The position numbers and the translations under genes were made by a program. A DNA stretch of 59,870 bases, the filler included. It is 4 parts of 4 records of this genome, joined end to end, with 100 filler letters (N's around TTAATTAATTAA, not from the genome) between each part and the next. Parts side by side here need not be neighbours in the genome. Positions count along the whole stretch, not along the records: positions 9,339 to 37,532 come from SRR20825019_2601; 3 more parts are not named here. The stretch is one strand, 5' to 3'. Of the stretch, positions 1-59,870 are shown in pieces; the stretch's first letter is position 1; each line of letters starts with the position of its first letter. The notes beneath the pieces were generated by a model. It ran no database searches and was not told the DNA's origin. It saw only the letters and a program-made list of their open reading frames with translations.

Positions 1-1
1 C

Positions 2-502
2 ATGGAGCCGGTGCTTTATTTCAAGGGCTTTCATGCGATCCAGACACATCGTCTGGCACACTGGCTCTGGAATAGCGGGCGTGAGGATTTTGCGCTGTAC
101 CTGCAAAGCCGCTCATCCAGCGTTTTCCAGACCGATATCAATCCGGCTGCGAAAATGGGCAAGGGGATTTTTCTTGACCATGCGACGGGTGTCGTCATCG
201 GGATGACGGCAACAGTCGGTGATGATGTTTCGATTCTTCAAGGGGTGACACTGGGCGGCACAGGCAAGGAAACCGGCGACCGCCATCCGAAAATCGGTCA
301 CAGTGTTCTGATCGGTGCAGGTGCCAAGGTGCTGGGCAATATCGAAATCGGTCATTGCTCGCGCATTGCAGCCGGGTCGGTCGTGCTGAAGCCGGTACCG
401 GCCAACAGCACCGTTGCCGGGGTGCCGGCCAAGGTGATCGGTACGGCCGGTTGCTCGGATCCGGCGCGGTCAATGGATCAGCTCATTATTTCGGATGGCT
501 GA
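2..502 (+). CDS. cysE: Serine O-acetyltransferase (5'-truncated by window edge)
   Basis: GIFLDHATGVVIG, LGGTGKETGDRHPKIG and hexapeptide repeats (IGAGAKVLG, IAAGSVV, VAGVPA). Confidence 0.96.
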   Translation: MEPVLYFKGFHAIQTHRLAHWLWNSGREDFALYLQSRSSSVFQTDINPAAKMGKGIFLDHATGVVIGMTATVGDDVSILQGVTLGGTGKETGDRHPKIGHSVLIGAGAKVLGNIEIGHCSRIAAGSVVLKPVPANSTVAGVPAKVIGTAGCSDPARSMDQLIISDG

Positions 503-511
503 TCTGAACAC

Positions 512-620
512 CTAACGCATCGGCCCGAAAATCGGAATCGCTTTTCGGAAAGAACGATGCATAGATTCAATAGGTTAGAGCGTCCTTGGTGCGCTAAAAC
601 GGACGCACCAAGGACGCTCA
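512..620. repeat. Intergenic double-hairpin palindromic element (RIME/BRU-RS-like rhizobial repeat)
   Basis: Hairpin 1: GCATCG..CCGAAAA/TTTTCGG..CGATGC (517-560). Hairpin 2: perfect 16-bp stem GAGCGTCCTTGGTGCG (578-593) / CGCACCAAGGACGCTC (604-619). Family assignment is from recalled similarity. Confidence 0.7.
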
Positions 621-728
621 AGAACACTGAAATCCCGGTTCGTGGAGGAAAATCACTGCCGGGGTTTGCATCGTTGTGCCTTGCATGGCAAAAGCGCACC
701 AACCGACAGATCAAACGGAGTTTGCACC

Positions 729-938
729 TTGAAGCCTGACGAAATCAAAAAGCTAGACGCCTATTTCAAGCGCATGTTCGGTCCGGCCTTTGCTGTTAAG
801 GCACGTCCGCGCAAAGATGATTCCTGCGAAGTCTATCGCGAAGACGAGTTCATCGGGGTTGTATATCTCGACGATGAGGATGGCGACCGGTCCTTCAACT
901 TCTCCATGGCTATCCTGGATGTTGATCTCGACGGTTGA
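729..938 (+). CDS. DUF3126 family protein
   Basis: TTG start at 729 after GGAG; KPDEIKKLDAYFKR...VKARPRKDDS...FNFSMAILDVDL; usual position downstream of cysE in Rhizobiales. Confidence 0.85.
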   Translation: MKPDEIKKLDAYFKRMFGPAFAVKARPRKDDSCEVYREDEFIGVVYLDDEDGDRSFNFSMAILDVDLDG

Positions 939-1035
939 TCCGTCCGCACAGCCTTTCGATCAAGGATAACAGCGCCGGGTGATCTCTCAAGATCATCCGG
1001 CGTTCTGCTGTCTGCTGCCGCTTTTGATGGGCAGG

Positions 1036-1070
1036 TAAAAAAGAGGCCAACCTGCCCGGCAGGTTGGCCT
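1036..1070 (-). terminator. Rho-independent terminator, minus-strand orientation
   Basis: 12-bp perfect stem AGGCCAACCTGC (1044-1055) / GCAGGTTGGCCT (1059-1070), followed on the minus strand by CTTTTTT. Confidence 0.7.
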
Positions 1071-1329
1071 GAAAATAAATTATTTAATAACAATAGGTTA
1101 TTGAATAAGCCTTCAATAAAAGCAGCAGAAAAAGATTGGGCGAATAGCAAAAGCTGATCCAAAATACGAGGACGCGGATATCTTGAACTGAAAAAACGCA
1201 TCCCCGGCTGCCCGCGATCACTGATAGTACGGGAAGGTAACGTTTTCATGACGTTTCGGGCTTGTTTTCTTTCGATTTAGCATTTTCTATGTGCGTTCTG
1301 CATATTTCATCCAAGCGCATCAAAGGTCG

Positions 1330-2157
1330 ATGTCAATGCCGCCAGTTTCCGAAATTCTGCAACTCGTTGTTCTTCTGATTCTGGCAGGTGGTGTTGCCGG
1401 GTTTCTGGCCGGTTTGTTTGGCATTGGTGGGGGGGCAGTGCTGGTGCCGGTGTTCTATCAGGCATTTGCGCTGGCAGGTGTCGATGAAGCCGTGCGAATG
1501 CAGCTTTGCGTCGGCACTTCGCTTGCCATTATCGTGCCGACTTCATTGAGGTCGTTTCAGGCGCATTACAAGCGTGGCGCTGTCGATATGAGCTTGTTGC
1601 GCCGGTGGATTGTTGCCGTGCCGCTGGGTGCGGTTCTCTCGACATTCGTGATCGCCTATTCTCCGGCAGACGTGTTGAAGGCAGCTTTTGCTGTCATCAC
1701 GCTTCTGATCGGCCTGAAGATGCTTTACCGTAAATCATCCGAATGGCGTCTTGGCGATGATCTTCCGAAGAACCCGGTGCTGTTCGGCTGCGGTTCGCTG
1801 ATCGGTCTTCTTTCGGGCCTGATTGGTATTGGCGGCGGCACACTGAACAATACATTCATGACGCTCTACAACAGACCCATGCATCAGGCCGTAGCCACGT
1901 CCTCCGGGGTTGGTATCCTGATCGCTCTGCCGACCATTGTCGGTAATGTCTGGGGAGGCTGGGGCAGGGCAGGTCTGCCGCCGCTTTCGACAGGTTTTAT
2001 CAACTGGGCCGCTGTGCTGTTGATCATTCCGATCACCATGCTGGTTGCTCCCGTTGGGGCCAGAGCGGCGCATGCGCTCACCAATCGCCAATTGAGCGTT
2101 CTGTTCGGTCTGTTTCTGCTGGTGATTTCTGCGCGCTTTTTCTATTCCCTGATGTGA
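1330..2157 (+). CDS. Sulfite exporter TauE/SafE (TSUP) family membrane protein
   Basis: Duplicated GLFGIGGG / GLIGIGGG motifs, AVATS and multiple TM helices; start is 1330 or 1336 (ORF open from 1291). Confidence 0.9.
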   Translation: MSMPPVSEILQLVVLLILAGGVAGFLAGLFGIGGGAVLVPVFYQAFALAGVDEAVRMQLCVGTSLAIIVPTSLRSFQAHYKRGAVDMSLLRRWIVAVPLGAVLSTFVIAYSPADVLKAAFAVITLLIGLKMLYRKSSEWRLGDDLPKNPVLFGCGSLIGLLSGLIGIGGGTLNNTFMTLYNRPMHQAVATSSGVGILIALPTIVGNVWGGWGRAGLPPLSTGFINWAAVLLIIPITMLVAPVGARAAHALTNRQLSVLFGLFLLVISARFFYSLM

Positions 2158-2224
2158 ACTCTGGATCTGAAGTTTATCTCACGGCTCAAAGCGGTCGTGA
2201 TGCGCTTCAGATCCAGAAATCAGT

Positions 2225-2671
2225 TTAGCTTTTGCTGTTCCATGATCTCGTCTGATCGCCTTCTGTGCTCGCAGCATTCCAATGCGATTTTCCGAAGGAA
2301 GAACTGGACGCTGCAGAGTTCCACGAGGACTTTTGATCCGATGATGTCGTCGCGCTTGAGTTCCAGTGTGACTTTTGGCCCGAGGAACTGGTTGTCGCGG
2401 TTGACGTGTTGGCATCGGTTGAGGGTGGCTTGCGTAGTGTCGCCATGAGCTTCTCGTCTGGCGGTGCGTTGAGGAGTGCTGTGAGTGTTGGATTTCTCTC
2501 AACCGAGTTCGGGTTAGGGCTGCGGGGCGCCGCCGGACTGCCCAGGTCAAGTACAGGGGTGTTCAGGTCACTGCTGCGTGAAGGCGGGCGGTTGCTTGTA
2601 CTCGGCGAGGTTGGTGGTTCTGGCTGAAGTTCCCAGAAGTTCGGACTATCTGAACGTATTGTAGGGATCAT
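2225..2671 (-). CDS. Orphan Ser/Pro/Thr-rich protein with four C-terminal 13-14-aa repeats
   Basis: ATG preceded by AGGAAAA and an AT-rich upstream region; fills the gap between two recognisable genes; repeats end in KSHWN/KSSWN/KSHWN/TRSWN. Confidence 0.55.
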   Translation of the reverse strand: MIPTIRSDSPNFWELQPEPPTSPSTSNRPPSRSSDLNTPVLDLGSPAAPRSPNPNSVERNPTLTALLNAPPDEKLMATLRKPPSTDANTSTATTSSSGQKSHWNSSATTSSDQKSSWNSAASSSSFGKSHWNAASTEGDQTRSWNSKS

Positions 2672-2779
2672 AATATTTTCCTGTTTATTGACTTTAAGGA
2701 AAATGATTTGCTTTTAAATTCGGAATAATAAAATCAATATTTACAATAATATTGCTTCAGCATGATGGTGTGTGTTTTT

Positions 2780-3481
2780 TTATTCCGTCAGACGCAATTC
2801 ATCCGCGCGTATATCGACGACGGAAAGCGTTGACAGGAAACTCATGCCCAGCAAACTTTCGGATAGTCTACCCTCGCTGGCCACCATAGCGGGAATGTTG
2901 CGCCTGGTGATGGAACCGATCGTGACTTCATCCAGCCTCACCGGAGCGGCCATGGCCGTGCCGTTGGCTGTCTGTACCATCATCGTATAGCTGAGTGTAT
3001 CCGCGGCGATGCCTGCCTTTCGGGCATCGTTCTCCGTCAGCGTGATTCGGCTTGCACCGGTATCGACCATCATCGGCAGGTCGGTTCCGTTGACCTTGGC
3101 AGTCACTGCGAAGTGTCCATCGCGACGCTTGCCTATGATCACTTGCTGGCGGCCGTCAGCTGCTGATGTCGTTACTGCCATGCCCGGCACAAGGCCACCC
3201 AGAATACGTGTTCCAAAATCGTGGAAATCATGCCGGAAAATATATCCCATGGCGACGATCAGAAGGACAGCAGCCCAGATAAGCAGATTCTTGAACATTT
3301 CGCCCATATCGCGGCGGCTTTGCAGAAAACCGGCTGAAAACAAAAGCAGAATTGGCACCAGCCAGAGGCCCTCTGCAAAGTCGTTGCTGTCAACGCCAAG
3401 CGTGGTGCCATCGCCGCCGGTGATCATCAGCAGGATCGTGCCAATGGCTACGATGGCGATCAGAATCCAGAAAAGGCGCAC
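2780..3481 (-). CDS. Clan AA (retropepsin-like) aspartic protease, TIGR02281 type
   Basis: N-terminal TM helices, DGHF, MVDTGAS catalytic motif, TANG, SLLGMSFL. Confidence 0.92.
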   Translation of the reverse strand: MRLFWILIAIVAIGTILLMITGGDGTTLGVDSNDFAEGLWLVPILLLFSAGFLQSRRDMGEMFKNLLIWAAVLLIVAMGYIFRHDFHDFGTRILGGLVPGMAVTTSAADGRQQVIIGKRRDGHFAVTAKVNGTDLPMMVDTGASRITLTENDARKAGIAADTLSYTMMVQTANGTAMAAPVRLDEVTIGSITRRNIPAMVASEGRLSESLLGMSFLSTLSVVDIRADELRLTE

Positions 3482-3532
3482 AGCCGATCTCCCATTTTTT
3501 CTGGTGTTTTTGCTCCTGGGGAGTATCGGTGT

Positions 3533-4309
3533 TCAGATGGAAATGGCAAGGGTGACAAGAAAGACGGTCTCGCCAAGCTGAGCTGTTGCGCCGAGTGTAT
3601 CGCCTGTATGCCCGGCGATCCGGCGGCGCGTAAATCGCGTGAAAGAAAATGCTGCAAGTCCGGCAGTAAATGCTGCGAAAATAACCGCTACCGGATTCGA
3701 AGATATAGCTGTCAGAATAGCCAGAAAGGGCAGGGCTGCTGCACAACCGGTCATGACGTTCTTATCTGAGGGTTGGCCCAGAGTGGCGGCGGCGCCGTTG
3801 TTTTTTGCCGGCCCCAGTGCTCGCCAGTGGAGGAGCATGACGGCGCGCCCGGCGGCGGCGGCTGTGACAAGCGCGCAGGCAGCAAACGCTGCTCCCGCAC
3901 TGGCCGTTCCAGCTAAGGCTGAGGCTCGAAGGCCGATCGAGAAGATCAATGCCAGAGCGCCATAGGTGCCGATGCGGCTGTCTTTCATGATCATATGCAC
4001 GTCTTCTACCGTTTTGCCGCCGAACAGGCCGTCGGCGCAATCGGCCAGGCCGTCTTCATGCAATGCGCCGGTGACCAGAATATATAGGCTGAGGGCCAGC
4101 AGGGCGGCCAGGCTGCCATGGCCGGAAATTGAGAAAATTACAGCGAAAAGTATAGCTGCGGGCAGGGCCGCAAATGCGCCTGCAAGCGGATAGGCCCACG
4201 CCGCCGCTGCACCTGCCGGCTCTTTTGCAAAAAAGTGTGCTGGCACCGGTAAACGTGTCAGAAAGCCGACAGCTTCTGCCAGATCGGAAATGGTGCGAGT
4301 TTTTTTCAT
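3533..4309 (-). CDS. cobS: Adenosylcobinamide-GDP ribazoletransferase (cobalamin synthase)
   Basis: FLTRLPV, TGALHEDGLADCADG, MKDSRIGTYG, GHTGDTLGA; divergent from cobT. Confidence 0.95.
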   Translation of the reverse strand: MKKTRTISDLAEAVGFLTRLPVPAHFFAKEPAGAAAAWAYPLAGAFAALPAAILFAVIFSISGHGSLAALLALSLYILVTGALHEDGLADCADGLFGGKTVEDVHMIMKDSRIGTYGALALIFSIGLRASALAGTASAGAAFAACALVTAAAAGRAVMLLHWRALGPAKNNGAAATLGQPSDKNVMTGCAAALPFLAILTAISSNPVAVIFAAFTAGLAAFSFTRFTRRRIAGHTGDTLGATAQLGETVFLVTLAISI

Positions 4310-4448
4310 GGATGACTTGCCTTCACGACGCAGCATTTTTTCGGCTTTGTGTTGAGAACCGGCTTATTGCAATTTATGAAACCTATCAAATTCATTCCCG
4401 GCGGGAACCTTTGGCTTCCGCCGCGCCTTCACTGAGGATCATCCTGCC

Positions 4449-5468
4449 ATGACTGAAAACGGCCAGCCATTTGACGATTTCCGTGCGTTGATCGATGCGC
4501 TTCCCGGCGCAGACACGCCTGCACTTTCAGCAGCACGCAAGCGCAACAGCCTGCTCACCAAGCCTGAAGGTTCCCTTGGCCGGCTTGAGGAGATCGCGAT
4601 GTGGCTGGCGGCATGGAGCGGCCGTGCGCCTGCCGTCAACCGGCCGATGGTCGCTGTTTTTGCAGGCAATCATGGCATTGCGGCCCGGGACGTTTCGCCG
4701 TATCCGGCAACGGTAACGCAGCAAATGGTGGAGAATTTTGCGGCAGGCGGTGCGGCCATTAATCAGATCTGTGCCAATGTTGATCTCAGTCTCAAGATTT
4801 TCGATCTGGCTTTGGACTATCCAACAGGCGATATCACCTCAGAACCGGCATTGTCCGAGCGCGATTGCGCTGCGACCATGGCTTACGGCATGGAATCGGT
4901 GGCCGGTGGCGTTGATCTGCTGTGTCTTGGTGAAATGGGTATCGGCAACACCACCGTTGCCGCGGCCATTTGCTACGGCCTTTATGGTGGTTCTGCGGCT
5001 GATTGGGTCGGTCCGGGGACCGGTGCGGAGGGTGAAATGCTGGAGCGCAAGATCGCTGCGGTTGAAGAGGCTGTTGCTTTTCACAAGGATCATCTTTCCG
5101 ATCCGCTGGAACTTTTGCGCCGTCTTGGCGGGCGGGAGTTTGCCGCAATTGCCGGTGCCATCATTGCCGCACGTATGCAGAAGGTGCCTGTGCTTCTGGA
5201 TGGCTACGTGGTGACGGCGGCAGCGGCTGTGCTGAAGGCGGCAAACCCTGCAGCGCTGGATCATTGCCTGATCGGTCATGTTTCGGCTGAGCCGGGCCAC
5301 CTGAAGCTGGTTCAGAAGCTTGGCAAGACGCCTCTTCTGGCGCTTGGTATGCGGCTTGGCGAAGGCACCGGTGCCGCACTTGCGGCGAGCCTGGTGAAGT
5401 CTGCTGCCGCCTGCCATACCGGTATGGCAACATTTGAGGAGGCGGGTGTTTCAAACCGCAGTTCCTAA
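4449..5468 (+). CDS. cobT: Nicotinate-nucleotide-dimethylbenzimidazole phosphoribosyltransferase
   Basis: LTKPEGSLGRLE, GEMGIGNTT, MRLGEGTGA, MATFEEAGV. Confidence 0.96.
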   Translation: MTENGQPFDDFRALIDALPGADTPALSAARKRNSLLTKPEGSLGRLEEIAMWLAAWSGRAPAVNRPMVAVFAGNHGIAARDVSPYPATVTQQMVENFAAGGAAINQICANVDLSLKIFDLALDYPTGDITSEPALSERDCAATMAYGMESVAGGVDLLCLGEMGIGNTTVAAAICYGLYGGSAADWVGPGTGAEGEMLERKIAAVEEAVAFHKDHLSDPLELLRRLGGREFAAIAGAIIAARMQKVPVLLDGYVVTAAAAVLKAANPAALDHCLIGHVSAEPGHLKLVQKLGKTPLLALGMRLGEGTGAALAASLVKSAAACHTGMATFEEAGVSNRSS

Positions 5469-5605
5469 AGTAAAATCAAAATCCTATCGTGTCTTAGAAG
5501 TGTCACGCATACGTGGCAGATTGCATCGAATTTGTGCCGCCGGAAGTGGCGGCACATCTGTATTTGACAAGCGTTTCAGCATCATGATTGTCGAGAGGAA
5601 ACGAA

Positions 5606-5974
5606 ATGGCGCACGGTCCCGTCAACAAGGAAAAAGGCGTTCGTCATCTCGTTGCTGCAAGCCGGTATTCCTTTCAGGGGTTCGCCCGATTGCTTCGGGA
5701 AGAGGCATTTCGTCATGAATTGCTGGGCTTTGCAATCGGCCTGATCGTGTTCTTCCTTGCCGGGGCTTCTGCCACACAGTTCATGGTGTTCATCATTTTG
5801 ATGTTGGCGCTCTTTGCTGCCGAAGCACTGAATACTGCGGTTGAGGAAATCGTTGACCGTGTTTCGCCGGAACGCTCCGTGGAGGGCAAACACGCCAAGG
5901 ATTTAGGCTCCTTCGCGACCTTTTGCCTGATCTGCTGCAACATCATTTACGCCATTGCCGTGGTGTTTTTCTGA
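5606..5974 (+). CDS. dgkA: Diacylglycerol kinase (prokaryotic)
   Basis: YSFQG, EEAFRHE, EALNTAVEEIVD, AKDLGS. Confidence 0.93.
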   Translation: MAHGPVNKEKGVRHLVAASRYSFQGFARLLREEAFRHELLGFAIGLIVFFLAGASATQFMVFIILMLALFAAEALNTAVEEIVDRVSPERSVEGKHAKDLGSFATFCLICCNIIYAIAVVFF

Positions 5975-5997
5975 GACATCATGGCGGTGGCCCTTCT

Positions 5998-6501
5998 TCA
6001 TGGGCGTGGATGCCGGTAAACCAGAGTGGCAGGTTCCGGACGGCGGGCATTGTCATCCCGTTTTGCACCAAGGCGCTCGGCCAGTTTGATCGAGCGGTGA
6101 TTTTCCGGGTCGATATAGCTGACCAGCGTTGAAAGGTTCAGTGCGGTGAACGCCCAGTCCCGCATGGCTGTCGCAGCTTCAAAGGCGTAACCTTTGCCCT
6201 CGACATGCGGATAGACAAGCCATCCTATTTCATGTTCGGGAAACATCGGCCCGGCATTGATAGCCACCTGTCCGAGGCTTTCGCCGCTGTCTTTCAGATC
6301 GAACATCAGCGCACCATGGCCGAACAGGTTCCATTGCGCGACATCATTGCAGAACATGCCCCATGCGTTTTGTCTGGAGTGAGGGCCACCCATGAAGCAG
6401 GCACGGTCCGATTCCATCAATGCACAGTAGTCCGGCCAATCCGCCATGGTTGCAGGGCGCAGATGCAGTCTTTCTGTTTCAATTTTTGGAATATCAGTCA
6501 T
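5998..6501 (-). CDS. GNAT N-acetyltransferase, RimJ/RimL type
   Basis: ETERLHLRP, EIGW, GKGYAFEAA, N..SIKLAERLG. Confidence 0.9.
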   Translation of the reverse strand: MTDIPKIETERLHLRPATMADWPDYCALMESDRACFMGGPHSRQNAWGMFCNDVAQWNLFGHGALMFDLKDSGESLGQVAINAGPMFPEHEIGWLVYPHVEGKGYAFEAATAMRDWAFTALNLSTLVSYIDPENHRSIKLAERLGAKRDDNARRPEPATLVYRHPRP

Positions 6502-6518
6502 TGCGTATCTCGCATCTA

Positions 6519-8318
6519 TCAGGCGGCATTGGCTGCTTTGGGCGAATGTCTTGCCGTTTCTGCATCAAGTGCGGCGATAATCTCTGCCTCCAGCACCATT
6601 TCAAGTTTTGGATCGGCAATGATGTGATCTTCATCCTCAGGGCTTGTATTGAAGAGGCTATGCCAGTGATCATCATTGGCGCTCGAATAATGGCATTGGG
6701 CAAGTTCAACGTTCAGATGCTCTTCAAGGCAAGCAAACCCGTTGTCCTCCTCGATCTCGTGCGCCTCGATTTCCATGCTGTCGGCCTCAAAGGGCAAGGT
6801 GCTGGCATGACGCACTGGCATTTGCAGTGTTGTTTCCCGATCTTCGATCCATTCCGAGGCAATGTTGGTTATGCGCTTCATCGGAAAACTCACAACGGCA
6901 AGTGTGCCGCTATGAGGAGCTGTTTCCAGCGTCAGTTCGGCGTCATGGGCCAGGGCAAGCTGGTTGACGATGGAAAGGCCAAGGCGGAATCCGTCGGTGC
7001 CGGTCGTATCGCTTCCGCGTCGGAATGCTGTGGTTGCAGTTTTCTTTGTTTCCTCATCCATGCCGCAGCCATAGTCGCGCACGCAGAGCAACTGGCCGCC
7101 TTGTTCTGTCCAGCCTGCTCCGATGACAATCTCGGAGTTGCTGGGGGAAAACTTGACCGCGTTGGAAATCAGATTGATCAGGATCTGTTTGAGCGCACGT
7201 TCATCTGCATGAAGCGGTTTCATGTTCTCATCTTCTTCAAGCAGGATCGTAATACCGCGCAGCTCTGCTTCTGGCCGAACCATCATGGCAGAAGCTCTGA
7301 CGATGTCTGCCAGAAAAACAGGCTTTTCCTGAAGGCGGTATCCGCCGGCCTCCAGGCGTGACAGATCCAGCACGCCCTCAATCATATCAAGCAGGTGGTG
7401 GCCTGATCTGTGAATATCTTCAGCGTAACTCAGATAATGCGGATTACCGACTGCTCCCATCATTTCGTCCTTCATGACCTCGGAGAAGCCGATGATGGCA
7501 TTCAGTGGTGTGCGCAGGTCATGCGACATCGCCGCCAGAAAAGCGGCTTTTGAGCGGTTGGCGCAAGCCGCCGCCGCTGTTGCGCTTTCGGCCTGTTCAA
7601 TGCTCAAGGCAAGGTCTTGATTGATCTCGTCCTTTTCGCTTTCTGCATTCTGAATTCGCCTGACGTGCTCATTCAGCTTAGCCTGCACGAAGGCGACAAG
7701 AAGCATGATCATGGCAAGGACGCTGGCAAAGGCGATATCAAAAGCTGTACGTTCGAGATAAGCCACCAGAGCGAAAGCGATCACCGCGGGTGCAAATATG
7801 TGAAATGTAGCGTGCCGGATAACTGTGGCGCCCAGCGCGAGCGACGTCAGTGCGACAATCACCATGGCCCCTTTGAAAAACGGAAAAGCTACGCCGGAGC
7901 AGGTGTCGCACTGAAACCACGCCAGAAGCGCCCATCCGCCTGCCGCGACCCACAGAGCGGCAGTGATGTGGATGGACCATTTTTCAAAACAGCGGTCATT
8001 CGAGCCTGACAGACGGGCCTTGCGGCAAATGATGAAGCCTGCTGCCGTCAAGGCAAGGGCGGTCAGCGCCCATAGCAGGATGGTAAGGTCGCGACCGAGA
8101 TAGAGAAGGCCAATTACCGTTACCGCGATAAGGCCGGCGATGACGGACATGTTTTTTTCTATTCCGAAAAACGCATCACTATAGTCGCAGCCACTGTTCT
8201 GAATGCCGCTTTCTCCTGACATGGTGTCACCGATGTCAGGTTTCGACGTCAAGAATCTGGACATTGCTTCAATCTGTGCCGTCATCGTTTCAAAGCGTTG
8301 CAGCATGGCCATCCCCAT
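6519..8318 (-). CDS. Membrane sensor histidine kinase, PleC/DivJ-like, with acidic C-terminal tail
   Basis: Several TM helices; H-box FLAAMSHDLRTPLNAIIGFSEVM; N-box QILINLISNAVKF; G1 DYGCGM. Confidence 0.9.
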   Translation of the reverse strand: MGMAMLQRFETMTAQIEAMSRFLTSKPDIGDTMSGESGIQNSGCDYSDAFFGIEKNMSVIAGLIAVTVIGLLYLGRDLTILLWALTALALTAAGFIICRKARLSGSNDRCFEKWSIHITAALWVAAGGWALLAWFQCDTCSGVAFPFFKGAMVIVALTSLALGATVIRHATFHIFAPAVIAFALVAYLERTAFDIAFASVLAMIMLLVAFVQAKLNEHVRRIQNAESEKDEINQDLALSIEQAESATAAAACANRSKAAFLAAMSHDLRTPLNAIIGFSEVMKDEMMGAVGNPHYLSYAEDIHRSGHHLLDMIEGVLDLSRLEAGGYRLQEKPVFLADIVRASAMMVRPEAELRGITILLEEDENMKPLHADERALKQILINLISNAVKFSPSNSEIVIGAGWTEQGGQLLCVRDYGCGMDEETKKTATTAFRRGSDTTGTDGFRLGLSIVNQLALAHDAELTLETAPHSGTLAVVSFPMKRITNIASEWIEDRETTLQMPVRHASTLPFEADSMEIEAHEIEEDNGFACLEEHLNVELAQCHYSSANDDHWHSLFNTSPEDEDHIIADPKLEMVLEAEIIAALDAETARHSPKAANAA

Positions 8319-8391
8319 CCTTCCGTGCTTTCTACCATAGGAACGAATTGTTAAGAAATGCTTCTCGTCAACGCTTTATTAGCTTTGTTTT

Positions 8392-8407
8392 TTAAGGCGG
8401 CGGTAAC
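8392..8407. promoter_or_regulatory. Candidate CtrA-binding box
   Basis: TTAA-GGCGGCG-GTAAC has one mismatch to TTAA-N7-TTAAC and lies upstream of the PleC/DivJ-like kinase. Confidence 0.4.
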
Positions 8408-8449
8408 GGTCTGGTATTTCGGTCCGCAATGCTGGGGTGTGGAGATCGC

Positions 8450-9082
8450 ATGTATAACGAAACTGATATTGAGTGTCTGGCCAGCGAAATCGCTGGGTGT
8501 CGCATCTGTCGTGACTGCCCGTCTGGCGGGCAAGAAAAGCGGTTACCGCATGAGCCGCGTCCTGTTGCGACACTGTCGTCCTCTGCCCGTATTCTGATCG
8601 CCGGGCAGGCACCGGGTTTAAGGGTTCATGAAACTGGTCTGCCGTTTAATGACCGCTCTGGCGACCGGCTGCGGGACTGGCTTGGAGTGGACCGTGCGGC
8701 CTTTTATGATGCGAATTGTTTTGCGATCCTGCCGATGGGGTTCTGTTTCCCCGGCTATAATGACAAGGGGCACGATCTGCCGCCGCGAAAAGAATGCGCA
8801 CCGCAATGGCGGGAAAGGGCGCTGGCGGCAATGCCACAGGTTCGGCTGGTTATTGCAATCGGTCAATATGCCCAGAAGTGGCATATCGGCGCCGGTTGCG
8901 AGAAGACACTGACCGAAACCGTGCGGCAGTGGCGCCGGTTTTACTTCACCAACGCCGCTGTAAGGATACTACCGCTTCCGCACCCCAGCTGGCGCAATAC
9001 CGGCTGGCTTAAGAAGAACCCCTGGTTTGAGAGTGAAGTCTTGCCGGTTCTGAAGCGCGCTGTTCAGGAGATGACAGGCTGA
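8450..9082 (+). CDS. Uracil-DNA glycosylase superfamily protein
   Basis: CRICRDC, GQAPG, PFNDRSGDRLRDWLG, MGFCFPG, DLPPRKEC, LPHPSWRN; ATG at 8450 after GGAG. Confidence 0.92.
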   Translation: MYNETDIECLASEIAGCRICRDCPSGGQEKRLPHEPRPVATLSSSARILIAGQAPGLRVHETGLPFNDRSGDRLRDWLGVDRAAFYDANCFAILPMGFCFPGYNDKGHDLPPRKECAPQWRERALAAMPQVRLVIAIGQYAQKWHIGAGCEKTLTETVRQWRRFYFTNAAVRILPLPHPSWRNTGWLKKNPWFESEVLPVLKRAVQEMTG

Positions 9083-9145
9083 GACGGGCTTTCAATCCTT
9101 ACCAAATCTGCTATGAAAAAGAATAAATTTTCATGGAGAGGTGAA

Positions 9146-9238
9146 ATGGATCGTCTGGACAGAAAAATTTTGCGCCTGTTGCAGGGCGATACTACGCTTG
9201 CTGTTGCTGATATCGGCAAGAAGGTCGGGCTTTCGACG
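9146..9238 (+). CDS. Lrp/AsnC family regulator (3'-truncated at contig end)
   Basis: MDRLDRKILRLLQGDTTLAVADIGKKVGLST after GGAGAGG; too short for the ORF track. Confidence 0.85.
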
Positions 9239-9338
9239 NNNNNNNNNNNNNNNNNNNNNNNNNNNNNNNNNNNNNNNNNNNNTTAATTAATTAANNNNNN
9301 NNNNNNNNNNNNNNNNNNNNNNNNNNNNNNNNNNNNNN
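9239..9338. other. Artificial contig linker
   Basis: 44 N + TTAATTAATTAA (stops in all six frames) + 44 N; identical at three places. Confidence 0.98.
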
Positions 9339-9420
9339 ACCCCCCCCCTCCCCCCCCCCCCCGGTAATCACAGTATATATTGGCACCTCGTCTAATAGCT
9401 AGCAGTAAATATAAGTGAAC

Positions 9421-10112
9421 ATGGCGGAACAAGACGGACCTTATTTGGTTAGTAGAGGACGTGAGTCTATATTCTCCTTAAGTCAAGTGTGTGAAATTCT
9501 GACGTTGTTACAGTTCTTGATGCAGATGGTATGCGCTTTTGCTCTTGGGATGGGATTGCTCTCCTAACTTGCTGTTATTTTACCTTTAGATCAGTGGTAT
9601 CTTCAGCAGCATCAGCTAAGGCAGGACATGGAACAGTCCACTCGATTGAAGAAAGAAAAAGAACAGTTTTCTCGTTTGAAGGTAGGTCGGAAAAATTGTA
9701 CAAGAACGGTTCGGGCCAGAGTTTAACACCAAGAAAATCTAGAGAAAAATGGAAGAAAAAGAGCTGTTGGAACAAGTGCGTTGGTTGATATTTTCATGAG
9801 TGTGTTGCCTTGGCCTAACATATACTTCAGGAAAATTTGAAAAAGCAGCAAAGGGTTGCCAGTGCCCAGAACTTAAAGAAAGCGAGTGAGAATGAAAAAC
9901 TGTCTTCCAAGTTTTCAAAATCTTCTGGCTCAATAACCAAAGTTGTGGCGGTTCGGAAAGACACTGGCGGAGGAGCTGCTACTTCTAGAGTTTCTGTCCA
10001 GATCGAGGGCAAAGCGAGCGAAACAAAGGACAAGAGCGTTGCCAACAAGAAAGAATCAGCACTTACAGCGTTGGGCGGGTACGACTCAGATTCGTCTTCC
10101 GAAGAAAGCTGA
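9421..10112 (+). CDS. Eukaryotic 5-exon gene, 153 aa, weakly FAM192A/NIP30-like
   Basis: Exons 9421-9460, 9514-9528, 9590-9681, 9743-9775, 9831-10112 join in frame with GT-AG introns of 53-61 nt; RGLLDADD, a coiled coil, and C-terminal LGGYDSDSSSEES. Confidence 0.6.
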
Positions 10113-10328
10113 TGCGCCTACTGCTCTTGAATATGCTATGGTCCCACGTCCCGGCTTCATAATGGCACACCGACGATCGGGTTATTTCCTACTGCCCCCT
10201 CAACATGCACGAAGACACTCCATTGTAAATCGCAAGTGCTTTCTCTCTTGATGGGCTTATGGCTGTTATATCGTTATTCCTTACGGAGAGACATGCACTA
10301 TCGTATGTATGGGACAAAGAAGTGTGCA

Positions 10329-11141
10329 TCAACCGTTCAACTCTGCTTCTAGAGAAGTTACTCTTTTCCGAAGAATCTGCAGGCGGTCTTCTTCATCAGC
10401 AGTGGACGACTTGATGCCTTTCAATTTTTGTATGTGTTCCTGGAAGGTCAGTTATGAAGTAAGTTATATGATGAAGCAACAATTGCCTTCGAATGCTCGA
10501 ACAATTACCTCAAGAAGCCGGACCTTATTGCGTTCAGTTTCCAGTTTTGCCAACTGGTCCTTTCGTCTACTGTCTACCATGTCATAGTTGTTACTGCTGA
10601 TGACTAGGCTATTGAAAGTGTCCTGCAGGGCTCTGATTCTTGCCGACAGGTCGAGGAACTCACGGCGATACTTGTTCCTGAAGATGACCCTCAACACCTT
10701 TGTTCTCTTTTCGTGTTGAGATGCCACTCTCTTGGCTTCCTTAAATACACGTTTAAGTCCCAGTGTTGAATTCATCGTTACAGTTCGCATACATTCAATA
10801 GAGTTTCGAACCTCTCTGCGAGCCTCAGTTCCTCTTCTGCAGGTACAAACGAAGGTCCTTTGAGTTCATATGTTGCGAACAGTCTTTCTACACATAGCAT
10901 TAACGCCTTTGTATTGTCCAAAAGGCTCCTTCTCTTCTCAGAAATTTCTTGAACCTGCGTCGCAGTCAGCAGATACACCAAAGCAGTGGATCAGGTAGTT
11001 TAGGACCTCATCATAAAGCTGTAACACGGCATTGGCCGCCACGTATCCCCGTTGACACGTTATGGCAAGGGTTGCAAATGCTGGGACAGGACTAGCAACA
11101 GCGGCCAAAACTCCGGCAGGTATTACTTCAAGCCCTGTCAT
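10329..11141 (-). CDS. Eukaryotic 4-exon gene, 212 aa, candidate HeLo/MLKL-N-like helical bundle plus coiled coil
   Basis: Exons 11141-11007, 10954-10793, 10739-10509, 10439-10329 join in frame (introns 52, 53, 69 nt); the domain call is inference. Confidence 0.6.
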
Positions 11142-11169
11142 GCTTCTGCTTGCATATGGCTGTAGTTTG

Positions 11170-11600
11170 TAGTATCAGTGAGTGGTGCGGCGCACGACCT
11201 TTATGCAACTTCAGTTCTTCATCAGCCAGCCGGGCCGCACCTGACCACGCCAGCGCGCCTTCGCGTTGGCAGCGCCCCTGTCCGTCCGAGTGAGTCCGCC
11301 CAGAAACTCCGGCTCTGCCAGGGCCTGAGAGACCGGCCGGTCCCGCGGGCCGGGCCCGGGGGCGGCGCCGCGCCCCGACGACCGGAGCGGCGCGGCGCCC
11401 CCCGGCCGCGCCTGACACTGTTCGGAGTCACGGTGTTCTTCCACTGTTCCGAGGCCGGAAACCCGAGCAGGCGCCCGCCGAGGCAGCGTGCCGCCCTGAC
11501 GGCGCTCACTGACTGGCCGGGGGCGGCCGGGGCGGGCCCCGGGGGCGAGCCGCCGGGTCCTGGGCGGCGGGCCACACACCACGTGCCGGCATAAGGGGAC
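11170..11600. promoter_or_regulatory. GC-rich island between divergent genes (putative bidirectional promoter)
   Basis: Very GC-rich and apparently non-coding; TCAGTGAGT at 11175, CTCACTGACT at 11505. Confidence 0.55.
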
Positions 11601-11710
11601 AGTTGAACCGAAACTTCACCTGCCACCTTTTCCGCTTAACTCTTGCTGATGGGCGGGATAACGATAGATACAAGGCGTTTGACAGTCCTCACTTTTGTCA
11701 GTAGACTAAC

Positions 11711-12619
11711 ATGCCATCACCAAATATGTCCACTAGTGAAGGTGACAGACTTTCGGTGCAAAATGAGCTGAAGGAATTAATGAACAAGCGCGGTGATATG
11801 GAAAAAGACATGGACAATATTGTGTATCGGCTAGAAGTCAGCCCCGAATTCAAGCGTAGGTTGTGGTGGATCGTGGCTGCACTTCACGATATTCACTTTT
11901 TTGATCACAGAGGTTGGGCTTCAGGGCCCATTGGTTGATAAGGAGGGGTTTCCAAGAGCAGATATTGATGTTCACGCGGTTAGGACGTTAAGAAATAGAC
12001 TTGCCATGCAAAGGAACGACTATAAGGCAGTCATGTCTAGTATCGAGACCAAATTGCATGAGCTGCACAGTCTCGGAGGCCCAATCAAGACCAACGAGTC
12101 CACGCAGGCGGCCCCCGTAGCTACTGCCCCCCAGAGTGTGTCAAGCAACACGATGGTCGATCCGCGACCGGCCACTGCTCCGGCATCAGCCCCTAGTCAA
12201 GAGGGTCAAGCGGTTGACCTCTCGTCACTGCGGGCCTTCGCAAGAGTGAACACCGTGTCAGCCGGGAGCCCCGCGGAAAGGGCAGGTCTTACAGGAGGTG
12301 GGTGGCCGGATTGTCATTGTTGGGACAGACGGCATCTGTGTTCGTTAACATGGGTTGGTGTTTAGGCGATCTCATTCTTCGCTTTGGAAGCCTTGACCAT
12401 ACCAATTTCAAGGCCTTGGCCGACCTTGCGCCTATCGTGCAGTCCAGCGTGAACAGACCTCTCACAGTAGGCGTGGAGCGAAACGGAGAGAGGTTGACGC
12501 TGTCGTTGACACCGGCGACTTGGGGAGGTCCGGGTCTCTTGGGGTGAGTGCAGATCTCATTATCGACTATTCTCTTCTCTGGCTGAGTCTTAACTAGGTC
12601 ACACATACTGCCTCTATGA
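11711..12619 (+). CDS. PSMD9: 26S proteasome assembly chaperone Nas2/p27, 243 aa, 4 exons
   Basis: LVDKEGFPRADIDVHAVR (Nas2_N) plus PDZ-like SPAERAGL..GDLILRFG..W.GPGLLG.HILPL; exons 11711-11855, 11911-12297, 12366-12543, 12598-12619. Confidence 0.92.
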
Positions 12620-12673
12620 TCATTTACTGTTTGTGGAAACTGAAATCGCCGTTGCGCCAGAGAGCATCTCAAC

Positions 12674-15600
12674 CTATTTCCCTTCGTCGCCTGGCGCGCC
12701 TCCATCTGCAGACTCTGTAGAGGCCGCTGGGTTTGTAAAATGAACATGGTGGTCGTCTTCGTTGTCAGGTTTCACCGGGAGGGGGGGATCCTTGACGAGG
12801 CCTTGGTGCTCAATGTTGCTGTTGGAAGGCCGGGGTGATGAGTAGTCCGGCTTATGGTCTACACCAAGAAACCCTTCTGCCTCAGAGGCTTTCGCCCCCC
12901 CGTGTTGTTGTGTGACCGGCGATATCTCCAGGTCGCCCATGTTTGCTGCGGTGTGGGCCAGTTTCTCGGCTAGGCGCGTGTTAAGCTTCTCGTACAATTC
13001 CTCACGATAAGAGTTCAGCATCCACATTTCAGAATTCAGCAGGTCGATGTCATCCTTAACCCTTTCTAATTCTTTTAGAAGCTCTGAATACCCCAATGCC
13101 GACAATGTGTCCGCGGATCGCCGCCGTACCCTTCCCTCTTTTTCATATCTCTCCACCGGCCCCGATATTTCCGCCCCAACAACAGATTTTTCAGGGGCTG
13201 CGTCCATCAACTTGGCCTCAGCGCGGCCAACGAAGTCCTGAGTAGATATCATGTCAAGATATGTGAGAAAGGGCACACGAGCTCCACTTACCGCAAACTT
13301 CGAAGTGCCCTTCCCTTTCCCTTCTTGCTCTTTACCTTTGCCCCCAAATCCTCTTGGGGAGTTCAAACCATCAGCGCTGTCTGCCTCAGATACGATAGAA
13401 TACGAAGGACCTCTCTCTTGAGTACTGAACACAGACGACCGCCCAGACGCGGACCTCCCCCGTTGCTCGTCATGGACAGAGGTGCGGCGCCCATGAGGCA
13501 AAACCTTTGTCAATAAGTGAAGAGAATTGGTGATCGAGCTTCTGGCTCCCTTTGACATAGGGAATACCTGATTCCTCCTTGCGCTGCAAATTGGTAAGCA
13601 AATCGTATAAATCAAAGAAAAAACACATTACATACCCGTGTGCCGGCCCAAAATCAACATCTTCAACTATCCATTTCGTCTGCATATGGGGTGTAGTAAC
13701 AGCTCGATTAAAACCATCATGTGTTGAATAGTATTCCCTAAATGAACTTGAGCTCATGCCAAACAGTACAGCGCTCTTTTTTGCGAAGCAAGATCCCTTC
13801 CGGCGGTTCTGACCGTCCACTACTTCTTGCATCCCGGCAATTTCTCCCGGATGAACGTTGATATTGTGATCCAATCGCACCGTTGTGAGGACTCCATTGA
13901 AAACAAAATAGACATGGTCTGTATGGTCGCGAATCAGATAGACTGGGTTATTTTCGTTAACGCAAAGCATCGACATCTTCTCAAATACTTTGCTCTTTGT
14001 GTTGTCATCCAACTCGGAGAACACGTTCATGAAGCTCAGCATTTGAGCTTGTGCAGTCATGATTTCATTTCTCATGGCAAGATTCAATTCGCTCTCAGCC
14101 TTAAACAAGGTTTTGAAGTCGTTAAGTTGAACAGCATACACCACACAATACGTATTCGCTACGGCGTTCAGGCCCCGTCTCGGCCTCTGTCCTCCGATTC
14201 CCATTTCATCAAGGTTAGCTTCCAAGAAAGATTTCGCCTCTACAGCCCCGAAGACGCCACCGGCTTCGACGACGCGCATGATCGCATCGTTGGCCGCATC
14301 TTTCACATGAACAACACCTCGCTCCACGAAAAATAAATACTCCGCCAAATCACCTGCACGATACACATGTTGACCGGGTGTGAAACTAACTCCCTTCATC
14401 ATGCTACACAAAGAATGAGAACACACTCATTGTCCCAATACAATAACATACGCTGATAGCGCCCGCTTGGTCGGACCCTTTAGAGCATTCAGCATGGGGC
14501 TTTTCAGAATAACTTTGCTTGTATCAAATTCATGGACCGAGTTCTCCAGGGCCGGTGACAGCATGCTCATAACTGGCCCAAAGATGCTCTCGCCCAATCG
14601 ATTGTCCCAGGTGTATTGATGAAATTCCCAAATTCGCCTCTGTAGTTTCTTTGGGTATCTGCGGTACTGCATGTACGCGTTCAACAGGGACATCCTGTCC
14701 CTAAACTCGATGATGTCCCGTCGAACATTCAGAATGCTATCTGTCATGCGGCCTACAAGGTATGCATACACAGCCACTCCAAGCATTTCCATTATAACTG
14801 CGAAGATGATCTGGCTGTTTGTCTTTGGCGTGATATCACCATAGCCCACTGTGGTAACCGTGGTAACCACCCAGTACACACCACGTAGGTATACATCCCA
14901 AAGGGTTCCCTTGTACTCTCCATCAATAAGCTTCTGGTCTTCCTCCAAGAGAAAGATCCACGAGCAAGAGGCAAAGTGCATCATTAGCAAGCCCCAGGTC
15001 GCTGTAAAGCAAATCCCCAACAATACTGGAATGTACCCTGGTCGTTGAGTTCGAACTTGAATATATGACATTAAGCGATACATTCGAATGATACGAAGGC
15101 ACCGCAGAGGCTTCAGCTCCGATAGAAGTAGATCAAAGGGAAACGTTGCCAAGAAATCCAAAAAGAAGTCACCACTGAAAACGTACATCTTTGCAATAGT
15201 TTTCTGGTTGGTGATAAGTGTGCGTTCAGCCCGGTTCTCTCGGCAAGTAATAAATGTAAGCCCCATGTCTGAGCAAGAAAGAGTTACTTATCAACAAAGT
15301 GCCGTGCAAGCAATATCCCTACCGACAAAAAAGAATATAACGCACAGGTAGTTGACAGACCGGAAGATCCATCCCTGCCAATCATCCGTTTCAAGATTAA
15401 ATGTCAGGTCAAGAGGCACCTGGATCCTATTCACAAGTCAGAGCACATATACATATGGAAACGCGGTCTTCTTACGTCAAGTATATCACTAGGCACATAA
15501 TGAAAAGGTCCCATGCTGTTTTTAACCACGAACGAGGATTAATCATATATTTTGGCTTTTTCTGTACTGTAATTCCAAGCTACACCACTGTCAGATGTAT

Positions 15601-15910
15601 AATCGCATCTCAAAACCACGAGCCTACCATAAACTCGTCTTCCTTGTCCCGTTGTAGCTCCTGTGTTTCCCGAAGGGACTTTCCTTCAACTTTTCCGGCC
15701 TTTTCATGTTGCTCCATGATAGCTTTTTGTTCCGCAATAAGAACTCCCCGAACTCCTTGTTCCTCGCTGGTTTCGCCTTTATTGCCAAGCCTGCCAAGTC
15801 GTGTAAGCTTGAACAGCACCAAAAGTCGGAGTCAGAACTTACACCATGCTCGCAAGGTTGGCCGAGTTGGCGGTCTTTTTCTTCTGTTTTCTCATGAGAA
15901 CCCGAGACAT
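12674..15910 (-). CDS. Cyclic-nucleotide-binding-domain K+ channel (KCNH/CNG-like) with two CNBDs; multi-exon, start approximate
   Basis: DFLATFPFD, S4 LRCLRIIRMYRL, pore TVTTVGYGD, C-linker, two cNMP-binding-like domains in ORF 13470-14426. Confidence 0.85.
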
Positions 15911-16139
15911 GGCTGCCCTTTGTTACAAAAAACGAGGCAGCCGCTCACTAACGAATTGATAATAAATTATGTATGTCTGGTGTGTGAAGTGGCCTGGAGA
16001 ATGCAAGGCAAGTCACCGTCGAATATATGACCGAATACGTGATAAGGTCACACCGATCAGCCCTTCTAAAGCTACCACATTTGGTTGCGTAGAAGATGTA
16101 AGCACTTCTGAACCTTATACGCTACGTGAGGAGAGCAGT

Positions 16140-17700
16140 CGACACTTCGCGGCGCGTCCAGGAAAACGGCACTGGAGTCGCCCCCGGCCGGCCGGTGTGC
16201 CTGAGTGCTTTTTAGTGTTCTTGGTGACCGGGTGCTGCTCGCGGCGGTTCGCGGCGGCTGCGGGGCATGAGCGGACAGCACGGAGCCGAGCTAGCTAGGG
16301 CGTCGGGCGGCTGGCTGAGGGACGGCGCATTGAAGGGAAACCGCGCTGTCGTTCGCACTGGCCGGCGCCGGCCCTTTGCCATCCGGCTCGGCGTGGCAGT
16401 CATCAGTCCCCCGACGAGTGCCGGCGTCAGTGAGTGCCGGGCGGCCCGGGCCGGCGGGGCGCCGGGCGGGTTGCGGGGCAGCTCCCACCCGGGCCGGGCG
16501 GCCCCCCGGCCCTTGGGGCAGCACTTTTCATGCGGACCCGCGGCCGCCCGGCCCTCCGGGCGCTGCCGGGCCCGACCACTGCTCCGGAGTGGCGCCGGCG
16601 GGACCGGCCCGTGTCGCAAGTCCGGTTGATTGATGAGTGGGTGCGGAGGACCAGCGGGGTGATCTGAGGTCTATCTGCATGGGATGTGAAAATGATCTAT
16701 GTGGAATGGTTAACCTGGTTGTGCCGACATTGTTCATGACCGGTTACCGATGACAGCATGAGGATGATGACACACACAGCCTTTGCCGGACGGACTCGAG
16801 GCACGCCACCCCACCCGGCGGGGGCGCACCGGGGCCGCGGCGGCGGCAGCGGCTGCTTGCTGCCCTGATTGATCGACCACGACAGGTGGCCGATGTCATT
16901 GAGCGTTCGATCGAATTCGGCTCGAGCCGATGCCGGTGGCCCCAACCGAATGGCAGTGACGCGCCGACCACTCACCGAGCATTCCCAGCCGGCCGCCGGC
17001 TCGGGCCGCGCGCGCGGAAGCGGCGTCCCGGCCGGGCCGCCGCAGTCACGGGTGACGACGACTGCCTCCTCGTCGGCTGCTAGTGCCGCCGGGCCACGAC
17101 CGGCCAGGCGTTGGCCGCCGGCGACCGGCCGGGCGGGCTTCGCGTCCGGTCAGCGGGCCCGGAGTGTCGTTGGTCACGGCCCGGCGGGACGCCCGGCCGT
17201 CGTCGTCGCCGGTCCGTCAGCGTGCGGCTCGACACGGGACAGCACATTGTGAGTCTCAGGCCAGCGCCGCCACCCCGCCCGCCGCGCTACAGACGGCTTT
17301 CAGTAGGAGTGACCGAGCCCGGCCGGACCAGGGCCGGGCCGCGCGGCAGTCAGAGCCGTCCGCCAACGACAATGCCTGTGTTTGAGCCAGGGTCGGCCTC
17401 GATTCTGGAGGCACGCTGACGCGGGTCGGTCGTGCCACACCTAGCCACACCAGCCCAAGCAACCCCGCTGAGAGGTGGGAGGCTGGCGCCATAGTGTGCC
17501 AGGGAGCGGTGGCTGTGAGGCTACTGGCTTGTGTTATCTGCCTCCGGCTTTGACAGGCTGCGCTTTCAGGGCCCGCGATATTGCAGCATTGTAGCAAGAC
17601 GTCATACGTTGCGGAAAGGGTCGTCACCCGCGGAGGGGCCTTCCTGCTGGCAATAGGACTGGGGCCCACCCTTACCCTAGGGATCACCCTGGCAACCTAG
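16140..17700. promoter_or_regulatory. GC-rich island with lower-GC core (~16670-16790) between divergent genes
   Basis: Only low-complexity P/G/R/A ORFs; GTCAGTGAGT at 16426 and many GTCA/TGAG words. Confidence 0.5.
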
Positions 17701-17787
17701 TTCCAGGCGCTGATGAGTTAGTTTTCTTTATAATTAATGTTGAGGTATGGGTTAGGAATATTTCGAGGCTTCACCGTTGTAGTCAAG

Positions 17788-18212
17788 ATGGCCACAGATG
17801 GAGCTGAAAGTCTTGGCGCAACTTTGAACCCTCCGGATATTCCTGAGGTATGAAGGCTCGATCAAACTATTTTCATTTGTGCTGATTTAAGCCGTTTAGA
17901 CAATTATTCCTGACACAAGAACTAAGCGGGAATCGATTTTGGGGACAAAGAATGTCATTATTGTGCAAACACTGACCTATCTTATTGCTTGCTTTCCGTG
18001 CTTCATTGTAAGTTGCCTTGAATAATGCATTATGCTTTGTTGTCGCTAACTTAAGACAGGGTGTGGGCCTGGCGTTGCTGTGCTCATGGGGTTGGAAGCA
18101 CAGGAAAGATATGAACTGGTTGCACCATCACGAGACGAAGCGGCAGGCATCTATGACGTCTGCTGCGTCTGCAAAGGAAGGTGGCATGGTGCAGCTTGTT
18201 GAAGGTAGGTGA
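17788..18212 (+). CDS. Small membrane protein, 106 aa, 3 exons, unknown function
   Basis: Exons 17788-17847, 17900-18007, 18060-18212 in frame with two 52-nt GT-AG introns; hydrophobic segment VIIVQTLTYLIACFPCFIGVGLALLCSWGW. Confidence 0.65.
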
Positions 18213-18536
18213 TTGTTCGGAGAATTTGAAACTTCTCTAACTATGAGCATGGGGATTAGGGGCAACGTCTGACTCCCAGGTTTGATGACACCTTTGAAAC
18301 GTGTTGTTATCGTGGATTTTTTTTTGAGGATGACGCCGCACTTGCATAGCGCGGACGTTGCGACCTTTCCGTTGATTAATAGATTTTGTCGTAATAGTGA
18401 CAAGTTTGAAACAATGAGAACTCGTTTTGTCTCTACTTTGGATGTTAAGCTTTATCGGCTGGTGCACGATGCACTGTTTTGGACTTGTAACGCCCAAGAG
18501 CGGAGTGGTGAAGGGAAAAAGCAGCTAACACGAACT

Positions 18537-19583
18537 CTAACTAGTCGAAGGAAGTGCGCCTGGCTGGGTCGATGTGTTGGCGGGCGCATCAAGCTTGTAA
18601 GCAAACCTCCATCTAGATGAGGGCTTGTTGTTAATGGGGCGCTCGAAAACCCAAAATTCATCCACAGGAACCACGCCGTTTGTGTTCATGACTTCCTTCC
18701 CCTTCCCATCTGTGACCCGGTGGCCCTGAGGTGTGTTGGTGAGAATACGACCCAAAGAGAGCGAGGCCTCACGGTACACTCACTTGGCGAGAGCAAAATC
18801 GGACAGTAATCTGGCCGAAGAAGTTGTCTTTAACTGCTACTGCCTTCATGCGGCTATGCACAATCATGGTTCCTGTCGTTAGATGTCACTCGCCGGCCAA
18901 CACTGATAGAAATCAACACAACCCACCTTTCTCAAAGCCTGCAAATTCCCATTCATGAAGATGGGTCTTATCACGATGCCGAAGCTTACTCTTGAGCTCA
19001 GCGTATTTTTCTTCTGTGACGAGCGAGCGCAAAGTTGTGATATCTCCCCGAAGGAAGGCTGTGTTGATTGCGATGTAGTCATCTCGGGCTTGACTCTGAC
19101 ACGACTCTCAGTTCATATGACCATATGCCATCCGACAGGTACACACCATAAACACTTCTGCATTCAGCTTAGGAACCAAAATCCGTCCCATTCTCCCCAT
19201 TGCGAATCCAGACTTCGCATTTGACTTCATCTGTGCCCACCAGTGGCGCACTCGCTCAAGCGAAAACAAGGCTGGGGTTGGTTTGAAGGGCTCATATGGA
19301 TCAAACAAAACCCCCGCCGTAGGAATAACAACCCGGACAGGTTTTTGGTGTCTTGCCGCCGGGGGAAGGGTAGCCATGCGCCTCCGTTGGCCAAAATTCA
19401 TTTCCCACCATCCGGCCACTGAAATGCTTGCTCCAGCCCCAAAGTAGTTTGTACGGGAGCACCAGGTTCCTTTAACGCGATTCGTTAGTCTGCATTCAAA
19501 CCAATATTGGAAACCTCAGTACCTATGGAACTGAACCTATTCAGATCAAAAAGGGAGCTTCCAGCAAATAGTCTCGCAGACAT
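18537..19583 (-). CDS. Tim44-like domain protein, probably mitoribosomal mL45; multi-exon
   Basis: Presequence-like N-terminus MSARLFAGSSLF; GVLFDPYEP; FAQITVRF and EFWVFER...WRFAYKL at the C-terminus. Confidence 0.7.
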
Positions 19584-19659
19584 CTTAAATGATGGTCTTA
19601 CCGAGCAAAAGGAATAGGCCACTCTTTCCTTTTCAATTAATTAAAACTTACTAAAGTGC

Positions 19660-20450
19660 ATGATTGCTCCCTCGAGCTAGGCTCGGCGGGAACCATTTGG
19701 CTGGAATATACCCACCGGGCCGGCCGCGGCCCGTGTCACGCGGCCGTCCGGACCCATGACCGGACGGGGCGGCGGTCGCGGCCGCCGCTGCCGCCCCGCC
19801 TGAGTGAGCCCCCGACGCCAGCCTTCGGCAGGGAATGATGACTCGGACCCGGCTGGGGCGCCACCAGCCCTTGCAGGACCGTCCGGCCGCTCAATCGCCA
19901 CGCCCGTTGCTGACTCTCCTCCCGGGTCGGATGACACCAAATTATTTGGGGTCAAAGTTTAGATCATCTCTCGATATAATGCATTGCCTCAAAACAGTGG
20001 ACCCTCATGATTTAAAACGATCATCTATCTGATGTGATTTGAACTTCCGTGCCGCGGGGCGAGAGCTTGACTTGGGCGCGGCGTTAGGTGGTTGGACGAG
20101 TGACTGGCCGCCGCAGCGCCAGCACCGGCAGGCGCCACGCAATGAGTGCTGGCTTAGCCACAGTGTTCGTTGACCGTAACGCAGGCTGGCTGGCCCCCGG
20201 TGGTCAAGGCCGCTGTCGTTGTCGTAACGACTGCGCCTGCACTGTCCGGTCAGTCCTCGCAAGGGCTCAGTTTCGGCGGCATGGGCCCAAACGATGGGTG
20301 CCCTCCTGATGGGGAGCATCACGACGTGGTCGCTCCTGGGGGAGTCAGCCATCGTGCCTCATGGTCCGCCGGCAGGGCCCATGCGTCCCAGTGGCCGGCC
20401 GAGGTCTCGCTCCCTTGGAAAAGCAACCCAAACGGCCCACCGTAGCACAG
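19660..20450. promoter_or_regulatory. GC-rich island with AT-rich core (~19935-20045) between divergent genes
   Basis: Composition shift, no credible ORF, recurrent TGAGT/TGACT words. Confidence 0.5.
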
Positions 20451-20575
20451 GCTTCGGGCTTCATTTGCTATTCGGAAGATATATCACTGTAGTCCCATTT
20501 TTTCAAAGTTGTGCTTGTAACTCCTATTCTTTTACCGGCCTCAGATTAGTTTAGGGCTTTGGGGTATTAGGGGCT

Positions 20576-22430
20576 ATGGAGATCCAGTTCGTGTACCAAA
20601 AGAAAAGGAGGGACTTCGGTCGCCATGTATCATTGCAAGATCATCCTGCTGAAGTGTTGGATACGATCGACCCTGACGAGGTGAGTGTCTAGTCAGTGTG
20701 TCAACAGGGCGTGGCCTGACTTTGAGTTCGAAGACCCTGGGTCAGGACTATATAGAGAAGGCTCTTAGCCATGAGCTTGTGCAGGCATATTGTGATGTAT
20801 CTGAGCACGAGGCAAATACAGTGATTAAGCAGTACAAGAACTCAGGAATGAACCATGTTGAGGGTGGTTGGCCTAAGGAAATCGACTCAACAGAGCCCGA
20901 GCAGCTTGCCCGTTTCAGGAAGAAGGAGGAGAAGAAGGAGGATTATACAATGGCCGTGAAGCAGATTGGTTCTATTGCAGAGCAGTACATGCGGCAGAAT
21001 AACTCTATCGATATTTATCAAGAGTACTTTGATAACATTCAGGCGGACCACAGCGGTGAGACGCCGTCTGCCCGTACTCTGACCATTTTCCGTGATCCTG
21101 TGGAGGCTTTCAGGAGGCCTGTGACGTGCATTTGCTGGCACCCACAAGACGGAAAGAAGCTTGCGGTGTCGTATGCCGTGCTTCGTTTCCAACAGATGAA
21201 GGATGACATGCCTGCTACAGCCTATATTTGGGATATCTCGAACCCTAATTTCCCGGAAATGGAGCTTACTCCTCCTTCTCCAGTTTTGAACCTTCAGCAT
21301 AACCCCAAGGATCCCAACATTATTTGCGGAGGTTGTTACAACGGTCAGGTGGCAGTGTGGGATACGCGTGTCGGTTCTGCGCCAACCAACACATCTTCCA
21401 TCGAAAAGTCCCACCATGACCCTGTTTACAAGTGCGCCTGGATTCAGTCAAAGACCGGTTCTGAGTTTGCTACCATCTCCTCCGATGGCAGGGTATTTTG
21501 GTGGGACACCAGGAAGCACATTGTCGAGCCTACAGAAATTTTGGACTTGGACTGCAAGGGTGACGGAACCTTGTTTGGTGGTGTCAGTTTGGAATATGGT
21601 TCTGCTGGTGGTGCGACAAAGTTTTTGGCGGGCACAGAACAGGGCGCCGTGCTCTCGTGCTCAAGGAAGGGTAAGACACAAGCGGAAAAGGTGCCCATGA
21701 CCTTCTCTGGTCACCACGGGCCAATTGTCGCGCTTGAGCGCCATCCATTCATCTCCAAGTATTTCTTGACTGTTGGTGATTGGTGCGCTAAGGTGTGGTC
21801 AGATGATATTCGCTTCCCCATTATCTCTACAAAGTATCACCAGTCCCTTCTTACTGATGGCTGCTGGAGTCCTACCCGTGCTGGTGTGTTCTTCACTACA
21901 AAGGACGACGGTACTCTTGATGTGTGGGATTACTTCTTCAAGCAGAACGACCCCATTCTCTCTATCCAGGTCACCAACTTCTCTCTACAGACCCTATGTG
22001 TGCACTCTGAGGGCAAGCTTGTATCTGCTGGAGACAGCCGTGGCTCCGTCATGCTCTTGGAGATGTCCGATGGTGTCAGCCAGCTGCAGTCTAACGAGAA
22101 GGCTGCCGTTATGCAGATGTTCGATCGTGAGAAGGTAAGCGCGAGTTTATCTAAGCTAAGTTTGTTGTGAATTGACAGAATTTCTGCAGGCGAGGGAAAA
22201 GAACTTGGATCAGCTCCGTAAAGAAATTCGTATTCGTGAGGCTCGTAGGCGCCAGGAGGCAAACGAGGACACCACTACTGCAGGGACAGTTACTGAGGAT
22301 GACCTCAAGGAAATTGAGGAGAGCTTCTACAAGCAGGTTCTTGAAGAGGACAATGAAGTAAGCATATGAGATTGTTATCATATTGCGACCTGTACTGACA
22401 GCACACCCTCCCAAATTATAGGCCCCGTAG
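20576..22430 (+). CDS. DNAI2: Axonemal outer-arm dynein intermediate chain 2 (WD40); multi-exon
   Basis: MEIQFVYQKKRRDFGR, MNHVEGGWPKEID, QNNSIDIYQEYF, FLTVGDW, WSPTRAGVF, MFDRE. Confidence 0.93.
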
Positions 22431-22566
22431 ACGACACCAAACGTTAAGTAAAACAGTGAACTTTGTAATGACTGAAATAACATCATTTTGAACCGCACCA
22501 TTTCTTCGACTTACACAAGCCGAGAGTACGCAGGGACCACATGCACTATGTGACCTCCACTACCTC

Positions 22567-23613
22567 CTACCTAGCGTTCGCTGTTGCTTGAGCTCGAAGT
22601 GCCAAAGCATCACTTACTCGCGCCACAAGCTCAGTATCCCGATAAGTAGGGATAACATAGTAGCACTCATAGCCAGTGAAGAATGGGTGTTCCAAAACTT
22701 CCTGCAGAGTGGGTCTGTGAGAGGGAGATATTGACATCATCTTGGTCAACAAGTCCTTCAGCGCATCGGGAACACCGCCAACATGGTGATCTACAATACT
22801 CCAGTAGGTCTTGAGCTCACCATTAAGCCACAGCATATAGTATGGGTCTGTAGTTTTCAAGCAGCTCTCCCAAGGCGGGAAGCCATTCGTAAGAGTGAAG
22901 AAGCAGACACCCAAACCGAAAATGTCGCCAACCTCTCCATCATATCCATCTGGCGACACGCTCTTCACCAAAAGCTGTTCGGGAGGGCTATATACATCCG
23001 ATCCGCAGCTTTCGTACTGAAGTATCTTCCCCCCTGTTGTTTCACAACGTGTTGCCCCCCAGAAACCTAAGTCTGCTATCACCACCTCAAACGAATCACA
23101 CATAGCCGGGTTTGCCATATCAGCCATCGTCAACCCTTCGGGAACCCTGACAAAATAGTTCTCCAGCTTGACATCTCTGTGGCACATTCCCCTATCGTGC
23201 ACCGCCTTAAGACCATTCAGAAGTTTCAACATAATAATCCTTGCGCACTCAATTGGAAGATCAAGGCCCTCAGTTGCAGAAAAGAGGTCCCCACTGTACA
23301 GTTGCGTAATCAGGTACAAGTGCTGCCTTCCTCGGATTACTTCAATAATCTGCTGACAATAAGGATCGTCCTTAAGTTTCTTGAGGCCCTCTTCCTCCCG
23401 CACACACGCCATTCTATTCTTCTCTAGTTCGTCACCGCTCAAGCCAGTCAAGTCAAACATTTTTGCCGCCACAAGCGACCCCATCGGAAGGGGCTGTCCC
23501 TCTGAAATAACCTCTGCACAATATACACCGCCATGACCTCGGACTTGCCCTATTTTCTTCTTCCCCTTATATGCAGAACGAAAGCTTTTCTCACACTCCA
23601 CTGTACCGCTCAT
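22567..23613 (-). CDS. Intronless Ser/Thr protein kinase (CAMK-like, divergent)
   Basis: VAAK, HRDVKLEN, DLG, GSDVYSPPE, DIFGLGV, RPTLQEVLEHPF. Confidence 0.9.
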   Translation of the reverse strand: MSGTVECEKSFRSAYKGKKKIGQVRGHGGVYCAEVISEGQPLPMGSLVAAKMFDLTGLSGDELEKNRMACVREEEGLKKLKDDPYCQQIIEVIRGRQHLYLITQLYSGDLFSATEGLDLPIECARIIMLKLLNGLKAVHDRGMCHRDVKLENYFVRVPEGLTMADMANPAMCDSFEVVIADLGFWGATRCETTGGKILQYESCGSDVYSPPEQLLVKSVSPDGYDGEVGDIFGLGVCFFTLTNGFPPWESCLKTTDPYYMLWLNGELKTYWSIVDHHVGGVPDALKDLLTKMMSISPSHRPTLQEVLEHPFFTGYECYYVIPTYRDTELVARVSDALALRAQATANAR

Positions 23614-23799
23614 CCTCTATATCCGTGCAGGAAATCCGATAAAAAGTGGAAGTCCCTCTTTTCTTGATCCACCCCCTTTCTTTAGACAAAGGTGTCGAAA
23701 GGAGAGTAGTATTTACAAGGCTTCAGCAACAGTCGTCCTACGGTTGCTCTGAACACAAGAGGTGAAGGTAGATTCATTCGCAGCTCAGGTGGACTCCAG

Positions 23800-24480
23800 C
23801 CTTCCCTTTGCAGGCGTGATCCATGGCAAGGGGGTCGAGCGATGTTCAACCGCCCATCAGTGGCCGGACGACGGGCCAGACCAGCATCATGGCCGTCGGG
23901 GGCTTTCCGAGATCGTGCGCTCATTATGGGGTGTCACGCCGCCGGCATACGGTCAGAAGCGATGGCCCGACGCCAGGCCGGAAAGGCTGAGAAGCGTTCA
24001 GATGACGCCAGCCGAGCGGGCGCGGGCACCTGGCACGGCCGAGTCTGCATCACGCTCACCCACCGGCCCCAAAGGTGGCCGCTACCACAGTCACTGAGGT
24101 ACATGTCAAACTGACACCCTATCGATCTCATCATCAGGCTGCTGCGCTTCGATCGTGTGCGAGGGCCTCTGAAGTCCATTCGAGGCTGGTCAACACCTGC
24201 GTTATATGTAGATATTCGTAATATGATAAAGTTTGTCAAAGTTTGGAAAATGATTAAGAAAGTTTTTGCATAGTTTGGATGTAGGAGCTTTTGCAGTGTG
24301 CTGGCCACTGCTCGGAGTGTCTCGCCCACTCACGATGCGAGGCGTAGGGGGCTGGCCGCCGACAGCTGGACCCAGTCTGACCGACTTGCTGCCACACGAC
24401 CCATGCGCCGTGTTAGCGGGCAAAAGGAGAAGCCTGAGGCATGTGTCTGGAGAGGGAGGGCTTTTGCTGGCCTATCGCGG
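23800..24480. promoter_or_regulatory. Moderately GC-rich island with AT-rich core (~24200-24290) between divergent genes
   Basis: Composition shift; CAGTCACTGAG at 24088. Confidence 0.45.
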
Positions 24481-24616
24481 TTCTGCCGACTCCCATCGAC
24501 CAGTCACCAAAAGTTAACACTGCCAGACATAGTTTCTTTTATATGTGCAGTCGCAATTCAGTTCTTTATCCAGAGTGCCAGTGTTCAAGGACCTGGCTAG
24601 GGGGAAGGATCGAGCA

Positions 24617-25309
24617 ATGAAAGGAGCTTTGATTGCTTTGTGTGTAGTTTTGGGCCTGACCTTGGCGTCAGCCCAGACAACCATTGATTGTGGCAAGTTC
24701 AAGAGGTGCTCCATGTGTGTCACTGACTTGCACTGCGGTTGGTGTGAGTCCACCAAATCTTGTATCGAGGGTGTTACCATGGGGCCTCTGTCTCCCAGTG
24801 CTAACTGCACAACCTGGGACTATGCTTTCTGCTCTGGTGAGCCGTGCAGCTCGTACACTACACAGGATGCATGCACTGGTGATCCTTTCTGTGGTTGGTG
24901 TGGTTCTAGCTACCCCCAGGTTTGCGCCGAGGGTAACGCGAAGGGTCCTTTGTTTGGGAAGTGCGAGAAGTGGGACTTCAGCCCTGCTGGTGGGTGTGGC
25001 TCTGAGGGTTGTGGGGTCGCTAGTGCTGCGTCGTCCGAAGCTGCGATGAAGCCAGCTGAGGTCACGAAGCCTGCCGGCGCCGCGGAGAGCGCTGCTGATG
25101 CCAAGCCTGCCGCTGAAGCTGCCAAGCCTGCGGCTGCCGCTGCAGAGGCTATCAAGGCTGCCCCTAAGATGGCTGCCGCGAGCAGCCCCACTTCGGAGAT
25201 GGAGGAGAAGAAGGATAGCGACAATTCCGCCGCTATCATGCCACCCTCTGTTGATTTGGTCGAGTCTTCACTTACCGGCCCTGTACAGCCCCCCAAGGCG
25301 GAGAACTAG
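24617..25309 (+). CDS. Secreted protein with two PSI-like Cys-rich domains and an Ala/Lys/Pro-rich tail
   Basis: Signal peptide MKGALIALCVVLGLTLASA; two copies of C..C....CGWC.....C.EG...GP....C..WD. Confidence 0.8.
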   Translation: MKGALIALCVVLGLTLASAQTTIDCGKFKRCSMCVTDLHCGWCESTKSCIEGVTMGPLSPSANCTTWDYAFCSGEPCSSYTTQDACTGDPFCGWCGSSYPQVCAEGNAKGPLFGKCEKWDFSPAGGCGSEGCGVASAASSEAAMKPAEVTKPAGAAESAADAKPAAEAAKPAAAAAEAIKAAPKMAAASSPTSEMEEKKDSDNSAAIMPPSVDLVESSLTGPVQPPKAEN

Positions 25310-25543
25310 GTGAACTGGGAGCTCAGTTATTATTGTGTTGAGCACTGTTTTGGGGATCCCTGGGTGGGTGCTAGTAAAGTGTTTCTCAGGGAACATATTT
25401 GAGTGGGCGGTTTAGTTTTTAGTGCATTGAACGAAAATGCGACTTTAAGGGGAGGGCGAATGGTATTTCCTGTTGTAGGCAAGCGTGTAGCCCTTGGCAG
25501 GAGCCGGCCCTTGATCTCGAAGAATGGAATATTACGGATCGTA

Positions 25544-27632
25544 CTACGACCTTGCGGATGCTGGGGTTCTTGGGTTAGACTTGCTCGATTTGTTCGATTT
25601 CATAGAATTCCGAGCTCCGCCGGTAATGTGACTCGCCGCACCAATTGGCATGGGCGAGCCTCCACCTTCCATCTCAGACGCACCCGTCCTTCCAGTCAGT
25701 AGCCCGCTTCTGGTTAGGGAGTCCACCATATCCTCAGGCTTTGAGTCGAAGTCAAGATTGGAGGCGATTGGCCCACCAAACGCGGCAGACTGAGACTCAA
25801 GCTCGGCAATTTTCAGTTTGAGTTGGAAAATTTCTTGGCCAGATTTTTCCTGCGACTGTTTCATTTGGTCATCCATGATCTTAATGCGTCCCTCGGCTTG
25901 CTCTGCTCTTAACATATGCTTCACAAGTTCTTCCTCCATCTCTCGCATTTGGTCGCTTTCGTTCGCCGCAGCATTCTTCATTCTTTCACGATTCAGGCTC
26001 TCTTCAAGCCGCTTGATCTCGTTATTGAGCTTCTCAATGGTCTTCTTATCTTCCTCACTACCTTGTCCATCCCCCTTTTGAGATACAGTATCATCATTAG
26101 CCTCCTTGGCCTTGAGCTGCCGCTCAAGGTCACTGACTTTTGCTTCCAGTTCAGACTTCTGTTTCTTCAGATCAATAATGTCCTGGTCACGTTCTTCAAC
26201 TGCAGCGGGGATGCTAGAAACACTCTTGAAATGACCCACAGTTTTCATCTTTACGATGTCAGCCTCCAAATCCTGAACTACTGTTCGCAATTCGTCATTC
26301 TCTTTCTTCAAGTCCTTGAGCTGGCGCACATCGTGCATGCTCGATTCCACTAGCTTTTCGAGCTGAAGAATAACTTTCTCCTGGTTTCTGACCGTCCTCT
26401 TATATTTTCCAATCTTCTTTGCCTTGTCCTGCATATTCTGAATATACATGTTCTGCATCTGATGTGCATCCTCGAGATCACGGTGCTTCCGCTCAAGAGC
26501 ATCCATCTTCGCCACTTCCGCATTAAGAAGATCAACCCTCGCACCAAGATCTTCATTTCGCATACACTCCGACTTAAACTCTTTGAGAAGAGTCATATAC
26601 TTTTTCTGCAATTCTTCCAGTGGTACATCCTTGACCTTATCCACATCCACTGGGCGTTCGCCTTCATGTAGTCTTCTCCTTAAATCCATGTTGTCTTGCT
26701 GTAGAATCTTCATGTTCTTTCGAAGGTCCACAATTTCCACACCGCACATACGGATCGCATCCGTCCGCTGGTCGACCTCGTTGAGCAATCTATCAATGAG
26801 AGATTGCTTGTTCTGAATATCGGCCGCAAGACTGCTAACGCGGTCTGTCATTAAATTCAACTGGGCAACAGGCATGGTTTGCGACATCCCTACTGCTGCG
26901 GGACTACCTGCTGCCGCCTCGTTTTTCTTATTCTTGTTGGGTTTGGGCGAGCGTTGCGTCGTAACAGGAGTCATAGTTCCCGACGATGGTGTTGCACTGT
27001 CCCGGTCCGTGGACCCTGTAGGCTCAGTGGCAAACAGTTCCACAGTCACCTTGCCCACTGTGATCTCACCCTGGCTCTCAGTATTTCGCGTGAAAGACAT
27101 GTTCTCTGATATGCTTTTGGTATCAGGAGAGCCAACAAGGTCCTTAAGAACCTTCCTCAATGGTATCGTTGCACCTCCAAGGTACCGCGCTGAGCCCTTT
27201 GCGTCGGATCTATCAGTTTCAGCACCTTCCTGTAAGCGCCACTCGTCAGAGATCGTGTAAACGACGCAGAGCTTTAACACACCTTCATCACTACATACAC
27301 TTCAACCAGAAGGTCAGGGTTGGCTTCGTAGATGTCCGGGGTGATGTGAAAGACAAAGGAGTTCATCTTGAACTGAGGCTGGGCGACATCAGCTGAAACC
27401 TCAGTTCTAAACTTGCTTTTCTGTGTGTCTCGCTCATCGTCAACCTATTAGGTGAACATAAGTATTGGACGTAATGTTTAAGCGGTCTAGAGAGTTACCT
27501 TAACAGTAAGAAAATAACTGTACGGTTTGGCAAATGTCGCGTTATGGAGCACAACGTGGAGGTTAGTATCCATGGCCCCTCGAAGCTCGTGCTGACACCG
27601 GATCGGGTTTTGGTCGCTTTTGTTTCAGTCAT
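25544..27632 (-). CDS. CCDC33-like protein (C2-like N-terminus, long coiled coil); multi-exon
   Basis: YLGGATIPL (C2-like), AIRMCGVEIVDLRK, YKRTVRNQEKVILQLE; 578-aa terminal ORF. Confidence 0.65.
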
Positions 27633-27699
27633 GATGCACATATGTGTGGGTGTGCCTCGATGCTCGCCCGGGCGAACAGATACTCTCCGTATTATTGAT

Positions 27700-28640
27700 C
27701 GGTGCGTCCACTCTGACCGGCCCGGCCTGAGGCGGCCGTGAGGCGCCCCATAGCTTCGACTGTGAGTCAACCCCGGTGACAACAGTCGTCGCCGCCCGGA
27801 CATGGACAAGGGTTCACTGCACTGCCCGCCGAGCCGCCGGCTTCATGGCCCCGCCGAACCGGACCGGCGGCCCGCAACGGCCGGTGGAGTCACGCCTCAG
27901 GCGCCGGCCGCGGGATGAGCGTGGGGCTCAACCGGGCCCCCCTGGGCCAGTCCCCGGTCAGGCCCCCGCGGTGGCGGCCGCCCGGCCGGCCGGGCGGCGT
28001 TTGGCTGGCCGGCGCGCGGCGGGGCCGCGGCCCCTCGGCCTGGTCGGGCCGCGGTCCCGGCTGCCCGGGCCGGGTCCGGTCACGATCCGTGATTCAAAAC
28101 CTGGCCCACACCGACCACAAGCCATCGGCCAGGCATCAAAGGGCGCCCCACCCGCCGGGCAACTGCCGGCCGGCCGGGCGCTGGCACGGCCGCTCAGGGC
28201 GGGGCGGGGCCGGGCCCTGCCGGGTCGGCCGCCGCGGGCTGCCCTTGACTGCACTGGCCGGGACTGCTCGTGCGGGCCCATCCGAGTCAGGGCCATTGCT
28301 TGCGGTGATCGGAGCGAGCGCTGCCTGCTCAGTCACTGTCGGGGCCAGTGCCCTCAGCGCCCCCGGCAGCGGGCCTGGTCTCAGGCCAGACTCATCATGC
28401 CGGCCCCTCCTGAAAGTATGCGAATATCTTTTTTTTATCCATCCGGTCGGATGCAAGTTATACTAACAGATCAATCGCCACCGTGAGCCCGGCTCGGTCT
28501 CATCAGAGCGGACGGTTCCTTGGCAGCGGCGCCGCCGGCCGCCGGGCGCCCAGCCGGCCATCGCGCGCGGCCCCGGGCGGCGCGAGTCATGGGGCGACGC
28601 GCCACCACCACACTCAGTGTCGAGTGGCTAGACACCGGTC
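27700..28640. promoter_or_regulatory. GC-rich island with AT-rich core (~28412-28480) between divergent genes
   Basis: TGAGTCA at 27763, CTCAGTCACTG at 28328; only low-complexity ORFs. Confidence 0.55.
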
Positions 28641-28723
28641 GTCATGGACTCTCGTAAGTATTGCTCATATCCCAATTGGAGAGTTGCGAAACAGCTTGAT
28701 TTGTTTTGCGATCATCAGTCAAC

Positions 28724-29506
28724 ATGCCATTCACCGGAATTGTAGAAGAAATGGGACGCGTAGTGTCCATAGATATGAGCGACTCCCACTGTGATATAAT
28801 CATTGAAGCTACTGTTGTGTTGGAAGGCACTGAGCTTGGTATTTCTTGGTCGAGCTAGCTCGGAATCGTTTTACCTAACTCAAACTCAGGTCACAGCATT
28901 TCTGTTAATGGCACTTGCCTGACAGTTACCGAAATGTCAGGAAACACATTCAAAGTCGGACTTGTCCAGGAAACGTTGCGGAGAACGAACTTAGGCAGGC
29001 TTACAGAGGGTTCGAAAGTCAACCTCGAGCGAGCGATGACCCCCACAAGCAGGATGGGGGGGCACAACGTGCAGGGTCACGTGGATGGAACAGGCACTAT
29101 TAAGAGCAGGCGCGCAGATGGTGACTCCTTACGCTATGAAATCGAAGCATCCGAAGAAGTCATGCGATATGTTGGTGGGTTGTGAGATGGTATGGTGACT
29201 GGGGATGGACACTGATAAGGTTATTTGTAGTCGAGAAAGGCTACATTGCTGTGGACGGAACATCACTGACCGTGTGTGAGCCTACGGATACCACATTCGC
29301 ATTTTACATGGTCCCTTTCACCCAGGTAATATACGTAACTGGTGCTGATACGTGCCGGTCTGATTTGGTTGCCTCAGAAACATGTAATCATCACAGATAA
29401 AGGGGAGGGCGATATGGTGAACCTGGAAGTTGATATTCAAGGCAAGCTCATTGAAAAGTACGTGGAGAAGTACGCTGCACGCATTCTTGCCGGAGCAGCG
29501 AAGTAA
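28724..29506 (+). CDS. RIB5: Riboflavin synthase (alpha-chain type), 4 exons
   Basis: MPFTGIVEEMG, SISVNGTCLTV, VNLERA, GGHNVQGHVDG, KGYIAVDGTSLTV, VNLEVD; three short GT-AG introns. Confidence 0.93.
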
Positions 29507-29717
29507 CTATGGAAAATATTGCGACGCACATCACTGAGCCTGGCGCTGCGCACCACTTCGAAACAAAGGTTGCAAATCGGACCCCTGAATAAACGTAGGA
29601 AGATGTTGCAAACAGGTGGAATTGGAATACACATCTATTCTAAGTCAGCATATATGCTGGTTTCATCTTGGCCTCATCAGACATCTCCACTAATATGACT
29701 GTCAGCCACCTACACGC

Positions 29718-30757
29718 TTAACAAAGACTAGCATAACATATACCTGATGCCGCCTTCAATTCGGGGGGAAGGTCCGGCACAGCCCAGTAGCAGTCTTCTT
29801 CCAAAACCATGTTATTCTTTCCACGCACAATCTTGAAGAATCCATTATCTCCCCAATATGTTCCCCACGAGTTCCTGTCACAGAAGTTAGATTTTGAAAA
29901 CAGAATCCGGAATACAGAGCGGCACACCTTCCAATCCAGTACTTTGTACCGTTATCCTCACCCCATCCGACGATGGACACCAAGTGCTTAATCTGATCAG
30001 CACCTGTCTTGTCCTCGAATATCCCAGACTTGTAATTGTAAAACTCGTCAGTTACACTGATACCGCAGGCAATAGGACCACGGGCAAATATTTCGTGCAT
30101 CATGGGGTCTTCGTCCGCGACGTTACCAAACTCGCTCACCGAGACTTTGGTGGGATTAGGAACAGCAGAACAGGTGCCGTTCTTGGCGCAGTTCTTGCAC
30201 ACCTCGATTGTGGTACATGCCTTGGTCTTATCGTCCGAGGCAGTGTATGGTGTACAAGTTTCGTCTGTCAAGCCATACTGCTTGGCATATTGAAACACCT
30301 TCGAGGGGTGACCCCCACCACAATCACCAGCATCGCCACACTGAAGCATCAGCTGCGGTGACAAGTTGATCTCTGGCCACTGGCCTTGGCGCATAATCAT
30401 AACCCTATCAGATAGTGCCGAGAGGCTACCGAACGCCCAGCAAGCACCGCAATAGTGTGGGATATGTTGGTTCTTCAGGGCAGTAAGGTAGTTTCGTCCA
30501 CCAACATTTCTCCAGTCAAAGTTATTAGGTAGCTTAGGCTTGTTCTTCTTCTTATGCGGAAGCTCAGTCAACACAAGAGTCGGAATAGCCTCCCCATCAG
30601 CAAGCTTGATCTCCCCATCTACCGCATACTTTGACCGGCGAGCTCTTGCTGTCGCAAGATTCTGCACTCGCGTTGACAGGCTCTCTCCCCATGATCCCGA
30701 CGCCATCATCAAAATAAGCACCGCGCACACCCACACGGCTTGTCGTCGCAACTTCAT
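29718..30757 (-). CDS. CTSZ: Cathepsin X/Z-like cysteine protease; final exon boundary approximate
   Basis: Signal peptide; NQHIPHYCGACWAF with the cathepsin X HIP mini-loop; HLVSIVGWG; RNSWG formed across a ~50-nt intron. Confidence 0.9.
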
Positions 30758-30859
30758 GCTGACAGACCCACAGGACTCCAGGAGATTTGGAGCTAAGTTT
30801 TATATGGTGCGATGCCGGAGAAGGAAGGCCTGCCCCATACCAGATGGCCTATGGTGTTT

Positions 30860-31600
30860 CTGAGCGTCCCAGAGTCCCGTCGCGCGGTCGCAGGGCGTTG
30901 TGCCGCGCCGGCCACTGAGGCGAGAGAGACAGGAGTAGCGCACGGCCGACTCGGACTGGCTGAGCCTCCGGCGGCGGCCACGCCCGGGCCACCACCGGGA
31001 CGGCGACGCCGCGGCCATGACTAGCTTCCCGGTCGCGCAGGCCCCCCCCCCCGTCCGGTCCGGTCGCGCGGGGCGGCGGAGGTATGCGGCCCCCGGGACC
31101 GGGTGGGGCAATTTTCACTAGTACTGTTTGAGCCTGCGTAGCACTCAACTCTGCACTGAAAGACCACTGACGGTTGCTCTCTTTATAGGGCAGAAAGAAC
31201 CTTTTTGATTATTTTGCGGTTAACACCTACGGCGGTTTTTTGTTGATCGTGCGGACTGACAGTTACACATTGGATGCACGATTCCCACAGCGGCACAGCG
31301 ATGTGTGTGTGTTTTATTTCACCACTTCGTGGTTGCGGCCGTGCGCCTGACCCAGGCGCCGGAGCCAGGGGCCGTGGTCGTGTCCCAGTGAGCCCCGTCG
31401 CTCGCTGTCGGTACCACTGACGGAGCACCGGTTAGGATGCGGCCCCCTGGCAGCAGGACGGGACGAGGCGTGGAGGGACGATAGCCATGATGACGACGAC
31501 AGCCCGAAGCTGAGTGCCACAGCAAGACGGGGGGTGGGCAGACCACCACAGCACTGACCCCCGCTCGCCGACACGAACTGAGCGTTCTAGTAGACCTGCG
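30860..31600. promoter_or_regulatory. GC-rich island with AT-rich core (~31110-31320) between divergent genes
   Basis: Composition shift; repeated CACTGA/CAGTGA/CTGAG words. Confidence 0.5.
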
Positions 31601-31708
31601 AGGCAAATCGACTGAGAAACTGCCGAGAAAACGAAACGATCGGCACGTTTTGGCCCAGTAAAAATATGTGATAGACTCAAGGCGAGGGAGTTAGCACTGA
31701 ATATCACG

Positions 31709-32959
31709 ATGCCCGAGAAGTATCCAGGAGGTTACTACAGCGATGGCCAAGGCCGTGACACATACATTGTTAAGGATGCTGCGCGCCTGGTACGGTGACT
31801 GGAGTTTCATATGTACAAATAAGCTTAGGTTTTCTGTTTTACAGCAAGGTACCTATCAGAGGTCTGCTTATGACAAGAACCGCCCAAGGCCTAAGGAGCC
31901 CGTCCCGACTTCGCTGACTTTCGGCCCCCCTGTCGGGTATGTCGTGCATAACTAACAAGGAGACATCGGCGCTCACCACTTGCTGCAGATACCAAGGGCA
32001 CGTCCCCCACGCAAACTTTTATCATGGAAAGACTTATGGTCAGCAGTGCATCGACAGCGCTGTGGAGCGTGGAAAGATCCCGCCTCCCGCTCCGGCCCAG
32101 AAGATAGACGCCTCGACCCTTTTCAAGGGATCGTGCTATACTACTGGAGAAGGGCCAGACTCTCGCTGCGACGAGCCTGTGTCCTGCAAGGTCATGCACC
32201 CTCCTGGTAAGATTGGCTTTGGTTTGCAAAGAGGCTCAATTGACCGCCCAGACAGAGCCATACACCCACCACCTTTCCCCGCGGTCCCTTAAGAATCGCA
32301 TCATCAACCGATACCAAACCACAAATATGTTCGAGTATGGAGAGGATCAGGAATACACCAAACCCATTCTCCCGCCATATCTCCATCATATTCCTGGGTG
32401 AGTCGATATTTGTTACGTTGGCATGTATTGGCTAATGGGAAAGTTAGATATGCTGGCCATGTTCCCCGCACACACGTCCATGCTTCCTACCTGAACATGA
32501 TGGATTCCGAGAAGCCCGTGCCGGCTCATGTAGACCCCAATCAGTACCAGTCTGAAGGGGAGTACGCTGAGGCGTGCGTTCGTGACCTCTTCGATCGCCT
32601 GCATCAGCAGGGTGACGTGAGTGCCCATCCGATGTCTTGTTCGAATCTGGATCATTGATTGTCTGTCATAGGATTCTGCGTTTACTGCTTACATGAGCGA
32701 TATGGTGAGCCACGGGCCCGAGGGAGATTTGTCCGGCGAGGACCTCTTCAACGTGGTAGTGCAGACACGAGCGGCCCTGGACGATGGCTCCCAGACCGTA
32801 TCGATCGACGGAGTTGAGTGGGATCAAGAGAACTCCACGCTATCGTTCAAGATCACCTATGCGGGCACTAAGGATGGCGAGGCCACAACCCTGTTTGAAG
32901 ACGTCCCATGCAAGTATCGCTTTGATGCGCAGGCGGGAAAGTTTGTGGAGGCGTGGTAG
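31709..32959 (+). CDS. FAM166/C2orf70-like ciliary microtubule inner protein candidate with an extra acidic C-terminal domain; multi-exon
   Basis: DGQGRDTYI, YQGHVPHANFYHGKTYG and HIPGYAGHVP (formed across an intron); ORFs 31939, 32213, 32398 and 32693 link by GT-AG introns. Confidence 0.6.
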
Positions 32960-33120
32960 ACTGGCCCCACCAGGCATCTGCGCAAGCTATCTATTGTATT
33001 TGACTCTCTAGAACGTCTATGGCTCAACCGCGGCTTCCGGACGGAATGGCCGCGGTAAGTATCAACGTATACAGTAAAATGCTTTCGAGCATTGAAAGGA
33101 CCAAGCGCGTTTTACTCGAA

Positions 33121-36100
33121 TCACCGAGGGGTGTTGTCACCTTCGACCTGAATAGCTGAGAGTTTGGTCTCCAGGAACGCAGCTAGCTGCTCATATCCGG
33201 ACGAGAGCTCTACTAAGCCTGCTTTGTATGAGTGCCACATGCCTAAATTCATGGTAAGGGCAGAGACCACATCGTCTATGTTCAGTGCTGTTGTTGAAAG
33301 AACCAGTCTCCAATCATTCAGGTTGGCATGTCGAGCAGCAGAACTTAAGGTCCGCAGGTCAGCTATCCTATCACACAAAGGATGCCCCTGTCCGCCATGA
33401 GGAGTTCGGGCGGATGCGACAGTCGCCTCGATTGCTGTCTCCATGAGTGAGTTGGATGGCTTCGGAACGGCCATATCACCATGAATCTTTGACAGCACAA
33501 CACTATATCGCTCTACATGTTTGACATTGGCTGCTTCCTGCACCAACCAATCCGCTGGGTCGATGCCTATAACACTGCGTCATTACAAATTGGGAACGCG
33601 GCTACCAAGCACTTACCTAAACCCCGGCACAAGTGCATCAGGGGTGACATCCGTCCTTCTCTGAACAGCTCGTGCAAATGCTCACACAAAACTTCCTCCA
33701 AGGGACCTCGCCTGCCCCCAAACAGAATGGCCGGCATATGGGTAGCATCCACGGATGAGTGCTTCCGGGGAGGCGGGCTCTCGATGGCTGACTCGGCACC
33801 GGATTCGCTTCCCATCTCAAAGCGCGAAGACAAGAATCTCACCAGTTCAGCTATGAGCTCCACATCCGATGTTTGCAGCGACTGCAAACCATTCTCAATG
33901 CCATGCAAACATTTGCCACAAGCAAAGTCACTCACCTGTCTAAACAGCTCCATTCCTAAGCGCTGACACACCTCCTGCCCCTCCATTGTCTGAATTACTA
34001 GCAAGTAGAGCGCAGCCGTTCGAAGTTCCCCCGATGAGACACATTCCTGGAACAACACTTCGGGCCGCCCAACGAGGTCAAAATAATGTGACCATCCAGT
34101 ATAATCAGTTTTCCTTGCACAATTAACTAAGATTAGATGATAATGAACAGAGTGATGAAGCAGCTCCAGCACTCGCTTAAAGAGGTCAGGCGGTTTCACA
34201 ACAGCTGACGCAATATCCACATCGCGTGGTGAGCGATTCAATGCTTGCTGTTTTGCTTTCTCCTTGAAATATCGGAACTCATCCTCGTAGCAACTGTACA
34301 GCAGCAGTTCCAGTGACGATGTCAAGTACGGAAGGTGCGCGAGGTTAGCGCAAAGAGATCTTACAGGACCAACAGACTTAGTCCGGAGCAAGTACTTGAA
34401 GATGGAATGTAAGAATGGTTGAACCACAGGCCGAATCGAGAATGTAGGCAACGAACTTCCATGGAAAGTTGTCACGCTGCTAACACCAACAATTACACCC
34501 GAGCCTGAGAGAATCCCCTGGCACATGACTTCCTTGTCTGTTTCCAGAATAGAATCACATATGAAAGCCTCACGCCTCTGTCCAGGGTATAGCAGTTGCA
34601 AGCCACTGCTGCTATAGCACCAGAGTGTACTCTCCGTCAGCAAGGCGTCTACAAACCAGAAATTCTCGGCATTCTTCATGATGATGGCCTCACGACCGGA
34701 GCCAATCGTCAATATGGAGAGTCTACGATTCAAATGCGTTAAGCCACATACACTAGGAAACAAGTCTCTCTCACCTTCCGTTTCCACGAAGCATAAAGCA
34801 CTGCGTTGGGGATGCCCCAGTGATCGCGGTGGTGCCATTCTGATTGGCTGAAGATGCGCCAAACTCCATGTTCGTGCGTGAGAGGCAGACATATGCCGGC
34901 ACAGGCAAATTGTCAGCGAATCGGCACGTTGATATCATTTCAATGGACAGCTTCGTCATCCCTTCCATGTCATCCCATTGCCCATTAAAATGGTACAAGA
35001 CTGCCTCATGGGTGTGCGCAATTACCAATAGATAGTCATCGTGAACATCCATGCATGCAGGCACGCAGTCTAGTCTCTCGCACAAAAGCATCCCGTCAAG
35101 GTCTAGTTGGTCAGGGTGAAAGCACCGCAGCTCAACCGAGTTGTAACCTGTCTCGTGCACCAACACCAAGATGTCACCATGCCACAGTAACCCGCGCACA
35201 GATGTAGCCCGCTCCTGCCGCAGGTCGTTGAACGTTTCCCATTTTCCAGTGTTGACACATAGCACTGCCACTCCGTGTGTTCCCGACACTGCAATTCGTC
35301 GGCCATCTTTGTCAGGGGCAACGTAGCGGATGGGCCAATTATCATTAATATATGACTTCTTCACCTGTTTCGACGAATTCAGGCCATTGCACCAACACCA
35401 GATACTCAGATGGAACTCACCTCCACGTGCGACCACTTGGGGCGCTTCCCGGGAGAATGCTTGAGAAGAACTATAGAGTCGCTTCCTTGGAATGTGACCC
35501 CGGCCGCCTCGTTCTTGTTGACATTGTGAATGCAGCACTGCTTGATAAATGACAACTCGCACAGCTCGAACTGATCTTCGTCTTTCGCCGCAATAAGGAG
35601 AAAGTATCCCTGAGTAGCCCAGACCACACAGGAGGCCCCGTGCCTTGCGGGTTCAAGACATCTCCCACCTGAAAACTGAGGAATCGTGCAGCTCAGCCTG
35701 GTACCCACGGGTGACCATACAGCCACGCCCCTCTTGCTATACCCCACTGCCAGTGCATGTCCGTCGTCGGTCCACTGCATGCACTCCACCCCACCGGTTT
35801 CCTCGGGATCCAGATTCCAATGGCTCATCTCCAGGCATCCACACGCCTCATTCCCGCTCCCCTTGGCGATGCTGAACATCTTGGTGTGGCCCTGGCTCGT
35901 CCCAACCGACACCAGGAGTCGTCTATCGTTGATGCGGACACATGTCCCGTCCTCCACAGCCAGCCACGACCCGTTCCGGAACGAATGTCTGTTCCATGTC
36001 ACCTTGCCCTGCAAAGTCATGGTGTCTGTTTTGCAGAAGCACAAACCAGCCCGCCCGGACGACGTTACAATCGCTGCGAGAACTTGTTGGAAATAGCCTT

Positions 36101-36922
36101 GTCATTTTTATTGTGACAGCACTTACCCAGCATGCGAATGTGCGGCCGTACATGGACGTCCACCACGGCCTCCTCTGACGAGCCATTGAAAACGTTATCA
36201 CAAAGGCTTTCCAGCTGCACCCCATGGCCCGACCACGGCACCAGAGCGATGTGCATGTTCTCAGTGCCAACGAGGACACTGCTCCCATTATCCACAAGAC
36301 TGCGGCACTAAGTCAGAGACGGTCAACCTCCTCATGTTCACACATACCAGAATGCGGCCTTCCCACACTCGATGGTTCGCGCCTGTTTGATATCCACCTG
36401 GGAGTAGCTGAGCCCGGGCCATGCCGCAGAACCACTTGAGAAAAACCCCCCTCCCTCCTTGACAGGCGTCACAGTGAAAACGTGCACAAATCCATTGGTC
36501 GTCTGGCGTGAGCAGTTAGCTTTGGAGGATAGGGTGATGCGTCATCATACCAGTGCGGCTAGCTGGGAGGTGAACGTACACCAGCATATATCAACGTAGG
36601 GCCCCTCTGCCTCAAGAGCCGCCGTGCTCTGTCGCTCTAGTGCGCCCAGCAAGATCCGGTACTGAACCAGGTGTCAGCGACAGCAATCCTGAAAGCAAAG
36701 GGACAACACCGCACCTTTCCTCCTGACCAGATCGTGACGCCTACTGGTGTGACACACGCCAGTAGATCAAAGTCCTCGCTGTAGACTGAGCGAATGACAT
36801 TCCGGTTCGACCGCACCCCAGCTATATGCACCCATCAGCACCTTAGTCACATATCAGCTGGATTCCTTACGCTTGTGGCCGCCGTGGGAATACGTGCGCG
36901 GCTGGCCAGTGCAGAAATACAT
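33121..36922 (-). CDS. RIC1: RAB6 GEF complex subunit RIC1; multi-exon
   Basis: N-terminal MYFCTGQPR; YINDNWPIRY; RIC1-domain VNCARKTD..W..YF...G.P..LF..C....LRTAALYLLVIQ. Confidence 0.9.
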
Positions 36923-36999
36923 ATCCGGTGGAGGAATTTCGACATCGTGGAGCGGCGCCATATATATGTCTATGTGCACTTGGTGGCGTTACCAGTGAG

Positions 37000-37532
37000 T
37001 ACTACCGGAGCGCTGTTGATGGTCGGATGGCCCTACTATCCCGGCCATGAGAGTTTGGGTCACCGCCTGCGCGTTGGGCCGTGCCGTGACCGGCCGAGTC
37101 GGGACCGGCGTGACGGCGCGGCGGCTCCGCCGCCGGTCGACGGCGGGCGGCGCTAGCGCGCGCCCCGGGACCCCCGGTCCGGACCACCGGCATGGAAGTC
37201 CCGTCCGGCACCGCCGGCGCCCGGCCGCCGGGGCGGGGCGGGGCCGGGGGGGGTCCGCGTCGTCACCGCTGACCCGGCCTGACCGGTCCCGGAGTCCGGT
37301 CATCGCATCACTGGCTCAGCCAGGCAGGCCGCAGTCAGTTGCCCCGGGCGGGGTGCAGTGCCGGTCAGTGGCCGGACCCGGCGGACCGGCCTGGGGTGAG
37401 GAGTCTCTCCGCCGCGTCGGTCGGTCGCCAGCCGCTGCACCCCGGCCAGCGCCGGGCGGGGCGCGGCCGGGTGCCGCGCCGCGCGGCCCCGTGCCCGGGC
37501 CCCGGGCCGCCAGTGACCCCCGCGGGGCTGGT
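37000..37532. promoter_or_regulatory. GC-rich island upstream of RIC1; the contig ends inside it
   Basis: Extreme GC with CAGTCAG/GTCAGTG/CAGTGAC words. Confidence 0.5.
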
Positions 37533-37632
37533 NNNNNNNNNNNNNNNNNNNNNNNNNNNNNNNNNNNNNNNNNNNNTTAATTAATTAANNNNNNNNNNNN
37601 NNNNNNNNNNNNNNNNNNNNNNNNNNNNNNNN
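37533..37632. other. Artificial contig linker
   Basis: N44-TTAATTAATTAA-N44. Confidence 0.98.
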
Positions 37633-38892
37633 GAATTGTTCAGCCAGGTGGGCAAATTCGGCAAATTCTTCAGCGTAACCTGGTACTGTCTCGGCGACGC
37701 TGCGCCAGTTAGCTCGCTCAGAAGATTGTCCGAGGAAACGAATAAGGTGATCCGTAGACAGGTCTGTTGCTAACAGCCGTTCCTTGAGCTGATCTGCTGT
37801 TAGTAGTCCTTTTTCGTTCCTCGAACCGGAAAGCACCAGCGCATCTTGCAACTCCATCGCCCAAAGGGTCGGGTGCGCATCAGGATATTTTTCAAACATG
37901 CCATCAACGGCCTGCTGTCGTCTGGCGGCTTCCCTTTCACCGTAAGACGAGACGAACGACATTGATCGATCTTCAACCATTTCCTGTCGTTGTTCTTTAA
38001 CTGGGGTAAGGGAGAGGCGTCTTTCCGGCTCCATGATCCAGGTGCGAATGTTTTCCGCATCGCGTGCCGCCTGAAACAGAATGTTGCGATCATCTTTGAT
38101 CGCAGCCATCCAGTTTTTCACGTAGGGGGCATGGCGTTCCGGGTAATGGCCGAGGCCCAATTCGGTTGTCAGCATGAAACTGGCAATTTCTGCCCGGAGT
38201 TCTTCTCGGGCATAGGTTTCAGACCCGAACGGTCCGAATTCCCGGGCCATGCGAGATTGATGGCCCGTCGAATGTCCGCCTTCATGTAGTGCTGTGGCGT
38301 AATATTCGTACTGCCCCTTGAACCAGCCTTTTGGCGGCATGTGGATTTCATCGCTACCTGGTTGATAAAAGGCCCGATCGCGTTGATCATGATGGATCGG
38401 CACTCCCAACTGAGAAAGTGCCTGTTCGGCCCGTTCCACCGGGTTGAAATCGGGTTCCATGCCGACATAGGGGGCCAAACCGTCAATCTGCGTGCCATTG
38501 AAAACGACAGCGTGAAAGACCTTCGGTCGATCCAACTTGAATTCGCGATATCGTTGTTTGCCCTCAGGATCGAGAACCGGGTTGCCAGCATCATCTTTAA
38601 TCGGCTGGCGCTCAGACCACTGCCAGTATTCGATCTGAGTACCTTTTTCGCCTTTACGAACCTGATATCCGTTGGCTTGTGCCTGGCGATATGTCACCCA
38701 ACGCGGATCTGCATAACCGCGAGATTCAAGCCAGATCTGATTAATGCCGCGATAGGCTTTGCCGGTGGAGGGATTAAAGGAAGGCTCGCGGACATTTCCG
38801 GGCTCCCAGGGCTTTTGCCAGGGGGCTGTACCGCGTTCCATTTGCTCAATTAGGGATTCTACGACCTGATCGCGAAAGTTCGGTTTAGCCAT
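37633..38892 (-). CDS. ardC: ArdC-family antirestriction ssDNA-binding protein (DUF1738 plus zincin-like domain); 3'-truncated
   Basis: APWQKPW, YRGIN, RWVTYRQA...VRKGEKG, AFY...DEIHMP, LHEGGHSTGH..R, YAREELRAE, Y...W. Confidence 0.9.
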
Positions 38893-39124
38893 GGCCCTTT
38901 ACCTCCTCGATCGCGGTCGGATCTTCGCCGTCGAAATGGCTATCAAGTGCATCATCAAGAGACAGCGCCGGCTCATCAATCGCACCCATCGCCTCGGCGA
39001 CATCCGGATCGACAGAAACCGGGCCTAGATCGCTTGCGGTCGAAACCGCGAGGGATGCGAGCTTGAGAAATTCGTTGTCGGTCAAACGGGCATTTGCACC
39101 CGTATTTTGTTCAGGCTGCTTCAT
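38885..39124 (-). CDS. Small acidic hypothetical protein
   Basis: 79 aa; overlaps the virD4 stop and the ardC start, which suggests translational coupling. Confidence 0.65.
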   Translation of the reverse strand: MKQPEQNTGANARLTDNEFLKLASLAVSTASDLGPVSVDPDVAEAMGAIDEPALSLDDALDSHFDGEDPTAIEEVKGHG

Positions 39125-40970
39125 GGGATTTCTCCATCATTGGCGAACTGTTCTGGTTGACGGGATGTGGATGCATTTCAGGCGGCGGCATCTGAGAACG
39201 ACGGTTGAGTTCTTTATCAAGGAAATAAAGGCTTTGAGTGCCGTGGATAGGCGGCGAGCCAGCCACGAAAATAAGCGCATCACCTGGTCGGGGCTTTTTA
39301 CCCTCGGTATCGATTACCGGCAGGCGCATGCATTCGTCTGGGGTCAGCAGTGGACGTGACGTTTCCTGGATGTTGTCGGAGTTCGACCCGACAAACTGTC
39401 CGGACTTTCCGGATTGCGAACGACGTTTCTGAACGATTGTCGCCCGGCCGGTCATTTCCGAGATCAGTTTCGCTGTTTCCAGCTTGTTCGGGGTGAAGGC
39501 AATCCGCACCTTGGAGTTTGCCATCAGGGATTCATCCTTGCCGTAGCATTTATGAAGCTGCTCGACATTCTGGAAGATCATGTATGCCCGGATGCCGTAG
39601 CCAGCCATGAAGGCCAAGGACTCTTCGAGGATTTCCATCTTTCCCCATGCGGCCAGCTCGTCGAGCATGAGAAGCAATGGATGCTTGAAGCTGGCCGCAA
39701 GACTTTCTGTTTGGCGACGCAGGAAGAGGTTCAACATGATCCGGATCAATGGGCGCAAACGGTCTTTGTCGGACGGACTGACAACCAGAAAGAGTGCCAT
39801 CGGCCGGTCGCCATTCATCAGATCGGAAAGCCGGAAATCGCTTACGGCGGTGTTTCTCGCAACGATCGGATCGGCAAAAACCGTCAACTGCGTTTTAGCG
39901 TTGGAATGAACGCCTGAACGTTCTTGCGGAGCCTTGATCGCCATGCTGTTTGCGCCACGACGGACTTCCTTGTTCACGTGCGCGAGGCCGTGGTCGTAAT
40001 CGGCCATCGCTTCGAGGATCTTCACAAAGTTGTCCTGGGCCGACATCTGATCGTCGGGAGCTTCTTCAGAAGCCCCTTCGCGGGCGGCTTCAATCGCATC
40101 GACCGGTGGTTTCACTGTCGAAATACCGGAAAGAAACGTGTTCACATCGTCAAAACAGGCGATGCGTTTTTCTTCCTTTTTGATCTTATAGAGAACATGC
40201 AGAAGGACGACCGAGAGCCAGCCAAAGCCCTCTTCGCGCCAGTAGTTACCGGCCATGCCTTTGCCGTCCGGATCAATGATCATCGCCGCGATATTCTGGC
40301 AATCCGCAATATCGCGTTCCGTCTCAATGCGGACTTCTGCCAGAGGATTGAATCTTGACGATCCGCTGATTGCGGCCGGTTCGAACTTCTCCACACGGAT
40401 GCCGAAGAACTTCAGCCATCCGGAGGTTTTCATGAAGTTCTCGCCTTTGATGTCCAGGGTAAGGCTGGAATGCACCCAGGTGAGCAGGGTGGCGATAATC
40501 AGCGAGACGCCTTTACCGGTACGGGTCGCTGCCCAAACCAGAACATGTTCGGGGCCCTTATGTCGGAGGACGCGGATCTTGCCGCGCCAGTTGCGAACCG
40601 CCCCGACAATGACGGAATCACCGTCTTTGCGAAACAGGCGGGCTTTGCGGATGTCCTTCATGGTCGCCCATCTGGCCGAGCCATGCAGTTCGTTTCCTCT
40701 ACGCGAGCCGGCAACGGTATCGTTTCTGGCCTTGGACATGAGAACGCCAACTACGATCATCAGCAGCACGCCGCCGACGGCCGTATAAAATGCCGGATAG
40801 AGCATTTCTTTAGGCAAACCGGCCGGGTGAATAGCTGCAGCTCCGAGCCATTTCCACCATGCCGGGTTTCTTGGGTCGAAACCGACCTCGAAATGCCAGA
40901 GGCCGATAACGCCGGCAATCATGCCAAGAAGGATGACGACAAGGAAAAAGTGACCGAGGCGCTGGCTCAT
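39111..40970 (-). CDS. virD4: Type IV coupling protein VirD4/TraG
   Basis: Two N-terminal TM helices, HGSARWA, ATRTGKG Walker A, LDIKGE, RFNPL, LMLDE Walker B, RPLLTPDE. Confidence 0.93.
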   Translation of the reverse strand: MSQRLGHFFLVVILLGMIAGVIGLWHFEVGFDPRNPAWWKWLGAAAIHPAGLPKEMLYPAFYTAVGGVLLMIVVGVLMSKARNDTVAGSRRGNELHGSARWATMKDIRKARLFRKDGDSVIVGAVRNWRGKIRVLRHKGPEHVLVWAATRTGKGVSLIIATLLTWVHSSLTLDIKGENFMKTSGWLKFFGIRVEKFEPAAISGSSRFNPLAEVRIETERDIADCQNIAAMIIDPDGKGMAGNYWREEGFGWLSVVLLHVLYKIKKEEKRIACFDDVNTFLSGISTVKPPVDAIEAAREGASEEAPDDQMSAQDNFVKILEAMADYDHGLAHVNKEVRRGANSMAIKAPQERSGVHSNAKTQLTVFADPIVARNTAVSDFRLSDLMNGDRPMALFLVVSPSDKDRLRPLIRIMLNLFLRRQTESLAASFKHPLLLMLDELAAWGKMEILEESLAFMAGYGIRAYMIFQNVEQLHKCYGKDESLMANSKVRIAFTPNKLETAKLISEMTGRATIVQKRRSQSGKSGQFVGSNSDNIQETSRPLLTPDECMRLPVIDTEGKKPRPGDALIFVAGSPPIHGTQSLYFLDKELNRRSQMPPPEMHPHPVNQNSSPMMEKSHEAA

Positions 40971-41998
40971 GCTGCCCTCCCGTCTTTGAGGATGAAGTTG
41001 TCGTTTCGCGGCTGCCAGATATCGGTGATGCGCCGGAAACCGTCCTGATCGCGTTTGATCTGGACAACCAGATCAACCATTTCCGTGAGGAATTCGGGGA
41101 TACGATCCATCTTCATCCCGGCCCAGGCGATGTTCTGATCGAACTTGCGATGGATTGCGTGTTTCGGATTGGTCGAATGGATGGTGAAGCTGACACCGGT
41201 TGCGCCAGCATTCAGCGTACCGAGAACGGCAAAGGCATTTTTGGTGCTGATTTCCCCGAACGGCACACGATCCGGGGTGATGCGGTTGACGTGATCGAAC
41301 AGAACACGCCAGTCAACCATGCCGCTGTTATTGTCGCTCTCACGCGCTGCAAGCAGTCCGTTGCCGTCCCAGAAACGATCGAGGAACAGTTCCATTGTGT
41401 CCTCAAGCGCGATAACGCGGACAAAATCTGCTACCGACGACAGCAGAAGATTGAGCAGGGTGGTTTTGCCAGTGTTCGTTCCTCCCGAAATGGCAATGTT
41501 CCATCCCTTAATCATCGCTTCGATCAGCAGATCCTTGATCTCGCTTTCACACTTGATGTTTCGGCGCTCCATGGCGTCATCAAGGAAATCGCGATTACCT
41601 TTCTGGGTTGCCGCGATCAGCTGATCCCATGTCGGTGTGAAAGGGTGTTTACAACGAATTGCGAGGCTCAGACCCGATCGGACAGAGGGTCCGACTAGGC
41701 ATTCAAAACGATGCCCTTCATCCAGTGCGGTTGACAGGATCGGGTTGGTATCGGCATTGAAATTAAGACCGCGCCCATTCGAGAGACTTTTGCACAACTT
41801 CTCGATGACGGCCTGTGTCAGTTCAGGATCATCGATCAGCTGCTTACCTTCACCGCGCCGGTCGACGACAATCTTGCCCGGCCCATTGAGCCGGACTTCG
41901 ATTGTTCTAGGGTCGTCATAGTATTTCGCGAGAGGTGCGACGATGCGCTTGTAGATCGGATTGATTGGAAAGATGGCGTTCACCGGACCCACCCCCAT
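40967..41998 (-). CDS. virB11: VirB11/CpaF-family traffic ATPase (divergent)
   Basis: GGTNTGKTT, ALEDTMEL Asp box, PDRVPFGE, TIHS His box. Confidence 0.88.
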   Translation of the reverse strand: MGVGPVNAIFPINPIYKRIVAPLAKYYDDPRTIEVRLNGPGKIVVDRRGEGKQLIDDPELTQAVIEKLCKSLSNGRGLNFNADTNPILSTALDEGHRFECLVGPSVRSGLSLAIRCKHPFTPTWDQLIAATQKGNRDFLDDAMERRNIKCESEIKDLLIEAMIKGWNIAISGGTNTGKTTLLNLLLSSVADFVRVIALEDTMELFLDRFWDGNGLLAARESDNNSGMVDWRVLFDHVNRITPDRVPFGEISTKNAFAVLGTLNAGATGVSFTIHSTNPKHAIHRKFDQNIAWAGMKMDRIPEFLTEMVDLVVQIKRDQDGFRRITDIWQPRNDNFILKDGRAA

Positions 41999-44247
41999 CC
42001 ATTTCGGCAGGCCATTTTTAGAGTGTTGTTGTGAGGCGGGTAAGACCAGTTATGGCTGCCAAGGGAGAGATAGCGCCAATAGCCCCTTTGTCCGGAAGGA
42101 GGGCCTGCAATCGCTGCGTAAGAATTTGGACTTGCTTGACAGGTGGCTGTCGCAGTGTCGCCAATCTGCGTTCCATCTTCACGCACCAGCTTCTTTGTGC
42201 CAACAGCACTTGACCAAGTGCAGTGATTCGACGCCGCCTGAGTCCATGGACTATCATCACTTCCTTGAGTGCCGCCTGCAATACTTATCCCGCAGTAGTT
42301 TGTGTTCGTGTATACGCCGGGATTTTGCCAGTACCATTGAGTTACATCACTCCAGGTGACCTCAAGATTACACTTGTCTCCAAGATTTAAAGGCGTTGCG
42401 TTACCTACAATGACTTTATGGGTTGTATCGTCCGGACGTTTATAGGTCTCGACTTCGTCACGCTCGTCGAAGCGGGTACATTCTTCGTAGAATGTTTCAC
42501 CATTTACTGCAGGACCTTTGCCTACATAGGAGTAGGGGATCTGGGGATCACCGGGCAAGACCTGCGAGGTCAGCACGTTGTATCGACCAGTCAGGGTCTC
42601 TACGCCCTCAATATAAACCGTGACGAGGCGATATGCGAAAAGCTTGTCGTCATGTCGCTGATAGCCCGTGATTTCCTGCTGATGCTGATAGATGACGCCG
42701 TTGTCCTGGCACTCCGTCACCGGTTCCTGTTTGCCATCGAGCAGATAATAGAAACGTTCTTGGCCGATGCTCTGGCTGGCGCTGATATTATGCGTCCATT
42801 TGGACGGATCTTCGCAGCCAGCCGTGGTTGACTGGATATCCTTCGCAGAGGTGTCCGGCGTGCAAGGCGTGCGATACAGTTCGAAGCCGTTGACATTGAT
42901 CATCACCCGGCTTTGCAGCGTTACCTTGCCGCTTTCCCGGTTGATGATCGGCTCGCAAACCTGATCGCCATTAGCTGTCTTGTAAATCGTGCTGTGCGGA
43001 TATTCTTCGTCGTTATCCTGGCAGGAGGTGTCCCAATCCTGACCATCCAGCGTGTAGATATATTTCGAGCGGCCATAGGACTTGTTCGCTAGGAAGTCAT
43101 CGCGAATGTCGCAGCCTTCGGTCGTTTCGACCAACGGCACAGGTTCGACTTCGATTGAAGCTGCACAATCGGCAACCGGGACGACTTTGCCGTTATGGTT
43201 GGTGTAAACCAGCTTGCCTTGCGGCACAGCCTGAAGGTTGACGTAATCGAGATAGACATTGCAGGCATTGCGATCTTCAACAATGTCGTAGATTTTTTCT
43301 GCGTCCGGCTGGCAGTCCCCGATTTCTTCCCGATTGCCGCCGCCGTCCGTGTAATAATACATGAACTGTGCGGTTGCTTTCATCGTCTCGGTATTTTCGT
43401 CGTAAGGGCAAACCGCATATGATTGGTTTATCTTGAAGCGTTCTGAACCATCGGCGCACTCGCCGTATTCTGGCGTACCGTCAGTTGTCGTCACGACGCG
43501 GGTTTGCTGGATCGCCTGAAGCTGATCAAGATCAACCCGAATTTCGCATCCTTCTGTCGTGATGTTCGAGCTGATGACGGCTTCCTTGCCGACATCCAGT
43601 GCGCTTGGGGTACTGTATCCCGAGGCATCCGGATTGGAACCGGCATTGCTGCCGACACTGCCAGAGGACGCGCCAACACCGGAATCAGCGATCTCTTCCT
43701 CTTTTTCTTCCTTAACTTCCTCTTCCTGCAGGGAAGCAAGACGTTCAAGAGCTGCTTTGAGTTCCGCCTGATTACCCTCAACTGAAATCGGCAAAGAGGG
43801 ATCGAGAGAGGGCCGTTCAATATCGAACTGCGCGACAAAGTTGTCGGAGTTAAGTGCCTCGACACGACTGTTCTTCTCGACACTGGAGAGCACCAGCTGG
43901 CCGATCTTCATGTCGTCAACTGAAACAAACCGTGCATAGGCCTTCGCAGTTACGCCTTCGGTGAGGTTTTTGGAAACACCTGGAACATCGACAAGCCCGA
44001 GATCAAGCGCAACCGGTTCATTTTCCGGAAGTTCCGTGACCTGTTTGGTTCTGGTGATGATTTTCACCTTTTGAACCAGGGCATCCATGTCGCTGCCAGC
44101 TTCATTTGTCCCGGGTTGATCGACCGGGGTGGAGACTGCAGCTGCAGTTTCCGAATTGTTGTCATCAATCGACTGCGCCACCTGTGCGGATGCCGGCAGA
44201 ACCAGACATGACGACAACAAAAGCAAAGCTAACAATTTGCTTTTCAT
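41980..44247 (-). CDS. 755-aa secreted protein with tandem two-Cys repeats (adhesin/TraN-like by inference)
   Basis: Signal peptide MKSKLLALLLLSSCLVLPASA starting 4 nt after the virB10 stop; six ~50-aa C-x(29-34)-C units. Confidence 0.8.
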   Translation of the reverse strand: MKSKLLALLLLSSCLVLPASAQVAQSIDDNNSETAAAVSTPVDQPGTNEAGSDMDALVQKVKIITRTKQVTELPENEPVALDLGLVDVPGVSKNLTEGVTAKAYARFVSVDDMKIGQLVLSSVEKNSRVEALNSDNFVAQFDIERPSLDPSLPISVEGNQAELKAALERLASLQEEEVKEEKEEEIADSGVGASSGSVGSNAGSNPDASGYSTPSALDVGKEAVISSNITTEGCEIRVDLDQLQAIQQTRVVTTTDGTPEYGECADGSERFKINQSYAVCPYDENTETMKATAQFMYYYTDGGGNREEIGDCQPDAEKIYDIVEDRNACNVYLDYVNLQAVPQGKLVYTNHNGKVVPVADCAASIEVEPVPLVETTEGCDIRDDFLANKSYGRSKYIYTLDGQDWDTSCQDNDEEYPHSTIYKTANGDQVCEPIINRESGKVTLQSRVMINVNGFELYRTPCTPDTSAKDIQSTTAGCEDPSKWTHNISASQSIGQERFYYLLDGKQEPVTECQDNGVIYQHQQEITGYQRHDDKLFAYRLVTVYIEGVETLTGRYNVLTSQVLPGDPQIPYSYVGKGPAVNGETFYEECTRFDERDEVETYKRPDDTTHKVIVGNATPLNLGDKCNLEVTWSDVTQWYWQNPGVYTNTNYCGISIAGGTQGSDDSPWTQAASNHCTWSSAVGTKKLVREDGTQIGDTATATCQASPNSYAAIAGPPSGQRGYWRYLSLGSHNWSYPPHNNTLKMACRNGWGWVR

Positions 44248-44251
44248 GACG

Positions 44252-44944
44252 TTACTCCACTTCTTGGATGTACCAGTCCGTTGCCGGACGGATTTGAAGG
44301 CGTGTGCCTTGGGGAATGGTGATGATCGGTTTGAGGTCGAGGGTCCGCTCAAGCATGTCGGCCGTAATTTCCCCAAACTTGGTCGAGAGTTCTTCGGATG
44401 CTTTTTCGGCGGCCGCGGTCGCGACTTCGCCATCGGCATCTTCTGTCTTCGTGCTGGCGGCGGCATAACGAACGGCCGTGGAAATACCTGTCAGCAGGAA
44501 GGCGTTGCCGTAACGCTGCCAAAACCTGTTATCGACTTCGCCGGCGACACCGAGCCAGCCCTGCTGGTTTGTCACGTTTGAGCCGATATTGAGGATTTCC
44601 GCCCGATGACCTGCCATCAGGATACGTTCGCAGTTAATGCCGATCTGGCTGCTGCCCATATCCTCCGGCGCCATGAAGGTGCAGACCAGCCTTGAGCCTT
44701 TGGGAACAAGGTTCATGCGACCGTGATAGCCGAAGACATCGCGGGTGGTCTGTAAAATGACCGATCCCGGTTCACCGGCACCAACCTGTGTATTGATCCC
44801 GGTTTCCAGCTGAACGGGAATGTATCGATCCTGGGTGATTTTCCGGGTGTTATCCACGGGCAGGGTCGAGGTTTTGCGGGCTCCGCCATAATCTTCAGGG
44901 GGCGTATCGAGCTTTTTGAGATCGAGCGGATCAGGCGCAGGAGC
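44252..44944 (-). CDS. virB10: VirB10/TrbI-family T4SS core protein (5'-truncated)
   Basis: IPVQLETGINT, LVPKGSRL, G.LGVAGEVDNRFWQRYG, LKPIITIPQG. Confidence 0.9.
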   Translation of the reverse strand, partial: APAPDPLDLKKLDTPPEDYGGARKTSTLPVDNTRKITQDRYIPVQLETGINTQVGAGEPGSVILQTTRDVFGYHGRMNLVPKGSRLVCTFMAPEDMGSSQIGINCERILMAGHRAEILNIGSNVTNQQGWLGVAGEVDNRFWQRYGNAFLLTGISTAVRYAAASTKTEDADGEVATAAAEKASEELSTKFGEITADMLERTLDLKPIITIPQGTRLQIRPATDWYIQEVE

Positions 44945-44946
44945 GG

Positions 44947-45046
44947 NNNNNNNNNNNNNNNNNNNNNNNNNNNNNNNNNNNNNNNNNNNNTTAATTAATT
45001 AANNNNNNNNNNNNNNNNNNNNNNNNNNNNNNNNNNNNNNNNNNNN
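44947..45046. other. Artificial contig linker
   Basis: N44-TTAATTAATTAA-N44. Confidence 0.98.
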
Positions 45047-45047
45047 G

Positions 45048-45755
45048 ATCGTGGTGCATGGCGGCGGCCCGCAGATTGCTTCCATGCTCAAGAATTTGGG
45101 CATCGAATCCAAGTTCGAAGGCGGCTTGCGCGTCACCGATGCGAGGACCATGGAAGTGGTCGAGATGGTGCTTGCCGGCTCGATCAACAAGGAAATCGTC
45201 GCCCTGATCAATGCCGAGGGCGAATGGGCGATTGGCCTGTGCGGCAAGGACGGCAATATGGTCTTTGCCAAGAAGGCCGAAAAGACCATCAAGGATCCCG
45301 GCTCCAATATCGAGCGCGTGCTTGATCTCGGCTTTGTCGGCGAGCCCATCGAGGTCGACCGCACCCTGCTGGATCTGTTGGCCCGCTCCGAGCTGATCCC
45401 GGTGATCGCCCCGGTGGCGCCCGGCCGCGATGGCAATACCTATAATATCAATGCCGATACCTTTGCCGGTGCCATTGCTGGCTCGCTCGGCGCCAAGCGC
45501 CTCTTGTTCCTCACCGACGTGCCCGGCGTGCTCGACAGGGACGGCAAGCTGATCCCCGAGCTGACCGTGCGCGACGCCAAGGCGCTGATCGCCGACGGCA
45601 CCATTTCGGGCGGCATGATCCCCAAGGTCGAAACCTGCCTCGAGGCACTCGACAATGGCGTCGAGGGCGTCGTTATCCTCAATGGCAAGCAGCCCCATGT
45701 GGTGCTGGTGGAACTGTTCACCGAATTCGGTGCCGGCACGCTGATCGTGCGCTAG
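45048..45755 (+). CDS. argB: Acetylglutamate kinase (5'-truncated)
   Basis: [42 protein letters not shown]. Confidence 0.96.
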
Positions 45756-45814
45756 GCCCCAAACAGGGTAAACTGTTTCCAAACGCCGCCTGCGAACGCA
45801 AAGAGGTGACCCAA

Positions 45815-45841
45815 AATACTCTATAAAAATGATAGAGTATT
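45815..45841. promoter_or_regulatory. AT-rich inverted repeat, candidate operator of the TauE gene
   Basis: AATACTCTAT-AAAAATG-ATAGAGTATT (perfect 10-bp arms). Confidence 0.55.
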
Positions 45842-45862
45842 GCGATAGCCTCTCCCGGTCGC

Positions 45863-46654
45863 ATGAGGGAGGCGGTATTGGGTTCGGAGTTCCTGGTCTT
45901 TGCAATCGTGGGCTTTCTTGCCCAGATCGTCGATGGCGCGCTGGGCATGGCCTATGGCGTGGTCAGCACCACCATGCTGCTCAGCTTCGGTCTCCCCCCT
46001 GCCGCGGCCTCGGCCAGCGTTCATGCGGCCGAAATGTTCACGACAGCAGCCTCAGCCACCAGCCACATCAGCCAACGCAATGTGAATTGGCGGTTGTTCT
46101 GGCGTTTGGCTCCGGCCGGCATAGCCGGTGGCGTACTGGGCACATATGTCCTGACATCGATTGACGGCACCGTGCTGCGCCCCTTCGTGACCGTCTATCT
46201 GGGACTTCTGGGTGCCTATATTCTGTTCAGGGCCTTCAGGGTGCGCGCGCCCTATCGCGAGCACGGCACAGCCTATGTTGCCCCGCTCGGCGTGGTGGGC
46301 GGTTTCGTGGACGCGGCAGGCGGTGGCGGTTGGGGACCCATCGTTACCTCCAGCCTGATCGGATCGGGCGGGGCGCCACGCTTCGTCGTCGGCACGGTCA
46401 ATACGGTGGAGTTCTTCGTCACGACCTCGGTGTCCGCCGCTTTCCTGACTGCACTCCTCACCGGTCACTGGCAACAGGCCGACGGCCTTTATGGCCACGT
46501 CTGGTCGGTCGCCGGTCTGGTTGTCGGCGGGGTACTGGCTGCGCCCCTCGCTGGTTTCGTGGTCCGGATCATCTCCGCCAAGCGGCTGATGATCCTTGTG
46601 GGCGGACTCGTCATCTTACTGGCCGTCTACCAGACCTGGCAGCTGCTGGCCTGA
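45863..46654 (+). CDS. Sulfite exporter TauE/SafE family protein
   Basis: AQIVDGALGMAYG, ASASVH, DAAGGGGWGP, GTVN..EF; true start may be TTG at 45878. Confidence 0.9.
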   Translation: MREAVLGSEFLVFAIVGFLAQIVDGALGMAYGVVSTTMLLSFGLPPAAASASVHAAEMFTTAASATSHISQRNVNWRLFWRLAPAGIAGGVLGTYVLTSIDGTVLRPFVTVYLGLLGAYILFRAFRVRAPYREHGTAYVAPLGVVGGFVDAAGGGGWGPIVTSSLIGSGGAPRFVVGTVNTVEFFVTTSVSAAFLTALLTGHWQQADGLYGHVWSVAGLVVGGVLAAPLAGFVVRIISAKRLMILVGGLVILLAVYQTWQLLA

Positions 46655-46714
46655 CGGTGCCGGCGCGGAACGCGATACCGCAAGGCTCACCAGCCCGCGG
46701 ACGCCCGGCAAGGT

Positions 46715-48202
46715 TCAGACCTCGGCGACAACGGGCCTGGCCTTGTCCTGCCCCTCGGGCACCCGGCTATTGCCCTTGAAGACAAAGGCCAGCGCCAGCA
46801 CGAGGGCGAACGAGACCACCTGATACCACATTGCCAGGGCGGCAGCGTCGCCAAAGGCGGCCTGCGGCCCCTCTCCGGCAGCGAAATTGCCCGCGAGCTG
46901 GGAAAAGAAGATCTGCCCCACCAGCGCCACGCCGAGCGCGCCGCCGACCTGCTGGAAAGCCTGCAAGGCGCCTGACCCTGCCCCGGCATCGCGTGGCGGC
47001 ACATTGCGCAACACCAGCTGGAACAGCGAGGAAAAGCCGGTGCCCAGGCCAATGCCGGCAATGAGCAGCGGCAGCAGGAAGCTCCACGGATCAATGCTGT
47101 TGCCCGTGCCGGCGATCACAAAATGCAGCCAGCCAATGCCGAAACTCACCATGGCGCCGGCCGCCGCAAGCCGGCTGCGCAAATAGTTCGACCCGAACCG
47201 GCCGGCAATGAAGGATGCGATCAGCACGCCCACCGAAAAGGGCAGATTGGTCAGGCCCGATTGCAGCGGCGTAAAGCCGAAGCCGGATTGCAGCAACAGC
47301 GAAATCACCAGGAACAGGCCCGGAATACCCGAGGCAAAGACGGTGACCACAAAGGCCCCGAACATGTAGTCGCGATTGGCCAGCAGGTCGTAATTGAGCA
47401 ATTGCGGCTGCCCCGCACGCGCCCGGCGCTTCTGCCAGAAATAGAACAATACGAGCAGCGACAGGCCTGCCGCCATCATGGCAAAGCTCCATGCCGGCCA
47501 GCCCAGCGCCCGCCCCTCGATGATCGGGAACACCACCGCGACGATGCCCAGTCCGAACAGCGCGATACCGGCATAATCATTGCGCAGTTCGGAATGGCCC
47601 GGCAGCCGGGGGATGAGGAACCAGCCGGCAATGATGGCGGCAATGCCAATGGGAATATTGACCAGGAAGATCGGCTGCCAGTCGAGGCCGAAAAGCTGGG
47701 CGTCGATCAGCAAGCCCCCCAGCACCGGCCCGCAGACCGAAGCCAGACCGGCCGAGAGACCGAAGAGCGAAAAGGCCTGCCCGCGCTCATGCGGCGGAAA
47801 GGTCACCGTGGCAATCGCCAGCACCTGGGGCGTCATCATCGCCCCGCCCAGCCCCTGCAGCACACGCGCGCCGATCAGCATCTCGATCGAAGGCGCCATG
47901 CCGCACAGCGCCGAGGCGAGCGTAAAGGCCGCCACGCCAATCAGGAACATGCGGCTGCGCCCCACAATGTCACCCAGCCGCCCGAACGGCAGCAGGCCCA
48001 GGGCAAAGGCGAGGACATAAGCGGCCACCACCCATTCGATCTGCGCATCGCTTGCGCCCAGATTGTCGCGCATCGAAGGCAGCGCCACATTGACGATGGT
48101 CACATCGATCAGGTTCATGAAATTGGCAATGAGCAGGATGCCCAGCGCCAGCCAGCGGCGCGGGTCAGGGGGCGCAGCGGCTCCGGCTTCATTGGTCGGC
48201 AT
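46715..48202 (-). CDS. MFS transporter, DHA2 (EmrB/QacA) family
   Basis: D.TIVNVALP, GRLGD..GR, ARVLQGLGGA, W..IFLVNIPIG; many TM helices. Confidence 0.92.
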   Translation of the reverse strand: MPTNEAGAAAPPDPRRWLALGILLIANFMNLIDVTIVNVALPSMRDNLGASDAQIEWVVAAYVLAFALGLLPFGRLGDIVGRSRMFLIGVAAFTLASALCGMAPSIEMLIGARVLQGLGGAMMTPQVLAIATVTFPPHERGQAFSLFGLSAGLASVCGPVLGGLLIDAQLFGLDWQPIFLVNIPIGIAAIIAGWFLIPRLPGHSELRNDYAGIALFGLGIVAVVFPIIEGRALGWPAWSFAMMAAGLSLLVLFYFWQKRRARAGQPQLLNYDLLANRDYMFGAFVVTVFASGIPGLFLVISLLLQSGFGFTPLQSGLTNLPFSVGVLIASFIAGRFGSNYLRSRLAAAGAMVSFGIGWLHFVIAGTGNSIDPWSFLLPLLIAGIGLGTGFSSLFQLVLRNVPPRDAGAGSGALQAFQQVGGALGVALVGQIFFSQLAGNFAAGEGPQAAFGDAAALAMWYQVVSFALVLALAFVFKGNSRVPEGQDKARPVVAEV

Positions 48203-48213
48203 GCAAATTCCTC

Positions 48214-48246
48214 AAAACAAAGGGAATGGGCCGTAACGGCCCATTC
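48214..48246 (-). terminator. Terminator-like hairpin between the small ORF and the MFS gene
   Basis: GAATGGGCCG-TAA-CGGCCCATTC (48224-48246), followed on the minus strand by CCTTTGTTTT. Confidence 0.55.
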
Positions 48247-48288
48247 AAATAATCAAAAAAGAGCCTCGCGGAATGGCGAGACAGAAAC

Positions 48289-48522
48289 TCAGTCGGCCAC
48301 ACCTTCGGGCAGAATGCCCGCCTTGAACAGCACCTTGGGCTCGTCATAGGTGTCCGCCTCGACATCCACATCGGCCGAATAGGCCCACACACCGGCGCGC
48401 ATCGGGGCGATGCGCTCGGCCGATGCGATGGCCGCCTCCGCCGATTTGGACTGCTGCGGCTGATCAGGCTCCAGCTTCCGGCCCTTCTGTCGAAAGCCTT
48501 GCACGTAATAGAGCGTCGCCAC
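48289..48522 (-). CDS. Small hypothetical protein (77 aa)
   Basis: GTG start after AAAGGA; YYVQGF...AERIA...AGVWAYS...YDEPKVLF..G.LP. Confidence 0.65.
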   Translation of the reverse strand: MATLYYVQGFRQKGRKLEPDQPQQSKSAEAAIASAERIAPMRAGVWAYSADVDVEADTYDEPKVLFKAGILPEGVAD

Positions 48523-48751
48523 TGTTCTGATCCTTTGGTTGCCCGGTCGCGCGCAGACTCGCCATGCCGGTGAAAGCTGCCTCCATTTACGCCACAATCG
48601 GGCTCGTGTCGCAGGCCAAGTTCGACATTGACCCGATCGGCGCGGTCCGGTGGACACCGACCGCCACCCCGCGCCAGTATCGCCCGGCGTTGACATTTGC
48701 TGTCAGCAGGCGTCCATCACCGCCACAATCAAGAGCCGCCGAGACCGACTG

Positions 48752-50272
48752 ATGACCGACTATGTCCGCAAGATCCTGACCTCCTCGGTTTATGAGGTGG
48801 CTGTCCAGACGCCGCTCGAAAAAATGGACCTGCTCTCGGCGCGGCTGGGGCAGACCATTCTGGTCAAGCGCGAGGATCTGCAGCCAGTCTTTTCCTTCAA
48901 GATCCGCGGCGCGCATAATCGTATCGTTCATCTGACCGCCGAGGAGCGGGCCCGCGGCGTGATCTGCGCTTCGGCCGGCAACCACGCCCAGGGCGTTGCG
49001 CTGTCCGCGACCCGGCTGGGCATCCGCGCCATTGTGGTAATGCCCACCACCACCCCGATCATCAAGGTCAATGCGGTCAAGCGCCTGGGTGGCGAAGTGG
49101 TGCTGTTCGGCGACGGGTTCGACGCGGCGCGCACCCATGCGGCTGGCCTGGCGGAAAAGCACGGCCATGTCTTTGTGCATCCTTTCGACGACCCCGATGT
49201 CATTGCCGGACAGGGCACGGTGGGGCTGGAAATCATGCGCCAGCATCCCGAACCCATTGGCGCCATCTACGTGCCCGTCGGCGGCGGCGGTCTGGCCGCA
49301 GGCATTGCCAGCTTCGTCAAATTCCTGCGCCCCGAAATCCGCATCATCGGCGTCGAGCCGGACGAGGCGGCCAGCATGAAGGCGGCGATTGCCGCCGGCA
49401 GGCCAGTGCCATTGGATCAGGTCGGCCTGTTTGCCGATGGCGTGGCGGTGCGACAGGTGGGGGACGAGACCTTCCGCCTCTGCCGCGATCTGCTCGACGA
49501 TATCGTCACGGTCTCCGCCGACGAGATCTGCGCCGCCATCAAGGACATTTTCGACGACCATCGCGCCATTACCGAACCCGCCGGCGCCCTGGCACTGGCG
49601 GGTCTGCGGCGCGACATTGAAAATGGCAATGCGCCAAAGGATGGCGCGCTGATCGCCATCAATTCGGGCGCCAATGTCAATTTCGACCGGCTGCGCTATG
49701 TGGCCGAGCGGGCCGAAATCGGGGAGCGGGCCGAAGCGCTGCTGGCCGTGACGATACCCGAACGGCCGGGCAGCTATCGCGCCTTTATCCGCCTGATCGG
49801 CAATCGCGCCATCACCGAGTTCAACTATCGCTACCGCGCCGGGGACAGCGCCCGCATCTTCGTCGGCGTCAAACTCGCGCGCGGCGATATCGAGAAACGC
49901 GAAATCATCGATCTGCTCGAAGACAACGACCTGTCGGTGACCGACCTGACCGACAATGAAGTGGCCAAACTCCATGTCCGGCACATGGTGGGCGGTCGTG
50001 CGGCAGGGCTGACCGATGAGCAGGTGTTCCGCTTCCAGTTTCCCGAACGGCCGGGCGCCCTGCTCAAATTCCTCGAGGGACTGAACGATGCCTGGAACAT
50101 TACCCTGTTCCATTATCGCAATCACGGCTCCGACTATGGGCGCGTGCTTGTGGGAGTGCAGGTGCCGGCCGAAACGCGGTCCGACTTCTTCGCTCATATC
50201 GACGCTATCGGCTTTCCTTACTGGGATGAGACCGAGAACCCAGCCTATCGACAGTTCCTGCATATGGATTGA
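48752..50272 (+). CDS. ilvA: Threonine ammonia-lyase, biosynthetic
   Basis: KREDLQPVFSFKIRGA, SAGNHAQG, VGGGGL, two regulatory domains (ERPGS, ERPGAL, FHYRNHG). Confidence 0.96.
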   Translation: MTDYVRKILTSSVYEVAVQTPLEKMDLLSARLGQTILVKREDLQPVFSFKIRGAHNRIVHLTAEERARGVICASAGNHAQGVALSATRLGIRAIVVMPTTTPIIKVNAVKRLGGEVVLFGDGFDAARTHAAGLAEKHGHVFVHPFDDPDVIAGQGTVGLEIMRQHPEPIGAIYVPVGGGGLAAGIASFVKFLRPEIRIIGVEPDEAASMKAAIAAGRPVPLDQVGLFADGVAVRQVGDETFRLCRDLLDDIVTVSADEICAAIKDIFDDHRAITEPAGALALAGLRRDIENGNAPKDGALIAINSGANVNFDRLRYVAERAEIGERAEALLAVTIPERPGSYRAFIRLIGNRAITEFNYRYRAGDSARIFVGVKLARGDIEKREIIDLLEDNDLSVTDLTDNEVAKLHVRHMVGGRAAGLTDEQVFRFQFPERPGALLKFLEGLNDAWNITLFHYRNHGSDYGRVLVGVQVPAETRSDFFAHIDAIGFPYWDETENPAYRQFLHMD

Positions 50273-50426
50273 GCGGGCGGCTGACATTAGGGTGAAATAA
50301 ACCGCATCTAAAGCGGGCCGACCTATTTCCGCCATGTCGCCATTGCATTTGCCCGAGCAAGGGGCAATCTGTCGACACTTAAGCAAAACTGGACCGCTCC
50401 GGCACGCGCCAGACGATAAGAGGGAC

Positions 50427-51662
50427 ATGAACACGATGATCAGAACGATCAAGACCACCAGCCTGATGACTGCCACCGGGCTTGCCGCCTTTAGCGTCAT
50501 GCAGCCCGCCTTGGCGCTGGATGCGCAGGCTTTCGTTGATCGCATCGAGTCGGTCTACGCGGTCATGGGCTATGACATGAGCTTTGGCGCAGCCAGTCTG
50601 TCCGGCGACACCATTACGGTTGATGGGGTGACCATCACCATGACCGACATGGACCCCTTGGCCCTTGATACGGAACTGACCTTTTCCGGTGTCGTCGAGA
50701 ATGAGGATGGTAGCTATTTCGCCGACAGCCTGACCACGCCCGATCTCGATATCGAATTTGGCGACGAGCATGTTGGCCAGCTGACGCTGGTGGACATGGT
50801 CGCCGAAGATCTCTGGCTGCCGCCGGAAGGCGAAACCAGCGCCGAGGTGCTGGTGCAACTGATCGGCCGCATGGCCACCGGCCCCCTGACCGTGACCCGC
50901 GATGGCGCCGAAGTCATCAAGATCGCCGGCATGGAAGCGGTCTCCGAATTTGCCTATGACGCCGACGACGCGCTGGAATCGATCCATTCGGACGTTGCCA
51001 TCACCGATATCTGGGCAGATCTTTCCACCCTGGGCGAGGAGGAGCCGGAAGCCGGCGCCATTGTCGAGGCGCTGGGGCTGACCATGATTTCGGGCAACAT
51101 TACCCAGTCGGTGAGCTGGTCCATGGGCGATGGGCGCATGGTGTTCGAGGAAATGCTGCTCGACTTCGCCGATATTGGCGCCCTCAATTTCACTGCCGAC
51201 ATTACCGGCTTCACGCTCGACATGCTCGACAAGATCTACGCCATGCAGGCCTCCGATCTTGACCCGACCAGCGAAGAAGCCCAGGCCCAGCAGATGATGG
51301 CCGGCATGGAAATCGCCCAGGCGCTGTCCATTGGCGGCTCGTCGCTGCGCTATGACGATGCTGGCCTGGCGCCCAAGCTGCTCGACATGTTTGCCGAACA
51401 GTCGGGTGTCGAGCGCGCCGCATTTGTGGAGAGCCTCAAGGCCATGTTGCCGGCCATGATCGCGGAAAGCGGCGTTCCTGCCCTCAATGACGTTGTGGTG
51501 CCGCCCGTCTCGGCCTTCCTTGATGATCCGCAGAACCTGGAAGTGGCGGTCAAGCCGGCCTCCCCGACCTCGGTTCTGGTGCTGGCCGCCGCTGCCGCCA
51601 ATCCGGCGGGCCTGATCCAGGCGCTGGGCCTGACCGTGACGGCGAACAGCAAGACCAAATAA
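50427..51662 (+). CDS. Exported acidic hypothetical protein
   Basis: Signal peptide ending ..PALA; strong GC3 bias; C-terminal AFLDDPQNLEV..KP..P...LGLTVTAN. Confidence 0.8.
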   Translation: MNTMIRTIKTTSLMTATGLAAFSVMQPALALDAQAFVDRIESVYAVMGYDMSFGAASLSGDTITVDGVTITMTDMDPLALDTELTFSGVVENEDGSYFADSLTTPDLDIEFGDEHVGQLTLVDMVAEDLWLPPEGETSAEVLVQLIGRMATGPLTVTRDGAEVIKIAGMEAVSEFAYDADDALESIHSDVAITDIWADLSTLGEEEPEAGAIVEALGLTMISGNITQSVSWSMGDGRMVFEEMLLDFADIGALNFTADITGFTLDMLDKIYAMQASDLDPTSEEAQAQQMMAGMEIAQALSIGGSSLRYDDAGLAPKLLDMFAEQSGVERAAFVESLKAMLPAMIAESGVPALNDVVVPPVSAFLDDPQNLEVAVKPASPTSVLVLAAAAANPAGLIQALGLTVTANSKTK

Positions 51663-51739
51663 GCCCATTGCGGGGCCCTGCGGGCCCCGCGTCCTCCTGC
51701 GCTGATGCAGGCTTCATCCTTTTATGGCATGATAGGCCA

Positions 51740-52441
51740 ATGACCGCATTACGCCGCCCCCACGAAAACCTCGACCATGTGACCGACTGGGTCTTTGATC
51801 TCGACAACACGCTTTACCCGCGTGAGTGCAATCTGTTTGCGCAGATCGATACGCTGATCACCCATTATGTGATGGACGTGACGCGCCTGGACTTCACCAG
51901 GGCCCGCGCCTTGCAGAAGGACTATTACCGCGACTTCGGCACCACGCTGAACGGGCTGATGCACAAGCACGACATCGACCCGGACCACTTTCTCAACACC
52001 GTGCACGCCATCGACTATTCACCGGTCGATCCGCATCCCGACCTGGTCGAGGCCATTGCCGGCCTGCCGGGCCGCAAGTTCATCCTGACCAATGGCGATA
52101 CCGGCCACGCCCGCTCGGTGCTCCGGCGCCTGGGGGGCGATCATCTGTTCGAACATGTGCACGATATCCGCGCCATGACCTTCGTCCCCAAGCCGCACAA
52201 ACAGGCCTATGACGGGTTTTTCGCCAATCATGGCATCGATCCGACCCGGGCCATCATGTTCGACGATCTCGAAAAGAACCTGGTGGTGCCCCATGAACAG
52301 GGCATGGCCACCGTGCAGGTGGTGGCGAGCGACGACTTCAGCCATGAGCAGGTCGAGGCCTGGGAGCTGGGCCGTTCCACCGGGCCGCATGTTCACCACG
52401 TCACCAGCGATCTGGCGGGCTTTTTGCGCAACCTGCCCTGA
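51740..52441 (+). CDS. Pyrimidine 5'-nucleotidase (HAD family)
   Basis: WVFDLDNTLYP, GTTLNGL, LTNG, PKP, MFDDLEKNL. Confidence 0.92.
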   Translation: MTALRRPHENLDHVTDWVFDLDNTLYPRECNLFAQIDTLITHYVMDVTRLDFTRARALQKDYYRDFGTTLNGLMHKHDIDPDHFLNTVHAIDYSPVDPHPDLVEAIAGLPGRKFILTNGDTGHARSVLRRLGGDHLFEHVHDIRAMTFVPKPHKQAYDGFFANHGIDPTRAIMFDDLEKNLVVPHEQGMATVQVVASDDFSHEQVEAWELGRSTGPHVHHVTSDLAGFLRNLP

Positions 52442-52525
52442 GGATGGTCCGACCTGTCCAAAAGGTAATGCGCTCAGGACTTTGTCCCTATTCCCGCTTT
52501 GCCAGGAACTGGCTACATTGCCGCC

Positions 52526-54403
<1,878 letters not shown>

Positions 54404-54461
54404 GCCTGGAGTGGCTTTAGCTGGGCGTGAGTTGATCCCAAACCGTCTTGCAATCGTCACA

Positions 54462-54485
54462 ATATATCGATAATTCTCGATATAT
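54462..54485. promoter_or_regulatory. ArsR operator palindrome overlapping the arsR start codon
   Basis: ATATATCGA-TAATTC-TCGATATAT; TTGCAA at 54448. Confidence 0.7.
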
Positions 54486-54837
54486 GGATGATACAGCAAT
54501 CATAGACGCGCTTTCCGCGCTGGCCCAGCCCACCCGGCTGTCCGCCTTTCGCCTGGTGGTCGAGCACGAGCCCAATGGCCTGCCGGCCGGCGAAATCGCC
54601 CGGAAACTCGACGTGCCGCAGAACACCATGTCGACCCATCTGGCCCAATTGGCCCGCGCCGGCCTGCTGGTTGCCGACAAGCAGGGCCGCACCATCACCT
54701 ATCGCGCCGAGATCGACCATATGCGCGCGGTCATGGGCTATCTGGTCAATGATTGCTGCGGCGGCCGCCCCGAGCTGTGCGCGCCGCTGATCGAGGATAT
54801 CACCCCCTGTTGTGCGCCCGAGGAGGTTCGCCAATGA
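54484..54837 (+). CDS. arsR: Arsenic-responsive ArsR repressor (C-terminal Cys type)
   Basis: ALAQPTRL..FR.., HTH, DCCGGRPELC..PCC; first gene of the ars operon. Confidence 0.9.
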   Translation: MDDTAIIDALSALAQPTRLSAFRLVVEHEPNGLPAGEIARKLDVPQNTMSTHLAQLARAGLLVADKQGRTITYRAEIDHMRAVMGYLVNDCCGGRPELCAPLIEDITPCCAPEEVRQ

Positions 54838-55370
54838 CCGAAGCTGCATCTGACCGCGTCTATAATGTGCTGTTCCTGTGCACCGGCAATTCCGCCCGCT
54901 CCATTCTGGGCGAAGCGCTGATGAATGCCGTGCCCGGCGGCAAGTTCCGCGCCTTTTCCGCCGGCAGCCAGCCCAAGGGCGACGTCCACCCCCTGACCCT
55001 GCATACGCTCAAGGAAATGGACCTGCCCACCGAAGGCTATCGCTCCAAGTCCTGGGACGAATTCGCCACCCCCGACGCGCCCAAGCTCGATTTCGTCTTC
55101 ACTGTCTGTGACAATGCGGCGGGCGAAGCCTGCCCCTTCTGGCCCGGCCAGCCCATGACCGCCCATTGGGGCGTGGAGGATCCGGCCGCCGCCGAGGGCA
55201 GCGAGATCGACAAGGTCACCGCTTTCCGCAACGCCGCAAACTATCTGCGCCGCCGTATTGAAGTTTTTGCCGCCCTGCCGCTCGCCACCATCGATCGCAT
55301 GGCCCTGCAGAACAAGCTCAAGGATATCGGCAAGCTCGACGGCGCGACCGACAAGGCCAGCAATGACTGA
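54834..55370 (+). CDS. arsC: Arsenate reductase, LMW-PTPase fold
   Basis: LFLCTGNSARS, RSKSWDEF, TVCD..AGEACP, HWGVEDP. Confidence 0.92.
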   Translation: MTEAASDRVYNVLFLCTGNSARSILGEALMNAVPGGKFRAFSAGSQPKGDVHPLTLHTLKEMDLPTEGYRSKSWDEFATPDAPKLDFVFTVCDNAAGEACPFWPGQPMTAHWGVEDPAAAEGSEIDKVTAFRNAANYLRRRIEVFAALPLATIDRMALQNKLKDIGKLDGATDKASND

Positions 55371-56034
55371 TCGCCTGCGCAAGCTTGCTGCCGAGGCGCT
55401 GGGCACCGGCATTCTGGTCGCCACCGTCGTCGGCTCGGGCATCATGGCGCAACGCCTGACCGAAGATATTGCCCTGGCCCTGCTGGGCAACACCATCGCC
55501 ACCGGAGCCATTCTGGTGGTGCTGATCGGTGTCCTCGGCCCGCTCTCGGGCGCCCATTTCAACCCGGCGGTAACCCTGGTCATGGCGCTGCGGCGGCAAT
55601 TGAGCGCGGCGGATGCCGGACTTTATGTCGTCGCGCAAATCTGTGGCGCCATGTTGGGCACGCTGCTAGCGCATCTGATGTTCGACCTGCCACTGGTTTC
55701 GGCCTATGCTGACCCGCGCAACGGCGCCAGCCAGTGGCTGAGCGAGGCGGTGGCGACATTCGGGCTGGTCCTGACCATTCTGGTCTCGCTCAGGCATGCG
55801 CCCGAGCAGATTGCCATGCGCGTCGGGCTCTATATCACCGCCGCCTATTGGTTTACGGCCTCGACCTCCTATGCCAATCCCGCCGTCACCATCGGCCGGG
55901 CCTTGACGTCGAGCTTTGCCGGCATCGGCCCGACCGACGTGCCCGGTTTCATCATCGCCCAGGTGCTGGGCGCCCTTCTGGCGATGGCCCTGTCCGCCTG
56001 GCTATTGCGTAAGCAAACGGAGCGATCCGCATGA
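55363..56034 (+). CDS. aqpS: MIP/aquaglyceroporin, AqpS-like arsenite channel
   Basis: SGAHFNPAVT and YWFTASTSYANPAVT; located inside the ars operon. Confidence 0.88.
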   Translation: MTDRLRKLAAEALGTGILVATVVGSGIMAQRLTEDIALALLGNTIATGAILVVLIGVLGPLSGAHFNPAVTLVMALRRQLSAADAGLYVVAQICGAMLGTLLAHLMFDLPLVSAYADPRNGASQWLSEAVATFGLVLTILVSLRHAPEQIAMRVGLYITAAYWFTASTSYANPAVTIGRALTSSFAGIGPTDVPGFIIAQVLGALLAMALSAWLLRKQTERSA

Positions 56035-56450
56035 GTGTCACCATCTATCACAACCCCGATTGCGGCACCTCGCGCAACACCCTGGCCATGATCCGCGGCG
56101 CCGGCATCGAGCCACAAGTGATCCTCTATCTCGAAACGCCACCCAGCCGCGACCGCCTGGTCGAGCTGATCGAGCGGGCCGGCCTCACCGTACGCGACGC
56201 CATCCGCATCAAGGACACACCCTATTTCGAGCTTGGCCTCGACAATGAAGCTCTCTCCGATGAAGAACTGATCGAGGCCATGCTGGCCAATCCGATCCTG
56301 ATCAATCGCCCCTTTGTCGAAACCGAACATGGCGTGCGCCTCTGCCGCCCCTCCGAAATCGTGCTCGATATCCTGCCCGAGGCCCTCGGCATTCCCTTCA
56401 CCAAGGAAGATGGCGGCGTGGTCATCGATGCGGATGGCCAGCGCGCGTGA
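56031..56450 (+). CDS. arsC: Arsenate reductase, glutaredoxin-dependent
   Basis: IYHNPDCGTSRN, PILINRP, LCRPSE. Confidence 0.94.
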   Translation: MSVTIYHNPDCGTSRNTLAMIRGAGIEPQVILYLETPPSRDRLVELIERAGLTVRDAIRIKDTPYFELGLDNEALSDEELIEAMLANPILINRPFVETEHGVRLCRPSEIVLDILPEALGIPFTKEDGGVVIDADGQRA

Positions 56451-56506
56451 AGCCGACCGGACTGGTCAGCCACGCCGAAGCACCCTAACTATTGGCCATT
56501 GAGCCA

Positions 56507-56839
56507 ATGGGAAGCGCCGTGCCCCTGCCCGAAGACCATCACCTGACCGTCATCGCCGAAACCTATCGGCTCCTGGGCGACCCGACGCGCTTGAAGGTGG
56601 TGCTGACCTGTCTTGATGGACCCATCGCTGTCGGCGACATCGCCAAGGCAACTGGCGCCAGCCAATCTCTGGTCAGCCACCATCTCCGCCTGCTCCGCGC
56701 CGCCCGACTGGTCCGCGGCACGCGCCGCAACAAACAGGTTTTCTACGAAGTCCAGGACCACCACATCGCCCGCATGCTCACAGACATGCTCGACCACGCC
56801 CTGGAAGATCATGAACCGGGCGAGGAAGAGATCAGTTAG
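56507..56839 (+). CDS. ArsR/SmtB metalloregulator, alpha5-site (CzrA/SmtB-like)
   Basis: LGDPTRL, SQSLVSHHLRLLR, C-terminal DHH..........H..E; start is 56492 or 56507. Confidence 0.87.
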   Translation: MGSAVPLPEDHHLTVIAETYRLLGDPTRLKVVLTCLDGPIAVGDIAKATGASQSLVSHHLRLLRAARLVRGTRRNKQVFYEVQDHHIARMLTDMLDHALEDHEPGEEEIS

Positions 56840-56872
56840 TCGCGCAACGGCATGGGTCGGCCGCGGCGGCGA

Positions 56873-57298
56873 TCAGTCTGCGCGAAATCGTGCCCGGTTA
56901 TTGCGCGAGCCATGTTCCAGATCGGCTTTCCCAAGCAGTTCGAGCACCGGGGTCACATAATTGGCAAACCGCCCGCGATAGCCTTTGCGCAGGCCGTAAT
57001 AGCCCCCGACGGGATTGTCCGGCGAGCGTGCCCAGGCCTCGATCGTTCCCTCCTTTACCGGCTTGCCCTCGTCGGCGTTCCCGAGCGGGACCCAGTCGGC
57101 GCGGCCCTTGAGCATCTGGGTCAAACCCTCGATGGCCTCAAGACGATAGGACAGGCGTGTTGTTCCAACTTCGACGACCAGCGCTGGAGGCTCAAGACCG
57201 GCATCACACCAGGCCCGGTATTCCGATGTCAGCGACGGCGTCTTTAGCAGCCAGGGATCATCTGCGGTTCCACTGCCATAGGTCACGATATGGGTCAT
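56873..57298 (-). CDS. DUF6855-like protein
   Basis: GT.DDPW.L.TP, WVPLG.ADE, EAWARS.DNPVGGYYGLRKGYRGRF, RNNR; family recognised from memory. Confidence 0.7.
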   Translation of the reverse strand: MTHIVTYGSGTADDPWLLKTPSLTSEYRAWCDAGLEPPALVVEVGTTRLSYRLEAIEGLTQMLKGRADWVPLGNADEGKPVKEGTIEAWARSPDNPVGGYYGLRKGYRGRFANYVTPVLELLGKADLEHGSRNNRARFRAD

Positions 57299-57717
57299 GC
57301 TCTTGTCTCCGCTGCATCGGCCAATGCCTCCGCGAATTGTTGGAAAGTCGGGGTGAGATCAGGAATTGTCTTCCAGATCAGGCCGGCAAGCGGGCCAGAA
57401 TAAGCCTCGCGCATGCTGAAAAGCGTTGCGGCGCCATCCGGTATCAGCGCAAACACGCGCCTGCCGGTGAAAAGTCCGAGGGGCAATCCGCCACACCAAA
57501 CCATCTCCCGCTCCGCCTTCATCGCGCTCACCGACAAAACAAAGGCCCGGTCCGGAGAAGCCGAAGACCACAGCTTCAGCTTTTCGCCCGGTGCAATGGT
57601 CCCCTCAAGACGAAGAATACCAAAGGCCCCGCAGGCCAACAGCCTGGCATCGGTAAGTTTCGTCCAGATCACGCTTGGCGGTGCCTTGATCGTCCGTTCG
57701 ACGTAGAATTGGCGCAT
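57295..57717 (-). CDS. SRPBCC/polyketide-cyclase-like ligand-binding protein
   Basis: TIKAPPSVIW..LTD, W.GGLPLGLFTG.R.F.L, F.MREAYSG; ATGA overlap with the DUF6855 gene. Confidence 0.85.
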   Translation of the reverse strand: MRQFYVERTIKAPPSVIWTKLTDARLLACGAFGILRLEGTIAPGEKLKLWSSASPDRAFVLSVSAMKAEREMVWCGGLPLGLFTGRRVFALIPDGAATLFSMREAYSGPLAGLIWKTIPDLTPTFQQFAEALADAAETRA

Positions 57718-57756
57718 GGGTTGCCTCTCTGATCAACCTCAGCAATAAAACACCTA

Positions 57757-57777
57757 ATGCGACATCTTTTGTCATAG
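57757..57777. promoter_or_regulatory. Candidate operator for the HTH-WYL regulator
   Basis: ATGCGAC-ATCTTTT-GTCATAG (GAC-N7-GTC) in the 65-nt divergent gap. Confidence 0.55.
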
Positions 57778-57782
57778 ATGAA

Positions 57783-58394
57783 ATGCGCGCCGCTCGGTTG
57801 CTCCATATTCTCCTGCTGCTGCAGAACCGCGGTCGACTGACTGCGGGCGCATTGGCCCGCGAACTGGAGGTGGCGCATCGCACCGTGCTGCGCGATATGG
57901 ATGCGTTGACCGAAGCCGGCCTGCCGATTGTCGCATACCAAGGCAATCAGGGCGGATTCGAACTGGGATTCAGCTATCGCACCAGGCTCACGGGACTATC
58001 GGCAGACGAGGCCGAGGCGTTTGCCGTCCTGCTTGACGCCCCTTCGCCTCTGCTGCTCGAGCTGGGCATGGGCGATGCCGCGCGCCGTGCCGTCAGCAAG
58101 GTGCGCGAGTCGCTGCCCGATCAGGTCCGCGCGCGCGTGCAGCGCGCCAACCAGCAATTTCAACTAACCCGTCCGGTATTCGAGGCCGGCGATCCGCGCG
58201 TAGCAGCAATCGCCCTGGCGATCCGTCAACGCAATCGTGTCCGCCTTGATGCCCGGTCCAGCGTGCCGCGCGAAATCTGTCCCATCGCCCTCGCGCACGA
58301 TGGAAAAGGTTGGTCCGTGCTCGACCAAGAGACGGCTCAGTCGATCCCAATGGAGGCCTGGAGGGACATCAACGTCTCGAACCGGACGTTTTAG
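57783..58394 (+). CDS. HTH_11 / short WYL-like transcriptional regulator (YafY/YobV-like)
   Basis: MRAARLL.ILLLLQ.RGR.TA..LA.ELEV..RT..RD..AL..AG.P; C-terminal REICP..L......W.VL. Confidence 0.85.
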   Translation: MRAARLLHILLLLQNRGRLTAGALARELEVAHRTVLRDMDALTEAGLPIVAYQGNQGGFELGFSYRTRLTGLSADEAEAFAVLLDAPSPLLLELGMGDAARRAVSKVRESLPDQVRARVQRANQQFQLTRPVFEAGDPRVAAIALAIRQRNRVRLDARSSVPREICPIALAHDGKGWSVLDQETAQSIPMEAWRDINVSNRTF

Positions 58395-58510
58395 TCCCCG
58401 GCACCATCAACCCTCTCCCCGGATCGATATCGCTCACCTGTCAGAAGTCTGGACACGCTGGCGCTCGGAAAAGCGACTTCGAGGCCAACATGTCAAAAAT
58501 CCAGCATCTA

Positions 58511-58545
58511 TTGACCATTTCATATGAACATGTATTCATACATGC
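58511..58545 (+). promoter_or_regulatory. Promoter with SmtB/CzrA-type operator
   Basis: TTGACC at 58511 followed by TATGAA-CATGTA-TTCATA (58523-58540), matching TGAA-N6-TTCA. Confidence 0.7.
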
Positions 58546-58548
58546 ACT

Positions 58549-59526
58549 ATGACAGGAATACCGATGGATCACGATCACGCTGAGCATAACCACCAAGATC
58601 ACACCAGCCACGACCATGCCGGCCACAGCCACGCGCCCCAGGTGAACGGAGCCAATGAGCGGGCCGTGCTGGTTGGACTGTGCCTCACCGGGGGCTTCAT
58701 GGTGGCCGAGGTGATCGGCGGCTATCTCTCCGGCTCGCTGGCGCTGATTGCCGATGCCGGCCACATGTTGACCGACACCGTCGCGCTGTTCCTGGCCTGG
58801 CTCGGCTTCCGGCTTGGCCGCCGACCTGCCGACACCCGCCGCAGCTTTGGCTATTCGCGGCTGGAGGTGCTGGCGGGCCTGATCAATGCACTTTCGCTGT
58901 TCGCGCTGGTCGGCTGGATTGCCTATGAGGCCGTGCAACGCTTCCTCGCGCCCGAAGAGGTGCTGGCCGGCCCCATGCTGGTCGTGGCGGTGCTGGGCCT
59001 GATCGTCAATCTGGTCGTGTTCCGCATTCTCTCCGGCGCCGATGCCGATCACGTCAACATCAAAGGCGCCTTACTCCATGTGCTGGGCGATCTGCTCGGC
59101 TCGGTCGGCGCCATTGCCGCTGCCATCATCATCTGGCTGACCGGCTGGATGCCGATCGACCCGATCCTGTCGCTCGTGGTGAGCCTCCTCATCCTCAGAA
59201 GCGCCTGGGCGTTGCTGACCCGCACCTTCAACATCCTCATGGAAGGCGCGCCCGACGGTATCGACATCAAGGTGTTGCAGGCCGACTTGCGCAGCACCGT
59301 GCCCGGCCTGGCCGATGTCGGGCACTTTCATGTCTGGTCGCTGTCCTCGGGCCAGACCATGGCGACATTGGAAATTGCCCTGGCTCCGGGCGCCGATCCG
59401 GCAGTCGTCAGCAAGGAAGTGAAGGCGCGCCTGGCGCAGCAGCACAATATCGGTCACGCCACCGTCGAAATCGACTGGAGCGGCGATGGCGTGGAATGCC
59501 CTGCCGCTGCCACCCAGCATCAATAG
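58549..59526 (+). CDS. czcD: Cation diffusion facilitator (Zn/Co/Cd exporter)
   Basis: His-rich N-terminus, SLALIADAGHMLTD, FGYSRLE, HVLGDLLGS, H.TVE; start is 58549 or 58564. Confidence 0.92.
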   Translation: MTGIPMDHDHAEHNHQDHTSHDHAGHSHAPQVNGANERAVLVGLCLTGGFMVAEVIGGYLSGSLALIADAGHMLTDTVALFLAWLGFRLGRRPADTRRSFGYSRLEVLAGLINALSLFALVGWIAYEAVQRFLAPEEVLAGPMLVVAVLGLIVNLVVFRILSGADADHVNIKGALLHVLGDLLGSVGAIAAAIIIWLTGWMPIDPILSLVVSLLILRSAWALLTRTFNILMEGAPDGIDIKVLQADLRSTVPGLADVGHFHVWSLSSGQTMATLEIALAPGADPAVVSKEVKARLAQQHNIGHATVEIDWSGDGVECPAAATQHQ

Positions 59527-59870
59527 GTGGCGCGCCCACCCGAGAGGTCGAAGACGCTGGCCGTGGTGAAGCTGTTTTCGCGGCTCACCAGCCAGGCCAC
59601 CATGGACGCAGCCTCCTCCACCTCGAGGAACCGCCCCCGCGGAATGCGCGAGAGCATATAGGTGATGAACTCGTCAGTCAGGCTCTCGAGAATGCGCGTC
59701 TTGGCCGTGGCGGGGGTGACGGCGTTCACCGCGATATCGAAGCTGGCCAGTTCTTTGCCCAGCGATTTGGTCAGGCCGATGACGCCCGCCTTGGCCGCCG
59801 AATAGGCCGAGGCGGTCGGATTGCCCTCCTTGCCGGCAATCGAGGCGATATTGACGATGCGCCCGTAATT
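59520..59870 (-). CDS. Short-chain dehydrogenase/reductase (5'-truncated)
   Basis: GRIVNIASIAGKEGNP...AYSAAKAGVIGLTKSLGKELA...VNAVTP...DLSGGRATY. Confidence 0.92.
   Translation of the reverse strand, partial: NYGRIVNIASIAGKEGNPTASAYSAAKAGVIGLTKSLGKELASFDIAVNAVTPATAKTRILESLTDEFITYMLSRIPRGRFLEVEEAASMVAWLVSRENSFTTASVFDLSGGRATY

What the first reader, a model, noticed from the sequence alone, without database searches (positions are those of the whole stretch)
9339..37532. Eukaryotic genome in which 14 consecutive genes alternate strand perfectly
Seen: after manual intron reconstruction the order is + - + - + - + - + - + - + - (NIP30-like, HeLo-like, PSMD9, channel, TM protein, Tim44-like, DNAI2, kinase, PSI protein, CCDC33-like, RIB5, CTSZ, FAM166-like, RIC1). 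Convergent stop-to-stop gaps are only ~55-325 nt. Divergent start-to-start gaps are ~0.57-1.9 kb and each holds a GC-rich island. With random orientation, 13 successive switches have probability 0.5^13 (~1e-4). Inference: the genome may be built from obligate head-to-head pairs, with bidirectional promoters and shared or overlapping 3' ends. The paired genes are functionally unrelated, so the constraint looks architectural rather than co-regulatory.
Basis: partly seen in the sequence, partly recalled or inferred. Interest (0 to 1): 0.8.

Follow-up and report, generated by a model that had tools for sequence, protein, structure and literature searches.

The report
Strictly alternating genes in a protist contig
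One 28-kb piece of an uncultured marine flagellate's nuclear genome carries 14 genes that switch strand at every step, with GC-rich promoter spacers between gene starts and touching gene ends, which hints at an unusual genome layout but is shown here for one contig only.

Summary
Window 9339-37532 is exactly one eukaryotic contig (28,194 nt). It sits between artificial N/TTAATTAATTAA linkers and three bacterial contigs. I rebuilt 14 genes, and they run + - + - through all 13 adjacencies.

Strand evidence:
- Pfam domains read in frame for 9 genes.
- 15 of 15 displayed cDNA splice joints are GT..AG on the predicted strand (5 genes).
- Three cap-proximal transcript starts were mapped.
- GC skew agrees with the strand in 11 of 11 well-supported genes.

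Stop-to-stop gaps are 54-251 nt and ATG-to-ATG gaps are 569-1877 nt. Every divergent gap is GC-rich (55-73% against 50% in genes) and shows no coding signal. cDNA contigs show convergent transcripts meeting or overlapping for two pairs.

No other contig of this organism could be reached, so "obligate" and "genome-wide" remain untested. With 13 of 13 switches, the 95% lower bound on the switch rate is about 0.79. The three mapped starts each have their own TATA-like element about 30 nt upstream, at the island edge. The pairs therefore look like two outward core promoters around a GC-rich spacer, not one shared bidirectional promoter. Genes 2 and 13 rest mostly on ab initio evidence.

The parts
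9239..9338 (.). Artificial linker (N44 + TTAATTAATTAA + N44) joining a bacterial contig to the eukaryotic contig
9421..10112 (+). g1, 5 exons, 153 aa, no family match (reader: NIP30-like)
   Evidence: Ab initio model with 4 GT..AG introns of 53-61 nt that keep the frame. GC skew +0.19. No Pfam match for 2 exons.
10329..11141 (-). g2, 4 exons, 200 aa, orphan coiled-coil protein (reader: HeLo-like). This is the weakest strand call.
   Evidence: ORF and 3 GT..AG introns on the minus strand. GC skew -0.08. A cDNA contig covers 10179-10759 with the predicted intron 10440-10508 unspliced. No Pfam, PDB or sequence relatives.
11142..11710 (.). Island 1, divergent gap g2/g3, GC 67.7%, CpG o/e 0.98
   Evidence: no Pfam match for its ORF
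11711..12619 (+). g3, PSMD9/Nas2-like proteasome chaperone, 4 exons, 243 aa
   Evidence: Nas2_N E 9.7e-23. Three cDNA joints GT..AG on the + strand.
12674..15910 (-). g4, cyclic-nucleotide-gated cation channel, 8 exons, 959 aa
   Evidence: Ion_trans, Ion_trans_2 and cNMP_binding. cDNA record 1 is spliced at 14404-14451 and, by record arithmetic, at 13238-13291 and 13584-13635.
15911..17787 (.). Island 2, divergent gap g4/g5, GC 65.4%, CpG o/e 1.03, the longest island
   Evidence: No codon periodicity. 0 Pfam families for 5 ORFs.
17788..18285 (+). g5, small membrane protein, 4 exons, 112 aa; transcript start at 17765
   Evidence: Three cDNA joints GT..AG on the + strand and a template-switch junction at 17765. 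TATA-like element about 30 nt upstream.
18537..19583 (-). g6, Tim44-domain protein, 5 exons, 276 aa
   Evidence: Tim44 matches two exons in colinear order (E 5.1e-07 and 9.4e-04). Four cDNA joints CT..AC, which is GT..AG on the minus strand.
19584..20575 (.). Island 3, divergent gap g6/g7, GC 59.3%
20576..22430 (+). g7, axonemal dynein intermediate chain 2, 4 exons, 560 aa; transcript start at 20511
   Evidence: Homologues named dynein intermediate chain 2, best 56-58% identity. Three cDNA joints. An identical spliced contig occurs in a marine metatranscriptome.
22567..23613 (-). g8, protein kinase, single exon, 348 aa
   Evidence: Pkinase E 3.3e-27. cDNA contigs cover 22446/22448-23459.
23614..24616 (.). 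Island 4, divergent gap g8/g9, GC 55.1%, the weakest island
24617..25309 (+). g9, secreted PSI (plexin-repeat) protein, single exon, 230 aa; transcript start at 24568
   Evidence: PSI E 9.5e-12. Template-switch junction at 24568 in two runs.
25544..27573 (-). g10, long coiled-coil protein with a possible N-terminal C2 domain, 3 exons, 640 aa
   Evidence: 585-aa ORF with a codon score of 197 bits. C2 only at E 0.065. No relatives found.
27574..28723 (.). Island 5, divergent gap g10/g11, GC about 71%, peak 78%
   Evidence: measured over 27574-28643; 0 Pfam families for 2 ORFs
28724..29506 (+). g11, riboflavin synthase, 4 exons, 207 aa
   Evidence: Lum_binding E 5e-25. Two cDNA joints GT..AG on the + strand. 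Start revised.
29640..30757 (-). g12, papain-family (cathepsin-like) cysteine protease, 3 exons, 336 aa
   Evidence: Peptidase_C1 E 3.9e-42. Model. No RNA was laid here.
30758..31708 (.). Island 6, divergent gap g12/g13, GC 61.5%
31709..32959 (+). g13, FAM166/CIMIP2-like ciliary protein, 6 exons, 319 aa (weak homology)
   Evidence: Five GT..AG introns keep the frame. CMI2B-like E 0.0011, below the cut-off. FAM166B chains are the best PDB hits, E 0.0024. GC skew is neutral.
33121..36835 (-). g14, RIC1, many exons; the 5' end is uncertain
   Evidence: RIC1 E 2e-31 and Beta-prop_RIC1_2nd E 8.4e-39. Model.
36836..37532 (.). Island 7 at the contig end, GC 73.3%
37533..37632 (.). Artificial linker to the next (bacterial) contig

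Best explanation
This is a piece of the compact nuclear genome of an uncultured marine flagellate that could not be placed in a DNAI2 tree. About 2 kb is spent per gene, and introns are 45-89 nt.

On this contig the repeating unit is a convergent gene pair bounded by GC-rich non-coding islands: island, gene on +, 54-251 nt, gene on -, island. Each island has an outward-facing core promoter on either shoulder. Many of these carry a TATA-like element about 30 nt before the start. The 3' ends of convergent partners abut or overlap.

I read the perfect alternation as a sample of a strong genome-wide bias against same-strand neighbours, not as a proven absolute rule.

Inferred mechanism:
(a) One open, GC-rich promoter region serves two genes.
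(b) A tandem layout would put a promoter directly behind a neighbour's very tight, read-through-prone 3' end, so it is selected against.
(c) Rearrangement breakpoints are tolerated only inside islands. A convergent pair is symmetric under inversion, so such rearrangements preserve the pattern.

Shown here: strands, gaps, islands, three transcript starts, and meeting or overlapping 3' ends for two pairs. Inferred: island function, selection, and extent across the genome.
For: - 13 of 13 adjacencies switch strand. Under random orientation P = 1.2e-4. The exact 95% lower bound on the switch rate is 0.05^(1/13) = 0.79.
- Pfam domains are read in frame on the called strand for 9 of 14 genes.
- 15 of 15 displayed cDNA joints are GT..AG on the called strand, for g3, g5, g6, g7 and g11. 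g4 is spliced in cDNA record 1.
- Template-switch junctions mark starts at 17765, 20511 and 24568 on the + strand.
- The sign of the GC skew matches the strand in 11 of 11 well-supported genes. It also agrees for g1 and g2.
- All 6 internal divergent gaps and the right contig end are GC-rich (55-73%) against 49.8% in genes.
- The islands show no codon periodicity, 0 Pfam families for 10 ORFs, no tRNA or Rfam match, and no shared repeats.
- A TATA-like element lies 25-37 nt before all 3 mapped starts. One occurs within 150 nt upstream of the ATG in 8 of 14 genes, against 11.6% of random windows.
- One cDNA contig (X1 record 1, 3671 nt) runs from spliced g3 across the 54-nt gap into spliced g4. 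The g7 transcript reaches at least 22471, while contigs of g8 reach down to 22446.
- A second study's marine metatranscriptome holds an identical spliced g7 contig.
Against: - This is one contig from one organism.
- No second contig of this organism could be obtained.
- The strand of g2 rests on an ORF, predicted introns and GC skew. Its one displayed cDNA contig is unspliced and unstranded, and it has no relatives.
- g13 has only weak homology, and its GC skew is neutral.
- g12-g14 have no RNA evidence, because only 20,000 of the 28,194 nt could be laid. The output of that single call was also cut (13 joints, 11 loose ends and 57 pieces not shown).
- The cDNA libraries look oligo-dT/template-switch based. 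Non-polyadenylated or silent genes in the islands (up to 1.9 kb) are therefore not excluded.
- An X1 contig of depth 177.5 matches part of island 1 up to 11507 and then runs on unlike it. This is unexplained.
- Contigs are unstranded, so the 3' overlap is inferred from bridging and coordinates, not seen on single molecules.
Confidence: 0.6

Rival explanations
1. The whole genome consists of obligate head-to-head pairs, each driven by one shared bidirectional promoter in the island, with shared 3' ends. Same-strand neighbours are essentially forbidden.
For: - 13 of 13 switches.
- An island lies in every divergent gap and in no convergent gap.
- Both contig ends lie at island edges.
- 3' ends meet or overlap in two pairs.
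Against: - 13 of 13 is also likely at a switch rate of 0.85-0.9 (0.12-0.25), so 'obligate' does not follow.
- The 3 mapped starts sit at island shoulders with their own TATA-like elements.
- ATG-to-ATG spacing is above 1 kb in 3 of 6 pairs, up to 1877 nt.
- No start of a minus-strand partner was seen in the displayed rows, so sharing of a core promoter is untested.
Confidence: 0.2
2. Chance. Orientation in this genome is close to random or only mildly biased. This contig is a lucky run that was noticed because very many windows were read.
For: - About 50% co-directional pairs is the norm in most of 64 eukaryotes surveyed (PMC2871058, passages read).
- The finding was selected after the fact.
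- Wider divergent gaps and tighter convergent gaps arise in any compact genome, whatever the gene order.
Against: - P = 1.2e-4 per 14-gene contig. Even several hundred comparable eukaryotic contigs would give well under one such run.
- At a mild bias of 0.6 the probability is still only 1.3e-3.
Confidence: 0.12
3. Annotation or assembly artefact. The alternation is broken by a wrong strand call (g2 or g13) or by unseen genes in the islands, or the islands are foreign or chimeric DNA joined in during assembly of a mixed sample.
For: - The window mixes bacterial contigs and one eukaryotic contig.
- g2 and g13 are weakly supported.
- The islands are long and resemble the GC content of the bacterial contig at 45047-59870.
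Against: - The islands lack the third-position GC periodicity of coding high-GC bacterial DNA.
- They gave no Pfam match (0 families for 10 ORFs).
- Mapped transcript starts and TATA-like elements sit in continuous sequence at island edges.
- The minus-strand model of g2 and the plus-strand model of g13 clearly outscore the opposite strand.
- GC skew supports g1 and g2.
- Seven regularly placed chimeric joins are implausible.
Confidence: 0.08

Closest known systems
Head-to-head gene pairs at GC-rich (CpG-island type) bidirectional promoters of mammals
   Same: Divergent, functionally unrelated genes flank a GC-rich region that is not CpG-depleted.
   Different: - In humans about 10% of genes are so arranged, with starts less than 1 kb apart (abstracts of PMC3082894 and PMC2077898, seen in the listing). 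Here it is every gene on the contig.
- Spacing is 569-1877 nt ATG to ATG.
- Mapped starts lie at island shoulders with TATA-like elements. That mammalian CpG-island promoters are typically TATA-poor is recalled, not tested here.
- Gene bodies here are only mildly CpG-depleted (o/e 0.77).
Compact animal and holozoan genomes rich in head-to-head genes (Amphimedon queenslandica)
   Same: [quoted passage not shown]
   Different: Amphimedon has 45% of genes head-to-head and about a third within 1 kb. That is near the random expectation for orientation. Here 13 of 13 adjacencies switch.
[quoted passage not shown]
   Same: They depart from the usual ~50% co-directional pairs (PMC2871058, passages read).
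   Different: The direction and size of the bias are in a supplementary table and figure that I could not open, so I cannot say whether any of them approaches full alternation. The DNAI2 tree does not place this organism with opisthokonts, green algae, cryptophytes or haptophytes.
Polycistronic same-strand gene arrays of kinetoplastids
   Same: A genome-wide architectural rule on gene orientation that is unrelated to gene function.
   Different: This is the opposite extreme: 98% co-directional pairs in Leishmania (PMC2871058) against 0 of 13 here.
Overlapping convergent transcripts in very compact genomes (nucleomorphs, microsporidia, yeasts; recalled, not looked up)
   Same: Stop-to-stop gaps of tens to a few hundred bases, with 3' ends running into the neighbour.
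   Different: Those genomes are not known to me to alternate strand systematically, and they lack GC-rich promoter islands. This comparison is from memory only.

Membership tests
Bidirectional-promoter gene pair (operational definition: divergent genes with transcription starts under 1 kb apart) | The two genes lie on opposite strands, head to head | tested here: met
   6 of 6 internal islands are flanked by a minus-strand gene on the left and a plus-strand gene on the right.
Bidirectional-promoter gene pair (operational definition: divergent genes with transcription starts under 1 kb apart) | Transcription starts less than 1,000 bp apart | tested here: inconclusive
   Only 3 plus-strand starts were mapped (17765, 20511, 24568). 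No minus-strand start appears in the displayed rows. ATG-to-ATG distances are 569, 951 and 992 nt (could pass) and 1003, 1150 and 1877 nt (cannot pass, or are unlikely to).
Bidirectional-promoter gene pair (operational definition: divergent genes with transcription starts under 1 kb apart) | Shared core or regulatory element driving both genes, or co-regulation | not testable with these tools
   Contig depth cannot rank expression (stated in the tool's own output). The 3 mapped starts have their own TATA-like elements at -25 to -37, which argues for separate core promoters.
CpG island (length over 200 nt, GC over 50%, CpG observed/expected over 0.6; criteria recalled) | Formal composition criteria | tested here: met
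   All 7 divergent or terminal gaps qualify: 569-1877 nt, GC 55-73%, CpG o/e 0.83-1.05.
CpG island (length over 200 nt, GC over 50%, CpG observed/expected over 0.6; criteria recalled) | Stands out from a CpG-depleted (methylated) bulk genome | tested here: inconclusive
   Gene bodies have o/e 0.77 and convergent gaps 1.03. The contrast lies in GC content, not clearly in CpG depletion. Methylation cannot be tested here.
Convergent gene pairs with overlapping 3' ends | Transcripts of both partners cover a common stretch | tested here: inconclusive
   g3/g4: one unstranded cDNA contig is spliced as g3 on one side and as g4 on the other, across the 54-nt gap. g7/g8: contigs share 22446-22471. This is suggestive, but the contigs are unstranded.
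Genome-wide alternating (obligate pair) architecture | Near absence of same-strand neighbours across the genome | not testable with these tools
   No whole genome is held. The contig is not in genome contigs. Only distant DNAI2 loci were found in metagenome contigs. Nothing was found in earlier notes.

The most novel reading that the evidence does not exclude
The nuclear genome of this unplaced marine flagellate may be built almost entirely from inversion-symmetric units: one convergent gene pair between two GC-rich islands. Same-strand neighbours would then be nearly absent genome-wide. That would be a third kind of eukaryotic gene arrangement, beside near-random orientation and the same-strand arrays of kinetoplastids and dinoflagellates. 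It would be maintained because only island breakpoints are tolerated, and these preserve the pattern.
Probability: 0.25. Interest if true: 0.8.

Novelty: new variant of a known kind. Interest (0 to 1): 0.5.

Why it matters
If the bias holds across the genome, this organism would be a natural experiment on three questions:
- promoter directionality;
- transcriptional interference between neighbouring genes;
- how genome compaction shapes gene order.

Every promoter region would serve two genes, and every terminator region would be shared by two convergent genes.

There are practical uses too. A strand prior plus the GC-island signal would sharpen gene prediction in fragmentary single-cell or metagenome assemblies of uncultured protists. 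The case also shows that a well-formed eukaryotic contig can sit inside a set of bacterial contigs.

If it does not hold, the contig is just a tidy example of a compact protist locus.

Tried and rejected
- **Whole genome:** none is held.
- **Genome contigs:** the DNAI2 peptide scan found no relative. An exact 36-nt pattern from g1 had 0 matches.
- **Metagenome contigs:** only 3 distant DNAI2 loci (41-59% identity, 1.6-3.9 kb). L003 shows a different downstream gene, so there is no synteny.
- **Earlier notes of this scan:** nothing by place, sequence or words.
- **RNA cover of islands:** in the one read-laying run, the bins 16009-17342 and 28015-28681 had no cover in any of 3 runs.
- **g10 homologue search:** no hit at E<=1e-5 among 8000 candidates, probably swamped by coiled-coil words.
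- **g2:** 1 weak hit (E 5.3e-4, coiled coil) in 1.84 billion representatives. No PDB hit. Only sub-threshold Pfam matches at E 0.02-0.18.
- **Intron position-weight model:** built from 16 RNA-supported introns to call strands without ORFs. It was too weak, with many equal-scoring false sites on both strands. It did reveal the two g4 introns.
- **Signals inside islands:**
  - no GC-skew switch and few G-quadruplex motifs;
  - no shared repeats, only short GC-rich tandem repeats;
  - no tRNA or Rfam family;
  - no codon periodicity;
  - no Pfam match.
- **First gene-finder run:** allowing introns up to 700 nt fused neighbouring genes and was discarded.
- **DNAI2 tree:** the query sits on a long branch (1.57 against a median of 0.35) with no supported sister, and the careful search did not finish.
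- **Literature:** six full-text searches found no paper that describes genome-wide strand alternation in a eukaryote. The supplementary table of PMC2871058, which gives orientation counts per species, could not be opened and may bear on novelty.
Full report
**What the window is**

The 59,870-nt window is not one molecule. Three identical linkers (44 N, TTAATTAATTAA, 44 N) sit at 9239-9338, 37533-37632 and 44947-45046. They join four contigs.

The finding's coordinates, 9339-37532, are exactly one complete contig of 28,194 nt. The other three contigs are bacterial:
- 1-9238 encodes a HisKA/HATPase_c kinase, a UDG-family glycosylase and a DBI_PRT phosphoribosyltransferase.
- 37633-44946 encodes ArdC and a type IV secretion coupling protein.
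- 45047-59870 is 60-66% GC. It has uninterrupted MFS, threonine dehydratase, ABC, MIP, cation-efflux and TauE genes.

The "eukaryotic genome" of the finding is therefore represented here by a single contig in a mixed set. No whole genome is held for the window.

**Gene models**

I trained a codon model on five long ORFs. I then wrote a small exon-chaining gene finder. With introns limited to 40-110 nt it resolved 14 gene models. An earlier run that allowed long introns fused neighbours and was dropped.

I checked junctions by eye. I corrected them with transcript data. The resulting models are:

| Gene | Strand | Coordinates |
|---|---|---|
| g1 | + | 9421-10112 |
| g2 | - | 10329-11141 |
| g3 | + | 11711-12619 |
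| g4 | - | 12674-15910 |
| g5 | + | 17788-18285 |
| g6 | - | 18537-19583 |
| g7 | + | 20576-22430 |
| g8 | - | 22567-23613 |
| g9 | + | 24617-25309 |
| g10 | - | 25544-27573 |
| g11 | + | 28724-29506 |
| g12 | - | 29640-30757 |
| g13 | + | 31709-32959 |
| g14 | - | 33121-~36835 |

Thirteen of 13 adjacencies switch strand. All predicted introns are GT..AG and 45-89 nt long. Genes span about 70% of the contig.

**Independent evidence for the strands**

*Pfam.* Domains are read in frame on the called strand for 9 of 14 genes:
- g3: Nas2_N
- g4: Ion_trans and cNMP_binding
- g6: Tim44, in two exons in colinear order
- g7: WD40 families, plus homologues named dynein intermediate chain 2
- g8: Pkinase
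- g9: PSI
- g11: Lum_binding
- g12: Peptidase_C1
- g14: RIC1 and its second propeller

*Transcripts.* Three public runs hold the sequence. Two of them (one sample, one study) carry spliced contigs. Their loose ends read like a template-switch oligo and a transposase adapter. Those identifications are from my memory of the adapters. So these runs are cDNA, not the source of the intron-bearing contig.

I laid them on 9339-29338, which is 20,000 of the 28,194 nt, in the only call allowed. All 15 displayed joints were canonical on the predicted strand:
- 3 in g3
- 3 in g5
- 4 in g6 (seen as CT..AC)
- 3 in g7
- 2 in g11

Record 1 also shows g4 spliced at 14404-14451. By record arithmetic it is also spliced at 13238-13291 and 13584-13635, which corrected my model without changing the stop.

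Template-switch junctions mark 5' ends at 17765 (g5), 20511 (g7) and 24568 (g9). A contig from a marine metatranscriptome of a second study is identical over 648 nt of spliced g7.

*GC skew.* The sign of the GC skew on the plus strand matches the strand in 11 of 11 well-supported genes. It agrees for g1 (+0.19) and g2 (-0.08). It is neutral for g13.

**Weak points of the gene set**

- g1, g2 and g5 have no family match. g5 is nevertheless well supported by RNA.
- g2 is the weakest gene. It is transcribed (contig 10179-10759). That contig is unstranded and leaves the predicted intron 10440-10508 unspliced.
- g2 has no PDB hit and only one weak coiled-coil hit among 1.84 billion representatives. 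Its Pfam matches are all below threshold.
- If g2 were on the plus strand, the left end would read + + +.
- g13 has five frame-keeping introns. Its similarity to FAM166B/CIMIP2B is weak: Pfam E 0.0011, below the cut-off, and best PDB E 0.0024.
- g12-g14 have no RNA evidence.
- The names NIP30-like, HeLo-like and CCDC33-like are not supported by anything I could run. The spliced g1 protein could not be submitted to the family tools.

**The gaps**

| Measure | Convergent gaps | Divergent gaps | Genes |
|---|---|---|---|
| Size (nt) | 216, 54, 251, 136, 234, 133, 161 (stop to stop) | 569, 1877, 992, 1003, 1150, 951 (ATG to ATG) | - |
| GC | 46.3% pooled | 55-73% each, 64.4% pooled, peaks to 78% | 49.8% |
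| CpG o/e | 1.03 | 0.99 | 0.77 |

Composition is.

The divergent gaps and the right contig end are GC-rich. The contig starts with a poly-C tract 60 nt before g1's TATA-like element. It ends inside an island. Both ends therefore look like island edges.

The islands:
- show no third-position periodicity
- give 0 Pfam families for 10 ORFs
- have no tRNA or Rfam match
- are not repeats of one another

They are therefore neither hidden high-GC coding genes nor bacterial inserts.

**Promoters and 3' ends**

All three mapped starts lie in the AT-richer shoulder of an island. Each has a TATA-like element 25-37 nt upstream. Such an element occurs within 150 nt upstream of the ATG in 8 of 14 genes, against 11.6% of random windows.

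This points to two separate, outward-facing core promoters around a GC-rich spacer. It does not point to one shared bidirectional core promoter. In three pairs the ATGs are more than 1 kb apart.

At the other end, one cDNA contig is spliced as g3 on one side and as g4 on the other, across the 54-nt gap. The spliced g7 transcript reaches at least 22471, while contigs covering g8 reach down to 22446. Convergent transcripts therefore meet or overlap in at least these two pairs. Because the contigs are unstranded, this is an inference.

**Is it more than chance?**

Under random orientation P = 0.5^13 = 1.2e-4. At a mild bias of 0.6 it is 1.3e-3.

With 13 of 13 the exact 95% lower bound on the switch rate is 0.79. 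The nominal P ignores that the contig was noticed among many windows. Several hundred comparable contigs would still give far fewer than one such run.

In a survey of 64 eukaryotes, co-directional pairs were about 50% in most species. Leishmania had 98%. Monosiga, C. merolae, T. pseudonana and C. neoformans were "less random" (PMC2871058, passages read). The per-species numbers are in a supplement that I could not open.

Amphimedon is described as having the most potential bidirectional promoters among animals. It has 45% of genes head-to-head (PMC4773876, passages read).

I conclude that a real orientation bias in this organism is likely. An absolute rule is unproven.

**Who is it?**

The best DNAI2 relatives are only 56-58% identical. 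The named ones come from Ancoracysta, Rhodelphis, Palpitomonas, cryptophytes, green algae and Cyanophora.

In a quick maximum-likelihood tree the query sits on a long branch with no supported sister. It falls outside the opisthokont, green, cryptophyte and haptophyte groups. The careful search did not finish. I therefore call it an unplaced marine flagellate.

Neither the contig nor a close relative was found in the two contig collections that I could scan.

**Mechanism**

*Shown:*
- alternating strands
- island and gap anatomy
- three transcript starts with TATA-like elements
- meeting 3' ends

*Inferred:*
- Each island acts as an open promoter region serving two genes.
- Tandem layouts are disfavoured. 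They would place a promoter directly behind a tight, read-through-prone 3' end.
- A convergent pair is symmetric under inversion. Rearrangements that break only in islands therefore preserve the pattern, while breaks in the 54-251-nt convergent gaps would damage two genes.

**Verdict**

In kind, this is an extreme variant of known head-to-head and tail-to-tail gene packing.

The decisive test is a neighbour-orientation count on the organism's other contigs with stranded RNA. That test could not be run here.

Noticed in passing
window 9239-9338, 37533-37632, 44947-45046: The window is a concatenation of four contigs joined by N44+TTAATTAATTAA+N44 linkers. Three are bacterial and one is eukaryotic, so the source set is of mixed origin.
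   Followed up: yes
window 37633-41072: The bacterial contig carries ArdC (ArdcN + zincin-like metallopeptidase) next to a type IV secretion coupling protein (T4SS-DNA_transf, TraG-D_C). It looks like part of a conjugative element.
   Followed up: partly
window 9339-37532: Introns are very short and uniform. The 16 RNA-supported ones are 48-68 nt and all predicted ones are 45-89 nt, all GT..AG.
   Followed up: partly
window 11484-11507 (island 1): A cDNA contig of depth 177.5 in run X1 matches up to 11507 with a 1-nt deletion at 11484. It then continues for 143 nt unlike the window. It may come from another organism or be a chimeric contig. This is unexplained.
   Followed up: no
window 25090-25143 (g9): A 21-nt tandem repeat (2.6 copies) lies in the alanine-rich tail of the PSI protein. 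cDNA contigs of both runs break off at 25099 and 25143 with different sequence. This may be allelic or paralogous length variation.
   Followed up: no
window 10440-10508 (g2): The predicted 69-nt intron is unspliced in the displayed cDNA contig 10179-10759. The intron is either retained or not real. If it is not real, the g2 reading frame ends at a stop at 10464-10466.
   Followed up: partly
window 9340-9362: The eukaryotic contig starts with a 23-nt C-rich homopolymer-like tract. The assembly probably broke at the edge of another GC-rich island.
   Followed up: no
window 20576-22430 (g7): The DNAI2 protein sits on a very long branch (1.57 against a median of 0.35 changes per site) in a tree of 33 sequences. 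The lineage is either fast-evolving or deep.
   Followed up: partly
L003 1-3941: A metagenome contig holds a DNAI2 C-terminus (59% identity) followed by a convergent WD-repeat gene on the other strand. It is a different organism and there is no synteny with the window.
   Followed up: partly
window 9339-29338: The cDNA contigs differ from the contig at 17 listed single positions over 20 kb. The transcriptome cells and the genome are therefore close, but perhaps not identical, strains or alleles.
   Followed up: no
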